Source of the DNA: Elusimicrobiota bacterium
GTDB taxonomy: Bacteria; Elusimicrobiota; Elusimicrobia; Elusimicrobiales; UBA9959
Direction: 5' to 3'
Length of the DNA stretch: 64,000 nucleotides
Assembly (NCBI GenBank): GCA_027340875.1
Contig: DAIENX010000007.1
Span: forward strand, 1 to 64,000
Made by a program: the position numbers and the translations under genes. Below are positions 1 through 64,000 of the stretch, piece by piece. The notes under the pieces were generated by a model, which was given only the letters and a program-made list of their open reading frames with translations, had not been told where the DNA came from and did not search any database. Numbering within the stretch: position 1 is the stretch's first letter; every line of letters begins with the position of its first letter.

Positions 1-289
1 CGCGGCCGGCCAGGAACTCGTGCACCCCCATGGAAGGCCTTTCCGCGAAAACCCCCTCGTTGAACTGCACCTGCCTGGCCCAGGTCCCGCGCGGGAACCT
101 CTTGTACGAAACGACCTTCTCGGAAGTCCGCGCCGGCCGGGACAGCGCCCCGAACATCTCGTCGCACTCTATCTCGGCTATGAACGCGGTGAATTCCTTC
201 TCCGGGATGCTGAGCACCCTGGAAAGCCTTAGGCGCCCCATCAGCTTGCCCGTCAGCGAATTCTTCTGGGTATTCCTTATATGGGACAT
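1..289 (-). CDS. Partial CDS running off the window edge; hypothetical, N-terminus loosely resembles the sigma-54 (RpoN) region I
   Basis: Manually translated open frame from ATG at 289: MSHIRNTQKNSLTGKLMGRLRLSRVLSIPEKEFTAFIAEIECDEMF..., no stop before position 1. Not in the ORF track. RpoN resemblance is weak. Confidence 0.55.
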   Translation of the reverse strand, partial: MSHIRNTQKNSLTGKLMGRLRLSRVLSIPEKEFTAFIAEIECDEMFGALSRPARTSEKVVSYKRFPRGTWARQVQFNEGVFAERPSMGVHEFLAGR

Positions 290-359
290 TATCTTGATTA
301 TGCCAAATTGTTCCATAACGCTGCCAATGTCGCGCATCGCCCCGCCGCCGGCGCCGGCA

Positions 360-415
360 GGGCCCACGGCGCCCATAGGTCCAAAAACTCGCCCGCTCTG
401 GGACCTCCGGCTTAT
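360..415 (+). promoter_or_regulatory. Shared upstream motif, copy A (GGGCCCA-N9-TAGGTCC-AAAAA...CTTAT)
   Basis: Aligns by eye with motifs upstream of the secreted-protein genes starting at 5122 and 10744. Confidence 0.55.
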
Positions 416-469
416 GCTAAGAAGGCGCGGATCTGGCATAATATCCATAATACCGCAGGAGGTTTTTAA

Positions 470-1426
470 ATGAACAATACCATAGCGGCGCTACTGCTCG
501 CAGTTTCCGTCCTTCCGGCTTCTGCCGGAGAAAGCCGGGTCCTCGGCGCGGCAGGGCTGGACCTCCCGGCGGCCGCGGAAATGCCTGCCCCCGCGGCGCC
601 CAAGTCCAATCAGTGGAACACCCTGCGCAAGATCTCTGTCAACACCTCGTCGGACATGAACGACGCCGTCATCGGCATGGTGCGGCACGGCCAGGACATC
701 GACACGGTCCTCTCCGAACTCGCCGGGGCGGGCTTCAAGGTCAAGGCCTGCCAGGACGGCCTGGGCGGTTACATGGTGTTCGCTGACGTCAGCGGCCAGG
801 ACGCCGCCGACCGCGCGGTAGGGCTGGCCCGCTACTATTACATCACCGAGGTGAAAGTGAGCCGTAAGGTCTACAACGACATCTTCGGTCTCGCCGACAA
901 GAGCCGGTCGAACTACGCGGTCAGGCAGGGGGTCATCACCGGCGGCATGAACCACAGCCCGGTGGACATCAAGATCGACAAGGCCGGGTGGACGATCACC
1001 GGCGGCATGAACCGCAGCCCGGTGGACATCAAGATAGACCATGACGCCAGGACCATCACCGGCGGCGCAAACCACTCCCCGATAGACCTGAAGTTCGCCT
1101 GGAGCACCGAGGAGGTAACGGTGGACGGCGGAGCCAACCACAGCCCCGTGCACTACACCGTCAACTGGAAGAACGGCCTGCTGGAAGGCTATTCCAACCA
1201 CGCCCCGCTGAAGCTGGAATTCAACATGGACGAGGGCAACGCCGACGCGAAGACCGTGACCGTGACCGGCTACGCCAACCACGCGCCTGTGGAGCTTACC
1301 TACGACAAGGTCAGCGGCCGCATCAGCGGCGGCATGGACCGCAGCCCGGTCGACATAACCCTGGTCAACTGCGACCTTTACGACTTCCTGCAGTACTTCT
1401 TCCTCTTCGTCAGCGAGCAGGCCTGA
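470..1426 (+). CDS. Secreted hypothetical protein with 7 G(G/Y)x(N/D)(H/R)(S/A)P beta-repeats of ~20 aa
   Basis: AGGAGG RBS at 457-462, signal peptide, repeats GGMNHSPVD/GGANHSPID etc., terminator downstream. Confidence 0.85.
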   Translation: MNNTIAALLLAVSVLPASAGESRVLGAAGLDLPAAAEMPAPAAPKSNQWNTLRKISVNTSSDMNDAVIGMVRHGQDIDTVLSELAGAGFKVKACQDGLGGYMVFADVSGQDAADRAVGLARYYYITEVKVSRKVYNDIFGLADKSRSNYAVRQGVITGGMNHSPVDIKIDKAGWTITGGMNRSPVDIKIDHDARTITGGANHSPIDLKFAWSTEEVTVDGGANHSPVHYTVNWKNGLLEGYSNHAPLKLEFNMDEGNADAKTVTVTGYANHAPVELTYDKVSGRISGGMDRSPVDITLVNCDLYDFLQYFFLFVSEQA

Positions 1427-1441
1427 CTACCGGGAAAATAG

Positions 1442-1480
1442 AAGGCCTCCCCCGGGAAACCGCGGGAGGCCTTTTATTTT
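1442..1480 (+). terminator. Rho-independent terminator
   Basis: AAGGCCTCCC...GGGAGGCCTT stem followed by TTATTTT. Confidence 0.8.
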
Positions 1481-1519
1481 CGCGCGATATTTCGGGCGTT
1501 TTAATATATAATGTAAACG

Positions 1520-2383
1520 ATGAAGCGACTCCTGCTGGCATTGCTCATTTCAATCGCCGCGGCCGCCCAGGTCTCTGCCGCCTGGTGGCTGGAGAACGAC
1601 TACGCTTTCGGCTCGAACGGCCTGAAGAAGAACTCGCTGACCGCCTTCGTCAAGGGAAAGAGCCCCTTCACCTCCGGCCTGAGCCTCTCCTTCTACAAGG
1701 ACACCGCCGCCTACCGGGCACGCGTCTATTCTTTCCGCGTCCCGCTGATGTATTCAGGCAGGTCCTTCTTCGTCTCACTGAAACCCTTCCTGTACCCTGT
1801 CTCCTCCTATACCCGTTCCGGCGCCTACGGAGGCAAGCTCTATCTGCTGACCTCCCTCCAGGAAGCCGAGGACGAGAGCTATGCCCACCTGATACTTTCC
1901 GGGGCCTGGGCCAGGCAGAAGGCTTTCCTGGCCGGGGCCGGCGCGCCGGACCGCAAGGAGTTCTCGCAGGCCGCCTACGAGCTGCAGGTGGAGAAGTCCT
2001 TCTACGGCCAGTTCTACTTCCTGGGCTCCGCCGCCGGCTTCCAGAAGCCGGGCGGCGGCGCGTCCAACTCCAACCTGGTCAAACCGGCGCTGGACCAGGC
2101 CGAGCTGGCGTACCTTGGCGTGTTCCGCCAGATAACCGCCATACCGGAATGGGCCCTCTCGGCCCAGATAGCCCGCAATATGCGCCCGGATTTTGACAGC
2201 CATATTTACGCGGGATATAGTAAAATATCGTTCAGGAACCAGGCCAAGGCCGGCTCGCTTACGGGCGGTATCAAGATGAACCTCAACGAGCGCAGCACGT
2301 TAGATCTGGCCTACGACGCCTACAAGGAAGAGAAAGCTCCCGCCAAGAGCTACTACAAGGTCCTGGTGCAGCTTTTCTTCTAG
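1520..2383 (+). CDS. Putative outer-membrane beta-barrel protein
   Basis: Signal peptide, aromatic-rich alternating strands, C-terminal YYKVLVQLFF Bam-type signal. Confidence 0.7.
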   Translation: MKRLLLALLISIAAAAQVSAAWWLENDYAFGSNGLKKNSLTAFVKGKSPFTSGLSLSFYKDTAAYRARVYSFRVPLMYSGRSFFVSLKPFLYPVSSYTRSGAYGGKLYLLTSLQEAEDESYAHLILSGAWARQKAFLAGAGAPDRKEFSQAAYELQVEKSFYGQFYFLGSAAGFQKPGGGASNSNLVKPALDQAELAYLGVFRQITAIPEWALSAQIARNMRPDFDSHIYAGYSKISFRNQAKAGSLTGGIKMNLNERSTLDLAYDAYKEEKAPAKSYYKVLVQLFF

Positions 2384-2394
2384 GAACGGATAAG

Positions 2395-3963
2395 ATGATG
2401 GTAACGCAATCGCAAGAAAGCCTCGAAATGCTGGTGATGGTCAGCCGGCTGCTTTCCTCCAAGCTCGATATCTCGGAACTCCTGACCACCATCATGCGCC
2501 TCGCCTCCCGCGTGGTCGGGGCGGAGCGCGCCTCGCTGTACCTGCTCGACGAGAAAGCGCAGGAGCTCTATTTCGACGTGGCCCTCGGCCTGCCCGAGGA
2601 CGTGCAGAAGATGCGCTTCAAGCTGGGCGAGGGCATAGCCGGCACCTGCGCCAAGGAAGGCCGTTCCATCATCATCAATGACACGGCCAACGACCCGCGC
2701 CATTCCAAGAAGGCCGACTCCAAGAGCGGCTTCATCACCAAGTCGCTGCTGACCTGTCCGATGATCATCAAGGGCAAGGTGATAGGCGTGGTGCAGGCCA
2801 TCAACCGCATCGACGGCGAGTTCCTGGACAGCGACCGCAATAATTTCGAGGCCTTCGCCAGCCAGGCCGCCATAGCCATAGAGAATTCGCGCCTGTTCTC
2901 CACAGTCAAGGAGGAGAAGCGCAAGCTGGAGATAGTCTTCAAGCGCATCAAGGAAGGCGCGATACTCACCGACACCGACGGCGAGATCATCCTGATCAAC
3001 AGCGCGGCGAAGACCTACCTGGAGCACGAGAAGTACAAGTTCACCAACGTCAAGAACGCCTTCGCCGATTTCGAGGTCAAGCCGGAGCTGGGCAGCGTCC
3101 TGGCCTGTCCGGACCAGCACTGCCGCTTCGAACTCTTCCGGGCCAAGCCGAAGAAGTTCTTCATTGACGCCTCGGCCATAAAGCTCTTCAAGGAGAGCCC
3201 GGACGGCAACGAAGTACCCGAGGGAACGCTCTGGGTCTTCACCGACGTCACGGCCCGCAAGCTCGAGGAGCTGATGGCCCGCAACTTCCTGTCGCTGGTC
3301 TCGCACAAGCTCAAGACCCCGCTGGCCTCGATAAACGGCTTCGCGCAGATACTGCGCGACGAGTCCGAGAAGAACGCGGGCATGCCCGACATGGTGAAGA
3401 AGGCCGCCGTCACGATAAACGCGCAGGGCCAGAAGCTAAACCGGCTGGTGGAGAGCCTGCTCAATTTCGTGATGGCCGAGGACCTGGACCAGCCCGCTCT
3501 CACCAGGATAGAGTTCGACGCCGCCGAGTTCCTGACCGAGGCTGCCGAAGGCGCGAAGGCCTGGCTCAAGGACACCCCCGGAGTCAGCATAAAGATAGCG
3601 GTGCCGGAACAGGTGGCCATAAAAGCGGACCGCAAGCTGCTGGCCTCGGCCATCAAGGGCATGATAGACAACGCGGTCAAGTTCAACCCGGCCAAGGACA
3701 AGCTGGTCATACTCTCGGCCCAGGCCAGGGACGGCTTCACGCTGATCTCGGTGGGAGACAACGGCCCCGGCATCCCCGGCGAAGAACTCGAGAACATCTT
3801 CCAGAAGTTCTACCAGGTGGAGGCCTCCTTCACCGGCCAGGTGGAAGGCTGGGGACTGGGCCTGGCCTACGCCAAGAAGATAGCGGAAGCCCACGGCGGC
3901 CGCATCTTCGCCAAGTCCCAACTGCAGAAAGGCTCCGCGATCACCATAGCCCTGCCGGCGTAA
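2395..3963 (+). CDS. GAF/PAS sensor histidine kinase (cytoplasmic)
   Basis: GAF domain (GEGIAG, LLTCPM), PAS-like segment, H-box SHKLKTPL, N-box DNAVKF, G boxes DNGPGI and GWGLGL. Confidence 0.92.
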   Translation: MMVTQSQESLEMLVMVSRLLSSKLDISELLTTIMRLASRVVGAERASLYLLDEKAQELYFDVALGLPEDVQKMRFKLGEGIAGTCAKEGRSIIINDTANDPRHSKKADSKSGFITKSLLTCPMIIKGKVIGVVQAINRIDGEFLDSDRNNFEAFASQAAIAIENSRLFSTVKEEKRKLEIVFKRIKEGAILTDTDGEIILINSAAKTYLEHEKYKFTNVKNAFADFEVKPELGSVLACPDQHCRFELFRAKPKKFFIDASAIKLFKESPDGNEVPEGTLWVFTDVTARKLEELMARNFLSLVSHKLKTPLASINGFAQILRDESEKNAGMPDMVKKAAVTINAQGQKLNRLVESLLNFVMAEDLDQPALTRIEFDAAEFLTEAAEGAKAWLKDTPGVSIKIAVPEQVAIKADRKLLASAIKGMIDNAVKFNPAKDKLVILSAQARDGFTLISVGDNGPGIPGEELENIFQKFYQVEASFTGQVEGWGLGLAYAKKIAEAHGGRIFAKSQLQKGSAITIALPA

Positions 3964-3981
3964 GCTCGGCCAGGCGAAACC

Positions 3982-4015
3982 AAGGACCCGCCGCATTAGC
4001 GGCGGGTCCTTTTTT
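3982..4015 (+). terminator. Rho-independent terminator
   Basis: AAGGACCCGCCGC/GCGGCGGGTCCTT stem plus T run. Confidence 0.85.
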
Positions 4016-4022
4016 GCCTAAG

Positions 4023-4059
4023 AAAAAAGAGATCCCCCGCGCGAACCGCCGCGGGGGAT
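4023..4059 (-). terminator. Rho-independent terminator for the 4079-5122 gene
   Basis: ATCCCCCGC/GCGGGGGAT stem preceded by an A run on the + strand. Confidence 0.7.
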
Positions 4060-4078
4060 GCCTTCGGGTGAAGCGCCG

Positions 4079-5122
4079 TTACTGCGTTATCTTGTCGGTG
4101 TCGCCCTTCTTCATGTAGTCGTTGGTGGAGATGCTGCCGATGCGGCGGAAGCCCCACTTCACGTAGAACTTCTTGGGACCGCGCATATCGCCGGAATCGT
4201 CCACGAAGTCCTTGTCCTTGACGAGGTCTCCCTCGTTGAAGGCGAGCTCATAGCTGGCAGCGGTGTCCAGCGTGAAAGTCTTCTTGCCCTTGCTGCTGTT
4301 GAAGAACAGGAACCCGTCCTTCATCAGCTCCACCTGTATCTCGACCTTCTCTCCGGCATACTCGGCCGCCCACCTGTCGCCGATGGCCATCACGAACTTG
4401 CCGTCGCGGAAGGCGAAGCTGGAGAGGTTGAGGCCCGAGGCGTCCGGAGGCGTGGGCCGGCGGTAATTCGGGGTCAGGTTGAAGGTAAGGTCGAAAAGAC
4501 CCTGCCTGTCCACCGAGTAGCTGTAAGGGGAGTTGCGGGTCTCGAAGTCCACGCGCTGGCCTTCCATGCAGACCGCGAACGATTCGCTCTCCCAAGGGAA
4601 CAGCTGCCTGGGGGCGAGGTTCACCTGAGCGGTGGCGCGGAAGACCTGCCCTATGCGCTCGCGGCAATGCCACTGGCCCTGCTGGCCGCCGAAGTTGCCG
4701 GGATAGTCGTAGTCCCCGTGCGGACCGTAGTCGTTGCCGTTATAGCCGGGGTAACCGGGCTGGCCGGGGTAGTAGTCCTTCTCCGAAGCGGCCTTGGATT
4801 TATTCGGCCGCGGCGGCGGCGGCGGGAGCGGAGGGTTAGGCGGAGCGGGAATGAACCGGCATTCCTCTATATACTCCGTGCTGCTGATGTATTCCCTGCC
4901 CGAGGACTGGGCGAAGGGGCTGGGGGCGAAGCCGAAGTTCTTGCATTCCCTGCTGTAGCGCACGCGGTGGGGGCCGTAACCGGGATAGGGAGACTTCACG
5001 TCCACGCTTTTGGCCTGATCCACGACGCTCTTCACGTCGAGGTTCTGGTCGAAGTTAACTTCAGCGCCGGCCGAGGCGGCAAAGCCGAGGCAGGCGAGTG
5101 CTACGACTATCTTGTTAGTCAT
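4079..5122 (-). CDS. Secreted hypothetical protein with Pro-rich and Gly/Tyr-rich segments
   Basis: GGAGG RBS, signal peptide ending ASAGA, PPPPP and YPGxPGYPG segments. Confidence 0.85.
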   Translation of the reverse strand: MTNKIVVALACLGFAASAGAEVNFDQNLDVKSVVDQAKSVDVKSPYPGYGPHRVRYSRECKNFGFAPSPFAQSSGREYISSTEYIEECRFIPAPPNPPLPPPPPRPNKSKAASEKDYYPGQPGYPGYNGNDYGPHGDYDYPGNFGGQQGQWHCRERIGQVFRATAQVNLAPRQLFPWESESFAVCMEGQRVDFETRNSPYSYSVDRQGLFDLTFNLTPNYRRPTPPDASGLNLSSFAFRDGKFVMAIGDRWAAEYAGEKVEIQVELMKDGFLFFNSSKGKKTFTLDTAASYELAFNEGDLVKDKDFVDDSGDMRGPKKFYVKWGFRRIGSISTNDYMKKGDTDKITQ

Positions 5123-5172
5123 GCGGAACGACCTCCATTTGTGTTTGGAACGGAACTCATCAGTAAAAGTTT

Positions 5173-5249
5173 ATTATAAACGCCGGGCACTCATAAGAGG
5201 CTTTGGTACCAGGACCGGCACATTTTTAGGCCCAGCCCCGGCTGGGCCC
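5173..5249 (-). promoter_or_regulatory. Shared upstream motif, copy B, with TATAAT -10 box
   Basis: Minus strand reads GGGCCCA..TGGGCCT-AAAAA...CTTAT-N14-TATAAT. Confidence 0.55.
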
Positions 5250-5265
5250 CTTGTCCCCTCGCCAG

Positions 5266-5301
5266 AAAAAGGGAAGGGCCGCTATGCGCGGCCCTTCCCT
5301 T
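5266..5301 (-). terminator. Rho-independent terminator
   Basis: AAGGGAAGGGCCGC/GCGGCCCTTCCCTT stem with A run. Confidence 0.8.
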
Positions 5302-5323
5302 AATCATCCGGCGCAGCCCCGGC

Positions 5324-6562
5324 TCAGGCGAGCTTATTGTCCGCCACGACCTTCTTCAGCTCGGTCAGCTCCGGCTTTATGACTATCGGCTTGCCCACGG
5401 ACTTCATCGCGCTCTGCACATCCTTCAAACCGTTGCCGGTGACCAGCAGGACCACGGACTCGTTCTCCTTGACCTTCTCTTCCTTGACCGCCTTGAGCAG
5501 GCCGGCGTAGGTGGCGGCGGCCGCGGGCTCGGCGAAGACGTTCGACCCGCGCGCTATCACGGGAATGGCGGACAGGATCTCGGAATCGGTAACGCTGACC
5601 GCGAACCCCTTGGAATCCCGCACCGCCATCACGGCCGCCAGGCCGTCGCGCGGGATGCTGACGGAGATGCTGTCGGCCACGGTCTGGCCGCTCACCGGCT
5701 GTATATCGCCTCCGGTCTCGAAGGCGCGCTTTACGGCGTCCGACTTCTCGGCCTGCACGGCCACCAGCTGGGGCAGGCGGTCTATGAAGCCGAGGCGGTG
5801 GAACTCCACGAAGCCCTTCCAGATGCCGCTGATGATGTTGCCGTCGCCCACCGGCACGAACACCTTGTCCGGGGTCTCCCATTCGAGCTGCTCGCAGATC
5901 TCGAACGAGCAGGTCTTCTTGCCCTCCCGGGTGAACGGGTTGATGCCGGTGCTGCGGTTGTACCAGCCGTACTCCTGCGAGGCCTTCACGCACAGGTCGA
6001 AGGCGTCGTCGTAAGTCCCCTTCACCATGATGACGGCGGCCCCGTAGACCAGCAGCTGCGCCACCTTCGGCGCGGGAGCGGTCTCCGGGACAAAGATGAC
6101 GGTCTTCATGTCGAGACTGCCCGTCATGCAGGCGAGGGAAGAGGCCGCGTTGCCGGTGGAGGCGCAGGTCACCACCTTCTCCTCCAGCTCTATGGCCCTG
6201 GCCGTAACCACGGCGCTGGCCCTGTCCTTGAAGGAAGCGCTGGGATTGCGGCCGTCATCTTTCACGTAGAGGTGGGGCACGCCTATCTCGTCGCCCATCT
6301 TCTCGGCCCGGTACAGCGGCGTCCAGCCCACCTGCACCGGCGGCGTGCCCTTCAGGCTGCTGACCGGCAGTATGTCCAGGTAGCGCCAGATGCTGCGGTC
6401 CTGGTTCTCGCTCAGCTCCTCGAAATTCATCCTCTTCTTTATCAGGTTGTAGTCGTAGAGCACCTGGAGGTTGCCGCCGCACGCGGTACAGTTGTACTTA
6501 GTGTCGCCGAGCTTGTGGTCCTTTCCGCACCTGATGCACTGCAGGGTCTTGATCTTTTTCAT
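5324..6562 (-). CDS. thrC: Threonine synthase-family PLP enzyme
   Basis: N-terminal Zn ribbon CxxC..CxxC, NPSASFKDR PLP lysine, ASTGN, VPVGDG, EPAAA, TGNGLK; ATG overlaps the upstream TAA. True substrate uncertain. Confidence 0.8.
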   Translation of the reverse strand: MKKIKTLQCIRCGKDHKLGDTKYNCTACGGNLQVLYDYNLIKKRMNFEELSENQDRSIWRYLDILPVSSLKGTPPVQVGWTPLYRAEKMGDEIGVPHLYVKDDGRNPSASFKDRASAVVTARAIELEEKVVTCASTGNAASSLACMTGSLDMKTVIFVPETAPAPKVAQLLVYGAAVIMVKGTYDDAFDLCVKASQEYGWYNRSTGINPFTREGKKTCSFEICEQLEWETPDKVFVPVGDGNIISGIWKGFVEFHRLGFIDRLPQLVAVQAEKSDAVKRAFETGGDIQPVSGQTVADSISVSIPRDGLAAVMAVRDSKGFAVSVTDSEILSAIPVIARGSNVFAEPAAAATYAGLLKAVKEEKVKENESVVLLVTGNGLKDVQSAMKSVGKPIVIKPELTELKKVVADNKLA

Positions 6563-7011
6563 TATTCCAGAGCCTCTTTGAAGAATACCCGCACTTTTTC
6601 TCCGGCGGCCGGTTTTTCCAGCAGCAGCAGCATCGGGACGCACGCCTGGTGCTTGTTGCCGGTGTACCTCGGCATCGCGGCGTAATTGGACACGCCGACG
6701 CGCTTCGCCCGGTCGCCGTCCACGGTGACGTCCCACTCGTCGCGGTTCTGTACGCACCAGACCACGTACCGGCCTGAGGCGCCGGCGACGGCCTGCCCGT
6801 AAGTTATGGCGTCCTCCCTGGCCTGCGCCACCAGCGGAGAGATCTCCCCGCGCCGGTCCAGGGACATGCGGAAACCGTCGAAGGCCGGGCCGAGCCAGAG
6901 CGGCAGCAGATAAAGGGCCGCCAGCGCCAGAACGGGGTAGATGACGAACTTCTTCAGGTTCCTGAAGTTAACCAGCGGCTCGGCGCCGCTCTGGTCGCGC
7001 TGGTCCGTCAT
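6562..7011 (-). CDS. Hypothetical membrane-anchored protein
   Basis: One hydrophobic segment; tightly coupled between carbamate kinase and thrC. Confidence 0.7.
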   Translation of the reverse strand: MTDQRDQSGAEPLVNFRNLKKFVIYPVLALAALYLLPLWLGPAFDGFRMSLDRRGEISPLVAQAREDAITYGQAVAGASGRYVVWCVQNRDEWDVTVDGDRAKRVGVSNYAAMPRYTGNKHQACVPMLLLLEKPAAGEKVRVFFKEALE

Positions 7012-7012
7012 C

Positions 7013-8113
7013 TCAGCCCGGCAGCACCGTGGTGCCTGCTTTGCCGGCCAGCGTCTCCTCGAACAGCTCCGTCTTGGAGATATAGGCCACGCTGCCGCCG
7101 TTCTTGATGAACTCTATGACGGCCTTTATCTTGGGACCCATGGAGCCGGCAGGGAACGGCGCCGGCTTCTGGTTATAAATGACCTCCAGCTCGCTGGCCT
7201 TGATAACGCGCAGGGCTTTCTCGTCCGGCTTCTGGTAGTTCAGCTTGGCGCCGTCCTCGCCGGTGAAGATAGTGAGGCTGACCTCCACCTGCTCGCCGCG
7301 GGCCTTGGCGCGCTTCATCAGCATGCAGCCCAGCAGGGCCGACGCTAGGTCCTTGTCTATCACGGCTTCCACGCCGGTGTACATCTTGAGGGGTTTTTCA
7401 CCCTTGGCGGGCTTCGTGAACTTCACGCCGAAATTGGTGGAATAGGTCTCCTTGCCGTCCGCTACCTCGGCCGGCACCTCGCGCACCGGTATGCCGCCGC
7501 CGCCCACTGTGATCGGCACTATGCCCTTGTCGAGCAGCGCCTCGATGGCGTCTATCTCCACGATGTCCACCGGGGCCGGAGAGGGAACCACGCGGCGCCA
7601 GATCTCGTTGCCTGAGGCGTCTTTCTTGTAGAGCTTAATCTGCCAGCCCTCGGCTTCGCGCTGTTTCGCCTCCTCGGCGGTGTAGGACTGGCCTATGTAC
7701 TTGGAGGGGTTCTGGAAATCCGGGTCGTCCTTGTTGACGACCACCTGCGTCACCACTCCGGCCACGATATTGTCTATGCCGCGGATGTTCAGCACGTTGT
7801 TGAGCTGGGCCAGCATGTAGGACATCGCGCCCTGCGTGTCGGCCACGCAGACGTCCAGCGGCAGCGGGAACATCTTGGGGCGGCACATCTCGGCGCGCTG
7901 GATGATGTTGCCCACCTGCGGCCCGTTGCCGTGGGTTATCACGTACCGGTCCTCGGGATGGGCCTGGAAGATGTCCGCCACCAGCCTGGCGGTATCGGCC
8001 GTGCGCTGCCACTGCATGGCGATGTCCGGGTTGATGACCTTGCCGTCCTTGTCCTTCAGGCCCACGGGGGCCACTTCGTTGCCGCCGAAAGCGAATATCC
8101 TTATCTTTTTCAT
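7013..8113 (-). CDS. arcC: Carbamate kinase
   Basis: AFGGN, ITHGNGPQVG, RRVVPSP, GGGGIPV, EAVIDKD, GSMGPK motifs. Confidence 0.93.
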   Translation of the reverse strand: MKKIRIFAFGGNEVAPVGLKDKDGKVINPDIAMQWQRTADTARLVADIFQAHPEDRYVITHGNGPQVGNIIQRAEMCRPKMFPLPLDVCVADTQGAMSYMLAQLNNVLNIRGIDNIVAGVVTQVVVNKDDPDFQNPSKYIGQSYTAEEAKQREAEGWQIKLYKKDASGNEIWRRVVPSPAPVDIVEIDAIEALLDKGIVPITVGGGGIPVREVPAEVADGKETYSTNFGVKFTKPAKGEKPLKMYTGVEAVIDKDLASALLGCMLMKRAKARGEQVEVSLTIFTGEDGAKLNYQKPDEKALRVIKASELEVIYNQKPAPFPAGSMGPKIKAVIEFIKNGGSVAYISKTELFEETLAGKAGTTVLPG

Positions 8114-8790
8114 TTATTATCTCCGGTTGACTTACCCTCTGAACTGATAAATTCCGCTGCCGCCATCCGTACGGCCCCGCTGAAGGAGGCCAAAGCCTCC
8201 CCGTCGCTCTCCAGCCTGCGCAACAGGCGCAGGGTCAGCTCCAGCTGCACACCTCCGGCCGAAGGCAGGTTGACCAGGTTCCGGGGAGAGGTGCCGGGCA
8301 GGCGCTCGCACGGGGTTTCCGCCGCGAAGCCGGCCTCCTGCAGCCGCCTCGCGACCAGGCCGGCGGCCCTGCTGTTGGCCCCGCCTATGCAGACCCGGGC
8401 GCCGCTGTCCGCCTCGGCATGCACCGAGATGCCGAGCACGGAGGAGGTAGCCAGCAGCACCGCGTCCGGGTCGTCGAAATGAGTGGCGGTCACGTGCATG
8501 CGGAAGCTGTCCCGCCCCAGCCAGCCGCTGAAGACGTACAGGTTGAAGTTCTTGCCGGCTATCCTGCGGGCCAGCCGGGCGGTAGTGTCCTCAATGTCGC
8601 CCCCGTGCATAGCGAAGACGGAGACCGCGGAGCCGCGCGGATAGACCTCGCGGGAATAATCCGATCCCTCGGTATAGGCGGCCCGCATAGCGCTGAAATC
8701 CGGATAGACATCCGTTCCGCGGCGCAGCGCGGCGGGGCCGGCCGAACAGGCCGAAAGCAGCAGAAGAGCCAGCGGGAGCAGGGTTTTCAT
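8110..8790 (-). CDS. Poly-gamma-glutamate hydrolase-family lipoprotein (PghP-like)
   Basis: Lipobox LSAC, HGGDIE, HVTATHFDDP, SVH, NLVN and GVQLELT motifs; start moved to ATG 8790. Confidence 0.75.
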   Translation of the reverse strand: MKTLLPLALLLLSACSAGPAALRRGTDVYPDFSAMRAAYTEGSDYSREVYPRGSAVSVFAMHGGDIEDTTARLARRIAGKNFNLYVFSGWLGRDSFRMHVTATHFDDPDAVLLATSSVLGISVHAEADSGARVCIGGANSRAAGLVARRLQEAGFAAETPCERLPGTSPRNLVNLPSAGGVQLELTLRLLRRLESDGEALASFSGAVRMAAAEFISSEGKSTGDNK

Positions 8791-8917
8791 CGGCAAACCA
8801 ATATAATATAAAAAAATGCCCCCCCTTATCTCCGGCCCGCGGGGAGCCCCCCCGGCGCCCAAATACGGCCTCTTTCCGCTATAATTAAGGCGGGCGCTGG
8901 TGCCCGGGGAGACCTTT

Positions 8918-9412
8918 ATGGGGATGATAGGCAGGCTGAGACGGACCATACTGGAAAAGGCCACGTCGCTGTACGGCCCTTTCCTGGGGGCCGGCATCCG
9001 ACTGGCGGAGATCAGCGCGGATTACCGCTACTGCAGGGTGGAGATGCCCCTGACCTTCTACAACAGGAACTACGTGGGCACGCAGTTCGGCGGGTCGCTG
9101 TACGCGATGGTCGACCCCTGGTTCATGCTGATGCTGATAAAGAACCTCGGCCCGGACTACATAGTCTGGGACAAGTCGGCCTGCATCAATTTCCGCAAGC
9201 CGGGACGCGGCCGGGTGACGGCCGAATTCCGCCTGGAGCAGGGCGTGATAGACGGGATAAGGGCGGAGCTCGGCTCGGCGCCGAAGACGGACCGCACCTT
9301 CAAGGCGGAGATCCGAGACGACTCCGGCCTGCTGATAGCCGACGTGGTGAAGGTGGTGAATATCCGGAAGAAAGCGGGCGCTCAGTCCGCCCCGGTTAAC
9401 GCCGAAGAATAG
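8918..9412 (+). CDS. Hotdog-fold DUF4442/YiiD-like thioesterase-family protein
   Basis: PFLGAGI, NYVGTQFGGSLYAMVDP, VWDK motifs. Confidence 0.85.
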   Translation: MGMIGRLRRTILEKATSLYGPFLGAGIRLAEISADYRYCRVEMPLTFYNRNYVGTQFGGSLYAMVDPWFMLMLIKNLGPDYIVWDKSACINFRKPGRGRVTAEFRLEQGVIDGIRAELGSAPKTDRTFKAEIRDDSGLLIADVVKVVNIRKKAGAQSAPVNAEE

Positions 9413-10134
9413 AACTTCTCCAGCTTAGCGGCCTCGGCCTGAGGCAGCCTGGCGGGATAGGACAGCTCCAGCCCCCTTTCGAACTTCCTGCTGCGGCTGA
9501 ATTTGAAAGATACAGGCCTGCTGTGCAGCACCGCGGTCAGTTTCCCCCTGCTGAACACCAGCAGGACCCTGAAGCCTGGGGAGGGGTCCTCCATCCAGCT
9601 TTCGTATATCCCGTACGACTCCACGCTCCCGTAACCGTTCCATTTCCTGTAACCGAACTTCCTGAGGTGGGCGGAAAGCGCCGTCTTGCGGGGAGCTCCT
9701 TTGGCCGCCGCGAGCTCGGCGGCGAGCGCCGCCTCCGCCACGGAGCCGGGCTCGATGTCGGCATCGCGCGCCAGCAGCGCCAGGTCGGCCTCTATCCTGG
9801 CCGTGCCGGGGGTCGGCTCGTAGACCGGGTAATCCTGGCTGAAATCCTCGAGGACCCTGCCTATCGCCTTGCCGCGCCCGTCGTAGAGCGCGGCGCCCTT
9901 CCGCACCACGCTGCCGGAAGAGTCGAACGACGGAGTGTCCAGGTAGACGGTGAAACCGGTCAGGCGGTACTCGCCGCCCGCTGCCGAGCGCACCGCTCCG
10001 ATGTCGGAGGATATCCTGACCACGCCCTTGCCTCCGGCCTCGTACCTGAGCAGGGCCCCCGCCTTCAGCGTTTCGGCGCGCAGAGGCGCCTGGAGGGACA
10101 GCAAGGCGCAGAAATAAATGATAAACCCAGTCAT
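9382..10134 (-). CDS. Secreted hypothetical protein
   Basis: Signal peptide; fills the gap between neighbours. Confidence 0.65.
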   Translation of the reverse strand: MTGFIIYFCALLSLQAPLRAETLKAGALLRYEAGGKGVVRISSDIGAVRSAAGGEYRLTGFTVYLDTPSFDSSGSVVRKGAALYDGRGKAIGRVLEDFSQDYPVYEPTPGTARIEADLALLARDADIEPGSVAEAALAAELAAAKGAPRKTALSAHLRKFGYRKWNGYGSVESYGIYESWMEDPSPGFRVLLVFSRGKLTAVLHSRPVSFKFSRSRKFERGLELSYPARLPQAEAAKLEKFYSSALTGAD

Positions 10135-10165
10135 ACTGCTGCTATCTTAACAAAAATGCGGTCCG

Positions 10166-10203
10166 GAAAAGGAAGAGCCCCCGGACAGGGCCGGGGGCTC
10201 TTC
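10166..10203 (-). terminator. Rho-independent terminator
   Basis: GAAGAGCCCCCGG/CCGGGGGCTCTTC stem with upstream A run. Confidence 0.75.
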
Positions 10204-10219
10204 GCGGCTTTCAGCGCCC

Positions 10220-10744
10220 TTACAGCAGCACTACCAGCAGCAGCACGGCCAGCGCCACCGCGCCGACTATGGCCCAGGTGGAGCCGGAGACCGGGTGATG
10301 TATCACGGGCTGCGTGGTCTCATGGCTGGGACCGGTCGGATACGGAGGATAATAACCGGGCGTGTACGGGTGGGTCGGATGGTAGGGGTCGTTGTCCCAG
10401 CCGGGGTGGTACGGATTATACGGGGGATAATAGGGCTGCGGGGGATACACTACGGGCGGCTGGGGATGCACGGGATGCTGCAAATGGGTCGGCTGGGGCT
10501 GCGGATGATGCTGCCCGTTATGGACGCCGTTGTCATGATGGGCGCTGCCGGGCTGCTGATACACGGCCGGCGGCGGCACATGCTGCGAGAACGGCTTGCC
10601 GGCTTCCACGCGGGCGCCGGAGAGGCTCTGGTTGGAAGCGGCGGAGACGCTCACTTGCTCCACCATGCCCAGCGTCGGCGAGACGGCCTGGGCCGAGACG
10701 GCGGCGGGGAACGCGGCCGCTAATATGGTTATGATTATCTTCAC
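10220..10744 (-). CDS. Surface protein with His/Pro/Tyr-rich low-complexity region and C-terminal TM anchor
   Basis: AAGGAGG RBS then GTG at 10744 (MKIIITILAAAFPAAVSA signal peptide); C-terminal hydrophobic helix. Confidence 0.8.
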   Translation of the reverse strand: MKIIITILAAAFPAAVSAQAVSPTLGMVEQVSVSAASNQSLSGARVEAGKPFSQHVPPPAVYQQPGSAHHDNGVHNGQHHPQPQPTHLQHPVHPQPPVVYPPQPYYPPYNPYHPGWDNDPYHPTHPYTPGYYPPYPTGPSHETTQPVIHHPVSGSTWAIVGAVALAVLLLVVLL

Positions 10745-10787
10745 TATATCCTCCTTAAATTCACTTCTTCCTAGGCTATATCGTGAC

Positions 10788-10863
10788 ATTTTACCCGCCC
10801 GCCTTTGATGAGCCGAATGGGGAAACGGACCGAAGTTTTTTGGCCTACGCCCCGCGTGGGCCC
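10788..10863 (-). promoter_or_regulatory. Shared upstream motif, copy C, with TAAAAT -10 box
   Basis: Minus strand reads GGGCCCA-N9-TAGGCCA-AAAAACT-N21-CTCAT-N14-TAAAAT. Confidence 0.55.
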
Positions 10864-10901
10864 GCGGCCACCGCGCCGCGGGCCCGGGCCGCGCCGGTTC
10901 C

Positions 10902-10931
10902 TTGACAATACGACGGCGAAAGACATTTAAT
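10902..10931 (+). promoter_or_regulatory. Putative sigma70 promoter of ygeW
   Basis: TTGACA-18nt-TTTAAT. Confidence 0.5.
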
Positions 10932-10979
10932 GAGATGGCCGCGCAAAGCGGCCCAGAACGGATCGCCATGGAGATGAAA

Positions 10980-12194
10980 ATGCCCACAGGGACGCAAACC
11001 AAGAACACTACAGACCTCAGGACGGCCATAGCCGGGCTCGAAAAGCTGGGCGCCGACCTTTACCACAAGGACTTCCTGCTGACCTGGCAGAAATCCGACG
11101 CCGAGATACACGCGGTCCTGAAGATCGCCGAGATACTCAAGGAGATGCACGCGCAGAACATCAGCGCGCGCATGTTCGAGACCGGCCTCGCCGTCTCCAA
11201 CTTCCGCGACAACTCCACCCGCACGCGCTTCTCGTTCGCCAGCGCCTGCAACCTGCTGGGCCTCGCCGTGCAGGACCTCGACGAGGGCAAGAGCCAGATC
11301 GCCCACGGCGAGACCGTGCGCGAGACCGCCAACATGATCTCGTTCCTGACCGAGGCCGTCGGCATCCGCGACGACATGTTCATCGGCAAGGGCCACACCT
11401 ATATGAAGGAAGTGGCCGAGGCCCTCGACGACGGTTTCAAGCAGGGAGTGCTGAACCAACGCCCGGCCGTGGTCAACCTCCAGTGCGACCTGGACCACCC
11501 GACGCAGAGCATGTCCGACCTGCTGTTCATCAAGAACCACTTCGGCGGCTTCGAGAACCTCAAAGGCAAGAAGATCGCCATGACCTGGGCCTATTCCCCC
11601 AGCTACGGCAAGCCGCTCTCCGTGCCGCAGGGCGTCATAACCCTGATGAGCCGCTTCGGCATGGAAGTGGAGCTCGCCTACCCCGAGGGCTACGACCTGC
11701 TGCCAGACACGATCGAGGTGGCCAAGAAGCACGCCAAGAAGTCCGGCGGCTCGTTCAAGGTCTCCAACAGCATGGAGAGCGCCTTCAAGAACGCCGACAT
11801 CGTCTACCCGAAGAGCTGGGCTCCGTTCAAGGTGATGGAGCGCCGCACCGCGCTGCTCGAAGGTGGCGACCAGGCCGGCCTGAAGGCCCTCGAGAAGGAG
11901 TGCCTCGAGAACAACGCCAAGTTCAAGAGCTGGGAGTGCGACGAGGCCAGGATGAAGCTGACGAAGGGCGGCAAGGCTACCTACATGCACTGTCTGCCCG
12001 CCGACATCACCGACGTCAGCTGCAAGGCCGGCGAGGTGAGCGCGAAGGTCTTCGAAGGCGCCCGCATAGGCACCTACAAGGAAGCCGGCTACAAACCCTT
12101 CGTCATCGCCGCCATGATAGCGGCCTGCACGAAGAAGAACCCGGCCAAACTGCTGGCCGAGCTCGTGAAGGCCGACCAGAAGCGCGTGCTGTAA
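10980..12194 (+). CDS. ygeW: Knotted carbamoyltransferase YgeW
   Basis: FRDNSTRTRFS, HGETVRETANMISF, NLQCDLDHPTQ, WAYSPSYGKPLSVPQG, HCLPADI; start chosen after GGAG. Confidence 0.93.
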   Translation: MPTGTQTKNTTDLRTAIAGLEKLGADLYHKDFLLTWQKSDAEIHAVLKIAEILKEMHAQNISARMFETGLAVSNFRDNSTRTRFSFASACNLLGLAVQDLDEGKSQIAHGETVRETANMISFLTEAVGIRDDMFIGKGHTYMKEVAEALDDGFKQGVLNQRPAVVNLQCDLDHPTQSMSDLLFIKNHFGGFENLKGKKIAMTWAYSPSYGKPLSVPQGVITLMSRFGMEVELAYPEGYDLLPDTIEVAKKHAKKSGGSFKVSNSMESAFKNADIVYPKSWAPFKVMERRTALLEGGDQAGLKALEKECLENNAKFKSWECDEARMKLTKGGKATYMHCLPADITDVSCKAGEVSAKVFEGARIGTYKEAGYKPFVIAAMIAACTKKNPAKLLAELVKADQKRVL

Positions 12195-12212
12195 TACAGG
12201 CCGCCGCCTAAA

Positions 12213-12247
12213 GAAGAAGGACGGGCACAGGCCCGTCCTTCTTCTTT
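12213..12247. terminator. Bidirectional terminator between convergent genes
   Basis: GAAGAAGGACGGGC/GCCCGTCCTTCTTC stem with A and T runs. Confidence 0.8.
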
Positions 12248-13709
12248 ATCCGGCTTTCGGAAGCAGCCGGCCGGCTATATGTTCAGGGAAGGCCGGCAGT
12301 ATCTCCCTAAGGAAACGTCCGAGCCCCACCAGGACCAGGCCGCAGAAAAGGCAGTCCTCGGGAGTGTTCCTGAGCAGACGTATATACCCGCCGCCCGCCT
12401 CTACATACCCGAGAGCCGCCAGTTCCCGCAAAGGGTCGGAAAATTCGGCCAGCGGGTCCAGGCCGAAGCTCTGCCGGAACTGCGCTATCATCACCGGAGC
12501 GCCGCTCCTGAAAGAGACGAACAGGTGCTTGAGCATCTCGTCGCGCAGATCGATGGCTCCGCCCGAGAACATCTTGCTTCCGGAGTCGAACCGGCGCGGG
12601 ACGCGCAGGCTCTGCGCATAGCCGAAGTCGCCGTAAAGCACCGACCTGGCCCCGCTGCCTATGCCCAGCGTGGAGAAAGAGGCCTGGGAGAAGCCGCTCG
12701 AATACGTGTAATATTCGAAATACTTGGCCGCCTTGTCCTTCCGGCAGAACAGCCACTCCCGGGTCTGGACGCGGCGCAGCAGCACGTAGCCGCCGGCTTC
12801 GGCCAGCTCCAGCATCCTCTTTTCCGTCTTCCCGCGGAATTTCTCCAGGTGGCGGTAGATAGCTGCGGTATCCCCGCCGTAGAATTTCTTCACGTAGATC
12901 GCGGTAGGGCTGAGGCCGTATACGGTCACGGTCTCGGGGCCGCGCCCGAGCGTTCTTGAAAAGGACCGGAGGAAGCCGGCCGCGCTTTCCCCGTGCAGGC
13001 CCATTATCAGGTCGACGTTCATCCCGAAGGCGAAACCGGCGGAGCCGATCCGGTCCATGAACTCGATGGCGGCGCCGGTCTTCTGCGGCCGGTTGATCGC
13101 CGCGCTCACCTTTTCGTCCAGGGTCTGCACGCCCATCGTGATCTTGTTCAGCCCGTGGGCCCGCGCGATGTCGATCTTTTCGCGGCTCATCGTGGACGGG
13201 GCGCACTCCATCACCTTCTGCCCGTCCTCGGCGAACGAGAAGGAGGAGAATATGCCGTCCAGCAGCGCCGACAGCCCGGAGGCGTCCGGATAGCTGGGGG
13301 TGCCGCCGATGAAGAGGTGCCTCACCTTCAGCCCGCGGAAGGCCCCGCCGAAATAGCGCAGCTCCTCCGCTGTCGCTTTCAGGTAGTCCTTCACCTCCTC
13401 CGGCGACGCTCCGGTCTTGTTGTAGAACTCGCAGAAATCGCAGCGCGTGCTGCAGAACGGCACGCTCACGTAAAGATTTACGAAATGACCGGCGTAAGCG
13501 GCCGCGCGCCGGCGCAGGAAGAGCTTCCAGCGTTCCCTGGCTTCCCGCGCGGAGAGCGGGACCTCTTTCCTCTCGCTGGACATCTTGTAATAGAGGTCGG
13601 CCAGGTCGAAGCTGTTGGCGCACAGCACGGCGGCCGTGCGGCGCAGCAGGGCCAGGCCGGCCAGACGCCTTTTGTCCCCGGAGACGCCGCGCGGCTTTCC
13701 TGCGCCCAT
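12246..13709 (-). CDS. HemN-like (class C-type) radical SAM protein
   Basis: YVSVPFCSTRCDFC, GGTPS, MGVQTL, NVDLIMGL, LGIGSGARS. Confidence 0.88.
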   Translation of the reverse strand: MGAGKPRGVSGDKRRLAGLALLRRTAAVLCANSFDLADLYYKMSSERKEVPLSAREARERWKLFLRRRAAAYAGHFVNLYVSVPFCSTRCDFCEFYNKTGASPEEVKDYLKATAEELRYFGGAFRGLKVRHLFIGGTPSYPDASGLSALLDGIFSSFSFAEDGQKVMECAPSTMSREKIDIARAHGLNKITMGVQTLDEKVSAAINRPQKTGAAIEFMDRIGSAGFAFGMNVDLIMGLHGESAAGFLRSFSRTLGRGPETVTVYGLSPTAIYVKKFYGGDTAAIYRHLEKFRGKTEKRMLELAEAGGYVLLRRVQTREWLFCRKDKAAKYFEYYTYSSGFSQASFSTLGIGSGARSVLYGDFGYAQSLRVPRRFDSGSKMFSGGAIDLRDEMLKHLFVSFRSGAPVMIAQFRQSFGLDPLAEFSDPLRELAALGYVEAGGGYIRLLRNTPEDCLFCGLVLVGLGRFLREILPAFPEHIAGRLLPKAG

Positions 13710-15121
13710 CAGCGCGCCCCCCCTCCGAGACCGGAGATATCCGGAGCGCTCCGGCCGGAGGCGCTCCTGATCAGGAACATGATGATCAGGAAACGCGCCT
13801 TCTTGGTCCAGTAGTTCAGGTGCAGGTCCCCGTCCTTTATAGTTATGGCGCCGGCTTTGGACAGCGCGGCGAGCGGCTTCCTGAACACCTCGAGGTAGTC
13901 CTCGGCGAAGGCCCTGCGCATATAGTCGCCGGGCACCATGTTGTTGTGCTTGTCCAGGGAGAACACCATGTGCCAGAGCATCTCGTACTTCAGGCCGTGC
14001 CTGGAGAAGACCATCTTCTTCCCGTCCGGAGAGAAGCCGCCGCGCAGCGAATGCTCCGCGTGGTACAGCCCGTAGCCGAAGATGTTGGACTTAGCGCTGG
14101 GCCCCAGTCCCAGCACCGAATAGGCGTGCACGTTGTCTATCGTGTAGCCTCCGGTGGGCTCCTTCTCGAACTCCTTTATGTAGCGGGGAGTGAGCATCGT
14201 GTAGACGCGGTTCTCGTAGTGGGAAGGGTCGTAATCCGGGAAGATGAAGCCGTGCCTGTCCGCCAGCCTCTTCAGCCCCGGAAGCACGGCCCTGGCGAAC
14301 CTGTTTATATCGTCCACGCACCGCGCATTGTCGTCCCCGTAGAAGTCGCGCAGGTAGTCCGGCTGCGGCACCAGCCTGTGCACGCTGATGCTGCCAGGCC
14401 CCAGCTTCATCACGCGGTCGGCCGTGTCCAGGAACGCCGCTGGCGTGTCCTTGGTCAGGCCGAGCAGCAGGTCGATGTTCAGCATCGGGATGCCGGAGCG
14501 CTTGAGCCGGCCCTGCAGCGCGACAATGTCCCGCCACGTCTGGCAGTCCCTGTTCACCCGGCTCAGCGTCCTCCTGTTGAGCGTCTGCACCCCGAAGCTG
14601 ACGCGGTTCAGGCCGTGTTTCTTTATCACGGCCAGGTGCCGCGGCGTCATGTTGAGGGGATGGCATTCCAGCCCCCGCTCTCCGGTAGGTCCGAACTTGA
14701 ACAGCGAGAAGACGCCGGACAGCACGCGGTCCAGCTGCTCCGGGGAAAGCGTGCTGGGGGTCCCGCCTCCCACGTATAGGTGGGTCACCTTCACCCCCTT
14801 CAGCGCCGGCGCCATGAAGGCCATCTCCGCTAGGAGGTCGCGCAGGAAGCGTTCCACGCTTTCCGGTCCGCCCGGTTCTTCGGAGAAGTACATGCAGTAC
14901 TTGCAGCGGTGCGCGCAGAAAGGCACATGCACGTAGATACTGAGCAGCTCCTGCTTGCGGCCGGTCTTTATGTCCGCGGCCAGACCGGACCACAGGGCGC
15001 GGACCTGCCTCGGGCTAAGCAGGGATTTCGGCGCGCGGTAATGCAGCATCGCCGTGTCCAGGCTCTCGTAGAAGTCCGGGGCTATCCTTTCCGGACCCGT
15101 TTTTCCGCTGCGTTCGGTCAT
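13709..15121 (-). CDS. HemN-like radical SAM protein
   Basis: YVHVPFCAHRCKYC, GGGTPS, RVSFGVQ, NIDLLLGL, LGLGPSAKS. Confidence 0.88.
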   Translation of the reverse strand: MTERSGKTGPERIAPDFYESLDTAMLHYRAPKSLLSPRQVRALWSGLAADIKTGRKQELLSIYVHVPFCAHRCKYCMYFSEEPGGPESVERFLRDLLAEMAFMAPALKGVKVTHLYVGGGTPSTLSPEQLDRVLSGVFSLFKFGPTGERGLECHPLNMTPRHLAVIKKHGLNRVSFGVQTLNRRTLSRVNRDCQTWRDIVALQGRLKRSGIPMLNIDLLLGLTKDTPAAFLDTADRVMKLGPGSISVHRLVPQPDYLRDFYGDDNARCVDDINRFARAVLPGLKRLADRHGFIFPDYDPSHYENRVYTMLTPRYIKEFEKEPTGGYTIDNVHAYSVLGLGPSAKSNIFGYGLYHAEHSLRGGFSPDGKKMVFSRHGLKYEMLWHMVFSLDKHNNMVPGDYMRRAFAEDYLEVFRKPLAALSKAGAITIKDGDLHLNYWTKKARFLIIMFLIRSASGRSAPDISGLGGGAR

Positions 15122-15188
15122 AATCCTGGAGCGGCCCCTCGGCCGCCTTTCTATGATACAAAAACGGGACGCGTTTTCGGCCGGCAGG

Positions 15189-15219
15189 AAAAGGAAAGCC
15201 CCGCCGGAGCGGGGCTTTC
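15189..15219 (-). terminator. Rho-independent terminator after ygeY
   Basis: GAAAGCCCCGC/GCGGGGCTTTC stem. Confidence 0.7.
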
Positions 15220-15240
15220 GGTCTTAACGCCGCCGGGCGC

Positions 15241-16431
15241 TTACAGGTACTGCGGCAGCGCGGCGTAGAACGCGGCGGCCTTCACCAGGTCCGCCGCGGG
15301 CATGAACTCATTGACGGTGTGCGCGTACACCTCGTTGCCGGGGCCGAAGCCGATCGTAGGTATCTTCAGGCGGCCGGCCGAGGCCACGCCGTTCGTGGAG
15401 AACACCCACTTGTCGACCACGGGGTTCTTGCCGAGGGCGACCTTGCCCGCCAGCTCGCCGGCCTTCACCAGCTTGTGCTCGCGCGGCAGCACCCAGGTGG
15501 GGAAGTACTTCTCCTGGTCCACCTTGGCGCCGGTCCAGGCGACGGCGTTGTACCACAGCACCTCGACCCTGGCCTTGGCCTTCTTCACGGCGGGCAGCTT
15601 GTTGATCTCGGCGACCGAGCTCTTCAGCGTCTCGCCCACGGTAAGGCGGCGGTCCAGGTAGATCGTGCACTCGTCGGGCACGGCGTTGAGGGACGGGGTC
15701 TTGCACTCTATCGAGGTCACGGCCACGGTGCCCTTGCCGATGAACTTGTCGTTCTTGAGGCGCTTGTTGAGGGCGGTGATCTCGTTGATGATGCCGGTCA
15801 TCTTCACCACGGCGTTGTCGCCGCGCTCCGGGGCGCTGGCGTGGCAGCTGCGGCCCTTCGTGACGACCTTCATCTCCATGCGGCCGCGGTGGCCGCGGTA
15901 GACCTTCAGGTCGGTGGGCTCGGTGATCACTACGAAGTCCGGCCTGATCTTCTCTTTGTTGACGATGTGGAGGATCGGCAGGCCGTCGCAGTCCTCCTCC
16001 ATCACGGAGCCGACCACGATCAGCGTGTAGTCGCCCTCGAGCTTCAGGTCCTTTATGATCTTACCCGCGTAGACCATCGAGGCCATCGACAGCTTCTGGT
16101 CGGTGGCGCCGCGGCCGTAGATCGTGTCGTTCTTGTAGATGCCCGCGAACGGGTCTATCTTCCAGGCCTTCGGGTCGCCTATACCGACGGTGTCGATGTG
16201 GGCGTCCATCATGATCTTCTTCCTGCCGTGGCCGATGAAGCCGATCACGTTGCCGATCTTGTCGACCTTCACCTTGTCGAAGCCGACCTTGAGCATCTCC
16301 TTCTTTATCAGGGCGACGAGCTTGCCCTCCTGGCACGAGAAACTGGGGGTCCGGATGATGTTGCGCGCGAAGGCCACGATGTCCTTCTTGTACTTGTCCG
16401 CGGCCTTGCGTATCAGTTCTGCCTTGTTCAT
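15241..16431 (-). CDS. ygeY: YgeY-family M20 metallo-hydrolase
   Basis: DAHIDTVG, GRGATDQK, EEDCDG, GHRGRME, GRSCHASAPERGDNA, WVFSTNGV. Confidence 0.92.
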   Translation of the reverse strand: MNKAELIRKAADKYKKDIVAFARNIIRTPSFSCQEGKLVALIKKEMLKVGFDKVKVDKIGNVIGFIGHGRKKIMMDAHIDTVGIGDPKAWKIDPFAGIYKNDTIYGRGATDQKLSMASMVYAGKIIKDLKLEGDYTLIVVGSVMEEDCDGLPILHIVNKEKIRPDFVVITEPTDLKVYRGHRGRMEMKVVTKGRSCHASAPERGDNAVVKMTGIINEITALNKRLKNDKFIGKGTVAVTSIECKTPSLNAVPDECTIYLDRRLTVGETLKSSVAEINKLPAVKKAKARVEVLWYNAVAWTGAKVDQEKYFPTWVLPREHKLVKAGELAGKVALGKNPVVDKWVFSTNGVASAGRLKIPTIGFGPGNEVYAHTVNEFMPAADLVKAAAFYAALPQYL

Positions 16432-16614
16432 TTTATCTCCTTGGGGCGGCCGGCGCCTGGCGGCGGCGCGGCGGCGTTACGCCCATATTCTATTCAATAG
16501 CCGCGGACCTTGTAAACTTGCCTTGCGCTTGCAGGCCCCGGGGAAAATAGATACAGTCTAGTTGCCCGCGGTCCGGGCCGGGAACTCCGTTCCCCCGCCG
16601 GGCCGCCTCCCGAT

Positions 16615-18114
16615 ATGACCCGAACTAGAACCACCGGAACGGCCAGAGCGGCGCGCCTGCTGCTGATGGGCAGAACGGCGCGCCTGCTCTCCGAGAACGG
16701 GTTCGACCTCTGCGACCTGTACTACCGCATGGCCAGCAAGAAGGGCGCGGAGCGCTTTTCCTCCGAGAGAGCGGCGGCCCTCTGGGAGGAGTTCCTGCGC
16801 ACCCGCCACCGCGCCGCCGGCGGGCTTACCAACGTCTACGTGAACGTCCCTTTCTGCAAGACCCGCTGCAGTTTCTGCGGTCTTTACACCCGGCCCGGCG
16901 CGGGCCGGCGGGAGATGGAGAGCTACACCTCGGCCCTGATAAGCGAGATAGAGCGCTTCGGCCGCGCGTTCCGCGGCGTGAAGGTGAACCATCTTTACGT
17001 CGGCGGGACTCCCAGCAGGCTGGACGACGCGGCCTTCGAACGCCTGCTCGGCGCCATCTTCTCCGGCTTCAGCTTCACTCCGGAAGGCAACCGCATACTC
17101 GAATGCGCGCCCAGCAGCATGACCGTGGAGAAACTGCGCGCCGCCGCGGACCGCGGCTTCAACAAGATAAACATAGGCGTGCAGACCCTCGACGAGAAGG
17201 TGCTGAAGGCCATAGACCGCCCGCAGGACCGCGCCGCCGTGCTGCGCCTGGTCGGGAGCGTGAACTCCCTCGGCCTGAAGTTCGGCTGCAACGTCGACCT
17301 GATAATGGGCCTCTACGGCGAGACGGCCGGGGGCTTCCTGGACTCCTTCCGCGCGATGGTGAAAAGCTCCCCGCAGACCATCTCGGTCTACGACCTCTAC
17401 CTGATACCCAGCTACGTGGACAGGTATTACGGCGGCGACCACGGAGCGGCCGAGGCCGCGCTGGCGCGCGTCCGCGCCGAGGCGGAAGGGCCGATGAGGA
17501 AGATGGCGGCCGAGGCCGGCTACGTCCTGACCTGCCGCAACAACTCCAGGGAATGGGTGTTCAGCCGCCGGGAGAGCCTGAAGAACTACTCGCTTTACAC
17601 CATCTATACCGGGGAATTCTCCCCCGCGCCGTTCTCCACGCTGGGCCTGGGGGCCGCGGCCAGGTCGCTGATGTACGGCTACTACAGCTATATGCAGGAC
17701 GCCGGGACGATGCGGGACTTCTCCCCGGCCGCCCCGATCTTCTCGGGCACGCCGGTCAGCATGGACGGCGAGATGATAAAGTTCCTGTTCGTCTGTTTCA
17801 GGACCGGGGTTCCGGTCTCGCTGGACTATTTCAGGAAGCGCTTCAAGACTGACCTGCTGAAGAGGTTCAAGGCCCCGCTGGCGGAGCTGGCCGGGCTCGG
17901 CTACCTTAAGATGACCGGCAGAAAGGTGGAGCTGACCTGCTCCACCCCCGCCAGCCTCGTCTTCTGCGGCCTGTGCCTGATCGGCATGGAGAGGTTCGTC
18001 CGCGAGGCCCTGCCCTTCTTCCCTGAGAACATCCGCAGTTCTTTCGCCGGCGCCGCGGCGGGGCGCCCGGAGCGTAGCCACCCGCCGGTCAGGCACCGCA
18101 ACAGCAGGCTCTGA
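16615..18114 (+). CDS. HemN-like radical SAM protein, paralog of 12246-13709
   Basis: YVNVPFCKTRCSFC, GGTPS, ECAPSSM, GVQTLDEKV, NVDLIMGL. Confidence 0.88.
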   Translation: MTRTRTTGTARAARLLLMGRTARLLSENGFDLCDLYYRMASKKGAERFSSERAAALWEEFLRTRHRAAGGLTNVYVNVPFCKTRCSFCGLYTRPGAGRREMESYTSALISEIERFGRAFRGVKVNHLYVGGTPSRLDDAAFERLLGAIFSGFSFTPEGNRILECAPSSMTVEKLRAAADRGFNKINIGVQTLDEKVLKAIDRPQDRAAVLRLVGSVNSLGLKFGCNVDLIMGLYGETAGGFLDSFRAMVKSSPQTISVYDLYLIPSYVDRYYGGDHGAAEAALARVRAEAEGPMRKMAAEAGYVLTCRNNSREWVFSRRESLKNYSLYTIYTGEFSPAPFSTLGLGAAARSLMYGYYSYMQDAGTMRDFSPAAPIFSGTPVSMDGEMIKFLFVCFRTGVPVSLDYFRKRFKTDLLKRFKAPLAELAGLGYLKMTGRKVELTCSTPASLVFCGLCLIGMERFVREALPFFPENIRSSFAGAAAGRPERSHPPVRHRNSRL

Positions 18115-18121
18115 TCCGCTC

Positions 18122-19528
18122 CTATTCGAAGCAGAACATCTTCATTATCTTTTCCGAGAGCGGCGCGCAGGCCTCCGGGCCGCGCGAGGAAGCCGCGCGG
18201 TAGCGCCAGTCCTCCCCTTTGCCGGCCCTGACGGCGCGGACGAAGTCCAGCATTTCCGGGATCAGGCAGGTCTCCGGGTTCATCAGCGGGTTCCAGCACC
18301 TCTTCGGCGACGCGGCCGTCAGCAGCTTGTAATATTCGCCGCAGAACGCGGCCCCGGACTTCGGGCGGGCCAGCTCCGCCCAGCCGGAGCAGAAGCCGTC
18401 GTACTTATTCCTCCCGTCCCTGAGCGCGGCGTAGGCCGAGAGGTACGGCAGGGCCGCCTCCTCGCAGGTACGCTTGAGGTCCGGATGTATGGAGCTCAGC
18501 GGAGCGCAGCCCTCCAGCGAGCCTTTCGAGAGGGAGACGCAGACGCCGTACTCCGCCAGCGCGTCCCACAGGTGCTGCTCCGGCATATGCCTGGCGTCGC
18601 CGGAATAGTTCGCTATGACGGTGGATACGTCCACCTTCCGGCCGGCGCACCTGTCCTCGCCTTTCGGCTGCCCGCCGCCGTCGCCGCTGTTGCGGTACTC
18701 GCGCAGCGCGGTGATGGCCTTGCCGCCGCGCATGTTCTTCAGCGCGGCTACGGCGGCCTCGCGCACGCGCGGCGAATCGTCCTTCAGCGCCACTATCGCG
18801 GCGTCCACGGCCGCCGGCTTGTCGATCATACCGAAGGCTTCCACCGCGTAGGTCCTGGCCAGCGGGTCCCTGTCCTTCATCATCTCCAGGGCGGCCCCGA
18901 AGGCCTTGTCCCTGTCTATCTGCACCAGCGCCCGCAGCGCCTTGGTGCGCACGTAGATGCCGGGGTCGCCCAGCAAAGCCGATACCGGCTTATAAGTGGA
19001 CGGCTCCGCTATCCTGCCCAAGGCCTGGACGGCCTTCTCCCTTATCTGCTCCTCCGGGTTTCTGAGGCTCTTCACGAGGAAGTCGACGGCCCGCTTGTCC
19101 CCTATAACGCCCAGCACCTTTATCTCCCACAGCATCGCGGCCGGGCCGCTCCGCTCCGCCGCGCGCAGTATGGCGGGCACGGCGTCCCCGCCCATGTCCT
19201 CGAGCGCCCTTTCGGCGGCGCCCCTTAATTCGGACTCGTCGGAACCGAGGAAGCCGATAAGGGCGGTCACGTTCCTCTCGCCGCGCGCCTTTACCAGGGT
19301 ATTCCTGGCGGCCTGGCGCTTCTTGTCGTCCGGAGACTCGAGCAGGCGCAGCAGGGCCTTCTCGCTCTCAGCGTCCAGCGAGGCGGCGCGCACCTCGCGC
19401 ATCGCGGCCTCCCTGACGGACCTGGCCTGCGCCGCCGGGGCGGCGGGCGCTTCTCCGGCCCGCGCCGGGACCCCGGCCGCGGCCAGCGCTATAGGGACCA
19501 TCAGCATGCGCAATACGGTTCTCTTCAT
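18122..19528 (-). CDS. Secreted HEAT-repeat protein with C-terminal Cys-rich domain
   Basis: AGGAG RBS, signal peptide, PBS-lyase-like HEAT repeats (VREAAVAAL), Cys-rich C-terminus. Confidence 0.85.
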   Translation of the reverse strand: MKRTVLRMLMVPIALAAAGVPARAGEAPAAPAAQARSVREAAMREVRAASLDAESEKALLRLLESPDDKKRQAARNTLVKARGERNVTALIGFLGSDESELRGAAERALEDMGGDAVPAILRAAERSGPAAMLWEIKVLGVIGDKRAVDFLVKSLRNPEEQIREKAVQALGRIAEPSTYKPVSALLGDPGIYVRTKALRALVQIDRDKAFGAALEMMKDRDPLARTYAVEAFGMIDKPAAVDAAIVALKDDSPRVREAAVAALKNMRGGKAITALREYRNSGDGGGQPKGEDRCAGRKVDVSTVIANYSGDARHMPEQHLWDALAEYGVCVSLSKGSLEGCAPLSSIHPDLKRTCEEAALPYLSAYAALRDGRNKYDGFCSGWAELARPKSGAAFCGEYYKLLTAASPKRCWNPLMNPETCLIPEMLDFVRAVRAGKGEDWRYRAASSRGPEACAPLSEKIMKMFCFE

Positions 19529-19552
19529 TTCTCCTCCTGGCGCTCCGGGACT

Positions 19553-20425
19553 TCAGGACCGTGGCAGTTCCACAGTTCCGAATCTTCTTATGTAGTCCGC
19601 GTACACGCCGTCGCACTCGCCGCGCATCGCGCAGCCGCGGCAGGCGGGTATACGCCTCCTCTCGGGAAGCTTCTTCCGGTCCGCTTTCCGGAAACGCCCC
19701 TTACCGGCCACGTACTGCCTGGCCTGGCGCTCGAACATCTCCACCCTGTCGCTGACCTCCCGGAAGAGGCACGGCACCGGCGCGTTTATCAGCGCGGCTT
19801 CCGGCTCCCCGGCGCGCAGGCATTCGATTATGACCGGCGCGGCGTCCTTCACCCTGGGGGTGTGCGGCATCTCCCCGGCCCGCTCTCCGACGTATATGAT
19901 GTTCCACTTCGTCATCCCCAGGCGTCCCAGCAGGGTCCTGATCCGCGGCAGGCGCGAGACGTTCTTCCTGACCACCGTGGTATTGGCCGAGATGTTGCGG
20001 AAGCCGGCGGCGCGCAGATTGGCCACGCCCTTCAGTATGCGGGCGAAGCCGCCCTTCGTGCCGGTGAGCCCGTCATGGACGGAAGCCCTGTCGCCGTGCA
20101 CCGAGAAGCGCACCTCGGTCACCCCCGCCTCCAGCAGGGCCGCGACGAACTTCCGGTCGGCGAACATCCAGCCGTTGGTGGTCAGCATGCGCTGCCTGAA
20201 CCCCAGCCTTTTCGCCGCCCCGAAGATCGCGAAAATATCCTTCCTCAGCGAGGACTCCCCCCCCAGCACGTCCACCGCCTCCGCGCCGGCCCGCCTGGCC
20301 TCCACCAGCTCCGCCAGTATGGCGCGGTGGCTCTTGTCCGGCGCCTTGCCGCGGTACTCCCTGTCCCAGCAGAAGCCGCAGGAGTTGTTGCAGGTGTAGC
20401 CGGTGATCAGCTTGAGCGACCTCAT
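19553..20425 (-). CDS. Radical SAM protein, HxsC-like
   Basis: CNNSCGFC, LGGE, TTNG, C-terminal CRGCAMRGECDG; ATGA overlap with upstream gene. Confidence 0.88.
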   Translation of the reverse strand: MRSLKLITGYTCNNSCGFCWDREYRGKAPDKSHRAILAELVEARRAGAEAVDVLGGESSLRKDIFAIFGAAKRLGFRQRMLTTNGWMFADRKFVAALLEAGVTEVRFSVHGDRASVHDGLTGTKGGFARILKGVANLRAAGFRNISANTTVVRKNVSRLPRIRTLLGRLGMTKWNIIYVGERAGEMPHTPRVKDAAPVIIECLRAGEPEAALINAPVPCLFREVSDRVEMFERQARQYVAGKGRFRKADRKKLPERRRIPACRGCAMRGECDGVYADYIRRFGTVELPRS

Positions 20426-21351
20426 CGCGCCCCCCCGCGCTTCCGGCCGGCCGGGGCCTTCTTGAAGCAGAAATAGGCGTCCAGCGTCCTGCCTGACTTC
20501 CCGGCCCCGTCCCCGGCCGCGAACAGCACCGGCGCCATCGTCATGCCGGCGCGCCTCGCGTAGGCGACGAGCGAGAGTATCTTCTGCAGGGCCGCCGGGC
20601 GCCCTCCGGCGGCGTAAAGCCCGCAGATCTCCCGCATCGCCGGGGTAAGATCGCTTATTCCGCCGGTCTCGTACACCTTGTAGGCCTTCCTCCGGCCGGA
20701 GCCGGCGCCGCGCATCTCGTAATAGAAGCACTTCTTTTCCAGCCCCAGCCCCGCCATCGTCCGCTTCTGCCAGGGCGGCACGCGCAGCCCGGCCGGCGCT
20801 TCCCGCCTGAAATAGAGCTTGAAGTCGCGGCCGCGGCCCGGCGTCAGGTCCAGACAGACGGCCGACAGCGCGTCCAGGTCCGCCTTGGACGGAAGCCTCT
20901 TCAGGCCGCAGGCCCCGGAAAGCAGGCCGGCCTTCAACCGCCCGTCATAGACGGGATAAAGTTCCTCGTGGTAGACCTTCAGCCGCGGGGCGTTCTGGCC
21001 GGTGCCCCAGTCCAGGCCCAGCGTGGTCTGATGGGCCGCGCCCAGCGCCGCGCCGGCCTTCAGGAAGCGTCCGAGCGCGGCCAGGTCGTAGCTGTCTCCG
21101 AAAGAAGCGGCATAGCGCATTATCACCCGGCCCAGCGCCCCGCGCTCGCCGAAATCGCTGACGCTGAAGCGGAAGGCCCCCGGATCGGAGGAGGAGACGC
21201 AGACGTCGAGCTTCTGGTTGAGCGGCAGCCATTCTCCCTTCACCCTGCCGGCGAACAGCCCGGCGATGGCGGCCAGGCCGGCCGGCGGGACCTGAGGGGC
21301 CCCCTCGCCGAGGAGCCTGAACAGGCCGGGCAGGGACCCCGCGCTCCGCAT
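20422..21351 (-). CDS. Hypothetical protein, possible ABBA/LynF-type prenyltransferase fold
   Basis: Repeated G/C-L-D...K-(V/L)-Y strand motifs (GLDW..RLKVY, CLDL..FKLYF); coupled within the operon. Confidence 0.6.
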   Translation of the reverse strand: MRSAGSLPGLFRLLGEGAPQVPPAGLAAIAGLFAGRVKGEWLPLNQKLDVCVSSSDPGAFRFSVSDFGERGALGRVIMRYAASFGDSYDLAALGRFLKAGAALGAAHQTTLGLDWGTGQNAPRLKVYHEELYPVYDGRLKAGLLSGACGLKRLPSKADLDALSAVCLDLTPGRGRDFKLYFRREAPAGLRVPPWQKRTMAGLGLEKKCFYYEMRGAGSGRRKAYKVYETGGISDLTPAMREICGLYAAGGRPAALQKILSLVAYARRAGMTMAPVLFAAGDGAGKSGRTLDAYFCFKKAPAGRKRGGAR

Positions 21352-22373
21352 CAGCGCCCCTCTATGTCGCTGGTAAGCTCGTTGTATTTCTTGAGCAGCC
21401 GCTTTTTGGCGAGGGCCTTGCGCATCTCTCCCGCGAACTCGGTGAACAGCAGGCCGGCCTTCACGTTGTTCCGGAGGTTGCCCACGATGTTGTTCTCGCG
21501 GTAGATGATGGACATGGCCCGCGTGTTGGACAGCCGGCCCGGGTGCAGCTTGTCTATGCTCAGCTCCGGGTCGGAGATATGGCCCAGGATGTAGCGGTTG
21601 CGCACGGCGTCGTCCTTGACCAGGTAGGCCAGGCAGGCGGAATAGATGTTGCCGTCGATGTTCACCGACAGCTCGGTGTTCATCGGCATCGGCGAAAGCC
21701 AGTTCTTAACGTTCAGCAGCGCCACGCCCTTGTCCTTCAGCGCGGCCACCGCCGCCGGCACCAGCTCCTTCAGCTTCTTCCTCAGCAGCTTCAGCTTGGC
21801 GTCGGTGAACTTGGGGCCGCAGGAGACCATTATCCAGACCTTCTTGAAGCCCAGCTCCACCAGCGAATTGAAGCTCTCCAGCAGCCGCGGCGCGGTATCG
21901 GGCGTGATCACGGTGTAGCAGTAGGCGTCCAGGCCGTTGCGGAAGATCATCGGCAGGTTCTTCACCACCAGCGGGTAGGTCTCGTCCTTGCAGCCCATCC
22001 GCGGCCTGTTCTTGTTGTGCGAGCGGCGGTCGCCGTCCAGGCTGACTATCAGCAGCACGTCGTGCTTCTTGAAATAGGCTATCTTCGCCTCGTCGAGCAG
22101 CGTCGCGTTCGTCGTCATGATGAACTTGACCGTCTTGCCCAGCGAGGCCGCCTTGCGCTCGCCGTACTCTATCGTCCTGCGGATCAGGTCGAACGGCAGC
22201 AGCAGCGGTTCGCCGCCGAAGAACTCCATCTTCAGCTCCTTGTCCTGCGAGCCGCAGAGCAGGTCCACAGCCTTGAAGAGGTAGTCCTCGGGTATATACT
22301 TGTTCTCGAAATGGACCTTGCAGTAAGTGCAGCGCAGGTTGCAGGCCCAGGTGGTCACGACTAGAAGGTACAT
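21351..22373 (-). CDS. Radical SAM protein (peptide-maturase type)
   Basis: CNLRCTYC, FFGGEPLL, TTNATLL, SLDG. Confidence 0.9.
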   Translation of the reverse strand: MYLLVVTTWACNLRCTYCKVHFENKYIPEDYLFKAVDLLCGSQDKELKMEFFGGEPLLLPFDLIRRTIEYGERKAASLGKTVKFIMTTNATLLDEAKIAYFKKHDVLLIVSLDGDRRSHNKNRPRMGCKDETYPLVVKNLPMIFRNGLDAYCYTVITPDTAPRLLESFNSLVELGFKKVWIMVSCGPKFTDAKLKLLRKKLKELVPAAVAALKDKGVALLNVKNWLSPMPMNTELSVNIDGNIYSACLAYLVKDDAVRNRYILGHISDPELSIDKLHPGRLSNTRAMSIIYRENNIVGNLRNNVKAGLLFTEFAGEMRKALAKKRLLKKYNELTSDIEGR

Positions 22374-22377
22374 GTTC

Positions 22378-24141
22378 TCATCCTATTTCCCCGGACCCGA
22401 ACCTGCCCAGGTACTCCGAGAAGACCCCGGGGCAGCGCCGGCAGGGGCCGCAGGAGGCGGGCCTCGTCCGGCCGAACTCGGCGGAGGAATTTATCTCATT
22501 ATAATAAAATAAGCCGTCCCGGAAGACCAGCAGCCTGGCGGCCGGCGCCTGCCTGAAACTGGAAGCTCCGGGGAACACGCCGCGCAGCCTGTCCACCACG
22601 CAGTCCGGGAAGAGCGTGAACTGGGCGCGTCCGGAAGCCCGCGAGCGGCGGTAGGCCTCTACCAGGCTGGCATATGAGGGCAGCGCGCTCAGGTACCGTT
22701 TCTCCCCGCCCGGGCCCTGGTTGTCCGGGTAGTAATGCCAGACGGAAAGGCCCCAGTCGCCGGAGTAGGAGCCGACCAGCCCGCCCAGGGCCGGCAGCTC
22801 CCGCGCGTTCTTCTTCAGCGCCACCGCGTGGAAGCTGACGTCCAGGCGGTCTCGCTTGGCCAGCCTCTCCATCAGCGATATCAGCTTCCGCCAGGAGCCG
22901 GGCCGGCCGGTGACCGAGTCGTGCGTCTTCGCGGAGGCGCCGTATATCGGCAGCTCCAGCCCGGTCACGCCCAGCTTCTCCAGACCGTCGAGCGCCGCGT
23001 CGTCCAGCGCGAGGCCGGTGGTCCAGAGCCTGATCTTCCGGTAGCCGGCGCCGCGGCAGCGCCGCAGGAGCTCACCCAGCGCCGGGAACCTGTCGGCCCT
23101 GTCCCTGCCCCAGATATTCAGGGTCCTGTCCTTGTTCACCACGGAGAGGAACCTGCCCAGAACCGGAGACCCCGGGTCGAAGTCCAGCTTCTCCCGCGCC
23201 AGCCGGTGGTACTGCCTGCCGCGTATGACGCGCGAGTCGAAGGCGCAGGTGAAATCGCTGGCCCCGTACTGCAGGTCTATCGCCGCCAGGAAGTCCCGGC
23301 CGGCGGAGGGCTTTTCGCCGGCGAGGACCGCGTCGGGCATCACGAGGCGTCCGCCGCCTACGGCGTCGGAGTAGAGGTACCTGTTGCGCCTCAGCTCGTC
23401 TATGCGGCTGGCGGGCGGCAGGAAGCCCAGGTCGCCGCCCAGGTCCTCCACGAGGACCCTGGTCGATAGCCCGGCCATGCGGGCGCGCACGGCTCTAACG
23501 GCCGAGACGAAGCCTTTCCGGTCCAGCAGGCCGCGCGGCGCGGCGCCGCCGGGATAGCCGGCCAGCGGCCTGGCCAGCGTGATGAAGGAGAGGCCGAAGC
23601 CGTCGAGCAGGGAGAGGACGGCGCCGAGCGACGCGGCGTTGACCCGCGTCACCGGCACGGCCGCGCCCACTTCCCTGATGCCGGCCGTTCTGGCCGCGCG
23701 CAGGCCGGCGAGGTTCTCCGCGAAGGCTTCGCGCCCGACGCCGCAGACGCGCGCGTAGGTCTTCCCGTCGGCGGCCGGCACCGAGACTATGGCGTAGCCC
23801 AGCCCCGCCGAGGCGAGGCCGGCGGCCAGGCCGGGGCGCAGCAAGCCGCGGCCGTTGGTGGACAAGCCTATGGTGGAGTAGCCCATGGCGCGGGCCGCCG
23901 CCACGAACCCCGGCAGGCCGGGGTGCGCGGCCGGCTCCCCGCCGGTGAACTCCACGTGATCGAGGCCCATGGACCTGCCGTATTTGAGCCCGGCCAGCAC
24001 CTTGCCGGCAGGGGCCAGGGCGCCGGACAGCCCGCAGGCGCAGTAGCCGCAGCGGTTGTCGCAGGCGTCGGAAACGGAAAGGGAAAGTCTGCTGAGGCTT
24101 TCCCCGGAAACGCCTCCCGTGGGAACGGCTTCTTCAGCCAC
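22378..24141 (-). CDS. Tandem radical SAM protein; second domain lacks CX3CX2C
   Basis: CDNRCGYC/TGGEP/STNG, then a second barrel-like unit (WTTG, HDSVTGRPGSW) and C-terminal CGPCRRCPG. Confidence 0.8.
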   Translation of the reverse strand: MAEEAVPTGGVSGESLSRLSLSVSDACDNRCGYCACGLSGALAPAGKVLAGLKYGRSMGLDHVEFTGGEPAAHPGLPGFVAAARAMGYSTIGLSTNGRGLLRPGLAAGLASAGLGYAIVSVPAADGKTYARVCGVGREAFAENLAGLRAARTAGIREVGAAVPVTRVNAASLGAVLSLLDGFGLSFITLARPLAGYPGGAAPRGLLDRKGFVSAVRAVRARMAGLSTRVLVEDLGGDLGFLPPASRIDELRRNRYLYSDAVGGGRLVMPDAVLAGEKPSAGRDFLAAIDLQYGASDFTCAFDSRVIRGRQYHRLAREKLDFDPGSPVLGRFLSVVNKDRTLNIWGRDRADRFPALGELLRRCRGAGYRKIRLWTTGLALDDAALDGLEKLGVTGLELPIYGASAKTHDSVTGRPGSWRKLISLMERLAKRDRLDVSFHAVALKKNARELPALGGLVGSYSGDWGLSVWHYYPDNQGPGGEKRYLSALPSYASLVEAYRRSRASGRAQFTLFPDCVVDRLRGVFPGASSFRQAPAARLLVFRDGLFYYNEINSSAEFGRTRPASCGPCRRCPGVFSEYLGRFGSGEIG

Positions 24142-24988
24142 GGCGCCTCCGTGCCACCAGGAATTTAACCATCTCCACCGCGTAAGACTTTACGAAGCCG
24201 GGGCAGGAGACGGAATGCGGGCAGGCGGAGCAGACCCCGGCGGGCTTCACCCGCAGGCGCGGCTGGAAATCGGCCCCGGAGACCTCCCCGGCGGGGCAGG
24301 GCAGGCCCAGCTTCTCCGCCACGCAGAGCGGCACCGCCCCGCCGGCAGGCAGCATGCACCTGAGCCCCAGCTTCCGGCGGAAGCCGGCTATGGCGGAAAG
24401 CGAGCGCAGCGCGGCGGCCGCGTCGGGTATCAGCCAGCGCCTGGCCCGGACGCGCGCGCAGTCCGGCTCCAGCAGAGAAAGCACGATGTCCTTAACTCCG
24501 TATTTCTTCCTCAGTTCGCGCACCAGGGCAGGCGCGGAGGACTGGTTGCCGGAATAGACCAGGAAATTGACGGCGGTCCTTATCCCGGCGCGGCGCAGGT
24601 TCTTCAGCGCGGCTTCCTTTTTGGCGAAGCCGCCTTTTACCCCGGCGAGAGCGTCGTATCTCTCCGGGGCCGATTCGAAGAAGCTGAGCACGACCTCGTC
24701 CAGGCCCGCCCCGGCCAGCTCCTCCAGGTAATCGGCGGAGGCCAGCCTGAGGCCGTTCGTCAGCAGCGCCACGTACTTGCCGCCCTTCTTCAGCCGGCGC
24801 ACGAGGCCGGGCAGGCCGGGATGCAGCGTGGGCTCGCCGCCGGTCACGTTCACCCGCGCGGGCCCGGGCTCGGCGGCCAGGGCGGCGGCCTGCCTGGCGG
24901 CCCCGTCCTTCCGCTTCACGCCGCCGGCGTCGCAGAACAGGCAGTCCTGGTTGCAGCCGCAGGAAAGTACCAGGCGGGAGGTCTTCAT
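24134..24988 (-). CDS. Radical SAM protein, HxsC-like
   Basis: CNQDCLFC, TGGEPTL, PLC, CSACPHSVSCPG; ATGA overlap. Confidence 0.88.
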   Translation of the reverse strand: MKTSRLVLSCGCNQDCLFCDAGGVKRKDGAARQAAALAAEPGPARVNVTGGEPTLHPGLPGLVRRLKKGGKYVALLTNGLRLASADYLEELAGAGLDEVVLSFFESAPERYDALAGVKGGFAKKEAALKNLRRAGIRTAVNFLVYSGNQSSAPALVRELRKKYGVKDIVLSLLEPDCARVRARRWLIPDAAAALRSLSAIAGFRRKLGLRCMLPAGGAVPLCVAEKLGLPCPAGEVSGADFQPRLRVKPAGVCSACPHSVSCPGFVKSYAVEMVKFLVARRRRG

Positions 24989-25935
24989 TTCGCTCTCTTC
25001 CGCCGCTTCGGCCCCGCCCCCGCGGCGGCGGGGCGGCACGGAACGAACTCGCCCCAGCCGAAAAGCTCCGGGTACTCGCGCCAGGGACCCTCGCACCTGT
25101 CGAAGAAGGCGCAGGACGGACACTTCGGCCCCTTGGCCTTGCCCTCGTTCAGCCTGTATTTACCGAAATCCTCTATCACGGTCCCCGCGTCGAAGATCTT
25201 GGTGCGCGGGATTATCGTCTCGGCCACGTAGTCCTCGTAGCCGCCCATGAAGCAGTACGGTATGGCCTCGGTCATAACGCGCAGGCCGGCGGCAAGGCCG
25301 ATGTCCAGGCCGCGCTTCACGAAAGGCTCCATCACGGTCTTCTTCGGGATCAGCCACCTGGCGTTCGCGGCGGCGCTGCCGAGTATGTGCACGAAGGCGA
25401 ACTGGAACTGGTCCACGCCCAGCTTGGCCAGCAGCGTGGCTATGGCCGGCAGGTCCTGCGTGTTGGGTTTGGTTATCACGGTGTTGGTGATGACCCGGAA
25501 CCCCGCCTTCTTCAGGTTCATTATCCCGGTCACGGTCTCGCGGAACGAGCCCCCGGCTCCGGTGAGGTAGTCGTGTATCTCCGCCCTGGACCCGTGCAGG
25601 GCCGGCGAGGCCTCGGTGGCCCCTGCCGCCGCCGCCTCGCGGCAGAACTCGGGGTAGCGGAACATGCGGCCGTTGCTCTGGATCTGGATGTTGCGGTAGC
25701 CGGTCTTCTTCGCCTCGCGCACTATCTGCAGGAATTCCTTGTGCAGCGTGGGCTCGCCGCCGGTCAGGACCAGCTCCCGGCCGCCGTCCTCGTAGCCGCG
25801 CCTCAGCTCCCTGCGCAGCTGCGCCATGTCCTTGGGCTGGTGCTTCTCCCGCTTCTTGCCCTGCACGCAGAACACGCACATGTTGTTGCAGCCGAAGGCG
25901 ACTTTAAGGTCTATCCGCTTCAGGGGTCCGTTCAT
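24985..25935 (-). CDS. Radical SAM protein, HxsC-like
   Basis: CNNMCVFC, TGGEPTL, QSNGRM, PYC, CPSCAFFDRCEG; ATGA overlap. Confidence 0.9.
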   Translation of the reverse strand: MNGPLKRIDLKVAFGCNNMCVFCVQGKKREKHQPKDMAQLRRELRRGYEDGGRELVLTGGEPTLHKEFLQIVREAKKTGYRNIQIQSNGRMFRYPEFCREAAAAGATEASPALHGSRAEIHDYLTGAGGSFRETVTGIMNLKKAGFRVITNTVITKPNTQDLPAIATLLAKLGVDQFQFAFVHILGSAAANARWLIPKKTVMEPFVKRGLDIGLAAGLRVMTEAIPYCFMGGYEDYVAETIIPRTKIFDAGTVIEDFGKYRLNEGKAKGPKCPSCAFFDRCEGPWREYPELFGWGEFVPCRPAAAGAGPKRRKRAK

Positions 25936-27143
25936 ATGAGGCTCCACAGGCGCCGCAGGGCGATCTTGGCCAGCAGCAGCACGTTGCCGCCGGACAGCGC
26001 CGCGGTGACGGCCAGGCCGGCGACTATCCAGAAGGCGAAGGGGCGCACGTGGAAGACCGGCACCCCCACGTCGTCCTTCGAATCGGCGGCTTTGCTCCTG
26101 ACGTATTCCTTGAGGCCCTCCAGCTGTTCGGCGGTCAGGCCGTCGCGGTACCGGTCGAAGCCGTACTTCTCCGCCAGCTCCGGCTCGGCCTCGCGCAGCT
26201 GCTGCAGGTATTCCTCGGAGATTATCATGCCCGGCGTTAGGCTGTCGAGACAGACGCGGCGCGTGCCGGACAGCGCCAGGTGCCGGTCGGCGACGGCGTA
26301 CAAAACGCCCCTGAACAGCATGAACTCCATGCTCATCACGAATCCGTACAGCACCAGCCTGGCGAGGCTGAGCGTCTCGGGATTAAGCCTGGACGCGACG
26401 GCCAGGAGCAGCAGGCCGGCGAGCAGCGCGCGCGGACCGGCCTTACCGGCCAGCCAGCCGACGCGCCCGCCCAGCGCGAACATCAGGATGAAGAGGATGT
26501 TGCTGTTCACCTGGAAGCCGCCGGTATGCGCCGAGTTCCAGGCCGAGACGAAGCTGAACAGCAGAGCGCTGAAGGAGAAGGTCACCAGCCGGCCCGGCTC
26601 CCTCGCCAGTCCGGCGGCGGCGGCGCGGGCGGCCGCCCAGCTCTTCCCGAAGGCTTTGATGGTCCCGTCCGAGAAGAGCAGGCCGAGCTGCTCCCTGGAC
26701 ATCTGCGCGAAATATACCGCCGCGGGCGGGACGAAGATGTTGACCAGCAGCGACAGCACCAGCGCCACCGGCGCCCAGCTGGCGTACGAGATGACCATCG
26801 GTAGCGCCGCGCAGAGCAGGGCGAAGAGCTTGGCGTCGCCCGCCGGCCACACCGCGGTCTTCCAAAGTATTATCCCAGCCAGCAGGCCGAGGGCCGCGTT
26901 CTCCAGCAGCACCAGGTAGTACCTGTAAACGAAGAACGGCTCCCAGAATGGGCCGTGCAGCCCGTACCTGGTCCCGGCCACGCTGACGGACAGCATGACC
27001 GCGGCGGCGGCCAGGACGGCAGCCCCGCCGCGGGCCAGGCTCCTGTTGCGTATCTTGCCGCAAAGGTCGTCCTCCCTGACCACCCTGAGCAGCAGGACGG
27101 TCAGGTACAGCGTCAGCAGCAGGCTTACTATCGGCAGGTACAT
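25932..27143 (-). CDS. A24-family (prepilin/preflagellin) GxGD-type membrane aspartic peptidase
   Basis: Multi-TM; EDD..GKIRN first-Asp region, PAGDAKL second-Asp motif, C-terminal PFAFWI as in FlaK-like peptidases. Confidence 0.75.
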   Translation of the reverse strand: MYLPIVSLLLTLYLTVLLLRVVREDDLCGKIRNRSLARGGAAVLAAAAVMLSVSVAGTRYGLHGPFWEPFFVYRYYLVLLENAALGLLAGIILWKTAVWPAGDAKLFALLCAALPMVISYASWAPVALVLSLLVNIFVPPAAVYFAQMSREQLGLLFSDGTIKAFGKSWAAARAAAAGLAREPGRLVTFSFSALLFSFVSAWNSAHTGGFQVNSNILFILMFALGGRVGWLAGKAGPRALLAGLLLLAVASRLNPETLSLARLVLYGFVMSMEFMLFRGVLYAVADRHLALSGTRRVCLDSLTPGMIISEEYLQQLREAEPELAEKYGFDRYRDGLTAEQLEGLKEYVRSKAADSKDDVGVPVFHVRPFAFWIVAGLAVTAALSGGNVLLLAKIALRRLWSLI

Positions 27144-27147
27144 AGTT

Positions 27148-28077
27148 CTAGCGTCCGAGTATCCTGGCCGCTATAGCGGCCGGGTCCGAGAACATCGGGC
27201 ACAGCTCCTCCGACTTGTAGTACACGTCCTTCTTATAGAGCCCGGCGCAGATCCTCTTCAGCGTGCAGGCGGCGCAGCGCCCGCCCTTGCCGTAGCTCCA
27301 GTCCTCCTGCACTATGAGCTCCTTCTCGTCCAGGAAATACGTGAGCCGGTTCTCGCCCTTCACTATCTTCCTGGTCTCCGTGGAGCAGTGCGCGAACTCG
27401 GCCATGAAGCAGAGCGGCACGCGCTCCACGCGGAAAGTCCGCCCGCCGGCCTCGAGGAAACGCATCGCGGCGGCCAGCGAGGCCTCGAAGCCGGACAGCG
27501 TGGGTATGGTGTCCGGGAACTCCACCACGCGCTCCATGCCCGGGTCCATATTGTTGAAGACGAAATGCGAGATGAACGGGTACTTCGCGCAGAGGAAGCG
27601 CGCGGCCAGGTGCAGATGGCCGGAGTTGTAGCGGTTGATGACGGTGTTCACGTTCACCGAAACGCCCAGCTTGGCGGCGTTGTCCAGGGTACTGAAGAGG
27701 TTCGTCAGCGAGCCCTTGGTCCTGGAAAGGTGCTCCTGCAGCGCCGGCACGTGAGAATGTATCGAGACGTGCAGATGTCTCAGCCCGGCGCGGCAGAGCC
27801 TGGAGAAATACTTCAAGTCCGCCGTGCGCTGGCCGTTGGTTACTATCCGCGGCTCCATGCCGAGCGTCCGCGCGTAGGCTATGAAGTCCGGCAGCTTGGG
27901 ATGCAGCGTCGGCTCGCCGCCGGTGAAGATTATGCCGGAGGCCTTCCGCTTCGCGTAGTCGCGCATCATAGCGCCGGCCTTTTCCGCGCTTATCACGCTG
28001 CCGTTGGAGGGATTGGAGCAGAACCGGCAGTTCTGGTTGCATTCCCTGGTAAGCTGCAGATAATAAAGCTTCGCCAT
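27148..28077 (-). CDS. Radical SAM protein, HxsC-like
   Basis: CNQNCRFC, TGGEPTL, VPLC, CAACTLKRICAG. Confidence 0.9.
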   Translation of the reverse strand: MAKLYYLQLTRECNQNCRFCSNPSNGSVISAEKAGAMMRDYAKRKASGIIFTGGEPTLHPKLPDFIAYARTLGMEPRIVTNGQRTADLKYFSRLCRAGLRHLHVSIHSHVPALQEHLSRTKGSLTNLFSTLDNAAKLGVSVNVNTVINRYNSGHLHLAARFLCAKYPFISHFVFNNMDPGMERVVEFPDTIPTLSGFEASLAAAMRFLEAGGRTFRVERVPLCFMAEFAHCSTETRKIVKGENRLTYFLDEKELIVQEDWSYGKGGRCAACTLKRICAGLYKKDVYYKSEELCPMFSDPAAIAARILGR

Positions 28078-28079
28078 AG

Positions 28080-28994
28080 TTATAACGTCCCGAGCCCGCT
28101 GACGCCGTGGATCTCGAGGTACTCCGGCCAGACCCCGCCGCAGTAATCCCTGACCCGGCAGCCGGAGCAGAGCGGCGGGAACACCTTGCCCGCGTCCGAC
28201 CGGCGGCTGGTCCTGCCGAGGGCCGCCTCCACGCACCTCTCCGTGCGCTCGTGCCAGCCGCCCACGCAGAGCGGCAGGCCGCAGACTGGATTATTGACCA
28301 CCAGCCCCTTTTTTTCCGCCAGCGAGAGCGCCGCCTCCACGTAAGGGGACAGCGCCGCGTAATCGGGCACCAGGCGCGGATCGGCCTTGGCGCGCCCCCG
28401 CGGCTGCACCACGGACAGCGAGACCGTCCTGACGGCCGGGAAGCGCCTGGAAACGAAATCGATGTACCTGGCGGCGCCGCGGTAGTTGCGCGAGCACAGC
28501 ACCGGGTTCAGTATCACCTCGAGCCCGCAGGCCAGCAAATTGTCTATCCCTTTCAGGCAGAGGGCATGGGAGCCGGGGACTCCGGTTATACCGTCGTGCA
28601 CGCGCGCCGAATGGCTGTGCAGCGAGACGAAGGCGCTCGTCGCCCCGGCCCTGGCCGCGGCGGCCGCCAGCGCCCGGTCCGCGAAGCAGACGGCGTTGGT
28701 CTGCACGTCCACCTTCGCGGCCTTCTTCGCCCGGTAAAGCTTTATCAGGGCGGGCAGGCCCTTGTAGAGCCCGGGCTCCCCGCCGCTTATGGAGATGCGC
28801 GCTCCCGGCCTGACGCCGGCCAGCAGGGCCGACCTCATCGCGTTACGCAGCGCGCGGTCGTCGCGCCGCCGCTCCTCCGGCCGGCGGTCCACGTTGCAGA
28901 ACACGCAGTTCTCGTTGCAGGCGTAGCCGAGCCTCACCAGTTCGTACGGGATGTCCTCCCTGGGGTCGTAGCCTTTCTTAGCCTTAGAGCGCAT
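28080..28994 (-). CDS. Radical SAM protein, HxsC-like
   Basis: CNENCVFC, SGGEP, LPLC, CSGCRVRDYCGG. Confidence 0.88.
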   Translation of the reverse strand: MRSKAKKGYDPREDIPYELVRLGYACNENCVFCNVDRRPEERRRDDRALRNAMRSALLAGVRPGARISISGGEPGLYKGLPALIKLYRAKKAAKVDVQTNAVCFADRALAAAAARAGATSAFVSLHSHSARVHDGITGVPGSHALCLKGIDNLLACGLEVILNPVLCSRNYRGAARYIDFVSRRFPAVRTVSLSVVQPRGRAKADPRLVPDYAALSPYVEAALSLAEKKGLVVNNPVCGLPLCVGGWHERTERCVEAALGRTSRRSDAGKVFPPLCSGCRVRDYCGGVWPEYLEIHGVSGLGTL

Positions 28995-29871
28995 GGAATT
29001 CCGAGTCCCCGTAGGTTTCAAGATATTTGGCGTACACCCCGCCGCAGACCGCCAGCTTCGAACAGGCCCGGCAGCAGCGCAGGGCCGTCTTTTCCCGGTG
29101 GCCGTCCACGGAGCGGCCGCGGCGGCGCAGCATCTCGGTGCGCCGCATCGCGAACTCGCAGGCGCCCGCCGGCACGCGCGGCAGGGCGGCGCAGAGCGGC
29201 ACGTCCCAGAGGCGCAGGCTTCGCGGCCAGCGGCCGCGCGCGGGCGCCAGCTCCTCCACCAGCCTGGAATACCTGACCGAGAGCTTTTTCCAGTCCTTCA
29301 GCGCCCGGCCGAACGGCAGCAGTCCGTGGAAGACGATGTTCCTGAGGCCGCGCAGCGAGAGGAAGAAGTCCCGCAGCTCCCCGAGGCCGTCTATGTTCAG
29401 CGCGTTGACCGTGGCGTTCACCGAGACCTGCACCGGCGAGCCCTTCGGCCGCAGCGAAAGCAGGTTCGACAGGCCGCGCACGGTCTGCGCCCAGCTTCCC
29501 GCCGCCCCCGTTATGGCGTCATGCACTTCCGGTCTGGCCCCGTGCAGCGAGACTATCACCTCGCTGGCGCCCGAGGCCAGCAGTTTGGAGCAGTAATCCC
29601 TGTAGGCCAGCATCCTGCCGTTGGTTATGACGGAGATGCCGCTGCAGCCCAGCCGCGCGGCCTCCCCTATCAGGGCCGGCAGGTCCGGGTTCAGCGTGGG
29701 CTCTCCGGAGGTGAAGACCAGCCGGCGCCCCCTCGCGGGCGCCCGAAGCCCGTCCACGGCGCCGCCGCCCCGGCGGCGGCCGCGGCCGGAGACGTCGGTG
29801 CAGAAGACGCAGTTATTGTTGCACTCCGAAGAGGAGGCCGCGTAGAGGACTTTCCCTGCCGCCTTAGTCAT
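28984..29871 (-). CDS. Radical SAM protein, HxsC-like
   Basis: CNNNCVFC, SGEPTL, TNGRM, VPLC, CRACSKLAVCGG; ATGA overlap. Confidence 0.88.
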   Translation of the reverse strand: MTKAAGKVLYAASSSECNNNCVFCTDVSGRGRRRGGGAVDGLRAPARGRRLVFTSGEPTLNPDLPALIGEAARLGCSGISVITNGRMLAYRDYCSKLLASGASEVIVSLHGARPEVHDAITGAAGSWAQTVRGLSNLLSLRPKGSPVQVSVNATVNALNIDGLGELRDFFLSLRGLRNIVFHGLLPFGRALKDWKKLSVRYSRLVEELAPARGRWPRSLRLWDVPLCAALPRVPAGACEFAMRRTEMLRRRGRSVDGHREKTALRCCRACSKLAVCGGVYAKYLETYGDSEFHAL

Positions 29872-31157
29872 GCGCTCCTCGCCGCGTTGAACATCCGCTG
29901 CACCAGGTTCACGGCTCCGGAGAAGCCCAGGAAAGGCTCCGGCCGCAGCGCGTGGTACCTGTAGGACGGGAAACCCAGGTCCATGCCGGGCAGCCCCAGC
30001 AGGGCCGAGCGCCGGCCTACGCTGCTGGATACCAGCAGGTCGCAGCGCCCGCCGGAGAAAAGCTCCTCTATGGCCCGCCCGTAGGCGAGCACGGGGAAAT
30101 CCCTCAGCACCGGTCTCCCCGGGAAAGCCGCCTCGGCCGAGGCCCATTTGCCTCCGGAGCAGGTCAGGAACACTCCGGCCACGCCCATGCCCAGCTCGGC
30201 CGCGAAGGCGCAGACCGCCTTTCCCAGGTACGGGTCGCCGGTGAAGCAGAGCCTTTTCCCGGCCAGCGCGCCGCCCACCGCGGTGCGGGCCAGCGAATGG
30301 GCCCCGGAGAGCTCCTCGGCTATGATCGCGTCCGCTTTCACGGCGGAGATTCCGGCGGCGCCGGCGGCGGCTTTCAGCCAGGCCGCCGAGGCGGCCAGCC
30401 CCAGCGGCAGCTCCAGCTCCAGCAGCCTGGCGCCGGTCCTGCGGGCCAGCGTCGCGGCCGCGCCGCGCGCGTAAGGCAGGGAGATGATCAGGCCGGCCTG
30501 CTCCGCTTCCTTCAGGGAGGCGTAATCGCTCCCTCCGGGCCAGGCGCAGACCAGGTCCAGCCCGGCCAGCGCCAGCATGCGGCGCAGCTCCGCGAGGTTG
30601 CCGGTCTGGTCGCCCTCGTTGCGGTCCATGAAATGCCCCACTACGGCGACCTTGCCGCGCCGGCCGGCGCCCTTCTTCAGCGGCATGTCCGCGGCCATCC
30701 TTTCCAGCGCCAGCGCGTAGCCGTCCAGGTAGTCGAAGTCCAGCGCGTTGGCCGAGGCGCTCACCACCCTGGTGCCGCGCCGCCCCGTCAGCGAGGCGGC
30801 CAGCTTCCCGTAATCCCTCCCGGTGAGCGTCATGACCGGCAGCGAGGAGAGCAGCACCACGCCCGCGCGGCCGCACAGCGCGTCGGCGCGGGCCTCGGCG
30901 CCGGAGCTGTCGCCGGCTATTATCTCCCCGGCGTGGGAACCGGTATGCAGCACGCGGCTGTCGCCGCGGCAGTCCAGCAGCGTGGAGAACAGGTCGTGGG
31001 AGCCGTGCACGCACTCGGCCTTGCGCGTCACGCAGTCCGTGCCGTCCACCACCGCGTAGGCGTCCGAGACGGCGTTGACGGCGAGGTACAGACCCGTCAG
31101 GAAGGACGGCGTGCAGCTCTCTCCCCTGTCCGGGGTATCAGTTCTCTTTTCTGCCAT
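29868..31157 (-). CDS. Nitrogenase component 1-like (NifK/NifE-type) oxidoreductase subunit
   Basis: C..S.LTG...VVDGTDC, HTG...EIIAG, EGD..GNLAELRRML, LPLGLAASAAWL, PFLGFSG. Confidence 0.8.
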   Translation of the reverse strand: MAEKRTDTPDRGESCTPSFLTGLYLAVNAVSDAYAVVDGTDCVTRKAECVHGSHDLFSTLLDCRGDSRVLHTGSHAGEIIAGDSSGAEARADALCGRAGVVLLSSLPVMTLTGRDYGKLAASLTGRRGTRVVSASANALDFDYLDGYALALERMAADMPLKKGAGRRGKVAVVGHFMDRNEGDQTGNLAELRRMLALAGLDLVCAWPGGSDYASLKEAEQAGLIISLPYARGAAATLARRTGARLLELELPLGLAASAAWLKAAAGAAGISAVKADAIIAEELSGAHSLARTAVGGALAGKRLCFTGDPYLGKAVCAFAAELGMGVAGVFLTCSGGKWASAEAAFPGRPVLRDFPVLAYGRAIEELFSGGRCDLLVSSSVGRRSALLGLPGMDLGFPSYRYHALRPEPFLGFSGAVNLVQRMFNAARSA

Positions 31158-33354
31158 AGCTAGCGAAATCCGACCCGCAGACGGCCAGGATGGTCTCCAG
31201 CGTCCTGCAGGCCCCGGCGAAGCCGGGCCTGAACATGTCCAGCGAGACCTGCGCCTTGCCGGCGTCGGAGACCCGGTAGTCGCAGGAGAAATCGCTCCAG
31301 ACCGCGGAGATCGCCGGGGAAGCCAGCCTTCGGCGCAGCTCGGCCTCTCCGGAGAACGCCGCCGTTCTCATATTGAAGGCGGACAGCGGGCCGGAGAACC
31401 TCTTCAGGGCCTTCTTCTCCGGGGCGTATACCAGCAGCTCCAGGCCGAAGCCGGCCTCCGCCAGGAAGGCGGCCGGCGGCACCCCGGCGGAGCGGGCCGG
31501 CGTGAATATCCGCTCCAGGTCCGCCTCGCCGGCGACGAAAGCTATCCTCTTGCCGGCCGCGCGCGCCTTCAGCGCCTTCCATTCCCCAGCGCTGGCGGCC
31601 ATCGCCGCCCGAACGGTACCGGCCGCCGCCTTGGAGCGGCCGGCCAGCGCGGCCGCCTCGAGCAGCCAGGCGGCCGTGGCGGAAAATCCGTAGGGCGAGG
31701 GCGGGCGCCTGAGACGCTTCTTCCAGCGCCCGCTGAAAGCGGCCTCCAGCCTGTCGTAGATGAAAGAATCGCTGAGCAGGGCGCTGCCGGCCGACCGCAG
31801 GGCCTCGAGGGACTCCCCGTCGTATTCCGGCAGCAGCCAGAACGCCTTTACGCCGGCGGAAGAGAGTATGCCGTCCAGCTCCTTAAGGCCGGCCCCGCCG
31901 TAGCCGAGCAGAACGGCAGCGTTGGCGGGCAGCCGGAAGCGGCGCCGGCCGTCCCGCCTGGCGTAGGCGCGGAAGAAGCCCAGCAGCTCGCCGGGCACGG
32001 AGCAGCCGTCCAGGCAGGTGGAGCTGACCACCACCGGCACGCCGCTGGCCTTCTCGGCCTCGCCGGCCAGCTTCCGCACGTCCTCGCCCATAGCGTAAGG
32101 TACGCAGCCGTTGGTCATGAAGATATAATCCGGCCTTCCTCCGGCCAGGTCCGCGGCGATATCCCTTATGCGGCCGCCGCTGCCGAGTATCACTTCCCCT
32201 GTGCCCAGCGCGCTGGAGCTCCTGGTGGAGCCGGCTTCCGGGTGCAGCTCGCTGCCGGGCAGCAGGCTGGCGGGACCGCGCAGGAACGGGACCTTCTCGC
32301 TCTCCTCCAGCCGCTCCTGGCTGTAGGCGCATTCCCTGTCCTCGTGGGCCAGGAAAGCCTGCCGCCCGGTGTAGCGTACCAGCCCGGTGCCGGAGAAGAC
32401 GGCGTCCGAGAAGAAGCGGCGCCAGCCGTCGCCGGCGCCCGAGGGCGGCCTGGCGGGCGAGGAGATCTTGAAGGACGCCCCGCAGGCCTCCGGCGCGTGG
32501 CAGGCAGCGGGCACGTCGGGCGGGGCGGCCGGAAGCACGCGCGGCTTCTTCCCGCGGCCGGAGAGCAGCGGCAGCAGTATCCTGCCGTCCACCGGCCGCG
32601 GCAGGGAGCCGGCGGCATCGGAAGCGTCCAGGCCGGCCTTTATCCTCCTGACCGCCGCGGCGAAAGGCGAGCGCGGGGCCAGGCGCACCACCGCGGCCCC
32701 GGCGGCTTCGGCCTCCCTGACCGCCGGGTCCAAAGGACAGCGGGCCAGTATGCCGGCCTTTATCAGCGCGGCGAACTTGTCCACGGCGCCGCCGCGGCCG
32801 CCGTCCGCGCCGTTGGCCACCAGCCCCATCAGGCCGGCGCCGCTGCCGGCGTGCACGGTCATCGCGCGGGCTATGTTGTTGGCGGCGTAGAGTGACATCA
32901 GGTCTTCCGAGACCACTATCAGCACCTTGCGCCCGAAGCCTTTTCTCAGCGGCACGGCGAAGCCGCCGCAGACTATGTCGCCCAGCACGTCGAAGATCAC
33001 CGCGTCGTAGTCGGCGGCCACCTTCTCGCGGGCGGATTCCAGCAGCTCGAAGGTCTTCAGCAGGCCCATGCCGGCGCAACCCTCTCCCGGAGCGGGGCCG
33101 CCGGCCTCCAGGCAGTCCACGCCCCTGCCTGTCCTGTAGATCAGCTTCTCCAGCGTCGGGCGGCCGCCGCGCAGCGCCTCCACCACGGTCGGGATGCCCT
33201 CGCCGCCTGTCAGCAGCAGCGCGGAATCGCTCTTCGGGTCGCAGCCCACGTGCAGGACCCGCTTGCCCTCCATGGCGTACAGCTCGCTGAGGTTGGCTGC
33301 TATGGTGGATTTGCCTATCCCGCCCTTGCCCAGGATGACGATGCGCTCAGACAT
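31138..33354 (-). CDS. NifH/BchL-like Fe-S ATPase fused to a degenerate NifD-like module
   Basis: GKGGIGKST, GCDPKSDS, EAGGPAPGEGCAG, DVLGDIVCGGFA, MSLYAANNI; C-terminal EVILG, NGCVPYAMGED, PYGFSATAAWL, GFAG. Confidence 0.88.
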   Translation of the reverse strand: MSERIVILGKGGIGKSTIAANLSELYAMEGKRVLHVGCDPKSDSALLLTGGEGIPTVVEALRGGRPTLEKLIYRTGRGVDCLEAGGPAPGEGCAGMGLLKTFELLESAREKVAADYDAVIFDVLGDIVCGGFAVPLRKGFGRKVLIVVSEDLMSLYAANNIARAMTVHAGSGAGLMGLVANGADGGRGGAVDKFAALIKAGILARCPLDPAVREAEAAGAAVVRLAPRSPFAAAVRRIKAGLDASDAAGSLPRPVDGRILLPLLSGRGKKPRVLPAAPPDVPAACHAPEACGASFKISSPARPPSGAGDGWRRFFSDAVFSGTGLVRYTGRQAFLAHEDRECAYSQERLEESEKVPFLRGPASLLPGSELHPEAGSTRSSSALGTGEVILGSGGRIRDIAADLAGGRPDYIFMTNGCVPYAMGEDVRKLAGEAEKASGVPVVVSSTCLDGCSVPGELLGFFRAYARRDGRRRFRLPANAAVLLGYGGAGLKELDGILSSAGVKAFWLLPEYDGESLEALRSAGSALLSDSFIYDRLEAAFSGRWKKRLRRPPSPYGFSATAAWLLEAAALAGRSKAAAGTVRAAMAASAGEWKALKARAAGKRIAFVAGEADLERIFTPARSAGVPPAAFLAEAGFGLELLVYAPEKKALKRFSGPLSAFNMRTAAFSGEAELRRRLASPAISAVWSDFSCDYRVSDAGKAQVSLDMFRPGFAGACRTLETILAVCGSDFASYGRKEN

Positions 33355-34366
33355 GTCCCACCGCCTCTCCCGCGGCCGGCCGGGCGCGCAGTATCCGGGC
33401 CGCGGCGGCCGCGGGGATGGGGCGCAGTTCGCCGTCGCCGAACCTGTCGAGGTAGGCCCCGAAGACCCCGGCGCAGCGGTCCGCCAGCGCGCAGCCCGAG
33501 CAGCGCTCCGTCCTCGTCCGCTTCAGCGGCGGGACCACGCTCTTCTTAACCGAGAGCACGTTCTCCTTCAGGTAGGAGCGCCCGCGCTCCAGCACGAGCC
33601 GCGGGGAGAAGAGCAGGTCGTTGGAGAAAGGGGCCAGCGGGCCCAGCGCGCAGAAAGGGGCCCCGGAGACGACCAGGCGGGCGCCGTTGGCGCGTATGGT
33701 CCCGGCGGCTGAACGCACGGCGCGCGCGAAGTCCGGCAGCCTCACGGTCAGGCTCCCGTAGGAGGAGCGCACGTTCCCCCACGGTATCAGCTGCGACATC
33801 ATGTAGACCCCCGGCCGGCCGCGGGAGAAGACGTACTTCGCTATGTCCGCCGTTCTCCCGGAGTTGAGGGAGCAGACCACGGTGTGGCACATGAACAGCT
33901 TGAGCTTCCCGAAGCGTTCCACGTTCGAAAAGACCTTTTCGACCGTGGAGAAGGCGGACGGCATCCGCGTGACGGCGCGCGCCAGTCCCTCTTCGTTCCA
34001 GTGCACAGAGAGGCAGAGTTCGTCGATGTCCGGCAGCAGCCGTGCCGCCGCCGCGGGGTCGGCCAGTCCCGTGCCGTCGGTGGTGACCTGCACCGAGTAG
34101 CCCAGCAGCTTGGCTATGCGCAGTATGCGCCCGAACTGCGGATGCACGGTGGGCTCCCCGCCCAGCAGCGTCAGGTGCCCGGCGCCGCCGCTCCGGAGCT
34201 TCTTCATTATCGAGCAGGCCTCCGCGAGCGGCATGAAGCCGCCGCCGGAGCGCAGGCTGCGCGCCTCGCAGCAGAAGACGCAGCGGCGGCGGCAGACCTT
34301 GGAGATCCGCAGCTCGGCCCGCTCCCCGGCGGCGCCGGGGGCGCTCAGTAGGTCCTCTCCGTGCAT
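33347..34366 (-). CDS. Radical SAM protein, HxsC-like
   Basis: CRRRCVFC, LGGEPT, APFC, CSGCALADRCAG; start approximate. Confidence 0.85.
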   Translation of the reverse strand: MHGEDLLSAPGAAGERAELRISKVCRRRCVFCCEARSLRSGGGFMPLAEACSIMKKLRSGGAGHLTLLGGEPTVHPQFGRILRIAKLLGYSVQVTTDGTGLADPAAAARLLPDIDELCLSVHWNEEGLARAVTRMPSAFSTVEKVFSNVERFGKLKLFMCHTVVCSLNSGRTADIAKYVFSRGRPGVYMMSQLIPWGNVRSSYGSLTVRLPDFARAVRSAAGTIRANGARLVVSGAPFCALGPLAPFSNDLLFSPRLVLERGRSYLKENVLSVKKSVVPPLKRTRTERCSGCALADRCAGVFGAYLDRFGDGELRPIPAAAAARILRARPAAGEAVGHV

Positions 34367-35076
34367 ATGTTGTACTTCACGTAATTGGGCGCGCGGTCCT
34401 CGCGCACCCGGCTGTCCACGGCCCGCTGCTTCCGCGGCCTGGCCCCGTCCGGCCTGAGCGCGGCGTAGTCCACGTGCGTGTCCGTCTCGTTCTCCTTGAG
34501 GTCCCAGACCGCGCATTTCAGCCCGAGCGCCATCATCCCGGAGACGGTCTCCTTTATCCTGCCCTGGTTGGCCTTCAGGCGCAGCGTGTGCATCTCTATC
34601 CTAGTGCCGGGAAAGGACTTTATGTTCTTTATGGCCTTCAGCAGGGCCGCGTAGCTGCCTTTCTTCCTGGTCACGGCGTCGTGCACGGCCGCGTCCGGCC
34701 CGTAGACCGGCAGCAGGAAGGCGTTGACCCCGGCCGCGACCAGCGCGGCCGTCAGCCGGCGGCTGCGCAGCTTGACGCCGTTCGACATCAGCTCTATATA
34801 GGCGAAGCCTTCCTTCACTCCCATCCTGACCACGGACTCCAGCAGCCACGCGGGGGCCATCGTGGGCTCGTCGCCGCCGAGGCAGAGCCGCCTGACTCCG
34901 CGCCGGCGGAGCACCCGCATCAGCGCGAGGAAGCGTATCAGCACCTCGCGCCACCGCTCCTCGGTGAAGGTGAAGGAGGTCTTGTGCGGGTGCCTGTTCC
35001 GCTGGCAGAAGACGCAGTCGATGTCGCAGCCGAACGGGAACGCCAGCAGCAGCTTGTCCTCCTTCCTGGCGTTCAT
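34345..35076 (-). CDS. Short radical SAM protein without the C-terminal Cys motif
   Basis: CDIDCVFC, GGDEPT, MSNG, HDAVT; ATGA overlap. Confidence 0.8.
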   Translation of the reverse strand: MNARKEDKLLLAFPFGCDIDCVFCQRNRHPHKTSFTFTEERWREVLIRFLALMRVLRRRGVRRLCLGGDEPTMAPAWLLESVVRMGVKEGFAYIELMSNGVKLRSRRLTAALVAAGVNAFLLPVYGPDAAVHDAVTRKKGSYAALLKAIKNIKSFPGTRIEMHTLRLKANQGRIKETVSGMMALGLKCAVWDLKENETDTHVDYAALRPDGARPRKQRAVDSRVREDRAPNYVKYNICTERTY

Positions 35077-36059
35077 GCGGCCTTCACCTCCGTTATGGGA
35101 CGGAAGAAAGGGGCCTGCTCCGGGAAGGCCTCGAGATACTTCCGGAAGATGCCTCCGCAGGAGCGCCGCAGCGCGCAGCGGCCGCAGGACTTCAGATAGA
35201 CGCGCCGCCGCGTCGGGCGCAGCGAGACCGTCTCCTTCAGGCCGGCGCGCCCGCCGGGGAGCGCCGCCCTCTCCACGGTCAGCCGCGGCGAGTAGTAGAG
35301 GTCGTTGGAAAGGTCGTAATGACCGTTCAGCGAACAGGCCGGCGCGCCGAAGAAGCGCAGCGTCACGCCGAACAGCGCGGCCTGCTCCCGCAGGTCCCCT
35401 ATGCGCCGGCCTATGGCGGTGAGGTCCGGAGCCAGCGAGGCGTAGTCCTCGCAGGCGCCGCCCTCCGGGGCCGGGTTGGAGATCATGTAATGCCGGACGA
35501 ACCCAGAGCGGGAGACCAGGCGCAGGATGTCCGAGACCAGCTTGAAGTTCTTTTTGACGGCCACGGTGTTGACCATCAGGAACAGCCTGCCGCCGCCGGC
35601 CTTGCCCAGGTTGTCCAGCGCGGCCATGGCGTCGTCGAAGCTGCCCTTCCTGCCGGTCAGCGCGTCGTGTATCTTGGCCGTAGGTCCGTGGCAGGAGAGC
35701 ATGGCCTCGTCCAGCAGCGGCGCGGTACGGCGGACGAAAGCGGGATCGGCGAAGGCGAGGCCGTTGGTGGTGACGCTGGTCCTGAACCCAAGCGCCCTGG
35801 CCGCACCGAGGGCGGCCGGCAGCGCGGCGCACAACGACGGCTCTCCTCCGGTGAAAGTGACGTGGGAGAAGCCGGCCCTGCGTTTCTCGCGCAGGATGCC
35901 TGCTATCTCCGACCCCGTCAGGTCCAGCGAGCCGAACCGGCGCAGCCTGTTCCGCTCGCTGCAGAACAGACAGCTGTTCTCGCAGGTGTAGGAAACGTGT
36001 ATCTCCAGCCGCTCCACCGCGGCTTTCTTCGCTCCAGCGCCGTGTACCGTTCGGCTCAT
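35073..36059 (-). CDS. Radical SAM protein, HxsC-like
   Basis: CENSCLFC, TGGEPS, TTNG, APAC, CGRCALRRSCGG; ATGA overlap. Confidence 0.88.
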   Translation of the reverse strand: MSRTVHGAGAKKAAVERLEIHVSYTCENSCLFCSERNRLRRFGSLDLTGSEIAGILREKRRAGFSHVTFTGGEPSLCAALPAALGAARALGFRTSVTTNGLAFADPAFVRRTAPLLDEAMLSCHGPTAKIHDALTGRKGSFDDAMAALDNLGKAGGGRLFLMVNTVAVKKNFKLVSDILRLVSRSGFVRHYMISNPAPEGGACEDYASLAPDLTAIGRRIGDLREQAALFGVTLRFFGAPACSLNGHYDLSNDLYYSPRLTVERAALPGGRAGLKETVSLRPTRRRVYLKSCGRCALRRSCGGIFRKYLEAFPEQAPFFRPITEVKAA

Positions 36060-37183
36060 GCGACGCACCTCCCGGAACGGACCGGCTTCAACGCCGAGAA
36101 ACCCCTGGCCATCACGGTCCATATCCTGGCTCCGCGGCAGGCCGGGCCCAGCCGGCAGCGTCGGCAGGCGGAACCCTTCACGGTCAGCCTCTCCGCTATG
36201 AAGAACTCGGCCACCTTCATCAGGCCGGCCCTTGGCGTTATCTTTTTCACGGCCCTCCGCTTCTCCGGCAGGCAGGCCGGCGCCGGGACCGTCTTAAGGG
36301 AACCTTCCGCCCGCAGCAGCTCGAGGTCCGAGCAGAACTGTGCCATCACGCAGGACGCGCACCGCGCCCCCTTGCAGTGCATCTCCTCTCCGGCGTACAG
36401 GAAGGCCTCCAGCGGCCGGCGCATCCCCCGCACCTCGTCCATCAGCTTGCCGGGGTGCTGTATATACCGCTCGTTGCCCTCCAGCACTGCGGCGGGGAAG
36501 CGGTTCGTCCAGACGTGGGCGTTGACGGATTCGGAGAAGCGGAACACCTTTTCCAGCACCTTCCTCTTGGAAGCCGGGTCATAGGAAAGTTTCTTCCAGT
36601 TCTCCCACGCCCTGCCGAAAGGTATCAGGTTCAGCAGGTCGTACTCGTCCACGCCGAGGCGGTGCAGCAGGCCGACTATCTCGCGGACGGAGTCGGCGTT
36701 AAGCCTGTTCACCACGATGTCGCTGCTGACTATCAGGCCCGGCACCTTCTTGGCGTTGGCGATGGCCAGCAGGGTCTGCGCGAAAGCGCCGGGGACCCCG
36801 ACCAGCGCGTCGTGCTGCCCGGAGGTGGCCCCGTGCACGGAGAACGTTATCTCGGTGAGCCCGGCGGCCACAGCGCGCTTCAGAAAGCCATCGTAGCAGA
36901 ACATCCGCCCGTTGCTGATGGCCTGCACGTGGGTATAGCCGAGCTTCCTCGCCTTCGCCACTATGGCCGTGAATTTGGGGTGTATCGTGGGCTCTCCGCC
37001 GCTCAGCACCACCCGGCGGCAGCCCTCCGCCCGGCCCCGCCTCAGGTCGGCCTCTATCTCTCCGAGCGGCAGATGTTCGCCGCAGATGGAGTCCGCGTCC
37101 AGACAGAAAAGGCAGCGGTTGTTGCAGGCCCTGGTCAGCCTGACCCATTTCCGCTTTTCCGGGGCGGCGGTTCTTTCCGTCAT
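36056..37183 (-). CDS. Radical SAM protein, HxsC-like, two C-terminal Cys motifs
   Basis: CNNRCLFC, SGGEPT, SNGRM, CASCVMAQFC, CRRCRLGPACRG. Confidence 0.9.
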   Translation of the reverse strand: MTERTAAPEKRKWVRLTRACNNRCLFCLDADSICGEHLPLGEIEADLRRGRAEGCRRVVLSGGEPTIHPKFTAIVAKARKLGYTHVQAISNGRMFCYDGFLKRAVAAGLTEITFSVHGATSGQHDALVGVPGAFAQTLLAIANAKKVPGLIVSSDIVVNRLNADSVREIVGLLHRLGVDEYDLLNLIPFGRAWENWKKLSYDPASKRKVLEKVFRFSESVNAHVWTNRFPAAVLEGNERYIQHPGKLMDEVRGMRRPLEAFLYAGEEMHCKGARCASCVMAQFCSDLELLRAEGSLKTVPAPACLPEKRRAVKKITPRAGLMKVAEFFIAERLTVKGSACRRCRLGPACRGARIWTVMARGFSALKPVRSGRCVA

Positions 37184-37187
37184 AGTT

Positions 37188-38135
37188 CTATCCAAGAAGT
37201 ATCCTCTCTGCCAGCCTGTCCGCGGCCATCCCGCCGGCCACGGCCTTGGCCCCGAAAAGCTTCTTCGCCATGCCGGAGTAATCAGGACGGCGTCCGCTCC
37301 CGGCGCCCAGAGCCTCCAGCCCGCCGGCCAGCATCTGCGCGGCCTGGCCCGGGTCCCTCGCGGCAAGGACGAGGTTGGAGTGATAGCACCTGCCGTCAGT
37401 GTCCACCGTGGTCCCGGGATTGAAAAGCGGCACCGGGCCTTCGCGCGAGGCGTTCTCGATGACAACGGCCCCGGAATCGGCCAGTTCCCTGATATGCCTC
37501 AGCGCCCTGGCGAGCTTGGCGAGGGCGGCCGGCGTCCATTCCCGGTAATAGGCCGGCAGGACGTTGACCCTGGGCGGTCGTCCGCGCGAAGCGGCTATCA
37601 CGCGCTTCAGGACCCCGAGCGAAGAAAGCGGGTCGCGCTCGGGCAGCAGCAGGTTCCAGATCAGGTTGGGCAGGGCCGCGAACCTGCGGCTGACGCTCAC
37701 CGAGGAGTTAATGTTCACCTGCACCCACGGCCGGGCCGAGAAATACCGGAGCTTCGCCGCGTCCAGCAGCAGGCCGTTCGTGCCCACCTCCGCGCGGCCG
37801 CGGTAGCCGGCCGCCTCCAGCATGCCTATGCCAGTCCTCACCAGCCCGAAGCGCAGCAGCGGCTCCCCGCCGAAAAACTTGACCGCGCCGCCCCCCAGGG
37901 CGGCGGAACAATACTGCTTTATAGCGCTTTTCAGGACCGCCGCGGGCATGTCCGCCCGCCCGGTCGCGACGGGACATTCGGGGCACGCCGACTGGCAGCG
38001 CCGGGTGAGGATAAGGGTCAGCTGCGGGGCCGGCGCGCCCCCGCGGCAGGCCGGAAGGGCCGAGTTACTGGCCCTTCGCCGGTTCCTTTCCTTTGGTCTG
38101 CTTGCCCTGCGGCTGTACGCCCATCCTCTTGTCAT
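37188..38135 (-). CDS. Radical SAM protein
   Basis: CQSACPEC, FFGGEPLL, GTNGLLL; start codon uncertain. Confidence 0.8.
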   Translation of the reverse strand: MTRGWAYSRRASRPKERNRRRASNSALPACRGGAPAPQLTLILTRRCQSACPECPVATGRADMPAAVLKSAIKQYCSAALGGGAVKFFGGEPLLRFGLVRTGIGMLEAAGYRGRAEVGTNGLLLDAAKLRYFSARPWVQVNINSSVSVSRRFAALPNLIWNLLLPERDPLSSLGVLKRVIAASRGRPPRVNVLPAYYREWTPAALAKLARALRHIRELADSGAVVIENASREGPVPLFNPGTTVDTDGRCYHSNLVLAARDPGQAAQMLAGGLEALGAGSGRRPDYSGMAKKLFGAKAVAGGMAADRLAERILLG

Positions 38136-39114
38136 CTTCAGCCTTCTGCTTTACCATGTCGGCCATTATCTTGTGGCGGAACGAGCTCGTGCAGTAGCCG
38201 GTGGCGAGCTTCTTGGCCAAAGGTGCGCAAACCGACGGGTCCCTGGACTGCAGCACGTGGAGCAGCCATTTCTCGTCCGGGGTGGAATCCCCCCTCACCA
38301 GCGCGGCGCTGAGCTGGCATTCTTTCTTCCGCGGGCCGCTCAGTTTGCCGCAGGCCGCCCGCCCGTTGATGAACAGGAAGTTGGATTCGCAGTTGGGCGG
38401 CAGACCGAGCGAGCGGCACTCCGGGGTCCGCCTCTTCGCGATAGAGTCGGTAATGAACCGACAGAAGTCGGGGCTGGGACGCCCCCCCCTGAACGCGTTG
38501 TTAACGAACTTCTCGCATTTCCCGTCGTTCGTCTTCCTGTTCAGGGCCGAATACATGAAATCGTAGTAATCGGCGGCGAAACAGACCCTCTCCAGGTTCT
38601 GCTGGACGCAGTCGAGACGGCCACCGCTGATAAGCCGGCAGACGCCGTAGTCCAGGAAGAGATCGAGTATAGTCTCATCCTCGGGCATGTTGCTGTTGGT
38701 ATTGAAGAAGAACCGGAAGTTCTTGTCGAAATGCCTGACGATAGCGTCCGGGTTGTCCGAGAAGGCCTTTATACAGTCGCTGTCGGCCGCGTTCACCGGG
38801 ACGTCCTCTGGCTGGGAATAATACCCGCCGGAGGCGCTTTCGTACTGGCCGCTCTGGGGGATATTGCTCTGGGTATCGGTCGACGCCTGGCTGACCAGCG
38901 CGGCGGCGTCCGGAGGAAGCGCCTGGCCGACCTCCTGTTGCTGGGCCGCGGGGTAGGCCGGAGCCGCCGGCTGCTCGATGCCTATCTTCGCGGCGTTCCT
39001 GTCGGTGACCATCTTCAGGGCGAAAAGCACGCCCATCAGCGCCACCAGCAGGCCGATAAGCAGCTTCGGGGACATCGCCCCGGGTCTGTAGCCTTTCCTC
39101 ATCGCGCTCACCAT
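38065..39114 (-). CDS. Membrane-anchored extracytoplasmic Cys-rich protein
   Basis: N-terminal TM, Ala/Pro/Gln linker, Cys-rich domain; start could be 39114, 39102 or 39075. Confidence 0.8.
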   Translation of the reverse strand: MVSAMRKGYRPGAMSPKLLIGLLVALMGVLFALKMVTDRNAAKIGIEQPAAPAYPAAQQQEVGQALPPDAAALVSQASTDTQSNIPQSGQYESASGGYYSQPEDVPVNAADSDCIKAFSDNPDAIVRHFDKNFRFFFNTNSNMPEDETILDLFLDYGVCRLISGGRLDCVQQNLERVCFAADYYDFMYSALNRKTNDGKCEKFVNNAFRGGRPSPDFCRFITDSIAKRRTPECRSLGLPPNCESNFLFINGRAACGKLSGPRKKECQLSAALVRGDSTPDEKWLLHVLQSRDPSVCAPLAKKLATGYCTSSFRHKIMADMVKQKAEDDKRMGVQPQGKQTKGKEPAKGQ

Positions 39115-39404
39115 TGCCCGTGGCTGCCGTGCGAACCGTGCGAACCGTGCGAGCCGTGGCTGCTGTGCGAACCGTGCGAACCGTGCGAGGCGTGACTCAC
39201 GTGGCCCGACGCGTTGCCGCTGCTGTGGAAGTAGTTTGCATGCGCTAGCGCGTCAGCGTGCTCTGTCACCACTCCGACGGCGGTGGCTACCAGTCCGAGG
39301 ACGACCGCGGCCTTGACCACGTCGCTCTTGACTATCTTGCCCTCCTCGCTCGAAAGGAAGCGGGAAAGGTCTACCGACAGTTTCTTTTTCTGTTTTCCGG
39401 CCAT
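39108..39404 (-). CDS. hxsA: His-Xaa-Ser repeat precursor peptide (HxsA-like)
   Basis: 98 aa; nine tandem HxS triplets plus HGQW at the C-terminus; directly downstream of hxsB. Confidence 0.92.
   Translation of the reverse strand: MAGKQKKKLSVDLSRFLSSEEGKIVKSDVVKAAVVLGLVATAVGVVTEHADALAHANYFHSSGNASGHVSHASHGSHGSHSSHGSHGSHGSHGSHGQW
39117..39203. repeat. Coding 9-bp tandem repeat (GTGCGAACC variants) encoding the HxS array
   Basis: Visible 9-nt periodicity with synonymous variation. Confidence 0.85.
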
Positions 39405-39423
39405 ATTTCGCCCCGTTCTCGGT

Positions 39424-40893
39424 CTATACGTGTATCCCGGCCGCTCCGGCGCTGCTGCCGGCCCAGGATTCGAACAGCTTCCTAACCTTCGGCTCGCGCA
39501 GCCGCGCGAACAGGTAGTCCATCACTCCGGTGTAGATCTCGCACCGGAAGTTGGGATGATGCATGTACAGGTCGTTGTGCTCCGAATAGTTGAAGACCGG
39601 GCATACGCCGCAGTAGGGCTTGTAGACGCAGGAGGAGCAGAGCGTCTGTATGTCCGTGACCGACGCGGTGACCACGCATTTCACCACTGAGCTCGACGCC
39701 AGGTCCGCGTAGGTCTCCTTCTTCAGGTCGCCCATGCAGAACGAATCGGTCCCCTCCGCCGCCAGCATGCGCCCCTCGTCGCAGGTGAAGACGCGGCCGT
39801 CGTAGTCGTAGGCGATCTGGCCTATCCCCGCCCCGCAGGGGGACCGGAGGTCCATGAAGTTCGGGTCGGTGCCGGTCAGGATCTTCCTCAGGAATATCCT
39901 GGCCGTGTGCTCGACCAGGGAGGCCTTCTTCTTCAGGTTCAGCTCTATGATGTAGTCCAGCGCCTTCGTGTAGAACTCTATGTACTCCCGCGCCGTGTAG
40001 CCTATCCCAGGCCAGGCCTTCTTCGCCGCGCCGAACGGATTGAGGAAGCGCAGGAAGATGGAGCGGGCGCCGATGCGGACGTATTCGTCCACTATGTCCT
40101 TGTGGCGCCCCAGGGACTGCTGCGTCACCGTGAGCAGGGCGTCCGGCCCGTTCTTGGTCCTGGCCGTGCGCTTCTTGATGGTCTTCCACCACTTCACGAC
40201 CTGGGCGTGGCTGCTGCCGCCGGTGGCCACCCGGTTCTTGTCGTGCAGGTCGGCGGGACCGTCCAGCGAGGTGCAGATGGCGACGTTGTGCTTGAGCAGG
40301 AAGTTCAGCCTCTCTCCGGTCATGGCCGACAGGTTGGTGACCAGGCTCAGGCTCACCTTCTTATCGAAGGTCTTCGTGCGGGCGGCGGCCTCGTTGACCA
40401 CGAACTCCAGCACGGGCCAGTTGAGCAGCGGCTCCCCGCCCTGGAACTCTATGGTGATGTTGTCGGCCGGGGAAGCGAAGATGGCGTCCAGCACCCTGGA
40501 GGCCGTCTCCCTGTTCATGTCCAGGCCGCGGCCGCTCCTCTTGGACGAGGCGTGGCAATACACGCAGTCGTGGTTGCAGCGCCGCGTCAGCACGGCTATG
40601 TGCAGCGCCGGGCCGGAGAAGAGGAAATGGTTCTTCTCGAGCCACCTCTCGGCCAGGCCGGAAAAGTCCATGTAGTCGCGGACGAGGCCCTTGCGGGAGA
40701 GGTCCTTGTACTCAGCCGAGTCCTTGTCCAGCTTGCCGGCCGCCAGCCGCGAGAAGACATCGCCGGAGATGAAGGCGTGCTCGCCTATGTCGTTGGTGAC
40801 CAGGTATTCGTCGCCCCACTTCTTGTAGCGCAGAAAACCGGTCTTCTTCGGGTCGAAGTCAATTCTTTCTTTTTGCTTTTCTGGCCTTCGCAT
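39424..40893 (-). CDS. hxsB: His-Xaa-Ser system radical SAM/SPASM maturase HxsB
   Basis: CNHDCVYC, IEFQGGEPLLN, DLRSPCGAGIGQIAYDYDG, TCDEGRM, CSSCVYKPYCGVCPV. Confidence 0.9.
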   Translation of the reverse strand: MRRPEKQKERIDFDPKKTGFLRYKKWGDEYLVTNDIGEHAFISGDVFSRLAAGKLDKDSAEYKDLSRKGLVRDYMDFSGLAERWLEKNHFLFSGPALHIAVLTRRCNHDCVYCHASSKRSGRGLDMNRETASRVLDAIFASPADNITIEFQGGEPLLNWPVLEFVVNEAAARTKTFDKKVSLSLVTNLSAMTGERLNFLLKHNVAICTSLDGPADLHDKNRVATGGSSHAQVVKWWKTIKKRTARTKNGPDALLTVTQQSLGRHKDIVDEYVRIGARSIFLRFLNPFGAAKKAWPGIGYTAREYIEFYTKALDYIIELNLKKKASLVEHTARIFLRKILTGTDPNFMDLRSPCGAGIGQIAYDYDGRVFTCDEGRMLAAEGTDSFCMGDLKKETYADLASSSVVKCVVTASVTDIQTLCSSCVYKPYCGVCPVFNYSEHNDLYMHHPNFRCEIYTGVMDYLFARLREPKVRKLFESWAGSSAGAAGIHV

Positions 40894-41320
40894 TTTTGTT
40901 TTCTTCCCACGGTATGGCTATTCCCAGAGCATCGGTCTTGTAGTCGCCGCTCTCCGCCTCTTTCAGCAGCTTCTCGATCTCCTTCTCCAGCTCCGCGTCC
41001 AGCACCGGGGCGGCGGCCGCCGGTTCCGCGGGTCTGGGCTGCGCGGAAAGAAGGGCCCTGACCACTATCCTCTCGCGCAGGGCCTGGTTCACGGCCGAGA
41101 CCTTGAGGCGGAAAGCGTGGTGCAGCAGTTCGTTGCGGAACTCGCCCTCCAGGTCGCGGCCCGCCGGGAACTTGCCGTTCTTGGACTCCAGCACGGCCGA
41201 GAGAGCGCCGCCCTTGTCCTTGCCCAGCTTCACGTACGCGGCCTTGGAGAACGTGTATGCCGCGGCATAGACGCACTCGATAGGGTAAACGGAAAGATCT
41301 ATCTTCACCTGTATTTTCAT
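40859..41320 (-). CDS. hxsD: His-Xaa-Ser system protein HxsD
   Basis: DLSVY...VYAAAYTF, EFRNELL...R pattern; position before hxsB. Confidence 0.8.
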   Translation of the reverse strand: MKIQVKIDLSVYPIECVYAAAYTFSKAAYVKLGKDKGGALSAVLESKNGKFPAGRDLEGEFRNELLHHAFRLKVSAVNQALRERIVVRALLSAQPRPAEPAAAAPVLDAELEKEIEKLLKEAESGDYKTDALGIAIPWEENKNAKARKAKRKN

Positions 41321-41339
41321 GCTGATCCTCTAACGCAGT

Positions 41340-41903
41340 TTATCTCAACCTGCAGCAAAGCATTTCGCCAGTAGCCTGTATACCGCCGGGAGGGCCCATC
41401 TGGTACATCTGGTTGCCGACGCGGGCGGCCACTACGGCGGTCTTGGCGCCGAGACACATCGTGACGACGCCGTAAGAATAGCTCTGCCAGGAACAGTCCA
41501 GCGGGACCGTCGGGTCGGACCAGCGGGCCAGGCCGTTGCCGTCCGAGGTAAGCAGCCGGCCGTTGGCCTGCGTGCCGTCCTGCAGCTCGAAGCTGCCGAC
41601 CACGTGGAGTTTTGCGGCCGGGGAAGGGGTGCCTATTCCAACATTGCCGCCGTCCCTGGCCAGCAGGGTCTGGCTGGTGGTAAGTATGCTGACGTAGCCG
41701 CCGTAGGGGGCAGGGTAATAAGTGGTCAGCGTAAGCGTCTCGGAGCCGATGAAGCCCGGATGCCAGCAGATGAACATGAGGGCCATCAGCGCCACCACCG
41801 TCTTCCGGTGCGTCCTGCCGAGCCTGTCCAGCCAGGCAGGCAGGCCGGGCTGGTGAAGCCAGTCCAGCGAGAACCTTATAACGATATCGCGGTTATTTTT
41901 CAT
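41340..41903 (-). CDS. Membrane-anchored protein with fibre-like GNVGIGT motif; first gene of the operon
   Basis: TM segment, ETLTLTTYYPAPYG, GNVGIGTPSPAAKLHV, LTSDGNGLARW. Confidence 0.75.
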   Translation of the reverse strand: MKNNRDIVIRFSLDWLHQPGLPAWLDRLGRTHRKTVVALMALMFICWHPGFIGSETLTLTTYYPAPYGGYVSILTTSQTLLARDGGNVGIGTPSPAAKLHVVGSFELQDGTQANGRLLTSDGNGLARWSDPTVPLDCSWQSYSYGVVTMCLGAKTAVVAARVGNQMYQMGPPGGIQATGEMLCCRLR

Positions 41904-42089
41904 AGTCGCCGCCCCCGATAAGCGCGAAAAGCACATCCTTGCGCAACGGCCCCTACGGTCGGGACGCGTTGCATATCACACGGACCGCCACGGGCTTGCT
42001 CCCATGGCACTCACCGATCCGGATTTCGTTCGCGCGCCTACGCGCATGCTAGCCATCCGCCGGCTTACGCCGGCGATACTTCGACTATA
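41904..42089 (-). ncRNA. Candidate structured 5' leader RNA
   Basis: Four consecutive GC-rich hairpins between the promoter and the first ATG; no family recognised. Confidence 0.4.
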
Positions 42090-42095
42090 TTATTA

Positions 42096-42124
42096 ATTAT
42101 AGCAGAAATCTTTCCGATTTTCAA
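42096..42124 (-). promoter_or_regulatory. Sigma70 promoter of the Hxs/Nif-like operon
   Basis: TTGAAA-17nt-TATAAT with extended -10 TG. Confidence 0.8.
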
Positions 42125-42254
42125 TGGGAGCCGCCTTCAGCCGCGGCCGCTGGAGGGACCGCCCGTCCCGGACAGGCTCCAGGGCAGAAAAGCCCGGCAG
42201 GCCCATGTGCAGGAGGTCCCGGCATTACCGGGGGCCAGCGATCAGGCAGACCCC

Positions 42255-43733
42255 TCAGCTGCCGGCCTTTATCCCTCTCGACCTGACGAACTTGTCGAGG
42301 TCGAACTTCTCGAAGGGCTGGTAATTCTTCTGCCGCCAGGGCTTGTTGGTGATGAAGCTCCAGCCCATCTTGATGAACATGTTGAGGTAGGTCCTATGGA
42401 GCGGCTTCTTCGAGAAGAAATAGTTCCCGAGGAACTTCCTGTTCACGATAAGTGCCTTCCCGATCCATTTTTTATAGTACTTGTCGGCCTCCCCGACCGA
42501 CATATCCGCGGTCCTGGTTATCGCGTTGAGCCAGTTGAACTGCGAGAAATCCGTCACCTCTATCGCGCCCATCTTCTTGCATTCGTCGTAATAGGGGGTG
42601 CCCGGCAGCGGCGTGGTGAAATCCGGGCCCACGATGTCGCAGTTCTCGATCAGGAAGTCGAGGGTATTGTGCAGGTCCTCCTTGGTATCCCACGGACTGC
42701 CCCACATCAGCATTCCCATGATTATGAAATTGTGCTTCTGGGCTATCTTTATGGCCTTGTTTATCACCTCGAGGGTCTGCGGCTTCTGCAGCCTTTGCAG
42801 TTCGCTGGGCTTCGAGGTCTCTATCCCCAGCATGATCTGATACACGCCTATCTCGTTGAGGTCCTTCATCAGGCTCTCGTTCCTGATCACGTTGAAGCAG
42901 GTCGTCTGTATCCACATCAGGACGCCCAGCTTCCTGGCCCGCATGAGCTTTATGAACTCCCGGGTGCGGTCCTGGTCGTGGAGGAAGTCGTTGTCCCCGA
43001 CGTAGAAGACCTTTTTGCCGTATTTCTTGCTCAGCAGCTCGAGCACGTCCACCATGTACTTCGCCCCGTGCCCGCGCCAGGAATGCTGCCAGTGTATGGC
43101 CTCGCTGCAGAACCTGCAGTGCCCCACGCAGCCCCTCGCGAAATTCACGGTGAAGCCGACCTTGCCGCCGAACGGGGCCAGGCCGTACCTCTCCATCGGG
43201 AACAGGTCGAAGGCGGGCATCGGGAGCTCGTCCAGGTCCTTTATCATCGGCCGAGGGGCGTTCTTTACGGCCTCTCCGTCCTTGAGCCAGGCCAGGCCTT
43301 TTATCCCCGAAAGGTCTCTCTCCTTCTTCTCCACGGCCCGGAGCAGCTCCATCAGCGTGACCTCTCCCTCGCCCGTGACGATGTAATCGAACAGCCCGCT
43401 TTCAAGGGCGTCCTTCCACATGTAGGAGCCCATATAGCCGCCGGTCACTATCTTGGCGCCGGGCAGCACCTTTCTCGCTATCTTCGCGGCGTTCACCGTA
43501 TCCTGCCAGAAAGCCGTTACCGACCCGGTTATGGCCACGACGTCCGGCCGCTCATTATCGAGCGTCTCCGCCGTTCTGTCCCATGGCTTATCGGGCGCGA
43601 CGGCGGCGTCGAAGACCTTCGTTTCGAACTCTTTCCTGGCTACCGCGGCGAGGTATATGAGCGACGGCGAGGCCGTCACGCCCCTGAAAAATTCCCAGTA
43701 TTGGTGGAGCGGTTCAAGAAAAAGGACTTTCAT
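42255..43733 (-). CDS. Cobalamin-binding (class B) radical SAM protein
   Basis: N-terminal B12-binding domain (SLIYLAA, PDVVAITG, GEGE), ARGCVGHCRFC, GIET, TPLPGTPYY. Confidence 0.9.
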   Translation of the reverse strand: MKVLFLEPLHQYWEFFRGVTASPSLIYLAAVARKEFETKVFDAAVAPDKPWDRTAETLDNERPDVVAITGSVTAFWQDTVNAAKIARKVLPGAKIVTGGYMGSYMWKDALESGLFDYIVTGEGEVTLMELLRAVEKKERDLSGIKGLAWLKDGEAVKNAPRPMIKDLDELPMPAFDLFPMERYGLAPFGGKVGFTVNFARGCVGHCRFCSEAIHWQHSWRGHGAKYMVDVLELLSKKYGKKVFYVGDNDFLHDQDRTREFIKLMRARKLGVLMWIQTTCFNVIRNESLMKDLNEIGVYQIMLGIETSKPSELQRLQKPQTLEVINKAIKIAQKHNFIIMGMLMWGSPWDTKEDLHNTLDFLIENCDIVGPDFTTPLPGTPYYDECKKMGAIEVTDFSQFNWLNAITRTADMSVGEADKYYKKWIGKALIVNRKFLGNYFFSKKPLHRTYLNMFIKMGWSFITNKPWRQKNYQPFEKFDLDKFVRSRGIKAGS

Positions 43734-43925
43734 TACGGTTTCTCCCTGCTGGCCGGCCGCAAGATCGAACGCGGCTCCGCGTCATCCCTCCTCACGACGG
43801 GAACACGGAACCCCGCATCTACAAACTACCACATTACTGACCCTTAAGCCAAGAGCGGCGGCTTTCATCGGGAGGGGCGCGGGACAGTTGGTCCCGCGGC
43901 GTCCGCAGTGCCGCGGTCCAGGGTA

Positions 43926-43954
43926 TTGACAGCCGCCGGGTTTCGTCTTATAAT
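43926..43954 (+). promoter_or_regulatory. Consensus sigma70 promoter
   Basis: TTGACA (43926-43931), 17 nt, TATAAT (43949-43954). Confidence 0.88.
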
Positions 43955-43981
43955 CGGATTATACGGGTGACAGGAGGAAAG

Positions 43982-44092
43982 ATGCCTGCGATCGCTAAAT
44001 CTCCGGTAAAACCGGCTAAAAAACTGAACAAAACGCTGAAAGCGGACAAGAAACTGTCGCGGTACTGCCGTTCCGGCAGGGTTCTCTGGTAA
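43982..44092 (+). CDS. Putative RiPP precursor peptide, 36 aa MPAIAKSPVKPAKKLNKTLKADKKLSRYCRSGRVLW
   Basis: AGGAGG RBS at 43972-43977, consensus promoter, directly upstream of the rSAM/SPASM gene; below the ORF-track size cutoff. Confidence 0.8.
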   Translation: MPAIAKSPVKPAKKLNKTLKADKKLSRYCRSGRVLW

Positions 44093-44107
44093 ACCGGTCC
44101 GATAACG

Positions 44108-44143
44108 CGACGAAGTCCCCGTAACCGCGGGGACTTCTCGTTT
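44108..44143 (+). terminator. Hairpin after the precursor ORF (leaky terminator or stabiliser)
   Basis: GAAGTCCCCG/CGGGGACTTC stem with a short T tail. Confidence 0.65.
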
Positions 44144-44168
44144 CCAGCGGACCGTCAAACGGAGAAAG

Positions 44169-45656
44169 ATGGCACAAAAACCGGCATTCCTCTTCGAGAA
44201 ACTCGGGCGCCGCATCGGCGTCTCTACCGGCACCGGCGATTTCTACGAGCTGTCCCCTGCCGTCTACAAGGCCCTTAAGAAGTGGAATAGCGCGATCGAA
44301 GAAAAGGGCGGAAAACTCTCGACCGCGGCGGCGGAAAAGCTGGCCCGCGGCTTTTCGGTCCCGGCGGAGATCTCCGCTCTGTTCCCGCTGCGCGCCGCCA
44401 GGTCCGGGCCTCCCGACATCCGCGCCCGCCTGACCGACCTGACGCTGAACATAACCTCCGACTGCAACCTGCGCTGCGTCTACTGCTGGAACGATACCGG
44501 GAAATATTCGAACGGTTCGTTCAAGAAGGCGAAGAGCGCCCGTCCGGAAGCCGCGGCCTGCCCTCCCCCGATGTCCGTGGAAACGGCCTGCCGGGCCGTG
44601 GACCTGCTGGTCAAGATGAGCCGCGGGGAAAAACAGCTGGTCGTGGATTTTTACGGCGGGGAGCCTCTTAAGAACCTGCCCACGCTCCTGGGCGCGGTCG
44701 CCTACTGCAAGGCCCTGGGAAAGAAAACGAACATCCGGTTCCATTTCCTGCTGGCCACCAACGGGACCCTGCTGACCCCGGCGCTGGCCGAGAAGCTGCT
44801 GGGACTGGGGGTACAGATAGCGGTAAGCGTGGACGGCCCCAGGAAGCTGCACGACCGGAACAGGCCCTTTCACGACGGGAAAGGCAGCTTCGCCGCGATA
44901 GCGCGAAACCTGCGGAACATGCGTCCGGAGACGAGACGCAGGCTGGTCGGGAGGACGACCGTCACCCCTTACTACACGGACATGGTCGCGCTTTACCGCA
45001 ACCTAAAGGACCTGGGGTTCGAGCGCGTGGAGATCTTCGAGAGCGAGGACGCGTGCCACAAGATAACCCCGGGGAGGGAAGCCGTTTTCTTCCACAAGGA
45101 AAAGGACTTCCGCAGGATCCTCGGGGAGTACGATCTGCTGGCCGGGAAATATTCGGACGAGGCCGTAAAGGGCGTCCTGGATTACGGAAAGACCTTCTTC
45201 AACAGGTTCTTCAAGCTGATGCAGAGGCTTTATTACAACCAGCAGGTCACCGGCGGGTGCCCGGCGGCCCAGGGCCAGATAGCGGTGTCGTCCGACGGCG
45301 AGATCTTCCCCTGCACCTCGTTCATAGGGATAAAGGCCTTCTCCCTCGGGAACGTGCACTCCGGGCTGGACCGCAAAAAACATCTCTCGCTGCTGCGGAA
45401 AACCGCCGGAAGGTTCAGGAGGTGCGCCGGCTGCGAGATCTTCAGCGTCTGCGGGACCACCGGGTCCTGCCTGAACATCAACCATTATTTCAACGGGGAC
45501 GTATCCAGGCCTCATGCCAGGAGTTGCAGGCTGTTCACGGAAAAGATAAAGCTGGCCATGGCCGTGCTCGCCGACCTTTCGGAAAGGATGCCGGACAGGC
45601 TGGAGGCTCTTTTCGGCCACGATCCCGTAGGACGTAGAGGGAACGAACTCTATTGA
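44169..45656 (+). CDS. Radical SAM/SPASM peptide maturase with RRE-like N-terminus
   Basis: CNLRCVYC, FYGGEPL, SVDGP, SPASM Cys (GCPAAQGQIAVSSDGEIFPC, CAGCEIFSVCGTTGSC). Confidence 0.9.
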   Translation: MAQKPAFLFEKLGRRIGVSTGTGDFYELSPAVYKALKKWNSAIEEKGGKLSTAAAEKLARGFSVPAEISALFPLRAARSGPPDIRARLTDLTLNITSDCNLRCVYCWNDTGKYSNGSFKKAKSARPEAAACPPPMSVETACRAVDLLVKMSRGEKQLVVDFYGGEPLKNLPTLLGAVAYCKALGKKTNIRFHFLLATNGTLLTPALAEKLLGLGVQIAVSVDGPRKLHDRNRPFHDGKGSFAAIARNLRNMRPETRRRLVGRTTVTPYYTDMVALYRNLKDLGFERVEIFESEDACHKITPGREAVFFHKEKDFRRILGEYDLLAGKYSDEAVKGVLDYGKTFFNRFFKLMQRLYYNQQVTGGCPAAQGQIAVSSDGEIFPCTSFIGIKAFSLGNVHSGLDRKKHLSLLRKTAGRFRRCAGCEIFSVCGTTGSCLNINHYFNGDVSRPHARSCRLFTEKIKLAMAVLADLSERMPDRLEALFGHDPVGRRGNELY

Positions 45657-45727
45657 ACCCGGCGACCGCGGTCAACGGACAATGTCCGCAAGGGTCAATA
45701 CCCAGGGCCGCGCCGCATATGCTTCCC

Positions 45728-47263
45728 TCAGCGCTTCCCGGAGCCGGACGCAACGTATTCCGCGGCGAGCTTCGCCGCGCTGCCGCCGGATTGTATGGCC
45801 ATGGTCATCCCTGAACCGGGAGAAGTCCACTGTCCCGAGAGGAAAAGACCGCGCACGGGGGAGACCTGCGGCAATCTGTCGAACAGCGTCTGGCCGACCT
45901 TGTTCTCCCAGCCGTAGATCGCCCCCTCGTCCACCCCGGTCCGCGCCTCTATGGAGGCCGGGTCGAAGATCTCCATCTCGCGCACCTTGCTCCGAAGGCC
46001 CGGCAGCACGCTCTCGACCATGTCTATCAGGCGGTCCGCACGGGCCGCGCGGTTCTTCTTCCAGTAAGCCCGGCCGCGCCAGGGAGAGAGCGTGATGACC
46101 GCCAGCGAGCTGCAGCCGCGCGGCGCCTGCGAAGGATCCGCGAGGGAATGGAGGCAGAGGCCGAACGAGCTGATCTCCCCCTGCGTCGTCAGAGCGTAGT
46201 TCTCGTCGTGATCGAGGCCGCGGTAGAAGCTGGTGGCGTAGACCGGCGGCCTCTCGAGCCGCCCGATATCCAGCTCCGCGCCTATCAGCAAATGGAACGC
46301 GGACAGCGAGGTGCTCATCCCGCGCAGGCGCGAGAGGTAAGGCGCCGGCGCGACGCTCGCACCGAGCATGGCGCCGAAGGTAAGCCTGGCCGGGGCGTTG
46401 GAGATGACGCAGCGCGCGTCCACGCGGGTCCCGTCCTCGAGCTCCACCCCCTTCGCCGCGCCGGCGGCGGTAAGTATGCGCCGCACGGGCGCGCCGGTCC
46501 TCACCGTCCCGCCGCGCGCTGTTATGGAGCCGGCCAGCGCCTCGCTCAGGCTGCGCGAGCCGCCCCTGATATAGAAGGGCTTCTCCGCCGTGAAGGCGCC
46601 CAGCATGGCCACCATCATCATGGCGGGCACCCGGCCCGGCGGCACGCCCAGGTATACCCAGGGAGCGCCGAGTATGGCCACCAGCTCGGGGGACCGGAAA
46701 TGCTCGCGGCAGTAATCCCCGAAGGTCCGCTTGGCATAGCGCATCATGGCCGCCGAATTGACCATATTGCGCAGTTCGGCGGCCGGGCTGGAGCATTCCC
46801 TGAGGCGGTCCCTCCAGCCGCCGGACTTCAGCATGCGGTCCATCCGGTAGAGACTGCGGCCCTGCTCGAGCATTTTGCTTATCGCGCGGCGCTCGGCGGG
46901 GAAACGCCTGCAGAGGGCCGCCTCGAGCTCGCCGGCGTCGGCGGGGAACAGGAAGCGGAGCCCCGGGAACACCACCTCCATGAAAGCGGGCAGCTCGATG
47001 AACTCCACCTTCCGGTCCACCCCCATCTCCCGGAGCAGTCCCGCGCTCTGGGTACCCGTACTGCCGAGGCCGTAGACCTGGTGCAGCGCCCGCTCGAACG
47101 AGTAGCCGCCGCGCCTCACTACGCTGGCGTTGCCCCCCACCTCCTCGTTGCGCTCGGCCAGGAAGACCTTGTAGCCGCGGCTGGCCAGCAAGGCCCCCGC
47201 CGACAAGCCTCCGAGGCCGCCGCCTATCACCGCCGCGTCGAAATCAGTGCCGTTCTTTTTCAT
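45728..47263 (-). CDS. FAD-dependent oxidoreductase, phytoene desaturase/retinol saturase family
   Basis: IGGGLGGL, ERN..VGG, GAIYG, LFLSGQWTSPGSG. Confidence 0.88.
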   Translation of the reverse strand: MKKNGTDFDAAVIGGGLGGLSAGALLASRGYKVFLAERNEEVGGNASVVRRGGYSFERALHQVYGLGSTGTQSAGLLREMGVDRKVEFIELPAFMEVVFPGLRFLFPADAGELEAALCRRFPAERRAISKMLEQGRSLYRMDRMLKSGGWRDRLRECSSPAAELRNMVNSAAMMRYAKRTFGDYCREHFRSPELVAILGAPWVYLGVPPGRVPAMMMVAMLGAFTAEKPFYIRGGSRSLSEALAGSITARGGTVRTGAPVRRILTAAGAAKGVELEDGTRVDARCVISNAPARLTFGAMLGASVAPAPYLSRLRGMSTSLSAFHLLIGAELDIGRLERPPVYATSFYRGLDHDENYALTTQGEISSFGLCLHSLADPSQAPRGCSSLAVITLSPWRGRAYWKKNRAARADRLIDMVESVLPGLRSKVREMEIFDPASIEARTGVDEGAIYGWENKVGQTLFDRLPQVSPVRGLFLSGQWTSPGSGMTMAIQSGGSAAKLAAEYVASGSGKR

Positions 47264-47417
47264 AGTTTCACCCGGGGACCGGGTCTCCCGCGCATTCCGC
47301 CTATAATATCAAAAAGCGGAAGAGCTTTCGTCAGAAGACGCAGCTTCTGCCAAAATGAACGGTGGGCGGGATGCCAGGGGAGAACGGGGACGGGGGGAAG
47401 GGCGGTTTTCCGCGGTT

Positions 47418-47804
47418 TCAGAGCAGCACTACCAGCAGGGTCGCGCCGAACTTTTCCTTCAAAAAGGCCCGCGCCTCCTCCGCGATGTCCCTGAAATCCT
47501 CCAGGTCGGCGGGAGAGGCGGAGAGGAAAGAGGCCGGGTCCCGGACCGCCAGCACGTAACCCTTCGCCGGGACCTCGTTCGGGAGCGAACGCAGGCAGTC
47601 CAGCAGGGCGTCCCAGTTCCCGCCGAAATAGGCCGGGAACCTGAACGCCGACGAGACCGCGGCCAGCAGCCCGGCCTTGTCCCTGGCCGCAGATCCGTCT
47701 ATGAAGGCCGTAAAATAATCCGGAGGAGGGAACCTTTTCAGGACCTCCTCCTCCGAAGCGGACCCCTTGAGGTCCAGGAACAGCCCGCCGGCGCCCGGGG
47801 GCAT
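47418..47804 (-). CDS. Barstar-family RNase inhibitor
   Basis: FPAYFGGNWDALLDCL motif; follows the RNase gene. Confidence 0.88.
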   Translation of the reverse strand: MPPGAGGLFLDLKGSASEEEVLKRFPPPDYFTAFIDGSAARDKAGLLAAVSSAFRFPAYFGGNWDALLDCLRSLPNEVPAKGYVLAVRDPASFLSASPADLEDFRDIAEEARAFLKEKFGATLLVVLL

Positions 47805-47809
47805 GCGGC

Positions 47810-48370
47810 TCAGTAGACCACCGTCAGCAGGATAAAGTTCTTGTAGTGGTCGGGGGTGTAGTAGATCTTCTCGCCGCCGCCTATTATCACCCGCTCCGAG
47901 CCGCGGGCGCTGAGGTCGGGGGCCACCTGGTAGGTGGTGCCGCCTATGGTCACCGTGTGCGGCGCGTTGCCGGTCAGAAGCGTGTACTCGTGGTAGTAGC
48001 CCTTGGGCTGCTGCGGCAGGCGTCCTTCCTTGTTGGAGAAGATCGCGCCGTCCTGGGAATACGGGAGATGGTTCCCGTTGTAGATGTCGGAGATCAGCTT
48101 CATCAGCGCCTTGATGCGGGCGCCGTCCTGGATGGCGGGGCTGAAGTCGCGGCCGGGAGCGGGCGCGCCGGCCGAGGCGCGCGTTTCCGCAGCGGGAGCG
48201 GCCATCGGAACGATAATCTCATTCGGGGAGGGGATCGCGTCCAGGCCCTGCAGCACCACCGCGCCGGACAGGTCGCCCAGCGCTGTCGCGCCTGGGCGCT
48301 CGGCGAAGACCCGTGGCGAAACCGCGAGCAGGGAAAGTATTACGGCGGTCTGAAACCATCTTTTAAGCAT
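47810..48370 (-). CDS. Secreted guanyl-specific ribonuclease (RNase Sa/barnase family)
   Basis: Signal peptide, DGAIFSNKEGRLP, YYHEYT, RGSERVIIG, YYTPDHY. Confidence 0.88.
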   Translation of the reverse strand: MLKRWFQTAVILSLLAVSPRVFAERPGATALGDLSGAVVLQGLDAIPSPNEIIVPMAAPAAETRASAGAPAPGRDFSPAIQDGARIKALMKLISDIYNGNHLPYSQDGAIFSNKEGRLPQQPKGYYHEYTLLTGNAPHTVTIGGTTYQVAPDLSARGSERVIIGGGEKIYYTPDHYKNFILLTVVY

Positions 48371-48455
48371 GTTCTTTTTCCTTGTGTTGTAATGGCGCCG
48401 ATCGCGCTCGCGTTCCGGCATTACCGCAGTTATATTTTAGTATATAACGTTTTTC

Positions 48456-48500
48456 TGCCTAGGGCCCTAGGACCCAGACCCGCCTAGGCCCAAAGACCCA
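48456..48500 (-). promoter_or_regulatory. Imperfect direct repeat (TGGGTCYTWGGGCC..TAGGC x2) upstream of the RNase gene
   Basis: GGNCC-rich direct repeat ahead of an AT-rich promoter-like stretch. Confidence 0.45.
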
Positions 48501-48557
48501 GAGAACCAAAAGAAAGGCCGGGGCGGGCCCGGCCTTCCCTTGACCGGCTGGAGCCGG

Positions 48558-49862
48558 TTACAGCAGCTCGGCCACGAGCGCCGCCAGCGAGCTGCGCTCG
48601 GTCTTCGTGAACGTCAGGTGGCCGTACATTTTCTGGCCCTTCATGCGGTCCACGATATAGGTCAGGCCGTTGGACGCTATGTCCAGGTACGGATTGTCTA
48701 TCTGGTACGGATCGCCTGTCACCACGACCTTGGTGCCCTCCCCGGCGCGCGAAAGTATCGTCTTGATCTCGTGCGGCGTCAGGTTCTGCGCGTCGTCCAC
48801 TATCATGTACTGCTTCGGCAGCGAGCGGCCGCGGATATGCGTGACGGAGGCTATCTCTATCTTCTCGTTCTGCAGCAGGTATTCGAACTTCTCCAGCGCG
48901 CTCTCCTGGTGGCGCTTGTCCATCACGAACTCGAGGTTGTCGTAGATAGCCCCCATCCACGTAGAGAGCTTCTCCTCCTTGGTGCCGGGGATGAAGCCGA
49001 TGTCCTTTCCGACCGGGACTATCGGACGGCAGATGATCAGCTTGCGGTAGACGTTCTCTTCCACCGACTTCTGCAAACCGCAGACCAGCGTGCAGAGGGT
49101 CTTGCCCGTGCCGGCGGAACCGAGCAACGTGACCAGCTTGACCGAGTCGTCGAGCAGCAGCTCCATCGCGCAGCGCTGCTCCTTGTTGAGCGGGCGGATG
49201 CCCCACGGCGAGGGCTCCGGGTTCAGCGCCCGGATCTTCGACGGGTCGGCCGGGTCCACGCGGCCGAGCGCCGACTTCTTCTGGTCGTCCTTGGCGTGGA
49301 TCACGACGAATTCATTGGGGGACAGCTCGCTGTCCTTCGGGCTGTCGATCACGTGGTCCTTGTAGAACTTGTCCACCGACGGCGCGGGGACCTGCAGCGT
49401 GACCAGCCCTGGGTAAAGCTCGTCCACCTTCACCTTGCCGGACTCGTAGTCCTGCGACACCAGCCCGACGGCCTCGGCCTTCAGGCGCAGGTTGATGTCC
49501 TTGGTCACCAGTATCGCGGTGTGCTTCTTCTGGCCGTACCAGTAGGCGGTGTTCAGGATGCGGTTGTCCATCTCCGTCAGCTTGAACTCCTTGGGCAGCA
49601 CCTGAACGTGGTCCAGGTCCACCACCAGCGTGCCGCCGTTCTCCATCTTGACGCCGGCGTTCAGCTTGCCTTTCAGGCGGTATTCGTCGAGCTTGCGCGA
49701 GACTATGCGCGCGCTCTTGCCGCGCTCGTCGGCCGCGTGTTTGAAGGTGTCCAGTTCCTCTATGACGGAGATCGGTATGACCACCGTATTATCCTCGAAT
49801 TTGGTGAACGACAGCGGGTCGTGGATAAGCACGTTCGTGTCGAGGATGAATACTTTTTTCAT
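48558..49862 (-). CDS. PIN-PhoH (PhoH2-like) protein
   Basis: ILDTNVLIHDP PIN domain, GSAGTGKT, IRGRSL, AQNLTPHE, TGDPYQID; GGAGG RBS. Confidence 0.92.
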   Translation of the reverse strand: MKKVFILDTNVLIHDPLSFTKFEDNTVVIPISVIEELDTFKHAADERGKSARIVSRKLDEYRLKGKLNAGVKMENGGTLVVDLDHVQVLPKEFKLTEMDNRILNTAYWYGQKKHTAILVTKDINLRLKAEAVGLVSQDYESGKVKVDELYPGLVTLQVPAPSVDKFYKDHVIDSPKDSELSPNEFVVIHAKDDQKKSALGRVDPADPSKIRALNPEPSPWGIRPLNKEQRCAMELLLDDSVKLVTLLGSAGTGKTLCTLVCGLQKSVEENVYRKLIICRPIVPVGKDIGFIPGTKEEKLSTWMGAIYDNLEFVMDKRHQESALEKFEYLLQNEKIEIASVTHIRGRSLPKQYMIVDDAQNLTPHEIKTILSRAGEGTKVVVTGDPYQIDNPYLDIASNGLTYIVDRMKGQKMYGHLTFTKTERSSLAALVAELL

Positions 49863-50096
49863 TGGTTCCTCCGTTTCCGGTCCGGCCGGCGGAAGCCGGG
49901 GCTCAAGCCCCGGAAGACCGCAACTTTTCCGCCCCCCGGTCCGTAATTGTGATAGCAGGATATCGGGCCCCGCTAATTCTAGCATAAATCCCGCGAAAGC
50001 GGTTTTATGAGCGGGCGCTAAAATAGTAAGATATCGATATCCACCGCCACCGCCCTACGGGGCGGCGGCGTCGTTCATCTGGCAACAAGGACAAAG

Positions 50097-52538
50097 ATGC
50101 GAATTTCCACCGTTCTACTACTGCTCTCCGCCCTGCCGGCCGCCATGGCCGGCGCCCAATCCACACCCGCCGCCACCGGCGACCTTCCCGGCATGCAGCA
50201 GCAGGCGCCGGCCGCGCCGCGCGTAGTGCTGCCTGCCGAGCACCTGGTCATAGAGGTCCCGAAAGCGGACGCGGACGACCTGGGCGAAGGGCCGTGGGCC
50301 GTGGCCGAAACGGCCGTAAAGGGCAACGTCAATCTTAAGCCCAAGACCGTCATCAAGGCCGGCAAGGCCAGAAAGGGGCGGGTCTACATGAAGGACTTCG
50401 TGCAGGACGACATCGAGGCCATCCTGGCGCTGGGCAGCGTGGACAAGGTCTCCGTGGACATAGCCAGGATGCCTGGCGCGGAGATACCGGAGAAGCTCTC
50501 CCGGGCCGCCGGCGTGACCGAGGCCGTCCGCGTCACTTATATCATCACAGAGAAGCCCCTGATCCGCAGCCTCGACGTCAGCGGCAACAAGGACCTCTCG
50601 AAGGGCCGCGTCAAGGACGAGATGACGCTGAAGAAGAAGGACTATTTCGACGAGCTGAAGGTGCGCGAGGACCTTATCAAGATCGCCGACATGTACCGCG
50701 AGAAGGGTTACATCGACATCCAGACCGACTACGACGTGAAGTTCGATTCCTCCTCCTCCGCCTGCGATCTTACCATCAAGGTGAAGGAAGGCAACAAGGC
50801 CCGCGTGGCGGCCGTGGAGATAACCGGCGCCGAGGGCTTCCCGCTGAAGAAGCTCGTCAAGAAGTTCAAGAACCGCCCGAAGAAGGTCTACGCCCCGCAG
50901 GAGCTGTCCGCCGACGTGGAGAAGCTCAAGGACTTCTACAAGAACAACGGCTACGCCGATTTCTCGGTGGACAGGACCTCCACCTCGTTCAACGAGAACC
51001 GCTCCAGCGCGACCATACACATAACCGTCACGGAAGGAAAGAAGATAAAGTTCGGAGGCACCTATTTCTCCGGCAACTCCGTCTACCTGCCGAGCGACCT
51101 GACGCCGCTGGTAGAGTACCGGCGGGGCAAGTATTTCAGCCAGGAGAAGCTGGACGACACCGTGCGCGCGTTGCAGGACAAGTACGCCGACAAGGGCTAC
51201 CTGAAGGCCGTGATCGTCCCGCAGCGCAACTTCGTCGAGTCCACCGGGGAGACCGACATAACGTTCCTGATCACCGAGAACTCCCAGATCTACGTCGCCC
51301 ACATCGACGTGGAAGGCAACAAGGCCACGAAGACCCACGTGCTGCGCCGCGAGATCACGCAGAAGGAGGGCGAGGTGTTCAGCTCCTCCAAGATCCGCCG
51401 CAGCCAGGAGAAGATCTTCAACCTCGGTTTCATAGACGACGTGGCCCCGGTCATCAACCCTACGCCCGACCCGGACAAGGTGGACCTCGTCTTCGACGTC
51501 ACGGAGGGCAAGCCCGGCATGCTGACCGCGGGCGCCGGCATCTCGTCCACCGACGGCCTGGTCGGCACGCTGTCGATGTCGCACATGAACATGTTCGGCA
51601 GGGCCCAGCGGATGTCCCTCTCCTGGAACTTCGGCAAGCGCGTGCAGGACTACTATCTGAGCTGGATGACCCCGTGGGTCGGGGACCACCCCACGTCGCT
51701 CGGCGTGGACGTGTTCAATACGCGCCATTACAAGCCCTACCGCGACACCATCTCCGCCTACACGGAGCGCCGCACCGGCGGCAAGATCACCCTGGGCCCG
51801 CGCTTCCAGGAGGACAAATACCAGCTGCGGACCTCGTACACCTACGAGAAGGTGCGGATAACCGGCGTGGACCAGATCTATCAGGGAGAGCTGCAGGAGG
51901 GCACCAGCGTCACTTCCTCTGTGTACGTGGAGCTGACGCGCGACACCCGCGACAACGTCTGGGACCCGACCCGCGGCACCAAAACCTCCCTGGGCTTCGA
52001 TTACGCCGGCGGCCCGCTGCAGGGCGACGTGAACTACTACAAACCCACGCTCTCCTACAGCTACAACCTGAAGCTCTTCTCGATAGACGACTACCCGTTC
52101 GTGATGTCTTTCGCCAACCGCTTCGGCTTCGTCGGCCGCTTCGGGAGCACTAAGAAGGTCCCCGTATACGAGCGCTACTTCCTCGGCGGCGCGGAGACCG
52201 TGCGCGGCTATTCCAACAACGGCCAGATAGGCCCGCTGAACGGCGGCCGCGTCTACGACGTGGCTAACCTCGAGTTCAAGATCCCGCTGGCGCGGGAGAA
52301 GCACAGGACGATAGTGCAGTGGGGCTTCTTCCTGGACGCCGGCAACTCGTGGGACGGCTTCGACAGGATCAGCACCCGCTTCGGCACCGGGACCACGAAC
52401 ATGAAGGCGGGCGCCGGGTTCGGCATACGTTTCACGACCCCGGCCTTCCCGATACGGCTGGATTGGGGCTACGGCTTCAACCACAAGGCCGGCGAACAGC
52501 GCTCCGACATCTACTTCACGCTGGGCAACCTGTTCTAG
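50097..52538 (+). CDS. bamA: Outer membrane protein assembly factor BamA
   Basis: POTRA repeats, LGGAETVRGY, PIRLDWGY, C-terminal F. Confidence 0.95.
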   Translation: MRISTVLLLLSALPAAMAGAQSTPAATGDLPGMQQQAPAAPRVVLPAEHLVIEVPKADADDLGEGPWAVAETAVKGNVNLKPKTVIKAGKARKGRVYMKDFVQDDIEAILALGSVDKVSVDIARMPGAEIPEKLSRAAGVTEAVRVTYIITEKPLIRSLDVSGNKDLSKGRVKDEMTLKKKDYFDELKVREDLIKIADMYREKGYIDIQTDYDVKFDSSSSACDLTIKVKEGNKARVAAVEITGAEGFPLKKLVKKFKNRPKKVYAPQELSADVEKLKDFYKNNGYADFSVDRTSTSFNENRSSATIHITVTEGKKIKFGGTYFSGNSVYLPSDLTPLVEYRRGKYFSQEKLDDTVRALQDKYADKGYLKAVIVPQRNFVESTGETDITFLITENSQIYVAHIDVEGNKATKTHVLRREITQKEGEVFSSSKIRRSQEKIFNLGFIDDVAPVINPTPDPDKVDLVFDVTEGKPGMLTAGAGISSTDGLVGTLSMSHMNMFGRAQRMSLSWNFGKRVQDYYLSWMTPWVGDHPTSLGVDVFNTRHYKPYRDTISAYTERRTGGKITLGPRFQEDKYQLRTSYTYEKVRITGVDQIYQGELQEGTSVTSSVYVELTRDTRDNVWDPTRGTKTSLGFDYAGGPLQGDVNYYKPTLSYSYNLKLFSIDDYPFVMSFANRFGFVGRFGSTKKVPVYERYFLGGAETVRGYSNNGQIGPLNGGRVYDVANLEFKIPLAREKHRTIVQWGFFLDAGNSWDGFDRISTRFGTGTTNMKAGAGFGIRFTTPAFPIRLDWGYGFNHKAGEQRSDIYFTLGNLF

Positions 52539-52589
52539 AAGGCGGGAGACGAGAGTACTGGAGGATCGGCCGGGACAGCCCCGGCCCCT

Positions 52590-53402
52590 ATGGCTATGAA
52601 AGAACTCCTTTTTGCCGCGCTGCTGGCGCTGCCGGCGGCTAAAGCCAACGCGCTCGAATTGCTGCTCGAGGAGAACCGCGGCGAATCCGGCACGATAGGC
52701 TACGTGGACATCGACCGCGTCTTCAAGGAATATTCCGGCACCACCGGCGCGCGCGAGGACTTCCTGGCCGAGATAAAGAAGAAGGAGGACTCCCTCAACG
52801 CCAGGAAGACCGAGATCTTCACGCTGAAGGCCGAGATCGCCAAGTTGCGACAGGAAAGGGAGTTCGCTCTTACGCTGCCGTCCCTGATGGAGACCAGGCG
52901 CAGCGTGGCCGAGGCCGCCGCGCAGGCCGCGCAGGCCGTCTCCACCGAGACCGTCTCCCTCTCCACTTCCTCGCCCGAGGCGTCCACCTCCGCCGTCCAG
53001 GGCGCCGCCGCGCCCGTGCCCTCTACCGCCGTACCGGCGGGGCTGCCGGGCATGACGGGCATAGATATGCCCGGGGTGGCCCGCGTCCCCGTCTCCCACT
53101 TCAAGTTCTCGGTCTCCACCTCCGTCCCGGAGATAGACGCCGCCATAACCGGCAAAGAGACCGACCTGTCACGCAAGGAGGAGTCGCTGCGCCAGGCCCA
53201 GAAACAGGCCGAGCGCGAGCTGCTCGACTACGAGAGCCGCAAGAGCGAGCTGCTGCTGGGGCGCATCTACGTGGCCCTCAAGGAGCTGGCGACAAAGGAG
53301 GAGGTCAGCGTGGTGGTGGACAAGCGCAACATCCTCTACGGCCAGCACGCGGTGGACCTGACCGACAAGCTTATGAAGAAGCTGGAGGAGGGCGGCCTAT
53401 GA
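52590..53402 (+). CDS. skp: Skp/OmpH-family chaperone with low-complexity insertion
   Basis: [23 protein letters not shown]; located between bamA and lpxD. Confidence 0.8.
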
Positions 53403-54427
53403 GCCTCGCCGCCTCCGAAGTGGAGAAGCTGGCGCAGGGCAAGCTACGCGGCGACCCCGGCCTGATGCTGCGAGGCGCCGCCCCGCTGGAGAAGGCCGGC
53501 CCCTCGGACCTCGCCTTCCTCGCGGACCCGGCCCTCGCCGCGGCCGCCGCGGCCTCGAAGGCCGGCTGCCTGCTGGCCCCCGACGGCAGCGAAGCGGCCC
53601 TCTCCGAGTTCAAGGGCGCGGTGGTCTTCACGAAGAACCCGAAGTACGCCTTCATGCTGGCCCTGCGCCGCTTCGAGGCCGACCTGAGGCCGCTCCCGGA
53701 CCGCGGCAGGCACCCGACGGCCGTCATCTATCCCACGGCGAAGATCGGGGCCGACTCGCACGTCGGTCCCGGCGCCGTCGTCGAAGAGGGCGCCTACATA
53801 GCCCCCGGCGCCTCGATAGGCGCGCAGTGCTATATCGGCCGCAACGCTAAGGTGGGCATGGGCACGAGGCTTTACCCCGGCGTTAAAATGATGGATTCCT
53901 GCGAGATAGGCTCCGGCTGCATAATACACGCCGGCACGGTCATAGGTTCCGACGGTTACGGTTACGTTTCCCCCCGCGGCAAACACGAGAAGATCCCGCA
54001 GATAGGAAAGGTCGTCATAGAGGACGACGTAGAGATAGGCGCCAACTGCGCGGTAGACCGCGCCGCGCTGGAGGTCACGCTGATAGGCGCGGGCACGAAG
54101 ATAGACAACTTGGTGCACATAGCTCACAACGTGAGGATCGGCAGGAACTGCCTGATCATGGCGCAGGCCGCGATAGCCGGCTCCACCGAGGTAGGCGACA
54201 ACGCGATAATCGGCGGCCAGGCCGGCATCTCGGACCACGTGAAGATCGGGGAGAACTCCGCGGTGATGGCCAGGACCGGCATCATGAGCGACCTCTCCCC
54301 GGGACAGGTGGTGTTCGGCCATATCGGCCGGCCGCGCATCCAGGCCATGAAGATAGAGGCCCTGCTCTCCAAGCTGCCGGAGATGCACCGCACGCTCTCG
54401 AAGATAAAGAAGCGCCTCGGGATCTAG
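53399..54427 (+). CDS. lpxD: UDP-3-O-acylglucosamine N-acyltransferase
   Basis: Hexapeptide repeats, [28 protein letters not shown]. Confidence 0.95.
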
Positions 54428-54538
54428 ACGGGCTGAGCCTGGCGAGGGTATGCCTTCTCCGGGTACGCGCGGCCACACCGTGGCCGTGCTCTTTCACTCG
54501 GGCTCGGCGCTGCGCAAGCCTCGCCCTCGCGAGGCCCC

Positions 54539-54703
54539 TGTCGCCGAAATAGTTGGAGGGGTGACGACCGGGCCGTTTTTCCGGGCCGGCCGCGTAAGGT
54601 GAACGGCAGGCACGCATCTCGCCAGCCTAGCAGGGGATGGGTGGAGCGGACGGGACGGGAAAGCGGACCGGGCGGCAGGACCCCGAACCTGCATTCGGCG
54701 ACA
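54539..54703 (+). ncRNA. Candidate rod-like structured RNA (6S-like) or repeat element
   Basis: Terminal 10-bp inverted repeat TGTCGCCGAA/TTCGGCGACA with nested complementary segments. Confidence 0.35.
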
Positions 54704-54716
54704 CAATTCAAAACGC

Positions 54717-55550
54717 ATGAGAACTACAACCAAAGAGACGGCTACGATAGACGGGATCGGCCTCCATAAAGGCAAACCATCCAGGGTCACCTTCAGACCC
54801 GCGGAAGGCCCGACCGGGTACAGGTTCCTGCACCCGGCCTTCTCCGCCCCGCTGCCCGCCAGGCTGGACCGCATGGCAGGCACCGCTCGCGGCACCAACA
54901 TCACCGACGGCAGGACCACCATCTACACCGTGGAACACCTGCTCTCCGCGGCCGCCGGCCTCGGCATAGACGACCTGGACATAGAGCTCTCCGGAGAGGA
55001 GCCGCCCGCGGCCGACGGCTCGGCCCTGCCATTCGCGCTGGCGCTGAAGGGCGCGGGCATGGTTCCAAAACCGGCGCAGGAGCGCAGGACGATTTCGCTC
55101 TCCGTCCCGGTCCGCTTCGAGAACGCCGGCACGCGCATCTCCGCCGAGCCGCGTCCCGGCGGCGTCTCTTTCAGGTTAGTCTACGACTACCCGCACAAGC
55201 TGGTGGGACGGCAGGCGGTGGAATTCTCGCTTTCTCCGGAGGCTTATCTGAAAGAAGTCGCGCCGGCCCGCACCTTCGGCTTCTCGCACGAACTCGAGGC
55301 CCTGAAGAAGGCCGGCCTCGCGCTGGGAGGCTCGCTGGACAACGCGGTGGTGATAGCGGAGGAGGAGGTGCTGGCCAAGGACGGCCTGCGCTTCGCTGAC
55401 GAGTTCGCCCGCCACAAACTGCTGGACCTGATAGGGGACCTGGCGCTGGCCGGTCTGCCGCTGGCCGGCGTCCATATAGAGGCCGAGCGCCCCGGCCACG
55501 CCGCCAACGTCAATTTTGCTAAACTATTGTCGGAGAAGGCCAACCTATGA
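54717..55550 (+). CDS. lpxC: UDP-3-O-acyl-GlcNAc deacetylase
   Basis: GIGLHKG, TVEHLLSA, DGSA, ARTFGF, HKLLDLIGD. Confidence 0.95.
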   Translation: MRTTTKETATIDGIGLHKGKPSRVTFRPAEGPTGYRFLHPAFSAPLPARLDRMAGTARGTNITDGRTTIYTVEHLLSAAAGLGIDDLDIELSGEEPPAADGSALPFALALKGAGMVPKPAQERRTISLSVPVRFENAGTRISAEPRPGGVSFRLVYDYPHKLVGRQAVEFSLSPEAYLKEVAPARTFGFSHELEALKKAGLALGGSLDNAVVIAEEEVLAKDGLRFADEFARHKLLDLIGDLALAGLPLAGVHIEAERPGHAANVNFAKLLSEKANL

Positions 55551-56008
55551 CCGAAACCAAAGCCCCGGCGTACAAGCCCGTGCGCGTCATCCCCTGCGAA
55601 GACATACTGAAGATCATCCCCCACCGCTACCCGTTCATGATGGTGGACCGCGTTGAAGTGGTGGAGGAGGGAAAGTACTGCGTGGGCGTGAAATGCGTCA
55701 GCGCCAACGAACTCTACTTCCACGGCCACTTCCCGGAGAAGCCGATAATGCCAGGCGTGCTGATGCTCGAAGGCATGGCGCAGACCGCGGCCGCGATGAT
55801 GATGGACCTGCCCGAGACCAAGGGCCGCCTGGGCTTCTTCGCCGGCATCAACAAGGCCAAGTTCCGCCGTCAGGTGGTGCCCGGCGACGTGCTTAAGATG
55901 CACGTTGAGATAGTGAAATTCAAGAGCAGGATAGGCAAGGTCAGGGGCTCGGCCTGGGTAGGCGACGAGCCGGCCGCCGGGGCCGAACTGACCTTCGCGA
56001 TAGGCTGA
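55547..56008 (+). CDS. fabZ: 3-hydroxyacyl-ACP dehydratase
   Basis: PHRYPFMMVD, GHFP..PIMPGVL..EGMAQ. Confidence 0.95.
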   Translation: MTETKAPAYKPVRVIPCEDILKIIPHRYPFMMVDRVEVVEEGKYCVGVKCVSANELYFHGHFPEKPIMPGVLMLEGMAQTAAAMMMDLPETKGRLGFFAGINKAKFRRQVVPGDVLKMHVEIVKFKSRIGKVRGSAWVGDEPAAGAELTFAIG

Positions 56009-56033
56009 CCCTTAAGACTTCACAGGAGAGAAC

Positions 56034-56843
56034 ATGGCGACCAAGATACATCCCACGGCGGTGATAGACCCTAAGGCCCAGATCGACAACGACGTAGAGA
56101 TAGGCCCGCTGACCGTGATAGGCGAGGACGTGCAAATAGGCGCCGGCACGAAGATAGGCCCGCACTGCATCCTCGAGTTCTGCACCGTCGGCAAGAACAA
56201 CTGGCTCACCGGCGCCGCCTACGTGGGCATGCCGCCGCAGGACTGGAGCTACAAGGGCGAGCACAAGCGCTTCATCATGGGCGACTCCAACGTGATCCGC
56301 GAGAACGTCACGCTGCACCGCGGCGCGCACACCGACATCACTACGATGGGCTCCAACTGCATGCTGATGGCCAACTCGCATATCGGCCACGACTGCCGCG
56401 TCGGGAACAACGTCATCATGGTCAACTGCGCCTCCGCCGCCGGCCACGTGGAGATAGGCGACAGGGCGCTGATCAGCGGCCTCGCCGGCATACACCAGTT
56501 CACGCGCATAGGCAGGTTCGCGATGATCTCCGGAGGCGGCATGGCCAACCAGGACATCATCCCCTACGTCACCGCGCAGGGCGACCGCGCCAAGCCCGTC
56601 GGCCTGAATCTGGTCGGCATGAGGCGCAACGGCTTCACCCGCGAGCAGATAAAGGCCGTAAAGCACGTTTTCAAGACCCTGTTCTTCCGCGGCCTGCTGC
56701 TGAAGGACGCGGTGGCGAAGCTCCGCGCCGATAACCTGCCCGCCGAAGCCGCGCTGATCCTCGACTTCGTCGAGGCCTCCAAGCGCGGCATAGCGAGGCC
56801 GCGCCGCAACGCAGGCTCGCTGGAGAAGGACCTGGCAGACTGA
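56034..56843 (+). CDS. lpxA: Acyl-ACP--UDP-GlcNAc acyltransferase
   Basis: IHPTAVI, PQD..Y.GE, HIGHDC, HQFTRIG, GLNLVGMRR. Confidence 0.95.
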   Translation: MATKIHPTAVIDPKAQIDNDVEIGPLTVIGEDVQIGAGTKIGPHCILEFCTVGKNNWLTGAAYVGMPPQDWSYKGEHKRFIMGDSNVIRENVTLHRGAHTDITTMGSNCMLMANSHIGHDCRVGNNVIMVNCASAAGHVEIGDRALISGLAGIHQFTRIGRFAMISGGGMANQDIIPYVTAQGDRAKPVGLNLVGMRRNGFTREQIKAVKHVFKTLFFRGLLLKDAVAKLRADNLPAEAALILDFVEASKRGIARPRRNAGSLEKDLAD

Positions 56844-57685
56844 TGGGCGAAAAGATCGGCATCATCGCGGGCGGAGGCAGCTTCCCGCTGCTGTTCGCCG
56901 CCGAGGCCAAAAAGGCGGGCCGCGAGGTCTACGCCGTAGCGCTCAACGACATAACCTCCAGGGACATCGAGCTGTCCGCCGCCGAGACCGCCTGGTTCCG
57001 GCTGGGCAACATAGGCGGGCCGATAGATTTCTTCAAGAAGAACGGCGTGACGCGCACGCTGATCGCCGGTTCCGTGCAGCACGTCAACGTCTTCGGCGGC
57101 ATCCTGCCGGACCTGCGCGGCGCGAAGCTGCTGCTGAAGCTCCGCGACAAGAAGGCCAACTCCATCTTTTCCGCCATCGCGGACGAGCTGGCCGCGGACG
57201 GCATAGAGGTAGCCAGCTCCGCCACGCTGCTCGAACACCTGCTCGTCAAGCCCGGCCTCCTCGCCGGCCGGCATCCCGGTTCCGACACCCTCAAGACCGC
57301 GGCCTACGGCTGGAAGGCCGCGAAGGCCCTGGCCGCGCTGGATATAGGCCTCACGGTGGTCCTGCGCGACCAGGTCGTAGTAGCCGCGGAGGGGATAGAG
57401 GGAACCGACGCGTGCATAAAGCGCGCCGGCGCGCTGACCCGGGAGAAGGGCGGGGAACTCACCGTCGTGAAGGTAGCGCGTCCCGGACAGGACATGCGCT
57501 TCGACCTGCCGGTGGCCGGCGCCAGCACGCTCAAGGTCATGAAGGAAGCCGGCGCCGCGACGCTCGTGCTGGAAGCCGGCAAGACCCTGATCCTCGGCCT
57601 GGACGATTTTCTAACCGCCGCAGCCGAGACCGGCATCTCCGTACTCGGCGCTGACGACAACACCTTCAAGGACGAGCCGGTCTAG
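56843..57685 (+). CDS. lpxI: UDP-2,3-diacylglucosamine pyrophosphatase LpxI
   Basis: GIIAGGG..P, LDIG, EGIEGTD, QDMRFDLP. Confidence 0.9.
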   Translation: MGEKIGIIAGGGSFPLLFAAEAKKAGREVYAVALNDITSRDIELSAAETAWFRLGNIGGPIDFFKKNGVTRTLIAGSVQHVNVFGGILPDLRGAKLLLKLRDKKANSIFSAIADELAADGIEVASSATLLEHLLVKPGLLAGRHPGSDTLKTAAYGWKAAKALAALDIGLTVVLRDQVVVAAEGIEGTDACIKRAGALTREKGGELTVVKVARPGQDMRFDLPVAGASTLKVMKEAGAATLVLEAGKTLILGLDDFLTAAAETGISVLGADDNTFKDEPV

Positions 57686-57712
57686 CCTCCGGGGCCCTCC
57701 GCTGGCACAGCG

Positions 57713-58357
57713 ATGAACGAGCTGCTCTACAAGAACTCCCCCGGACACTGGCTGCTCTCGCTGCTGGCGCGCTTCTACATACGTTTCCTCGGCCTGACCT
57801 CCCGCATACACATCAAAGGACGCAGGCATCACCCCGGCCCCGCCGTCTACGCTCTGTGGCACCGGCAGGAGGTGCTGATGATCTGGCTGCACCGCGGCAA
57901 GGGGCTCTGCGGCCTGGTCAGCCAGAGCAAGGACGGGGAGTACATGGCCCGCATCCTGCTCGGCATGGGCTTCAACGTGATACGCGGCTCCTCGACCACC
58001 GGCGGCTCGCAGGCCCTGCGCGCCCTCACCAAGGCGGCCAGGGCCGGCTACTCCATAGCCGTCACGCCCGACGGCCCGAAGGGCCCCATCTTCAAGGTAC
58101 ACCCCGGCAGCGTCTTCATAGCGCAGAAGGCCGGAATACCGATAATCCCCGCCGCCTGCGCGCTGTCGAACAAGAAGATACTCCGCAGCTGGGACAAGTA
58201 CCAGTTCCCGCTGCCTTTCGGCCGCATAGAGGCCGTCTACGGCGAGCCGCTCTTCGTGGCCGAGACCGACGACGTCCAGGCCAAGGCCCTGGAACTGGAA
58301 ACCAGGCTCAACGCCCTCACCGAAGAAGCCGAAAAGCTGCTCGCCGCCGGGAACTGA
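57713..58357 (+). CDS. DUF374 lysophospholipid acyltransferase-family protein
   Basis: WH, SQSKDGE, RGSS..GG, TPDGPKGP, SWD...PLPF. Confidence 0.88.
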   Translation: MNELLYKNSPGHWLLSLLARFYIRFLGLTSRIHIKGRRHHPGPAVYALWHRQEVLMIWLHRGKGLCGLVSQSKDGEYMARILLGMGFNVIRGSSTTGGSQALRALTKAARAGYSIAVTPDGPKGPIFKVHPGSVFIAQKAGIPIIPAACALSNKKILRSWDKYQFPLPFGRIEAVYGEPLFVAETDDVQAKALELETRLNALTEEAEKLLAAGN

Positions 58358-58358
58358 C

Positions 58359-60365
58359 ATGCGGGACCAGGGGCGATATCCTCAGCTCCTTTTCAGCGCC
58401 ACCGCCTTTCTGGGCTCCTTCCTGCTGTTCCAGCTGGAGCTGCTGGCCGGCTCCGCCGTGCTGCCGCTGTTCGGCGGCGGCTACTACGTCTGGACCGTCT
58501 GCCTGCTGTTCTACCAGGCCGTGCTCGTCGCCGGCTACGCCTATGCGCTGCTGCTCTCCGAGAGACTGCCTGGCCGGCGGCTTCTTTCCCTGCACCTGGC
58601 GCTGCTGGCCGCGGCGCTGGCGCTGTTCTCCGGGCGCTTCCACGGCCAGGTGCTGGCCGCGCCGATAGGGGACCTGCTGGCGCGGCTCGCCCTCTTCATA
58701 GGCCTGCCGTTCCTGGTCCTATCCGCGTCCACGACGCTCTGCCACCGGCTGCTGGCCGAGACAGGCAGCCGCAGCCCGTTCAGGGTCTTCGCGTGGTCCA
58801 ACGCCGGGTCGCTGGCCGGCATGCTCTCCTTCTCGCTGCTCGTCGAGCCGCGCCTGGCCGCGCCGCAGACGGTGCACCTATGGCGCTGGCTGTTCGGCGG
58901 CTACATACTGCTGCTGCTCGCCGCGCGCGCGGCCTTCACGTATTCCCCGGCACCGCCGACCCCTCCGGCGGGAACAGAGCGCCCCCGCTGGGCGCTCTGG
59001 CTGGCGCTGCCGGCGGCCACCTCCGCCATGCTCGCCGCCGTCACCAGCTACCAGAGCTCGGCCACGGCTTCGATGCCGCTGACCTGGATGATACCGCTGT
59101 CGGCCTACCTGTTCTCGTATGCACTGCTGTTCTCCGGCCGCGAATTCCGGACCGGCACCCTGCGCTTCTTCCTCTTCGGACTGCTTGCCGTCCTGCTGTT
59201 CCTGTTGTGGCGGATGCAGGCCCCGGTCAGCACCGCGCTGGTGGCCCTGCTGAACTGGGCGCTTCTCTTCGTCTGCGTGGCCGCGCACCGCGAGCTCTAC
59301 GGGGCCAGGCCGCGCGACCCGGCGCTGGCCCCGCGCTTCTACCTCGCGATGGGCCTCGGCGGCGTACTGGGCACGGCGCTGGTCACGCCTGCAGGGGCTT
59401 TGCGCTTCGGCTACGGCTTCGCCGACCTCTATATAGCCGCGGCCGCCCTGATCGGCGCGATGTCGTACGCCGCCGGCCGGCAGAAAGGGTTCGGAGGACG
59501 CGCCGCGCTGGCCTCGCTGCTGCTCTTGGGGGCGATAGTCTGGGGCGGGGCGAAGGTCTCCGGCGAATCCACGGTCTTCGCGCTGCGCAACTTCTACGGC
59601 ATGTACCGCGTGGAGGAGGACAGGGCCGCCGGCATACGCCGCTTCGTGCACGGCGCCACCGTGCACGGCATACAGCGCATCTCCGGCGGCGCCGAGGGCC
59701 AGGCCACCACCTACTACGCGGCCGGCTCCCCTATCAGCGAGGTGCTGAACTCCTTCCCGGCCGAGCGCGTGGGGGCCGTGGGGCTGGGGATCGGGGTGAG
59801 TTGCGCGGACGCGAAGCCCGGCACCGAGTGGACCTTCTACGAGCTGGACCCGGACGTCGAGATGATAGCCAGTAAATACTTCTCGTTCCTGCCGCGCTGC
59901 CGGGCGAAGGTCTCGGTGATCACCGGCGACGCGAGGGTGAACCTGGCCAAGGCTCCCCCTGGCTGCTACGATCTGCTCTACCTCGACGCCTTCACCGGCG
60001 GCGCCGTCCCGTTCCATCTGCTGACAAAGGAAGCGCTGGAACTCTATAAGGAGAAGCTGAAGCCGGGCGGGCTGATGGTCTTCCATGTCTCCGCCAACTT
60101 CCTGGACATCTCGCCGGTGATAGCCATGTCAGCGGAAGCGGCCGGCCTGCGGAGCCTCTACAAGGAGATCTCCTACGACCCCTCGGACCCGGCCCGCCTG
60201 AGCTCCGAATGGCTGGCCGTGACGGATGATCCGTCCCACCTTCGGACGCTGAGGGCCAGCGGCTGGACCGCGGCTTCGGTGCCGCAGGGCTGGCGGGTCT
60301 GGACCGACGACTACCGCGACGTGCTGAAAGCCCTGAAATTCCGACCCGGCCCGTTGCGGCCGTAA
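58359..60365 (+). CDS. Membrane protein fused to a spermidine synthase-like SAM-binding domain
   Basis: Multi-TM N-terminus, RNFYG, HGATVHG, GLGIG, ELDP, GDAR, LDAF, WTDD. Confidence 0.88.
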   Translation: MRDQGRYPQLLFSATAFLGSFLLFQLELLAGSAVLPLFGGGYYVWTVCLLFYQAVLVAGYAYALLLSERLPGRRLLSLHLALLAAALALFSGRFHGQVLAAPIGDLLARLALFIGLPFLVLSASTTLCHRLLAETGSRSPFRVFAWSNAGSLAGMLSFSLLVEPRLAAPQTVHLWRWLFGGYILLLLAARAAFTYSPAPPTPPAGTERPRWALWLALPAATSAMLAAVTSYQSSATASMPLTWMIPLSAYLFSYALLFSGREFRTGTLRFFLFGLLAVLLFLLWRMQAPVSTALVALLNWALLFVCVAAHRELYGARPRDPALAPRFYLAMGLGGVLGTALVTPAGALRFGYGFADLYIAAAALIGAMSYAAGRQKGFGGRAALASLLLLGAIVWGGAKVSGESTVFALRNFYGMYRVEEDRAAGIRRFVHGATVHGIQRISGGAEGQATTYYAAGSPISEVLNSFPAERVGAVGLGIGVSCADAKPGTEWTFYELDPDVEMIASKYFSFLPRCRAKVSVITGDARVNLAKAPPGCYDLLYLDAFTGGAVPFHLLTKEALELYKEKLKPGGLMVFHVSANFLDISPVIAMSAEAAGLRSLYKEISYDPSDPARLSSEWLAVTDDPSHLRTLRASGWTAASVPQGWRVWTDDYRDVLKALKFRPGPLRP

Positions 60366-60443
60366 TCCCCCATATTTAGTAGAATAATAAGATTGACGGG
60401 CCGCGCGGCCGGTCCGCGCTATCCGTTTTCTTTGAGGACACTT

Positions 60444-61514
60444 ATGGCTGACAAAGAGAAGAAACTGAGGTTCGGCGTCGTAGGCGCCGGCAAACTGGGC
60501 GGCTTCCATACACGCACCCTTTCGACCATGCCCGAAGTGGAGCTGGTCGGGGTCTCCGACCCCAACCTGCTGCGGGCCCAGGTGCTGGCCTGGCGCCACA
60601 ACTGCGTGGCCTATAAGACCGTGGAGGAGCTGCTCAACCAGGTGGACGCGCTGGTGATAGCCGCCCCCACCGAATACCACGCCGAACTGGGCGTGAAGGC
60701 CCTGTCGGCAGGCGTGCACGTGCTGATGGAGAAACCGATAACGAATTCCGAGGAGGGCGCCCGCAAGCTGCTGGACCTCTCCGAGAAGAACAAGGTGGTC
60801 CTGCAGGTTGGGCACTCCGAGCGCTTCAACGCGGCCGTCGTGGAAACGATGAAGCACGTCAAGAACCCGCGCTACGTCACGATAGAGCGCCTCGGGCCGT
60901 ACGACCCGCGCGTGGCCGCCACCGGCGTCACGCTGGACCTGATGATCCACGACCTTGACATCATCCTCACGATGATAGACTCCGAGATAGAGTCCTTCGA
61001 GGCCATCGGGGCCAGCATGCTGTCCAACCACGAGGACATCTCCAACGTGCGCCTGAAGTTCCGGAACGGCTGCGTGGCGGACATCACGGCCAGCCGCGCC
61101 ACGATGGAAGCCTCCCGTCGCATGCGCATCTACCAGCAGGACGCCTACATCTCGGTGGACTACGTCAGCTCCCGGCTCAAGATCTACACGAAGAAGAACC
61201 CCGTGATAAAATCGCTGCGCGACATAGAGATCACCTACCCTAAGTTCGCGCCGAAACAGCCGATCCGCGAGGAGCTGTACCATTTCATAGACTGCATCAA
61301 GACCTCCAAGACCCCGACGCCCAGCGGCGAGAAGGGCCTGAAGGCGCTGCGGCTGGCGCTCGACATCACCGACAAGATGCGCCGCTTCGAGGTCTCCGGC
61401 TCCAAGACCGAGCAGTCTCCCGAGTCCATCTCGGGAACGCTGGCCGACATAGGCAAGGTCACCAAGGTCCTGGTGGAGGAAAGCCTCAAGAACGCCGGGA
61501 TAGACAAGCACTAG
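60444..61514 (+). CDS. Gfo/Idh/MocA oxidoreductase, GnnA-like
   Basis: GVVGAGKLG, EKP, GHSERFN, DLMIHDLD; adjacent to lpxB; GAGGA RBS. Confidence 0.88.
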   Translation: MADKEKKLRFGVVGAGKLGGFHTRTLSTMPEVELVGVSDPNLLRAQVLAWRHNCVAYKTVEELLNQVDALVIAAPTEYHAELGVKALSAGVHVLMEKPITNSEEGARKLLDLSEKNKVVLQVGHSERFNAAVVETMKHVKNPRYVTIERLGPYDPRVAATGVTLDLMIHDLDIILTMIDSEIESFEAIGASMLSNHEDISNVRLKFRNGCVADITASRATMEASRRMRIYQQDAYISVDYVSSRLKIYTKKNPVIKSLRDIEITYPKFAPKQPIREELYHFIDCIKTSKTPTPSGEKGLKALRLALDITDKMRRFEVSGSKTEQSPESISGTLADIGKVTKVLVEESLKNAGIDKH

Positions 61515-61534
61515 CCGGAGCGCCCTACTCAACC

Positions 61535-62683
61535 ATGGCCAAGATAGCACCCTCGAACAAGAACATTCTGGTGGTTGCAGGCGACCCCTCCGGCGACCTG
61601 CACGCCGCCAACCTGATACGCGCCCTGCAGGCCAAAGACCCGGAGATCACCGTCACCGGCATAGGCGGAGTGCGGATGCAGGAGGTCTCAACCCACTTCA
61701 TCTACAACCTGGTCTCGGTCGGCGCCGTGGGCTTCTCGGAACCGTTCAAGCACTTCTTCCTGTGGCTAAAGCTGATCAAGCTGGTCAGGCGCTACATGGA
61801 GGAGCGGCGCCCGGCCTGCGTGATAGCGGTGGACTTCTACGGCTTCAACCACCAGGTGCTGGGCCTGGCCGCCCACCGCAAGATCCCCGCGTTCTACTAC
61901 ATAAGCCCGCAGGTCTGGGCCAGCCGCGCCGGCCGGGCCGCCAAGATCGCCAAGCTGACCAAGGAGATCTTCGTGATCTTCCCGTTCGAGGAGGAGCTCT
62001 ACAGGAAGGCCGGCGGCAACCCTTCCTTCGTCGGCCACCCGCTGCTGGACATCATGCCGGAGCCGGAGAAGCGCGAGGGCCTGCCCCCCGGAGGAGAGCT
62101 GCGCATCGGCATACTGCCTGGCTCGCGCAAGACCGAGATCTACCGCCACCTGCCGCTGTTCGTCAAGGCGTTCTACCGCATAAAGGAGCAGCACCCGAAG
62201 GCCCGCGCCTACCTGTTCGCCGTGCCGGAATTCCCGGACGAGGCGATGGTGCCGGCGCTCGAGGAAGCCGAGAAGTACTGGTCCAAGGACGTCGAGATAG
62301 TCCGCGAGAAGGACTACCGCGAGCGCGCCAAGCTCGACTTCGCCTTCACCTGCTCCGGCACGGCCACGCTCGAGAACGCGCTGCTCGGCGTGCCGATGGC
62401 CGTCGCCTACAAGATGCAGAAGCTCACCTACGAGGTGGCAAAGCTAGTCGTCAAGACGCCGTATATCTCGCTGGTCAACATCCTGCTGAAGCGCCCCGCC
62501 GTCAAGGAGCTGATACAGGACAAGGCCACGGTCGACAACCTGGCCCAGGAGGCCTTCGCCTACATCAACAACCCGCCGCGCATGCAGGCGGCCCGCAAGG
62601 AGCTGATAGCGATGCGCTCCCTGCTGGGCGAGCGCGGGGCCGCGCGCCGCGCGGCCGACAAGATCCTGGCGCACCTTTCATGA
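61535..62683 (+). CDS. lpxB: Lipid-A-disaccharide synthase
   Basis: AGDPSGD, PQVWA, FVGHPL, LPGSR, SGTATLE. Confidence 0.95.
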   Translation: MAKIAPSNKNILVVAGDPSGDLHAANLIRALQAKDPEITVTGIGGVRMQEVSTHFIYNLVSVGAVGFSEPFKHFFLWLKLIKLVRRYMEERRPACVIAVDFYGFNHQVLGLAAHRKIPAFYYISPQVWASRAGRAAKIAKLTKEIFVIFPFEEELYRKAGGNPSFVGHPLLDIMPEPEKREGLPPGGELRIGILPGSRKTEIYRHLPLFVKAFYRIKEQHPKARAYLFAVPEFPDEAMVPALEEAEKYWSKDVEIVREKDYRERAKLDFAFTCSGTATLENALLGVPMAVAYKMQKLTYEVAKLVVKTPYISLVNILLKRPAVKELIQDKATVDNLAQEAFAYINNPPRMQAARKELIAMRSLLGERGAARRAADKILAHLS

Positions 62684-64000
62684 CGCAGGTCCAGGACCCT
62701 TCCCGGAAGATAACGGGCGAGCAGTTCAAGAAGCTCGCCCGGGCTCTGTTCGCCTACCTGAAGCCGTACAAGCGCCGCCTGCTGCAGGCGGCCGGCTCTA
62801 TGGTCGTGCTCGCGCTGATCAAGAACCTGATCATCTACGTCTCCGGCCCGGTGATCAAGGGCGTCTTCATGGACAAGAACGAGCACCTGCTGATGCTCGT
62901 CGTGACGGGCCTGCCGGTGCTGTTCGTGCTGCGCATGCTGGTGGAGTACACCAACGCCTACCTGATGAGCTGGGTCGGCCAGAAGGCCGTGCAGGACATC
63001 CGCGGCGACCTGTTCGACCACGTGCACCGGCTCTCGCTCGAGTTCTACTGGCGGCGCCGCTCCTCCGACGTGATGAGCCGCGTCATCAACGACCTCAACA
63101 ATGTGCAGAGCACGGTGCAGTTCATCCCGCTCTACGGCATCCGCGACGTGCTGACGGTCATCGGCTGCATCGGGGTGCTGTTCTACATCAACTGGCGCCT
63201 GGCTCTTATCTCTCTGATAGTGCTGCCGGCCGTGGGCGGCATACTGGGAGTGCTGGGCAAGAAGATGCGCCGCGCCTCCGCCGAGAGCAACGTGATAGTG
63301 GGCGATATCTCGCACCGCTTCCAGGAGAGCCTGCAGGGCATCACCGTGGTCAAGGCCTTCAACTACGAGGACCAGGCCATAGCCCGCTTCAAGGTCTCCA
63401 ACGACGCCTACTTCTCCAAGATGATGCGCTACCTGCGCGCCACCGCGATGAGCGGCCCGGTGATGGAGCTGATCAGCGGCATGGTGATGGTCGCCATCCT
63501 CTACATGAGCGGCAAGGCCATCTTCTCCGGCACGATGACGACCGCGAACTTCTTCTCTTTTCTGATGGGCTACCTGACGGCCTACGTGCCGCTGAAGAAC
63601 ATCGGCAACATGAATTCCAAGCTGCAGCAGGGCATGGCGGCCTGGGAACGCATCCACCAGATCCTCGAGGAGAAGCCGGCCGTGGTGGTGAAGGCCGAGA
63701 CCAAGAACATAGATAAGCTGGCCGGAAAGATAGAGTTCCGGAACGTCGGCTACAAGTACCCGTCCCGGGACACGCAGGTGCTCAAGGACCTCTCGTTCAC
63801 GATCAATCCCGGAGAGGTGGCCGCCTTCGTGGGGCCCTCCGGCTCCGGCAAGACCACGATAGTCCACATGCTGCTGCGCTTCTTCGACCCGGTCAGCGGC
63901 CGCATAGAGGTGGACGGCCACGACATGCTGGACCTGGACACCACCGACCTGCGGGCGCACATGGGCCTGGTCACGCAGGATACGATACTGTTCGACGACA
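62680..64000 (+). CDS. msbA: Lipid A flippase ABC transporter (partial, runs off the window)
   Basis: ATGA overlap with lpxB; TM domain then Walker A GPSGSGKT; manually read. Confidence 0.85.
   Translation, partial: MTQVQDPSRKITGEQFKKLARALFAYLKPYKRRLLQAAGSMVVLALIKNLIIYVSGPVIKGVFMDKNEHLLMLVVTGLPVLFVLRMLVEYTNAYLMSWVGQKAVQDIRGDLFDHVHRLSLEFYWRRRSSDVMSRVINDLNNVQSTVQFIPLYGIRDVLTVIGCIGVLFYINWRLALISLIVLPAVGGILGVLGKKMRRASAESNVIVGDISHRFQESLQGITVVKAFNYEDQAIARFKVSNDAYFSKMMRYLRATAMSGPVMELISGMVMVAILYMSGKAIFSGTMTTANFFSFLMGYLTAYVPLKNIGNMNSKLQQGMAAWERIHQILEEKPAVVVKAETKNIDKLAGKIEFRNVGYKYPSRDTQVLKDLSFTINPGEVAAFVGPSGSGKTTIVHMLLRFFDPVSGRIEVDGHDMLDLDTTDLRAHMGLVTQDTILFDD

Follow-up and report, generated by a model that had tools for sequence, protein, structure and literature searches.

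The window analysed (the whole 64,000-nucleotide stretch of DNA) contains 23 consecutive minus-strand genes, running from 41903 (or 41936) down to 18122. ORF listing and translation confirmed both the tight one-strand packing and the gene order described in an earlier note on this DNA. Our measurement of all junctions showed that the longest intergenic gap in this ~24-kb operon is 24 nt. There are 4-nt ATGA-type overlaps at six junctions (gene starts 36059, 35076, 29871, 25935, 24988, and 20425), and at the remaining junctions the genes share 1 to 71 nt or are spaced by 2 to 24 nt, in agreement with the many overlapping starts and stops claimed before. For the single upstream promoter that had also been claimed, a candidate site was identified by its match to the consensus; three such sites were found in the 3-kb region against 1.3 expected. 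The leader of ~190 nt between this site and the operon has no Rfam match, and its sequence is not conserved in the closest relative (G079). The features are as follows.

42096 to 42124, minus strand: promoter-like site, TTGAAA-17-TATAAT with upstream TG, 11 of 12 consensus matches
41340 to 41903, minus strand: g01, putative exported protein ("fibre-like"), N-terminal hydrophobic helix
40859 to 41320, minus strand: g02, HxsD-like small protein, TIGR03976 48.2 bits (cut-off 50)
39424 to 40893, minus strand: g03, HxsB, radical SAM/SPASM maturase, TIGR03978 489.4 bits (cut-off 370)
39108 to 39404, minus strand: g04, HxsA4 repeat peptide, 98 aa, NF038313 64.4 bits (cut-off 55)
38065 to 39114, minus strand: g05, Cys-rich protein, N-terminal membrane helix; start uncertain (39114, 39102, or 39075)
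37188 to 38135, minus strand: g06, divergent radical SAM, Radical_SAM 21.6 (cut-off 29.5), CX3CX2C at residue 47
36056 to 37183, minus strand: g07, HxsC-like radical SAM, best NCBIfam HxsC4 94.8 bits (cut-off 500)
35073 to 36059, minus strand: g08, HxsC-like radical SAM (Pfam, NCBIfam, motifs), ATGA overlap with g07
34345 to 35076, minus strand: g09, short HxsC-like radical SAM, 243 aa (Pfam, NCBIfam, motifs)
33347 to 34366, minus strand: g10, HxsC-like radical SAM (Pfam, NCBIfam, motifs)
31138 to 33354, minus strand: g11, NifH-NifD-like fusion, 738 aa, Fer4_NifH 221.8 bits, Oxidored_nitro 54.6 bits
29868 to 31157, minus strand: g12, NifK-like subunit, 429 aa, Oxidored_nitro 141.2 bits
28984 to 29871, minus strand: g13, HxsC-like radical SAM, HxsC4 123.5 bits (cut-off 500), motifs
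28080 to 28994, minus strand: g14, HxsC-like radical SAM, HxsC 103.9 bits (cut-off 267.9)
27148 to 28077, minus strand: g15, HxsC-like radical SAM (NCBIfam)
25932 to 27143, minus strand: g16, A24-like (GXGD) intramembrane aspartyl peptidase (Asp motifs, structural model, relatives' Pfam scores)
24985 to 25935, minus strand: g17, HxsC-like radical SAM, HxsC4 126 bits, HxsC 106.3 bits
24134 to 24988, minus strand: g18, radical SAM, best match MoaA-type 67.3 bits, HxsC 57.9
22378 to 24141, minus strand: g19, two-domain radical SAM, 587 aa, two Radical_SAM stretches
21351 to 22373, minus strand: g20, radical SAM, PapB 143 bits (cut-off 340), HxsB 113.6 bits
20422 to 21351, minus strand: g21, predicted ABBA aromatic-prenyltransferase fold (structural model)
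19553 to 20425, minus strand: g22, HxsC-like radical SAM, HxsC4 92.1 bits
18122 to 19528, minus strand: g23, exported HEAT-repeat protein, HEAT_2 101.1 bits, C-terminal Cys-rich domain

The HMM search with the Hxs models placed HxsB and HxsA4 above their NCBIfam cut-offs and the HxsD-like protein just below. The match of g02 covers protein residues 7-93 and profile positions 1-87 of 90, and g03 has its CX3CX2C at residue 106 together with SPASM cysteines. The HxsA4 precursor has a Lys-rich N-terminus, the motif FLSSEEGK, a hydrophobic helix, and a tail of H-x-S repeats, mostly Ser-His-Gly, that finishes with GQW. L17, E20, G22, and K23 were invariant in 11 out of 11 homologues from three phyla, and the conserved leader motif, as read from these sequences, is FLxSEEGK.

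The previous count of 14 radical-SAM enzymes was upheld, as 13 of the genes passed the Pfam Radical_SAM cut-off and CX3CX2C was found in all 14. HxsC4 or HxsC was the best NCBIfam family for ten of the 13 radical-SAM proteins other than HxsB, with scores far under both cut-offs; the g14 match runs to the end of the HxsC profile. The second half of g19 is radical-SAM-like but cluster-less, without CX3CX2C, and g20 resembles the N-terminal part of PapB/HxsB and has no SPASM part. Homologues of g07 scoring at least 318 bits, and of g15 scoring at least 296 bits, were seen only beside nitrogenase-like genes. At least five further radical-SAM genes lie in the window outside the operon.

The Fer4_NifH and Oxidored_nitro models both matched the fusion g11, and Oxidored_nitro matched the NifK-like g12. 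In g11 the two domains (residues 4-265 and 379-628, respectively) lie within one ORF. None of the NCBIfam cut-offs was reached: CfbC, the best match of the NifH domain, scored 222 against 402, NifH 213 against 394, BchL 170 against 345, and BchN 54 against 324. The P-loop is present, and C93 and C129, which correspond by alignment to the cluster cysteines in solved NifH structures, were invariant in 11 of 11 sequences, as were C342, C417, and H337. Likewise, C42, D38, H54, D55, and H402 of g12 were invariant in 32 of 32 sequences, and the invariant cysteines across the D-like and K-like parts number only three. In the tree, the NifH domain of g11 shares a clade with the two copies of Elusimicrobia bacterium GWA2_69_24. 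Meheust et al. 2020 (bioRxiv 10.1101/765248) name this genome, and the placement supports the earlier assignment of these genes to the type described there. By these sequence criteria, g11 and g12 belong to the uncharacterised "Group VI" nitrogenase-like clade.

Like Group VI NflH/D/K, these proteins keep the P-loop and both cluster cysteines, their D-like and K-like parts are very divergent with few conserved cysteines, many radical-SAM genes surround them, and no NifB was found in the genome by profile search (top score 20.5 bits, cut-off 343.65). NifH and the NifD-like part are joined here, whereas the text of the NFL review does not use "fused" or "fusion" (PMC13474568). The two-component ATP-dependent design, a NifH-like reductase with a catalytic part, is that of DPOR, COR, and CfbCD, and the catalytic part probably carries, as in those enzymes, one simple [4Fe-4S] cluster held by three Cys plus Asp or His.

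The start of g01 was set at the ATG at 41903 by alignment with a relative, and an ATG at 41936 is also in frame. This protein has no Pfam or NCBIfam match, and only weak structural hints bear on its "fibre-like" label. Its alignment revealed the invariant motif SE.LT.TTYYP.P.G.Y and a C-terminal CC, and its homologues adjoin HxsD in one fetched locus (L001) and in 10 out of 11 related HxsA4-holding regions of Elusimicrobiota. No Pfam or NCBIfam family matched g05, whose orthologue is at the same place in G079 and whose Cys-rich domain recurs at the C-terminal end of g23 (BLASTP E 7e-7).

The window protein behind the peptidase label, g16, itself has no Pfam match. Two of nine scanned relatives reached the Peptidase_A24 cut-off (a third scored 25.8), the catalytic-Asp motifs with D25 and D103 (in WPAGDAK) were invariant in 12 out of 12 sequences, and the best structural match of the model was FlaK (3s0x_B, Z 11.1, 164 residues aligned; next match 6.7). 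Both Asp motifs and the fold thus liken g16 to the short A24 peptidases FlaK and TadV/CpaA. Unlike them, however, it has an extra C-terminal part of ~200 aa and lies in an Hxs/radical-SAM cluster, not with a pilus or archaellum, and its presumed substrate motif EEG|K is ~8 residues ahead of the hydrophobic helix rather than directly at it.

Similarly, g21 has no Pfam match, but its model (pLDDT 75.6) resembles ABBA aromatic prenyltransferases (Foldseek E 1.4e-8, TM 0.66). The matches include the peptide-modifying LimF, PirF, KgpF, and PatF (Foldseek probability 1.00, E 1.4e-8 to 1.7e-6), while sequence identity is 8 to 18%. This fold class, with LimF, PirF, KgpF, and FunA, includes enzymes acting on peptides and His. 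Only five g21 homologues were found in a large protein search, limited to close relatives of the window, and none in the fetched loci.

The 17 genes g01 to g17 form a block that is colinear in the closest relative, G079 (the g17 orthologue scores 585 bits), and the nitrogenase-like genes sit in mid-block. The earlier note had proposed testing whether homologous loci consistently carry an HxS gene. Within ±10 kb of Group VI-type loci the answer was negative, with HxsB in 3 of 23 and an HxS-repeat ORF in 1 of 23. At the genome level, however, 24 of 25 carriers of such loci had an HxsB scoring past its cut-off, compared with 0 of 14 controls. We then examined samples of 251 Elusimicrobiota and 301 Myxococcota genomes. 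HxsB was present in 13 of 15 NifK-like-positive Elusimicrobiota against 19 of 236 negative ones, and in 37 of 38 reductase-positive Myxococcota against 74 of 263 (Fisher p = 2e-11 and 3e-17, uncorrected for kinship; related genomes are not independent). A 14th Elusimicrobiota genome (G203) has a frame-split HxsB, with HxsA4 1.8 kb from the NifK-like gene, and the 38th of the Myxococcota contains, besides two HxsA4 genes, a partial HxsB where a contig ends. G177 (97% complete) has its reductase among at least ten radical-SAM genes in an array cut by the contig end, and neither HxsB nor HxsA4 was found in it.

Physical linkage differed between the phyla. Of the 14 Elusimicrobiota genomes with both HxsB and the NifK-like gene, 11 have them on a single contig, separated by 1.8 to 17.4 kb, and an HxsA4-type repeat ORF was found in all eight fetched regions of linked Elusimicrobiota. 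An archaeal locus (L025) has HxsA4, HxsB, and a NifH of the same clade as g11. In Myxococcota, by contrast, HxsB and the reductase are mostly unlinked (3.3 Mb, 2.5 Mb, 1.07 Mb, and 123 kb apart in the four single-contig cases), and one genome, G011, has no radical-SAM gene within 10 kb of its reductase genes.

Far more genomes have the peptide system than the reductase, which is absent from 19 of 32 HxsB-positive Elusimicrobiota and 74 of 111 HxsB-positive Myxococcota genomes. In three relatives that lack nitrogenase-like genes, g01, HxsD, HxsB, and HxsA4 are retained together with the A24-like peptidase and an array of 8 to 10 radical-SAM genes. This indicates that the array belongs to the peptide system and that the reductase is an add-on. 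The earlier inference that a peptide is the real substrate is therefore favoured for the radical-SAM array, and the reductase may act on the peptide as well.

HXS has been described as an antiphage system, in which, in E. coli, HxsA is processed by HxsB, HxsC, and HxsD and an HxS motif gains +8 Da; 99.7% of the systems counted are in Pseudomonadota (Li et al., Nat Commun 2026, PMC13128918). The "unknown chemistry" formerly attributed to His-Xaa-Ser loci is thus outdated. Our operon shares with the canonical hxsD-hxsB-hxsC-hxsA an HxsB-type maturase, an HxsD-like protein, an H-x-S substrate, and HxsC-like enzymes, and N-terminal processing of the substrate is expected here as well. It differs in gene order (D-B-A instead of D-B-C-A), in encoding, in place of a single HxsC, about 12 HxsC-like paralogues, none of which comes near the HxsC cut-off, and in its extra genes (A24-like peptidase, g01, Cys-rich proteins, and nitrogenase-like reductase). 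Canonical HxsA has more than 200 aa and five repeats, whereas the small HxsA4 is mostly a Ser-His-Gly run with a hydrophobic helix and has no peptidoglycan-binding domain. All 18 genomes sampled from the window's family contain HxsB, unlike the patchy spread usual for defence genes.

Our preferred reading, to which we give about an even chance, is that this is an enlarged "type 4" Hxs maturation operon in which the Group VI module is an optional step of the same peptide pathway. HxsA4, with its leader, helix, and H-x-S tail, would be the substrate. HxsB, the HxsD-like protein, and about a dozen HxsC-like paralogues would place covalent modifications on the repeats, the A24-like membrane peptidase would trim the precursor, and g21 would add further decoration in this lineage only. 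The fusion and the NifK-like subunit, probably with their simple Fe-S cluster at the D/K interface, would most likely carry out an ATP-driven low-potential reduction of an unsaturated or heteroaromatic group made on the peptide by the radical-SAM enzymes.

Alternatively, the nitrogenase-like module might support the array and never touch the peptide, which we consider rather unlikely. It would be either a low-potential electron source, with ATP-driven reduction of the many [4Fe-4S] clusters, or a NifEN/NifH-like scaffold making a metallocluster for the enzymes or the His-rich peptide. This would explain the dependence of the reductase on Hxs as well as the main reading does: 14 radical-SAM enzymes in one operon need reductant, the His-rich tail could bind metal, and the radical-SAM protein NifB, the NifDK-like scaffold NifEN, and NifH cooperate in nitrogenase biosynthesis (PMC13474568). 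However, arrays of the same size run in the relatives without nitrogenase-like genes, NifB was not found, three invariant cysteines are few for a complex-cluster scaffold, and all the characterised family members named in that review reduce a substrate.

According to the published proposal, the Group VI enzyme makes a new cofactor by reducing a tetrapyrrole or some other small molecule; the Hxs genes would then be neighbours with a separate job. DPOR, COR, and CfbCD, the nearest characterised relatives, reduce tetrapyrroles, and CfbC is the best NifH-domain match. The operon is flanked by B12-binding and HemN-like radical-SAM genes, both of which recur near other Group VI loci, and hemB and hemC are present in the genome. 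HemN-like radical-SAM enzymes, however, also act as methyltransferases on peptides. Flanking and hem genes were the same cues behind the tetrapyrrole proposal that the earlier note cited and that the main text of Meheust et al. does state (bioRxiv 10.1101/765248); "peptide" does not occur in that main text. The NFL review proposes a tetrapyrrole too, with "peptide" appearing twice, both unrelated (PMC13474568). The solitary reductase genes of Myxococcota also fit. But unlike for the chlorophyll and F430 enzymes, neither the operon nor the 10-kb flanks of the G011 reductase genes contain a tetrapyrrole gene, and hemB and hemC lie on a different contig. Around the reductase, the radical-SAM genes are HxsC-like members of the HxsA4 system that accompany the peptide even in genomes lacking the reductase. 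Nor does this proposal account for the Hxs genes in 14 of 15 reductase-positive Elusimicrobiota and in 37 or 38 of 38 such Myxococcota. The family is not bound to tetrapyrroles, since some of its other members act on small sulfur compounds by C-S bond cleavage (PMC13474568). We regard this reading as improbable.

It is very improbable that at least two independent systems share a radical-SAM-rich island and co-occur through common ancestry and habitat alone. In favour of this reading, both gene sets are concentrated in few Elusimicrobiota lineages (families f1, f5, and f7), strict counts within f7 show no association (HxsB in 4 of 6 reductase-positive and 4 of 4 negative genomes), the window has those further radical-SAM genes, and the region keeps the same chromosomal neighbourhood in related genomes. 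Against it, overlapping starts and stops tie the Hxs, reductase, and peptidase genes into one unit, the reductase genes are mid-way in the block common to G079, and Elusimicrobiota, Myxococcota, and an archaeon all show the pairing although their gene orders differ.

Under the preferred reading of an Hxs maturation operon with an optional reductive step, the "RiPP or cofactor" suggested before is one possible outcome, and an exported, processed protein effector is another. Candidate roles for the product are those of a metal-binding or envelope peptide, of an HXS-like defence effector, or of a peptide-derived cofactor. We found no paper linking a Group VI reductase with an Hxs peptide system. 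The joining of a His-Gly-Ser repeat peptide, its radical-SAM enzymes, and the reductase in one operon suggests that the Group VI family, so far assumed to be tetrapyrrole enzymes, may serve a peptide pathway.

ORF listing and translation of the window revealed 23 consecutive genes on the minus strand, from 41903 to 18122, and all 23 translated ORFs (g01 to g23 in the direction of transcription) stood in exactly the order described in the earlier note. An exported protein of no known family (g01) is followed by an HxsD-like protein, HxsB, a 98-aa peptide with H-x-S repeats (HxsA4), a Cys-rich protein (g05), five radical SAM (rSAM) proteins, a NifH-NifD-like fusion (g11) and a NifK-like protein (g12), and then by three rSAM proteins, a membrane protein (g16), four rSAM proteins, a 309-aa protein (g21), one rSAM protein and a HEAT-repeat protein (g23). 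Intergenic gaps were 24 nt or less. The ATGA overlaps claimed before were counted at six junctions, each 4 nt long, and the remaining junctions were overlaps of 1 to 71 nt or spacers of 2 to 24 nt. Three other runs from the source study also contained the operon DNA, with all bins covered and on short contigs only, a finding that is silent on transcription.

Upstream of the operon there are 318 gene-free nt. A single promoter had been proposed there; what we have identified is a promoter-like site, which is a consensus match only and not proof of a promoter.

Features around the operon
42124-42096, minus strand: promoter-like site, TTGAAA and TATAAT spaced by 17 nt, with an upstream TG (11 of 12 consensus matches)
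42255-43733, minus strand: B12-binding radical-SAM gene, on the strand of the operon and directly upstream of the promoter-like site
12246-13709, minus strand: HemN-like radical-SAM paralogue, near the M20 peptidase gene immediately downstream of the operon
13709-15121, minus strand: second HemN-like paralogue, same surroundings
16615-18114, plus strand: third HemN-like paralogue, same surroundings
43926-43954, plus strand: perfect sigma-70 consensus (12 of 12), preceding a radical SAM/SPASM gene at 44169-45656
48558-49985, minus strand: PIN-PhoH fusion gene
50118-53099, minus strand: 993-aa ORF next to the PIN-PhoH gene, without Pfam match

Homologues of the HemN-like genes recur near Group VI nitrogenase-like loci (L002, L006, L015 and in genome G097). 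No Rfam family matched the leader of about 190 nt or any other part of the window, and in G079, the closest relative, the leader is not conserved, so the idea of a riboswitch in the 5′ leader was abandoned.

Analysis of family membership showed that HxsB (TIGR03978) scored 489.4 bits against a cut-off of 370 over residues 21-478, and HxsA4 (NF038313) 64.4 bits against 55, its H-x-S repeats being readable in the translation. The HxsD-like protein (TIGR03976) reached 48.2 bits against a cut-off of 50 and covered profile positions 1-87 of 90. The best scores for HxsC (TIGR03977, cut-off 267.9) and HxsC4 (NF038332, cut-off 500) were 106.3 and 126 bits, both from g17 and both below the cut-off. The presence of 14 radical SAM enzymes was confirmed, as CX3CX2C occurs in all 14 proteins and 13 of them passed the Pfam Radical_SAM cut-off; nine end at the C-terminus in CX2CX5CX3, with an aromatic residue after it in most cases. 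Leaving HxsB aside, 10 of the 13 remaining rSAM proteins had HxsC4 or HxsC as their best NCBIfam family (58 to 126 bits). To judge from these scores, they are HxsC-like paralogues and not HxsC, and none is an equivalog. The gene order also differs from that of the antiphage His-Xaa-Ser system (HXS): here it is g01, hxsD, hxsB, hxsA and 19 more genes, whereas according to passages of PMC13128918 the order hxsD-B-C-A is found in 99.6% of systems. PADLOC (2023) gave only generic viperin-type radical-SAM and HEAT matches in the window.

In HxsA4 homologues from three phyla, the motif FLxSEEGK is invariant ahead of a single hydrophobic helix. The Ser-His-Gly tail is a strict Gly-X-Y repeat in homologues such as L084:687-1028, L085:5842-6168 and L090:5985-6416, and three homologues reached the Pfam Collagen cut-off of 27.2 (29.6, 27.7 and 27.2). 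A putative A24-type peptidase in the cluster together with the FLxSEEGK motif suggests a prepilin-like cleavage of HxsA4 after its Gly. This is offered as a guess, because a Pfam search of 12 HxsA4 sequences gave no Flp-pilin match, only Collagen matches from the Gly-X-Y periodicity, and because motif and helix are not immediately adjacent.

The putative peptidase, g16, had no Pfam match in the window protein, including A24 (PF01478, cut-off 26.5). Nine of its relatives were scanned for Peptidase_A24; two reached the cut-off (28.1 and 26.5 bits) and another scored 25.8 bits. The presumed catalytic Asp positions, D25 and the GXGD-type motif WPAGDAK (G102-D103), are invariant in 12 of 12 g16-type sequences. 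The top match of the predicted g16 structure (pLDDT 72) was the GXGD protease FlaK (Z 11.1; the next match had 6.7), while a Foldseek search of the model against the PDB found no match at E 0.001 or better. The 309-aa protein g21 has only five homologues, and its model (pLDDT 75.6, pTM 0.79) folds like ABBA aromatic prenyltransferases, a family including the peptide- or His-modifying LimF, PirF, KgpF and FunA; this likeness is one of predicted fold. Pfam searches at E up to 10 gave nothing useful for g01, g05, g16, g21 or the tail of g23, and in the Protein Atlas g01 had no cluster at 0.9 or above and every TM-score was below 0.5. A Cys-rich domain is common to g05 (38065-39114, minus strand) and the C-terminal third of g23 (18122-18700, minus strand; BLASTP E 7e-7), with aligned cysteines and no known family. 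Both proteins are probably exported, since they carry N-terminal hydrophobic segments.

The reductase genes are g11 and g12. g11, a single ORF of 738 aa, joins a NifH domain (221.8 bits) to a NifD-like one. None of the window genes reached the curated equivalog cut-offs for nitrogenase, DPOR, COR or CfbCD (score/cut-off: NifH 213/394; CfbC 222/402; BchX 177/331; BchL 170/345; BchN 54/324), and the best NifB score in the window's genome, which is 92% complete, was 20.5 bits against 343.65. The P-loop GKGGIGKS, C93 and C129 of g11 align with solved NifH structures and are invariant in 11 of 11 sequences. Across relatives, the only invariant cysteines of the other domains are C342 and C417 (D-like) and C42 (K-like), together with a few Asp and His; such a set would fit one simple cluster.

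A NifH-domain tree of 84 rows, none of them entered by name as a reference for groups I to V, was built from a quick search. The window NifH fell, on a long branch (1.43), into a 20-row clade (SH-aLRT 97) with both copies of Elusimicrobia bacterium GWA2_69_24, a genome named in passages of Meheust et al. (bioRxiv 10.1101/765248), and methanogen CfbC-type sequences were on the opposite side of the tree. This placement and the features of the genes assign them, by sequence, to the 'Group VI' type. The functional proposal is as the earlier note gave it: passages of the paper propose that Group VI reduces a tetrapyrrole, and 'peptide' occurs 0 times in the main text. The proposal is repeated in passages of a 2026 review (PMC13474568).

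NifH-NifD-like fusions of 738 to 874 aa occur in many independent assemblies: in the window (31138-33354, minus strand), at loci L001, L003, L005, L012, L013, L015 and L016, and in regions of genomes G079, G111, G239, G181 and G139. Unlike the window fusion, NifH and NifD-like are separate genes at a Myxococcota locus (L011). The passages of the review do not mention a fusion and give 'only NflH and NflD' as the content of roughly one genome in three; this figure could partly reflect HD-plus-K loci taken as two genes.

The earlier note expected homologous loci to carry an HxS ORF consistently. A set of 80 loci, each a g11 relative with flanks of 10 kb, was scanned by regex and phmmer for HxS repeats, HxsB and HxsD. 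Of the 23 loci with a strong NifK-like partner, three contained HxsB (L001, L009 and L019) and only one (L009) an ORF with HxS repeats; both occurred at L025, an archaeal locus whose NifK-like gene is weak. Within ±10 kb, therefore, the expectation failed, and taken alone this result speaks against the Hxs link. Whole-genome searches gave a different view: of the 25 genomes from which these loci came, 24 had HxsB above the cut-off, compared with none of 14 control genomes, and the scarcity of matches is explained by flanks that were too short or contigs that were broken.

Larger samples gave the same picture. Among 251 Elusimicrobiota genomes (32 with HxsB, 15 with NifK-like), HxsB was found in 13 of the 15 NifK-like-positive genomes vs 19 of the 236 others. 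Two positive genomes did not fit: in G203, HxsB is broken across two frames and an HxsA4 lies 1.8 kb from the NifK-like gene, and in G177 no HxsB or HxsA4 was found and the contig ends inside the rSAM array. At the G203 locus (L102, G203:C76, 12732-14029) the frame-split HxsB, which reflects a sequencing error or else a gene in decay, adjoins an intact HxsA4 and nitrogenase-like genes. In 301 Myxococcota genomes (38 with NifK-like, 111 with HxsB), HxsB was present in 37 of the 38 NifK-like-positive genomes vs 74 of the 263 others, and the remaining one has two HxsA4 genes and, where its contig ends, a partial HxsB. Fisher p values were 2e-11 for Elusimicrobiota and 3e-17 for Myxococcota without kinship correction, and they overstate the case because kin genomes are not independent. 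Within one Elusimicrobiota family (f7), strict counts showed no association (4/6 vs 4/4).

Of the 14 genomes of the window's phylum with both genes, 11 have HxsB and the NifK-like gene on the same contig, separated by 1.8 to 17.4 kb; the remaining three have them on different contigs. All eight fetched linked regions have an HxsA4-type ORF beside HxsB, HxsD and g01. G079 and the window share a colinear block of 17 genes, from g01 to g17, midway along which stand the nitrogenase-like genes; the last six operon genes lie outside this shared block. The gene sets are adjacent in two MAGs labelled Deltaproteobacteria (G009, G016). The four Myxococcota genomes with both sets on a single contig show distances of 123 kb, 1.07 Mb, 2.5 Mb and 3.3 Mb. 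The system is scattered in the complete Myxococcota chromosome of G011, where a lone HxsA4 gene (L101, G011:C1, ~9583-9870) is separated from HxsB by 3.1 Mb and from the nitrogenase-like genes by 0.2 Mb. The reductase genes of G011 form a unit of three, with neither an rSAM nor a tetrapyrrole gene nearer than 10 kb. None of the genes beside this stand-alone Myxococcota reductase (RseC/MucC etc.) recurs at other loci.

Three members of the window's family (G143, G153 and G085) have no nitrogenase-like genes. All three retain g01, HxsD, HxsB (one to three genes), HxsA4, the putative membrane peptidase and another 8 to 10 rSAM genes, arranged in an array of the same kind. This indicates that the rSAM array belongs to the peptide system and that the reductase is an accessory, which was found almost only in genomes already carrying that system. 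Two rSAM types were found only beside reductase genes (g15-like, at least 296 bits; g07-like, at least 318 bits).

In E. coli, according to passages of PMC13128918, HxsB, HxsC and HxsD process HxsA, a change of +8 Da is placed in the HxS motif, and mature HxsA acts in the periplasm. By analogy, the window operon would be a much enlarged version of HXS, in which many HxsC-like enzymes work on the long Ser-His-Gly tail and the nitrogenase-like module may add an ATP-driven reduction in some lineages. We give about even weight to such an enlarged Hxs operon with a reductase-added step on the peptide. A narrower proposal, which we put forward tentatively, is that the Group VI substrate is a ribosomal peptide: HxsB- and HxsC-type rSAM enzymes would turn the Ser-His-Gly repeats into unsaturated or heteroaromatic cross-links, and the NifHD/NifK-like complex would reduce these rings as DPOR and CfbCD reduce pyrrole rings.

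It is rather unlikely, in our view, that the sole task of the module is to supply the rSAM enzymes with electrons or clusters. That many peptide systems operate without a reductase counts in favour of the rival readings. The published reading, a tetrapyrrole or small-molecule substrate, we consider improbable. It has on its side the hemB and hemC genes of the window's genome and the B12-binding and HemN-like rSAM genes flanking the operon; uroporphyrinogen-III synthase (HEM4) had no match in this 92%-complete genome, which is not taken as absence. Mere co-location of Hxs and reductase genes is, in our view, very improbable.

Full-text literature searches, outside the supplements of Meheust et al., found no paper connecting Hxs and nitrogenase-like systems. 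If the peptide proposal is true, this would be the first nitrogenase-family enzyme acting on a protein, the 'tetrapyrrole cofactor' assignment of the whole of Group VI would be wrong, and nitrogenase-family chemistry, known so far for N2, tetrapyrroles and C-S compounds, would come to include proteins. The window holds a defined 98-aa candidate substrate and a defined enzyme set in one operon.

Arginine-type genes flank the Hxs/nitrogenase-like region in several relatives. Amino-acid-kinase-like, carbamoyltransferase and M20 peptidase genes (600 to 830 bits) lie in the window at 7013-16431 and in regions of G239, G139 and G181. Their recurrence suggests that the island holds one chromosomal place within the family, and the Hxs operon resembles a stable trait more than it does a mobile defence island. 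The data also show that His-Xaa-Ser systems are not confined to Pseudomonadota. A much larger, multi-enzyme Hxs version is present in every sampled genome of the window's uncultivated family (HxsB in 18 of 18), and it may therefore serve a purpose other than phage defence.

Follow-up and report, generated by a model that had tools for sequence, protein, structure and literature searches.

Our analyses of a 64,000-nucleotide stretch of an Elusimicrobiota genome (hereafter the window) assign a pair of genes, nflHD and nflK, on the basis of sequence to the published but uncharacterised Group VI of nitrogenase-like (Nfl) proteins, and locate them in the middle of a large operon with genes for the maturation of a His-Xaa-Ser (Hxs) repeat peptide. 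This linkage between Nfl and Hxs genes is new relative to published accounts and recurs in two phyla. On balance, the encoded complex probably acts as an ATP-driven tailoring reductase on the radical-SAM-modified peptide HxsA4 and not on a tetrapyrrole, a reading that we hold with only slightly better than even confidence.

The NflHD fusion and its NflK partner

nflHD, 31138-33354, minus strand: NflH-linker-NflD fusion of 738 aa, its open reading frame confirmed at these positions
NflH domain, 32560..33354, minus strand: NifH-like Fe-protein domain, aa 1-265 of NflHD, Pfam Fer4_NifH
NflHD linker, 32434..32559, minus strand: flexible stretch rich in Pro and Ala, aa 266-307
NflD domain, 31141..32433, minus strand: NifD/BchN-like component-1 domain, aa 308-738, Pfam Oxidored_nitro
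nflK, 29868..31157, minus strand: NifK/BchB-like partner of 429 aa, Pfam Oxidored_nitro, its open reading frame likewise confirmed

The N-terminal half of NflHD matches Fer4_NifH (aa 4-265, E 1.5e-65); within it lie the P-loop GKGGIGKS (aa 9-16) and, starting at aa 92 and 128, the motifs GCAGMG and VCGG. The first-pass annotation of this DNA had described the P-loop and both [4Fe-4S] Cys motifs as intact, in agreement with their invariance, including the ligands Cys93 and Cys129, in 25 of 25 aligned fusions. It had also remarked that Met replaces the Arg of the NifH motif GCAGRG, which is true of the window protein but not a general trait: Met after GCAG is limited to a small subclade (Met in P0001-P0005, Leu in P0006), and the other 19 of the 25 fusions keep the Arg in motifs of the GCAGRG or GCGGRA type. 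Among Fe proteins, the best structural match of the NflH model is 9fmg_E (E 1.6e-21, TM 0.87). The Pro/Ala linker recognised at first reading coincides with residues 270-307 of the AlphaFold model, where pLDDT falls below 50, and varies in both sequence and length across the homologues in the fusion alignment.

The C-terminal half matches Oxidored_nitro (aa 379-628, E 1.1e-14, 54.6 bits against a cut-off of 28.6) and contains the previously reported motifs ECAYS, NGCVP and GED, starting at aa 341, 415 and 423. Along the entire domain, its model (range 1-439) resembles MarD/K, NifD, NifE and BchN with Z values of 19-22, as exemplified by chain 9d9u_B of methylthio-alkane reductase (MAR; VIA Z 22.2, rmsd 4.2 Å over 346 residues), NifD chain 9cje_C (Z 22.0) and BchN chain 9efu_A (Z 19.1, rmsd 4.9 Å over 349 residues). 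The Pfam and structural matches agree on the presence of an Oxidored_nitro fold, and the description of this half as ‘degenerate’ has to be abandoned, the model being that of a full-length component-1 fold. NflK, the start of which overlaps the nflHD stop by 20 nt, matches the same Pfam family over aa 99-425 (E 5.5e-41) and has 262 representatives among its relatives at E<=1e-30.

Judged from homologous sequences, the fusion is not an artefact. An assembly or frameshift error, or a pair of decaying relic genes, might be suspected from the split, two-gene form found in some gene sets and from an in-frame TAG within the linker of one relative (G018:C43), but we consider this scarcely credible: both Pfam domains occur in 109 of the best 120 database relatives listed, H and D are fused in 15 of the 19 Elusimicrobia gene sets examined, another genome encodes a fused orthologue with 85% identity, and the catalytic motifs are all invariant. 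The junction is also free of indels in contigs from four public runs of one study, which do not count as independent support because these runs may be the window's own source.

Group VI affiliation and predicted cluster ligands

According to the main text of the preprint that defined them (Meheust et al. 2020, bioRxiv 10.1101/765248) and to section 7 of a review (Chem Rev 2026, PMC13474568), Group VI Nfl proteins occur in Elusimicrobia, Gracilibacteria and Myxococcales/Myxococcota. Their NifH-like component, placed in a clade that is sister to Group V, has the ATP-binding P-loop and the two Cys that bind [4Fe-4S] (Av Cys97 and Cys132). Their D and K components are highly divergent, retaining no more than four of the six Cys of the P-cluster and no FeMo-co ligands; NifB is lacking, and up to 13 radical SAM genes lie nearby, with a tetrapyrrole as the proposed substrate (bioRxiv 10.1101/765248; PMC13474568). 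The window pair comes from the same phylum and shares the Fe-protein motifs, a divergent D/K pattern with part of the P-cluster Cys, the lack of NifB and NifEN, and the many radical SAM neighbours. Its relatives include proteins of genomes used in the defining paper (GWA2_69_24, our P0089, and GWF2_62_30, our L080). In a quick NifH tree, built without BchL or BchX rows, one branch (support 98) separates the 33 Nfl rows from those of NifH and CfbC type, and the window protein groups with Elusimicrobia fusions, including those of genomes from that same paper. By sequence, the pair is not a new system but part of a family already described, an affiliation that the first-pass annotation had missed. 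Two features go unmentioned in these accounts: the H-D fusion (the preprint main text uses ‘fused’ for other proteins, and the review not at all) and the His-Xaa-Ser genes (preprint main text and review).

Only three component-1 cluster Cys are invariant in the family: NflD Cys342 (in H-x-D-x-E-C) and Cys417 (in C-x-P-x-x-x-G-D/E-D), both in 25 of 25 aligned fusions, and NflK Cys42, the sole invariant Cys of NflK (50 of 50 aligned sequences). By these alignments and hhalign, three of the six P-cluster positions are retained as invariant Cys. Two N-terminal Cys had been thought to be kept in the partner; Cys42 is, whereas at the position of Cys15 fewer than 5 of the 50 sequences have a Cys. The companion claim, that Pro occupies the place of the third ligand Cys in SSLPVMTLTGRD, which begins at NflK aa 104, holds because profile-profile alignment of NflD and NflK (hhalign, 99.4% probability) sets NflK Pro106 against the invariant NflD Cys417. 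After Cys417, the 25 aligned fusions contain no invariant Cys or His able to hold a FeMo-co-like cofactor. The genome, 92% complete, encodes no PF00148 proteins other than NflHD and NflK, no NifB above the cut-off (best 20.5 bits against 343.65) and no detected NifEN, so that the absence of nifB, nifE and nifN first noted in the window extends to the whole of this assembly.

These traits fit an ATP-dependent, non-N2-fixing nitrogenase-like reductase with a simple cluster that would be shared by both component-1 halves. Apart from the alleged degeneracy, the initial proposal of a non-N2-fixing reductase with one shared or unusual Fe-S site and a tethered electron donor survives in its core, on account of the motifs, the lack of NifB and NifEN, the Cys pattern and the conserved fusion.

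Membership of nitrogenase, DPOR/COR and CfbCD was rejected in each case. For Mo/V/Fe nitrogenase (NifHDK), scores were 213 bits against a cut-off of 394 for nifH and 26.5 against 427 for nifK, with three invariant Cys and neither NifB nor NifEN. The pair shares with DPOR (BchL/BchN/BchB) and COR (BchX/Y/Z), both of Group V, an ATP-dependent Fe protein, a heteromeric component 1 and one interface [4Fe-4S] cluster, here predicted, and C=C reduction on a conjugated N-heterocycle by DPOR and COR resembles the chemistry that we propose for Nfl; its scores are nevertheless well under the cut-offs of BchL (170 against 345 bits), BchX (177 against 331) and BchN (54 against 324), and the same is true of the other DPOR and COR subunit models. 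The DPOR cluster is bound by three Cys of BchN and an Asp of BchB, whereas two Cys from NflD and one from NflK would serve here, the Fe protein is fused, and chlorophyll genes are lacking. NflK has BchN and BchB as its best NCBIfam matches, far below cut-off, and NflH has CfbC (222 bits against 402). CfbCD, the Ni-sirohydrochlorin a,c-diamide reductive cyclase of Group IV-B, is similar in its simple Fe-S component 1 and in its role in cofactor tailoring, and CfbD is described as functioning without a K subunit (PMC13474568). The CfbC score below cut-off, the conserved NflK partner and the lack of an F430 context speak against membership. Methylthio-alkane reductase, MarHDK (Group IV-C; PDB 9fmg, 9d9u), is the best structural match for both NflH and NflD; it is described as having nitrogenase-type P- and L-like clusters and requiring MarB or NifB (PMC13753814), in contrast with the window pair, which has three invariant Cys only and no NifB.

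The His-Xaa-Ser operon and its recurrence

18122..41936, minus strand: co-directional operon of 23 genes, every junction an overlap or a gap of <=24 nt
40859..41320, minus strand: HxsD-like small protein (TIGR03976, 48.2 bits against a cut-off of 50)
39424..40893, minus strand: HxsB radical SAM/SPASM maturase (TIGR03978, 489.4 bits against a cut-off of 370, full length)
39108..39404, minus strand: HxsA4 precursor, candidate substrate, 98 aa (NF038313, 64.4 bits against a cut-off of 55)
33347..34516, minus strand: HxsC-like radical SAM protein directly upstream of nflHD (best NCBIfam matches HxsC4 and HxsC, both below cut-off)
28984..29871, minus strand: HxsC-like radical SAM protein directly downstream of nflK (NCBIfam HxsC4, 123.5 bits, below cut-off)
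25932..27143, minus strand: conserved polytopic membrane protein without Pfam or NCBIfam match
42255-43733: B12-radical SAM gene (best NCBIfam match BchE, 214 bits against a cut-off of 481)
12246-13709: HemN_C radical SAM gene

The operon, presumably transcribed as a single unit, starts with genes for a 198-aa protein of unknown family, HxsD, HxsB, HxsA4, a 349-aa unknown protein and five radical SAM proteins, continues with NflHD and NflK, and ends with three radical SAM proteins, the membrane protein, four radical SAM proteins, a 309-aa unknown protein, one further radical SAM protein and a protein with HEAT/PBS-lyase-like repeats. On one side, the stop of an HxsC-like gene overlaps the nflHD start by 8 nt, and on the other, the ATG of a second one overlaps the nflK TGA (ATGA). 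This translational coupling to genes of a His-Xaa-Ser peptide-maturation operon, overlooked at first reading, points to the class of substrate.

CxxxCxxC is present in both of these neighbours and kept in HxsB and all 13 radical SAM paralogues of the operon. The best NCBIfam matches of the paralogues are HxsC and HxsC4, always below the cut-offs (at best 106 bits against 267.9 for HxsC and 126 against 500 for HxsC4), and by their scores they and the HxsD-like protein, whose homologues adjoin HxsB in other loci, are relatives and not equivalogs. HxsA4 consists of a basic N-terminus with FLSSEEGK, a hydrophobic helix, 10 His-x-Ser triplets ((His-Gly-Ser)n) and a terminal Trp. The membrane protein is possibly a leader peptidase of the A24 (prepilin-peptidase-like) type, a lead suggested by an atlas feature score of 0.94-0.95 and a TM of 0.65-0.70 to clusters that partly carry Peptidase_A24. 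It has homologues in six other Nfl/Hxs loci, with D-x4-6-I-x-N in 6 of the 7 copies and GD-x-K-L in 3 of 7, and such A24-like features would fit peptide processing.

The canonical HXS system is described as an anti-phage HxsD-HxsB-HxsC-HxsA module whose radical SAM enzymes process HxsA and alter it covalently (Li et al., Nat Commun 2026, PMC13128918). The window operon resembles it by a full HxsB member, an HxsD-like protein and a His-x-Ser repeat protein; radical SAM maturation of the repeat protein and N-terminal processing, as that account presents them, would be further likenesses. It differs by its 98-aa HxsA4 with (HGS)n, 13 HxsC-like paralogues, membrane protein and nitrogenase-like reductase, and by its 23 genes in the order D-B-A-... 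instead of four in the order D-B-C-A. A PADLOC search for defence genes returned generic radical SAM and HEAT matches only, with no sign of a defence role.

Within the flanks fetched for 15 Elusimicrobia Nfl loci, HxsC-like radical SAM genes occur at 10 loci and HxsB at 7; for 13 Myxococcota loci the numbers are 10 and 6, two of them (L078 and L122) having the order HxsD-HxsB-NflH-NflD-NflK-HxsA-HxsC x3. Across 401 Myxococcota genomes, HxsB scores above cut-off in 21 of 23 NflK-positive but only 29 of 378 NflK-negative ones, a contrast whose significance is overstated by the 2x2 table because kin genomes are not independent. NflK and HxsB share a contig within 41 kb, at distances of 2-40 kb, in 10 of these 21 genomes, and HxsB was found in 0 of 14 control genomes. 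In the window's own genus, HxsB is near-universal (33 of 36 genomes) and NflHD occurs in half (18 of 36), so that co-occurrence there is uninformative and Hxs evidently works without Nfl.

The linkage has exceptions. Four nflHD-nflK pairs of Elusimicrobia (two in G022, one each in G010 and G033) have housekeeping neighbours and no Hxs gene within ~18 kb, and they interleave with Hxs-linked pairs in the NflK tree; likewise, the neighbours of locus L036 include B12-radical SAM genes, with Hxs genes absent from the surrounding 10 kb. Together with the scores of the HxsC-like paralogues, all under the HxsC and HxsC4 cut-offs, these orphans might indicate that the radical SAM and Nfl proteins make a non-peptide small molecule (a lipid, nucleoside or metallocofactor), with HxsA4, HxsB and HxsD as a separate or loosely coupled module. 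The tight joining of the 23 genes by overlaps and short gaps, the position of the nfl genes between hxsB and hxsA in L078 and L122, and the strong genome-level co-occurrence in Myxococcota make this quite unlikely in our opinion.

A proposed reaction on HxsA4

In the peptide-tailoring reading that we prefer, two NflH domains would form a dimer with a [4Fe-4S] cluster between them, to which each chain contributes Cys93 and Cys129. The dimer would bind and hydrolyse MgATP and pass electrons of low potential to one [4Fe-4S]-type cluster situated where NflD meets NflK. From the alignments, the ligands of the latter would be NflD Cys342 and Cys417, NflK Cys42 and one further ligand, and this cluster would reduce the substrate; the type and geometry of the cluster, the fourth ligand, the substrate and the chemistry are all inferred. 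HxsB, HxsD and the 13 HxsC-like enzymes would modify the (His-Gly-Ser)n of membrane-anchored HxsA4, and NflHD/NflK would then reduce an unsaturated or heteroaromatic intermediate made by them on HxsA4 or a fragment of it, in parallel with the reduction of C=C bonds of conjugated N-heterocycles by DPOR and CfbCD.

The published view is instead that Group VI enzymes, as DPOR, COR and CfbCD, reduce C=C bonds of a tetrapyrrole, yielding a novel cofactor with a macrocycle tailored by the radical SAM enzymes (Meheust et al., bioRxiv 10.1101/765248, repeated in Chem Rev 2026, PMC13474568). It can draw on the best matches of NflK (BchN/BchB) and NflH (CfbC), all far below cut-off, on the BchE-like B12-radical SAM, HemN_C radical SAM and HEAT_PBS-like proteins of the window, and on the HemB and HemC encoded in the genome. 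Yet HemB and HemC lie on another contig, the operon holds no tetrapyrrole biosynthesis gene, and a PF02602 HemD match is absent from the 92%-complete genome, whereas 13 of 13 flanking radical SAM paralogues best match HxsC/HxsC4, a genuine HxsB and a peptide with HxS repeats stand at the operon start, and the Hxs linkage is retained in Myxococcota. B12 and HemN_C domains are also found in peptide-modifying radical SAM enzymes, which we likewise count against a tetrapyrrole. This view is in our estimation unlikely, although it keeps some weight.

NflHD/NflK might also have no organic substrate of its own and serve as an ATP-driven pump of low-potential electrons for the radical SAM [4Fe-4S] clusters. 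The 14 radical SAM enzymes of the operon need a low-potential reductant, and family annotation of the operon genes revealed no flavodoxin or ferredoxin. A NifH-like protein would suffice for such a task, yet the component-1 pair is conserved with its invariant residues (262 NflK representatives), and many Hxs clusters of the same genus do without Nfl, which renders a pump very improbable.

Several points count against a peptide substrate too: the four Hxs-free pairs, the tetrapyrrole-like hints and the fact that the characterised kin covered by the review all act on small molecules (N2, tetrapyrroles, organosulfur compounds) and none on a peptide (PMC13474568). A more specific form of the peptide hypothesis, to which we give a little less than an even chance, would make Group VI Nfl the first enzyme of the nitrogenase family with a ribosomal peptide as its substrate: driven by ATP, it would saturate His-derived heterocycles or cross-links that radical SAM enzymes have built into the (His-Gly-Ser)n tail of HxsA4. 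The resulting peptide, heavily tailored and anchored in the membrane, would represent a new class and might serve as a defence effector or as a polymer that, like a cofactor, is redox-active or binds metal. The H-D fusion would then fix the ratio at one Fe-protein dimer for each D2K2 core.

The genomic context offers HxsA4 as a specific candidate substrate that is itself encoded by a gene, together with a defined set of enzymes, so that what Group VI proteins do can be tested directly by co-expression and mass spectrometry. If true, our proposal would carry ATP-coupled reduction of the nitrogenase type beyond small molecules into the maturation of peptides, and would connect Group VI Nfl with the expanded HxS radical SAM clusters, both of them enigmatic systems; if the peptide reading is wrong, the pair is still a new and correctly filed member of a known uncharacterised family. 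Tandem NifH-NifH-NifD forms were also observed and, like the conserved H-D fusion, bear on the stoichiometry of Fe protein and component 1 and on their docking cycle.

Family placement and reality of the fusion

The nitrogenase-like pair consists of two ORFs overlapping by 20 nt, in a window whose G+C content is 59-71% across its length:

31138-33354 (-): nflHD, 738 aa, NifH domain (NflH), linker and NifD-like component-1 domain (NflD)
29868-31157 (-): nflK, 429 aa, NifK-like partner

Pfam recognizes in NflHD a Fer4_NifH domain (aa 4-265; E 1.5e-65) and an Oxidored_nitro domain (aa 379-628; E 1.1e-14), and in NflK an Oxidored_nitro domain (aa 99-425; E 5.5e-41). Every motif quoted in the first-pass annotation was found in place in the protein sequences. 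Against the NCBIfam models, the NifH domain reaches 222 bits with CfbC (cut-off 402), 213 with NifH (394), 177 with BchX (331) and 170 with BchL (345), and NflK scores 54 for BchN (324) and 26.5 for NifK (427); since all these values are under the cut-offs, the pair falls outside every characterised group. The absence of nifB, first noted for the window, holds for its whole genome (2.8 Mb, 112 contigs, 92% complete), in which no NifB scores above cut-off and which has one NifH-like gene and no Oxidored_nitro genes other than nflHD and nflK.

In these respects the pair resembles the Group VI nitrogenase paralogues. These were defined in Elusimicrobia, have relatives among Gracilibacteria and Myxococcales, and are described, in the available text of the preprint, as lacking NifB, having divergent D and K subunits that miss part of the P-cluster Cys, and having up to 13 radical SAM neighbours (Meheust et al., bioRxiv 10.1101/765248); the window likewise combines no NifB and divergent D/K subunits with partial P-cluster Cys and many radical SAM neighbours. 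The Group VI subunits have been named NflH, NflD and NflK in a review whose available part reports no characterised member (Chem Rev 2026, PMC13474568). As the enzyme family is already known, the pair itself is only a new member of it.

The locus search seeded with NflHD used general NifH motifs, and about 8 of the 80 loci are Nfl, the remainder being NifH/CfbC-type comparison rows. When the 80 NifH-like pieces were compared with NCBIfam, those of Nfl matched no family at E<=1e-88; the NifH/CfbC-type pieces scored 300-410 bits. A NifH-domain tree, obtained by a quick search only, in which one row (L075) is very long and Group V has no reference, separates 33 Nfl rows by a branch (support 98) from the NifH- and CfbC-type rows and places the window inside a well-supported subclade together with database relatives P0002-P0006.

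The first-pass annotation had considered that the fusion might be an assembly or frameshift artefact. However, the closest relative of NflHD, from another genome labelled Elusimicrobia, is 85% identical over a protein of 739 aa, and both Pfam domains occur in 109 of the best 120 database clusters listed for NflHD, including Elusimicrobia bacterium GWA2_69_24, RBG_16_66_12 and Pseudenhygromyxa sp. WMMC2535. Counted as stop-to-stop ORFs in the fetched loci, 15 of the 19 complete Elusimicrobia H+D gene sets (window included) are fused and four are split. The fusion is therefore not such an artefact, and artefact or decay is an extremely improbable explanation of the pair; no indel crosses the fusion junction in contigs from four public runs of one study, possibly the window's own source; two rare joins in those contigs, with flanks of just 21 nt, were left out of account. 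One of the four split sets owes its split to a single in-frame TAG within the linker (L114 3449-3451, genome and contig G018:C43), which could be a recent split, read-through or an error. In Myxococcota loci, NflH is almost always a separate gene: the ORF filter confirmed no fused H+D set among those fetched, a 1139-aa ORF (L035) being a candidate. The listed relative from Pseudenhygromyxa sp. WMMC2535, a cultured myxobacterium, is a fused protein of 970 aa (P0094). The literature searched did not yield the H-D fusion as the chief Elusimicrobia form, which the preprint's supplementary figures may show.

The listed relatives also include a tandem NifH-NifH lineage (P0010, 1106 aa; P0100, 583 aa; about 30 similar rows), in which Pfam shows some proteins alone (~585 aa) and others with an Oxidored_nitro domain attached (~1080-1100 aa). 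These longer proteins would be single-chain Fe-protein "dimers" tethered to component 1.

Fold and cluster ligands

In the AlphaFold model of the whole fusion (25-sequence alignment; mean pLDDT 78.9), the NifH and C-terminal domains are confident and residues 270-307 unstructured. Because NifH-domain matches filled the Foldseek list obtained with the whole fusion, the NflD domain was modelled separately (14 sequences; pLDDT 79.8, pTM 0.80). This model matches MAR (9d9u_B; Z 22.2, rmsd 4.2 A, 346 residues), NifD (9cje_C; Z 22.0), NifE (3pdi_A; Z 21.2) and BchN (9efu_A; Z 19.1) and, as it aligns over its full length with these alpha-type component-1 chains, NflD is a complete NifD-like domain. 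The C-terminal half thus has the Oxidored_nitro fold, in agreement with Pfam, and its earlier description as degenerate must be abandoned.

Across 25 aligned fusions, the invariant Cys of the NifH domain are 38, 93 and 129, and those of NflD are Cys342, within H-x-D-x-E-C, and Cys417, within C-x-P-x-x-x-G-D/E-D, which we take to be equivalent to NifD Cys88 (by position) and Cys154, respectively; no invariant Cys or His follows Cys417 in this alignment. The sole invariant Cys of NflK, among 50 representatives, is Cys42, presumably at the position of NifK Cys95 and BchB Asp36. Both N-terminal Cys initially ascribed to the partner exist in the window, but only Cys42 characterizes the family, the column of Cys15 containing Cys in fewer than five of the 50 representatives. 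The Pro reported where a third ligand Cys was expected is indeed there: a profile-profile alignment of NflD and NflK (99.4%, 338 columns) sets NflK Pro106 opposite NflD Cys417. Searched against PDB sequences, NflK has weak matches to NifK, BchN and MAR over its C-terminal two thirds only, the N-terminal Cys positions lying uncovered.

The pair combines a NifH-type ATPase/[4Fe-4S] domain with a component-1 heteromer, to which that domain is tethered and which has three invariant Cys; complex-cofactor machinery is absent. The invariance of Cys342, Cys417 and NflK Cys42 puts three Cys on offer for one interface cluster, in agreement with the maximum of four of six P-cluster positions that the available part of the review gives for Group VI (PMC13474568). 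NflD Glu341 and NflK Asp55, both invariant, are candidates for a fourth ligand.

The surrounding probable His-Xaa-Ser operon

nflHD and nflK lie within a probable operon of 23 genes, all on the (-) strand from 41936 down to 18122, whose junctions are overlaps or gaps of at most 24 nt. It contains genes of the His-Xaa-Ser system (Hxs), namely those for an HxsD-like protein, the radical SAM protein HxsB, radical SAM proteins related to HxsC, and the repeat peptide HxsA/HxsA4.

Operon genes in order, and other radical SAM genes of the window
Genes 1-5 (-): unknown protein of 198 aa; HxsD-like (48.2 bits, cut-off 50); HxsB (489 bits, cut-off 370); HxsA4 (64.4 bits, cut-off 55); unknown protein of 349 aa
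Genes 6-12 (-): five radical SAM genes; nflHD; nflK
Genes 13-20 (-): three radical SAM genes; membrane protein at 25932-27143 (-), with A24-type prepilin aspartyl leader-peptidase likeness (Atlas 0.94-0.95, TM 0.65-0.70); four radical SAM genes
Genes 21-23 (-): unknown protein of 309 aa; one radical SAM gene; HEAT-repeat protein
44169-45656 (+): radical SAM gene
42255-43733: B12-radical SAM gene, best match BchE
16615-18114 (+): radical SAM gene
13709-15121 (-): radical SAM gene
12246-13709 (-): radical SAM gene with weak HemN_C domain

The gene preceding nflHD runs 8 nt into its start and the one after nflK begins within an ATGA overlap. Between 12246 and 45656 the 64-kb window encodes 19 radical SAM genes, 14 of them in the operon. 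All 13 radical SAM paralogues retain CxxxCxxC, their best NCBIfam match being HxsC4 or HxsC in 11 and HxsB/PapB-type maturases in two. That Nfl acts as a pure electron pump for radical SAM enzymes seems to us very unlikely.

The 98-aa HxsA4 peptide has a basic N-terminus and a conserved FLSSEEGK motif, besides a hydrophobic helix and 10 His-x-Ser triplets, most of them HGS, and it ends in Trp; its homologues have 10-27 triplets. The membrane protein, with homologues in six other loci, bears D-x-L-x3-K-I-R-N and A-G-D-A-K-L motifs, which we take as marks of A24 prepilin-type aspartyl peptidases, and may be, as a lead only, the HxsA4 leader peptidase. The 198-aa protein matched nothing above 0.86 in the Atlas. 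In the orthologous locus of genome G023 (85%; L097 8774-12605), the 198-aa gene and HxsD are preceded by an extra unfused NifH-like ORF (299 aa) and then a large Oxidored_nitro-like ORF, at the place where the window has the B12-radical SAM gene.

The canonical HXS system (HxsD-B-C-A) protects Pseudomonadota against phages. Its radical SAM enzymes introduce a +8 Da modification on an SHRSS motif and promote the processing of HxsA at its N-terminus; the available text of that study mentions neither nitrogenase-like genes, NifH nor Elusimicrobia (PMC13128918). Our literature searches found no His-Xaa-Ser paper on nitrogenase-like enzymes, none joining such enzymes, RiPPs and radical SAM, and no Nfl embedded in an expanded His-Xaa-Ser operon. 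As for defence genes, PADLOC returned for the window only generic viperin-like radical SAM matches and one HEAT match. Just upstream of the cluster region (47418-48421 (-) and 48558-49985 (-)) are encoded a barnase-like ribonuclease with barstar inhibitor and a PIN-PhoH protein.

Nfl-Hxs linkage and possible function

Linkage of Nfl to the HxS-peptide radical SAM pathway is conserved in two phyla. Among 15 distinct Elusimicrobia Nfl loci (window included, one contig being too short to judge), the fetched flanks contain HxsC-like radical SAM genes in 10 and HxsB in seven, and one scaffold (L018 + L116) reads HxsD-HxsB-HxsA4-HxsC x2-NflH-NflD-NflK-...-NflHD-NflK-NflHD-NflK. Of 13 fetched Myxococcota loci, 10 have HxsC-like genes and six HxsB in their flanks, with the order HxsD-HxsB-NflH-NflD-NflK-HxsA-HxsC x3 in both L078 and L122. 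In 401 Myxococcota genomes, NflK (E<=1e-25) occurs in 23 and HxsB (above its own cut-off) in 50: HxsB is present in 21 of the 23 genomes with NflK, compared with 29 of the 378 without it, an association given no P value because these genomes are related and hence non-independent. In 10 of these 21 genomes both genes lie on the same contig, 2-40 kb apart.

On the basis of this linkage, we are modestly inclined to regard Nfl as an ATP-driven reductase of a radical-SAM-made structure on HxsA4 or on a fragment of it. Two NflH domains would form a cluster-bridged dimer, in which ATP hydrolysis would gate electron passage to a single interface [4Fe-4S]-type cluster, and this cluster would reduce an unsaturated or heteroaromatic structure generated by radical SAM enzymes on the peptide. 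With one H per D, a D2K2 core would have a single H2 dimer at its disposal, which the ~40-residue linker might allow to serve both halves in turn.

Several points speak against an HxsA4-derived substrate. We know of no nitrogenase-like enzyme that acts on a peptide. Moreover, in four of the 15 Elusimicrobia loci (within L106-L113: G022:C66, G022:C45, G010:C74, G033:C19), nflHD-nflK stands far from any hxs gene, amid housekeeping genes (IF3/L20/PheRS; purine synthesis, purE/purC/purS/purL; aconitase/ATP-citrate lyase; thiolase). All three genomes with such orphan pairs have Hxs clusters elsewhere, and in the NflK tree orphan and linked pairs interleave, the former not being a separate deep subfamily. 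Many Hxs clusters also manage without Nfl, as observed in the window's genus, where 33 of 36 genomes have HxsB, 31 HxsA4 and 18 a true NflHD; with HxsB so widespread, co-occurrence within the genus says nothing. Finally, the BchE-like B12-radical SAM gene, the HemN_C radical SAM gene and the PBS-lyase-like HEAT protein of the window, together with HemB and HemC in the genome, count against HxsA4 as substrate. The three window genes favour the tetrapyrrole predicted in the preprint (bioRxiv 10.1101/765248), a substrate that we nonetheless hold rather unlikely. The presence of HemB and HemC and the absence of any HemD match in the window's genome, which has one TP_methylase match, neither support nor exclude it. 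Another small-molecule product of Nfl is distinctly unlikely.

The repertoire of Hxs genes varies further in one Elusimicrobia locus (L117, G064:C13 8000-21000), where consecutive ORFs, three of them HxsB-like and four HxsD-like, precede an HxsA4 that has 20 triplets and is Cys-rich in its tail; this genome carries its Nfl genes on a different contig.

Follow-up and report, generated by a model that had tools for sequence, protein, structure and literature searches.

A Flp-like leader on an HxsA4-type His-Xaa-Ser precursor and a divergent A24-type protease as the candidate for its removal

Why should a His-Xaa-Ser peptide precursor, encoded in an operon of radical-SAM enzymes, begin with a leader resembling that of a Flp pilin, and is this leader removed by the prepilin-peptidase-like protein encoded in the same operon? 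The locus that raises these questions lies in a 64,000-nucleotide stretch of Elusimicrobiota DNA, referred to here as the window, and every gene given below with window coordinates is on the minus strand. The precursor gene (39108-39404, with the stop codon at 39108-39110) is genuine and is set behind HxsB (39424-40893) with a 19-nt spacer; its 98-aa product scored 64.4 bits against the NCBIfam HxsA4 model NF038313 (cut-off, 55) over residues 12 to 98 and 63.5 bits in a search of the genome. As for HxsA4, a tandem (HxS)9 repeat and an adjoining HxsB maturase are both present, and the gene supplies the precursor for a His-Xaa-Ser system of the HxsA4 type, which is a variant form of the HXS radical-SAM system. 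Every element listed in an earlier, sequence-only reading of this gene was found in the translation: a Lys-rich N terminus (residues 1 to 15), FLSSEEG (residues 16 to 22), VVKAAVVLGLVATAVGVV (residues 29 to 46), ADA (residues 50 to 52), nine HxS units in tandem (residues 68 to 94), and a terminal HGQW (residues 95 to 98). The core peptide (residues 53 to 98; 39111-39248) opens with a near-invariant H55-x-N-Y-F-H ahead of the repeat and HGQW, and H55 and the His and Ser columns of the repeat are at least 90% conserved in the family.

HxsB, directly upstream of the precursor, is a radical SAM/SPASM maturase (TIGR03978, 489.4 bits; cut-off, 370) and is accompanied by a small HxsD-like protein (40859-41320; TIGR03976, 48.2 bits, just under the cut-off of 50). 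The remaining operon (19553-38135), as delineated by profile searches, is an array of HxsC/HxsC4-like radical SAM paralogues, about a dozen in number and all under the curated cut-offs (best score, 106.3 bits), among which are interspersed a NifH-NifD/K-like fusion (31138-33354), a NifD/K-like gene (29868-31157), and the gene for the putative protease (25932-27143). A downstream 349-aa protein was considered as a counterpart of the Cys-rich proteins found at the same place elsewhere and proved to be unrelated on comparison. PADLOC returned only a generic viperin-like radical-SAM similarity.

The leader (residues 1 to 22; 39339-39404), comprising the Lys-rich segment and the FLSSEEG motif (39339-39359), would on our proposal be removed by an A24-type cut after Gly22. 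The search for homologues of the precursor returned 283 at E ≤ 0.01, and the leader statistics refer to the 121 of these that were listed. The motif, in the form [FY]L-x-S-E-E-G-K, was kept in 120 of the 121, with column counts among the 120 of F 113, L 118, S 96, E 119, E 111, and G 111, followed by K 108 at +1; at the proposed -1 position the nine remaining sequences have Ala, and Gly or Ala at this position was itself demanded by the search pattern ([FY][L..]x[S..][ED][ED..][GA]). The single listed homologue that escaped the pattern, P0113, reads FLLDNRG and still has Gly at -1. No other ORF in the genome carries a FLxSEEG-type leader, and the alignment of homologues indicates that the conservation of the motif is not due to chance. 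Cleavage by A24 peptidases is restricted to Gly or Ala at -1, a rule with which the residues found at this position in the 120 matches agree. The sequence-only reading had described the leader as Flp-pilin-like and had staked this description on the conservation of EEG, and both points are borne out: the Flp prepilin leaders that were fetched (RLINDESG, RFLVSEDG, and KLLHEEEG) end in DESG, SEDG, or EEEG; the HxsA4 motif, with its acidic residues and Gly at the end and F/L-L before them as in Flp/Fap pilins, agrees with the leaders of four genuine Flp prepilins (for example, RFLVSEDG before PTAVEY); and hhalign aligned the HxsA4 profile with a Flp prepilin over 27 columns at 37% identity, with a probability of 52%. 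The locus resembles Flp prepilins and their TadV/CpaA peptidases of Tad (type IVc) pili in a basic leader that ends in F/L-L-x-[SD]-E-[ED]-G, in a hydrophobic helix downstream of it, and in a dedicated A24-family aspartic peptidase encoded nearby, although TadV/CpaA enzymes are small whereas the protease here, at about 400 residues, has additional helices as well as a soluble domain.

The 403-aa protein encoded at 25932-27143 had been taken for the operon's prepilin peptidase, and it can be retained as a relative of that family rather than as an orthodox member. A24 enzymes carry two catalytic Asp motifs: the first helix holds one Asp, with I-P/R-N after it, and the other Asp belongs to a GxGD-type G-D-x-K motif. 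The 403-aa protein has D25 in DDLCGKIRN (codon 27069-27071) and D103 in WPAGDAKLF, that is, AGD103AK (codon 26835-26837), and both residues are invariant across 70 relatives; among 155 listed relatives, D-x4-[KRQ]-[ILV]-x-[ND] was present in 124, GDx[KR] in 146, and both in 118. Against the A24 family PF01478 the protein reached only 12.2 bits (E 0.48; cut-off, 26.5), and no Pfam or NCBIfam model matched it at E ≤ 0.01, but 51 of 93 scanned relatives matched PF01478 at E ≤ 0.1, 10 of them above the cut-off, and the soluble domain gives weak Arc_PepC matches in relatives. A structural model with a pLDDT of 91.2, which replaced a poor earlier model built from eight sequences (pLDDT, 64.8), aligned with FlaK (3S0X_B) over 163 residues spanning model residues 3 to 394, with an rmsd of 3.9 and a Z score of 11.1, a value that helical models can attain by chance; in the exhaustive comparison with 48,161 chains FlaK (3S0X) was the only match at Z ≥ 8, the next best reaching 6.8. 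Foldseek returned nothing from the PDB at E ≤ 0.001 for the same model, and a search of PDB sequences with the family's sequence profile recovered no A24 structure. Neighboring clusters in the ESM Atlas contained PF01478 and Arc_PepC and included archaeal A24 clusters. Taken by its Asp motifs, fold, and synteny, the protein is probably a divergent A24-type, FlaK-fold aspartic membrane protease: it resembles the archaeal preflagellin and prepilin peptidases FlaK, its sole strong fold match, and PibD (A24B) in both Asp motifs and in its soluble domain, and differs from FlaK in about four extra helices within residues 161 to 291 and from FlaK and PibD in that its family sits in radical-SAM clusters rather than beside archaellin or pilin genes. 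Its gene is tightly packed in the operon, starting 4 nt past the preceding gene and overlapping the next radical SAM gene by 16 nt at its 3' end. The genome also encodes a separate, canonical PilD adjoining a type IVa pilin; an hhalign match between the protease-family profile and this PilD (18 columns around P-F-[AG], probability of about 1%) was discarded as evidence.

The pairing of this peptidase with the HxS precursor, also proposed from the sequence, gains support from co-occurrence across phyla. We assembled 23 leader-bearing loci from species genomes of several phyla, Omnitrophota, Saccharibacteria, Moraniibacteriota, and Parcubacteria among them, and in 20 of the 23 the protease gene and HxsA4 shared both contig and strand: within 10 kb of the precursor in 12, at 10 to 36 kb in a further 7, and in one additional locus (L015) for which linkage was established by coordinates only. 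The protease gene was found in none of the 12 repeat-only loci recovered in the same search and in neither of two Myxococcota Hxs-type loci without a FLxSEEG leader. In a sample of 301 genomes of the phylum Elusimicrobiota, 46 had the protease family and 47 had HxsA4, with both in 43; by hand-read tables, the two genes shared one contig in 29 of these 43, and in 24 they were in the same orientation with no more than 25 kb between them. When metagenome loci were instead gathered by way of the protease, 70 of 80 contained Hxs-type radical SAM genes, and a leader-bearing precursor was present in 5 of the 80 (up to 10 kb covered on each side) and in 4 of the 24 with a full 10 kb upstream. Since the precursor is rare near the protease in such loci, the strict link is to the enzyme cluster and to HxsA4 at the level of the genome, not to adjacency.

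Beyond Gly22 the precursor continues with a charged, conserved linker, KIVKSDVVK (residues 23 to 31, or +1 to +9; 39312-39338), then with a hydrophobic core, AAVVLGLVATAVGVV (residues 32 to 46; 39267-39311), in which small residues are kept at +11, +15, and +18, and then with a polar segment, TEHADA (residues 47 to 52; 39249-39266), that signal peptidase I might cut after Ala52. In the 120 aligned homologues the linker has K in 108 at +1, I, M, or V in all 120 at +2, D or N in 89 at +6, and K in 97 at +9, and the core has G or A in 117 at +11, L in 101 at +14, and G, S, or A in 109 at +18; the uncharged run past +9 extends for 12 to 16 residues in 104. Small residues at -3 and -1, placed 0 to 3 residues ahead of the first conserved His, were seen in 97 of the 120 by a permissive scan that finds an AxA-type site in 120 of 120 by construction and is descriptive only. 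Judged by inspection and by the same scan, residues 1 to 52 have an n-h-c layout with an unusually long n-region of 31 residues, and what would remain after a cut at Gly22 (KIVKSDVVK, the 15-residue core, and TEHADA) resembles a Sec signal peptide of the usual kind.

The reading that we favor, with modest confidence, is that a dedicated A24-type cut removes the HxsA4 leader, probably after Gly22. What the analysis shows is that the precursor belongs to its family, that its motif is conserved, that the 403-aa protein is homologous to A24 proteases, and that the two genes are linked; we infer that the protease cuts the precursor, at which bond it does so, in what order the steps run, and what becomes of the product. 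The cytoplasmic radical-SAM enzymes, HxsB and the HxsC paralogues, would modify the His/Ser-rich tail first; the hydrophobic segment of the precursor would then engage the membrane, where the FlaK-fold A24-type protease of the operon would trim off the leader on the cytoplasmic side, with Gly22 as its probable last residue. Export of the tail would be expected to follow, given that the remaining N terminus has the layout of a Sec signal peptide, and the tail would be either freed by signal peptidase I or retained by a membrane anchor. The tripartite N terminus, with a pilin-type leader before a signal-peptide-like part, suggests a checkpoint that allows export only after modification in the cytoplasm. 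Several observations count against cleavage after Gly22. Between Gly22 and the hydrophobic core lie nine residues, of which four carry a charge, a linker without counterpart in Flp pilins, since in the Flp prepilins fetched the hydrophobic helix begins at +1; the low PF01478 score and the failure of the family profile to find an A24 structure both detract from the assignment of the protease. FlaK substrates have Lys or Arg at -2, and the Glu found there in the precursor speaks against a FlaK-like enzyme as its protease; the same difference would hold for PibD substrates. A signal peptidase I cut at AxA would remove the leader in any case, so that an A24-type cut would look redundant, although signal peptidase I, the alternative named in the sequence-only reading, may act at ADA beside an A24-type cut without necessarily replacing it.

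The FLxSEEGK motif could equally be the place where HxsB docks with its N-terminal domain, and this possibility underlies the strongest competing explanation, which we regard as unlikely but worth serious weight: the motif would be a tag for the radical-SAM maturases (the RiPP-recognition-like N-terminal domain of HxsB, HxsD, or both), export and loss of the leader would proceed via Sec and signal peptidase I, and the A24-like protein would do other work, such as clearing away the released signal peptide or maturing a different membrane protein encoded in the cluster. SPASM maturases usually bear a leader-binding domain N terminal to CxxxCxxC, and about 100 residues precede this motif in HxsB. 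The signal-peptide layout past +9, with the core lengths and small -3/-1 residues given above, is what such an export route calls for, and the distance between precursor and protease genes, often more than 10 kb, also fits. Canonical HxsA is exported by a signal peptide, and its processing needs HxsB, HxsC, and HxsD (PMC13128918). HxsB and HxsD are, however, also present in Hxs systems without the leader and without the protease, namely the two Myxococcota loci and the canonical system (PMC13128918); it follows that the leader goes with the protease rather than with the maturases. A recognition tag would also leave it to be explained why 43 of the 46 protease-bearing genomes have HxsA4 and why the synteny extends across phyla, and why Gly or Ala stands at -1 in all 120 matches, where the pattern required it, and Gly in the lone miss; a plain Sec signal peptide, moreover, would not usually have a core conserved in sequence (here G/A at +11 and L at +14).

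Were the A24-like protease to cut the precursor at another bond, the best candidate would lie after the small residue at +11, preceded by the Lys at +9. The frequencies at these two positions (97 and 117 of 120) are high, the bond would coincide with the beginning of the hydrophobic segment, as do the bonds cut by known A24 enzymes, and archaeal FlaK is the closest fold to the protease; the arrangement also resembles archaeal class III signals, in which a basic and then a small residue stand before the hydrophobic stretch. The archaeal pattern is [KR]-G, however, and the spacing here is K-x-[GA]; a hydrophobic stretch of only about 11 to 14 residues would be left, and the resemblance of FLxSEEG to Flp leaders would have no explanation, so that we consider this bond improbable.

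The sequence-only reading had gone further and envisaged a Flp-pilin-like fate after the A24-type cut, with the product held in the membrane or polymerized as a His-rich, metal-binding surface fiber. The Flp-like leader would agree with this, as would the 21 to 25 residues between the Gly and the far end of the hydrophobic segment, a span similar to that in Flp pilins, the small-xxx-small spacing at +11, +15, and +18, which could serve helix packing, and the presence elsewhere in the genome of ten matches to T2SSE-type ATPases. The comparison otherwise fails. All of the Flp pilins fetched have Glu-Tyr at +5 and +6 and are hydrophobic from +1, whereas the HxsA4 family has K, G, S, A, or E at +5 and D or N at +6, with four charges in the nine residues before a core that begins only at +10, and its C-terminal part is the HxS repeat, predicted to be modified by radical SAM enzymes. 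Flp_Fap (PF04964; cut-off, 32.2 bits) matched nothing in the genome at E ≤ 1 and none of 82 family members at E ≤ 10. Neither the window nor the flanks of the 23 loci (up to 10 kb on each side) contained a T2SSE-type or Tad assembly ATPase, the weak matches returned from the loci being response-regulator receiver domains, and the conserved AxA-type c-region points to release. On the reading that we favor the HxsA4 precursor is not a pilin, and we hold the fiber to be very doubtful. We give just as little credence to a pilin-RiPP hybrid, in which, after modification and removal of the leader, the small-xxx-small helix would drive assembly, either into an oligomer anchored in the membrane or into a filament put together by one of the type IV machineries of the cell, and the modified poly-His tails would be displayed as a surface layer that binds metal or DNA.

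The known substrates of A24 (GxGD) prepilin peptidases are pilins and pseudopilins, together with archaellins and a small number of archaeal binding proteins; a branch of the family inside the radical-SAM peptide clusters of Elusimicrobiota, Omnitrophota, and ultrasmall bacteria would represent a new task for it and a new route of leader removal in RiPP-like systems. The C39 domain of peptidase-containing ABC transporters is a cysteine protease that cuts RiPP leaders after a Gly-containing motif in a step linked to export. By analogy, the present locus may share with the C39 systems a dedicated, cluster-encoded protease, a conserved leader, and a proposed site of action at the membrane, but its protease appears to be a membrane-embedded, GxGD-type aspartic enzyme rather than a cysteine protease fused to a transporter, and the 45 window ORFs that were scanned included no ABC transporter. 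A literature search whose coverage lay outside subscription journals found no paper on the pairing of a prepilin-type protease with a His-Xaa-Ser or radical-SAM precursor.

A close described relative is the canonical HxsA/B/C/D system of Pseudomonadota, which in 2026 was reported to block the entry of phage DNA (PMC13128918). Canonical HXS comprises four genes without a protease, HxsA exceeds 200 aa and is N-terminally processed, and no dedicated protease is identified for this processing (PMC13128918), for which, in His-Xaa-Ser systems, the 403-aa protein is a concrete candidate. The two systems share an HxsB (above the equivalog cut-off here), HxsD-like and HxsC-like genes, and an HxS repeat joined to an N-terminal export signal, putative in the 98-aa precursor; the present locus differs in the shortness of its precursor, the Flp-like leader, the dozen or so HxsC paralogues below cut-off, the nitrogenase-like proteins, and the A24-type protease (PMC13128918). 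With its best HxsC-like protein at 106.3 bits and no Pfam domain in the 98-aa precursor, it falls outside canonical HxsABCD. The first gene of the cluster (41340-41936) encodes a conserved protein of 198 aa with one predicted membrane helix and no Pfam match, and a homologue is encoded upstream of HxsD in 11 of the 23 species loci as well as in the metagenome loci examined.

Translation of 39108-39404(-) gave a 98-residue protein comprising a Lys-rich N-terminal start, MAGKQKKKLSVDLSR, ahead of residue 16; the leader motif FLSSEEG (residues 16-22); KIVKSDVVK (23-31); a hydrophobic stretch, AAVVLGLVATAVGVV (32-46); TEHADA (47-52); LAHANYFHSSGNASG; and nine tandem His-Xaa-Ser (HxS) units (68-94) followed by HGQW. 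All precursor elements named in the sequence-only reading were found in it, where that reading had placed them. The ORF passes the NCBIfam HxsA4 model NF038313 (64.4 bits; cut-off, 55), and so belongs to a precursor family that has already been curated; a literature search found no paper using either of the names HxsA4 and HxsC4. The gene for the radical SAM/SPASM maturase HxsB lies 19 nt upstream of the precursor (TIGR03978, 489.4 bits; cut-off, 370), and ahead of HxsB is an HxsD-like gene (48.2 bits; cut-off, 50).

Homologues of HxsA4 were sought in a collection of 5.8 billion proteins at an E value of ≤0.01, and the best 120 of the 283 found were analysed together with the query (P0001 to P0121). 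Loss of the EEG motif had been named beforehand as fatal to the idea of a cleavable leader, and it was found to be conserved: the leader motif was present in 120 of these 121 listed proteins, the single miss reading FLLDNRG. Per 120 motif matches, and counting from the leader Gly (Gly22), the N-terminal side was occupied by Phe at -6 (113), Leu at -5 (118), Ser at -3 (96), and Glu at -2 (119) and -1 (111); position 0 was Gly in 111 or Ala in 9; and the Gly was followed by Lys at +1 (108), Ile, Met, or Val at +2 (120), Asp or Asn at +6 (89), and Lys at +9 (97). The candidate cleavage-site residue (P1) was Gly or Ala in 120/120 motif matches, as the pattern demanded, and Gly in the single miss. 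Conservation extended into the hydrophobic core, with Gly or Ala at +11 (117), Leu at +14 (101), and Gly, Ser, or Ala at +18 (109), and the uncharged core past +9 was 12 to 16 residues long in 104 of the 120. Downstream of it is a polar, Ala-rich stretch, whose small residues stand 0 to 3 positions ahead of a nearly invariant His (H55 in the query) in 97 of the 120, a count that is descriptive only, the scan being permissive. C-terminal tails recur among the listed homologues (HGSHGQW, ARGGWC, and HGSW or HGSY), pointing to sub-types whose C-terminus is a conserved aromatic residue or Cys.

The description of the precursor as Flp pilin-like held for the leader but not for the remainder of the protein. 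Real Flp prepilin genes, identified with the Pfam model in two unrelated genomes, have leaders ending in RLINDESG/ATAIEY, RLAGDESG/ASHIEY, RFLVSEDG/PTAVEY, and KLLHEEEG/PTAVEY, plainly like the RFLSSEEG/K of HxsA4, and in hhalign, 27 columns of the HxsA4 profile aligned with one of these prepilins at 37% identity and a probability of 52%, a gap of four residues following the Gly. The likeness is confined to the leader: unlike Flp prepilins, HxsA4 is without Glu5/Tyr6 and carries four charges at positions +1 to +9, and the Flp_Fap model matched 0/82 HxsA4 family members and nothing anywhere in the window's genome. HxsA4 fails the membership tests for a Flp pilin: its leader is of the Flp type, but the peptide is no Flp pilin.

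The membrane protein of 403 aa encoded at 25932-27143(-) had been called the operon's prepilin peptidase. It has no Pfam or NCBIfam match at an E value of ≤0.01 and, at 12.2 bits on the Peptidase_A24 model, is not a member by the curated test, but other evidence sustains the assignment. The motifs DDLCGKIRN (D25) and WPAGDAKLF (D103) correspond to the pair of catalytic-Asp motifs known from A24 enzymes. An exhaustive profile search (E value of ≤0.001) gave 1,613 representatives; among the 155 listed, the D25 motif was present in 124, the D103 motif in 146, and the two together in 118, and D25 and D103 were invariant in a 70-sequence alignment of the family. A Pfam scan of 93 of the 155 (top-ranked, with fragments and near-duplicates left out) gave PF01478 matches at an E value of ≤0.1 in 51 and above the cut-off in 10, together with weak matches to the archaeal A24 C-terminal domain in a few. 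The AlphaFold model built from the 70-sequence alignment had a pLDDT of 91.2. Foldseek found no match to this model; exhaustive structure alignment against 48,161 chains yielded a sole outlier, FlaK 3S0X (Z, 11.1; rmsd, 3.9 Å; 163 residues aligned across model positions 3-394; Z of the runner-up, 6.8), which is weighed jointly with the motifs because, as the tool warns, helical models can reach such Z values by chance. The ESM Atlas neighbours of the protein are clusters carrying PF01478 and Arc_PepC. In the model, both Asp residues are situated at helix ends flanking a K/R-rich loop (29-34), which, by the positive-inside rule, would place them on the cytoplasmic face. We read the protein as a divergent A24-type protease with a FlaK-like fold and about four extra helices. 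In the window, its gene lies between two radical SAM genes: it begins 4 nt beyond the first, and its 3' end runs 16 nt into the second.

With a leader-only profile, 23 of the loci that the search returned from species genomes were identified as HxsA4 loci, spanning Elusimicrobiota, Omnitrophota, Saccharibacteria, Moraniibacteriota, and Parcubacteria. At 12 of the 23, the protease gene was present on the same strand within the flanking 10 kb; at five others it lay 12-36 kb downstream, still on the precursor's contig and strand, and at two more (L027 and L036) it was 10-12 kb away. A further locus (L015) was linked by coordinates only, two (L007 and L012) end at contig breaks and have the protease gene elsewhere in the genome, and a short archaeal contig (L019) was left out of this check. 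Repeat-only loci from the same search had the protease gene in 0/12 cases. In a 301-genome sample of the phylum, the protease family occurred in 46 genomes, HxsA4 in 47, and both in 43, a count that overstates independence, the co-occurring genomes being kin from three families; the protease was alone in 3 and HxsA4 in 4 (two weak). Place tables put both genes on one contig in 29/43 genomes and ≤25 kb apart on the same strand in 24/43. In two genomes of one genus (G132 and G224), the two genes share a strand with the protease 13-19 kb upstream, the reverse of the window order; the cluster has therefore been rearranged.

Metagenomes argue against a tighter pairing. A protease-seeded search found HxsB- or HxsC-like radical SAM genes in 70/80 loci but a leader-bearing ORF, within the sequence flanking the protease, in only 5/80, and in 4/24 loci with the full 10 kb upstream. 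In a recurrent arrangement, a second HxsD-like ORF (~95 aa) stands just after the HxsB gene, at the usual precursor place (L053, L060, L066, L076, L077, L083, L090, L092, and L119), and these nine loci have no HxS-repeat ORF within 10 kb and an A24-like gene 1-3 kb downstream. The protease is therefore tightly linked to the cluster of Hxs enzymes and, counted by genome, to HxsA4, and adjacency is not constant.

We favour the protease as the enzyme acting on the HxsA4 leader, where cleavage is predicted. The window's genome has its own canonical PilD (263 aa; PF01478, 57.9 bits) adjoining a type IVa pilin with leader MKNMKKGFTLIELMIV (contig C72; L001 14-475 and 553-1344, +), which makes the enzyme encoded in the operon an additional, dedicated one; exactly one ORF in this genome has an HxsA4-type leader. 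HxsB and HxsD are found as well in Hxs systems lacking both that leader and the protease: the canonical system, with its four genes (PMC13128918), and two loci of Myxococcota, whose leaders are acidic and helix-free and which have no A24-like gene. The leader tracks the protease, not the maturases. The HxS-repeat precursors of these Myxococcota loci, L030 3-749(-) and L038 9981-10628(-), have leaders such as SDDEWEEALPTFEKD, with no hydrophobic segment, and that of L030 has HxsB and HxsD beside it. The conserved hydrophobic core of HxsA4 would suit recognition inside the membrane, and the leader logic of HxsA4 and its putative protease is that of Flp/TadV.

Radical SAM modification would come first, in the cytoplasm, an order that we infer from where these enzymes work and from the model proposed for the canonical system in PMC13128918. 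A cut at Gly22 would then expose KIVKSDVVK as the new N-terminus, followed by the 15-residue hydrophobic core and TEHADA, apparently arranged like the n, h, and c regions of an ordinary Sec signal peptide; three residues past ADA comes the near-invariant His of the core peptide. No pilus ATPase was found in the window or in the flanks examined of the 23 loci, weak matches being receiver domains, and there was no ABC exporter among the 45 window ORFs scanned. With this layout and neither machinery, the modified tail would be expected to be exported and then freed by signal peptidase I or kept as an anchor. The polymerising fibre proposed earlier is unlikely, given that the sequence examined has no pilus ATPase and the 82 family members no Flp_Fap match.

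The window encodes a variant HXS system. According to PMC13128918, the canonical system has four genes and blocks phage DNA entry via a periplasmic, N-terminally processed HxsA; the window system fails its membership tests. We found no paper linking A24 peptidases with radical SAM peptide clusters.

At the head of the cluster, preceding HxsD, is a conserved gene (41340-41936(-)) for a 198-aa protein that belongs to no Pfam family and has a single membrane helix and a region reading TTYYPAPYGGY...GNVGIGT; a homologue occupies the same place in 11/23 species loci and 9/9 metagenome loci examined. A Cys-rich protein of 349 aa with an N-terminal membrane helix (38065-39114(-)), whose start lies inside the last codons of the precursor, has no family match and, by phmmer, no homologue in other loci; same-place Cys-rich proteins of some metagenome loci proved unrelated on comparison. 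Enclosed in the radical SAM array (29868-33354(-)) are genes for a 738-aa fusion of NifH and NifD/K-like domains and for another NifD/K-like protein, a pair also present in L013 and L039. Just outside the cluster are a ribonuclease of the barnase type, hydrophobic at its N-terminus (47810-48421(-)), and a PIN-PhoH protein (48558-49985(-)).
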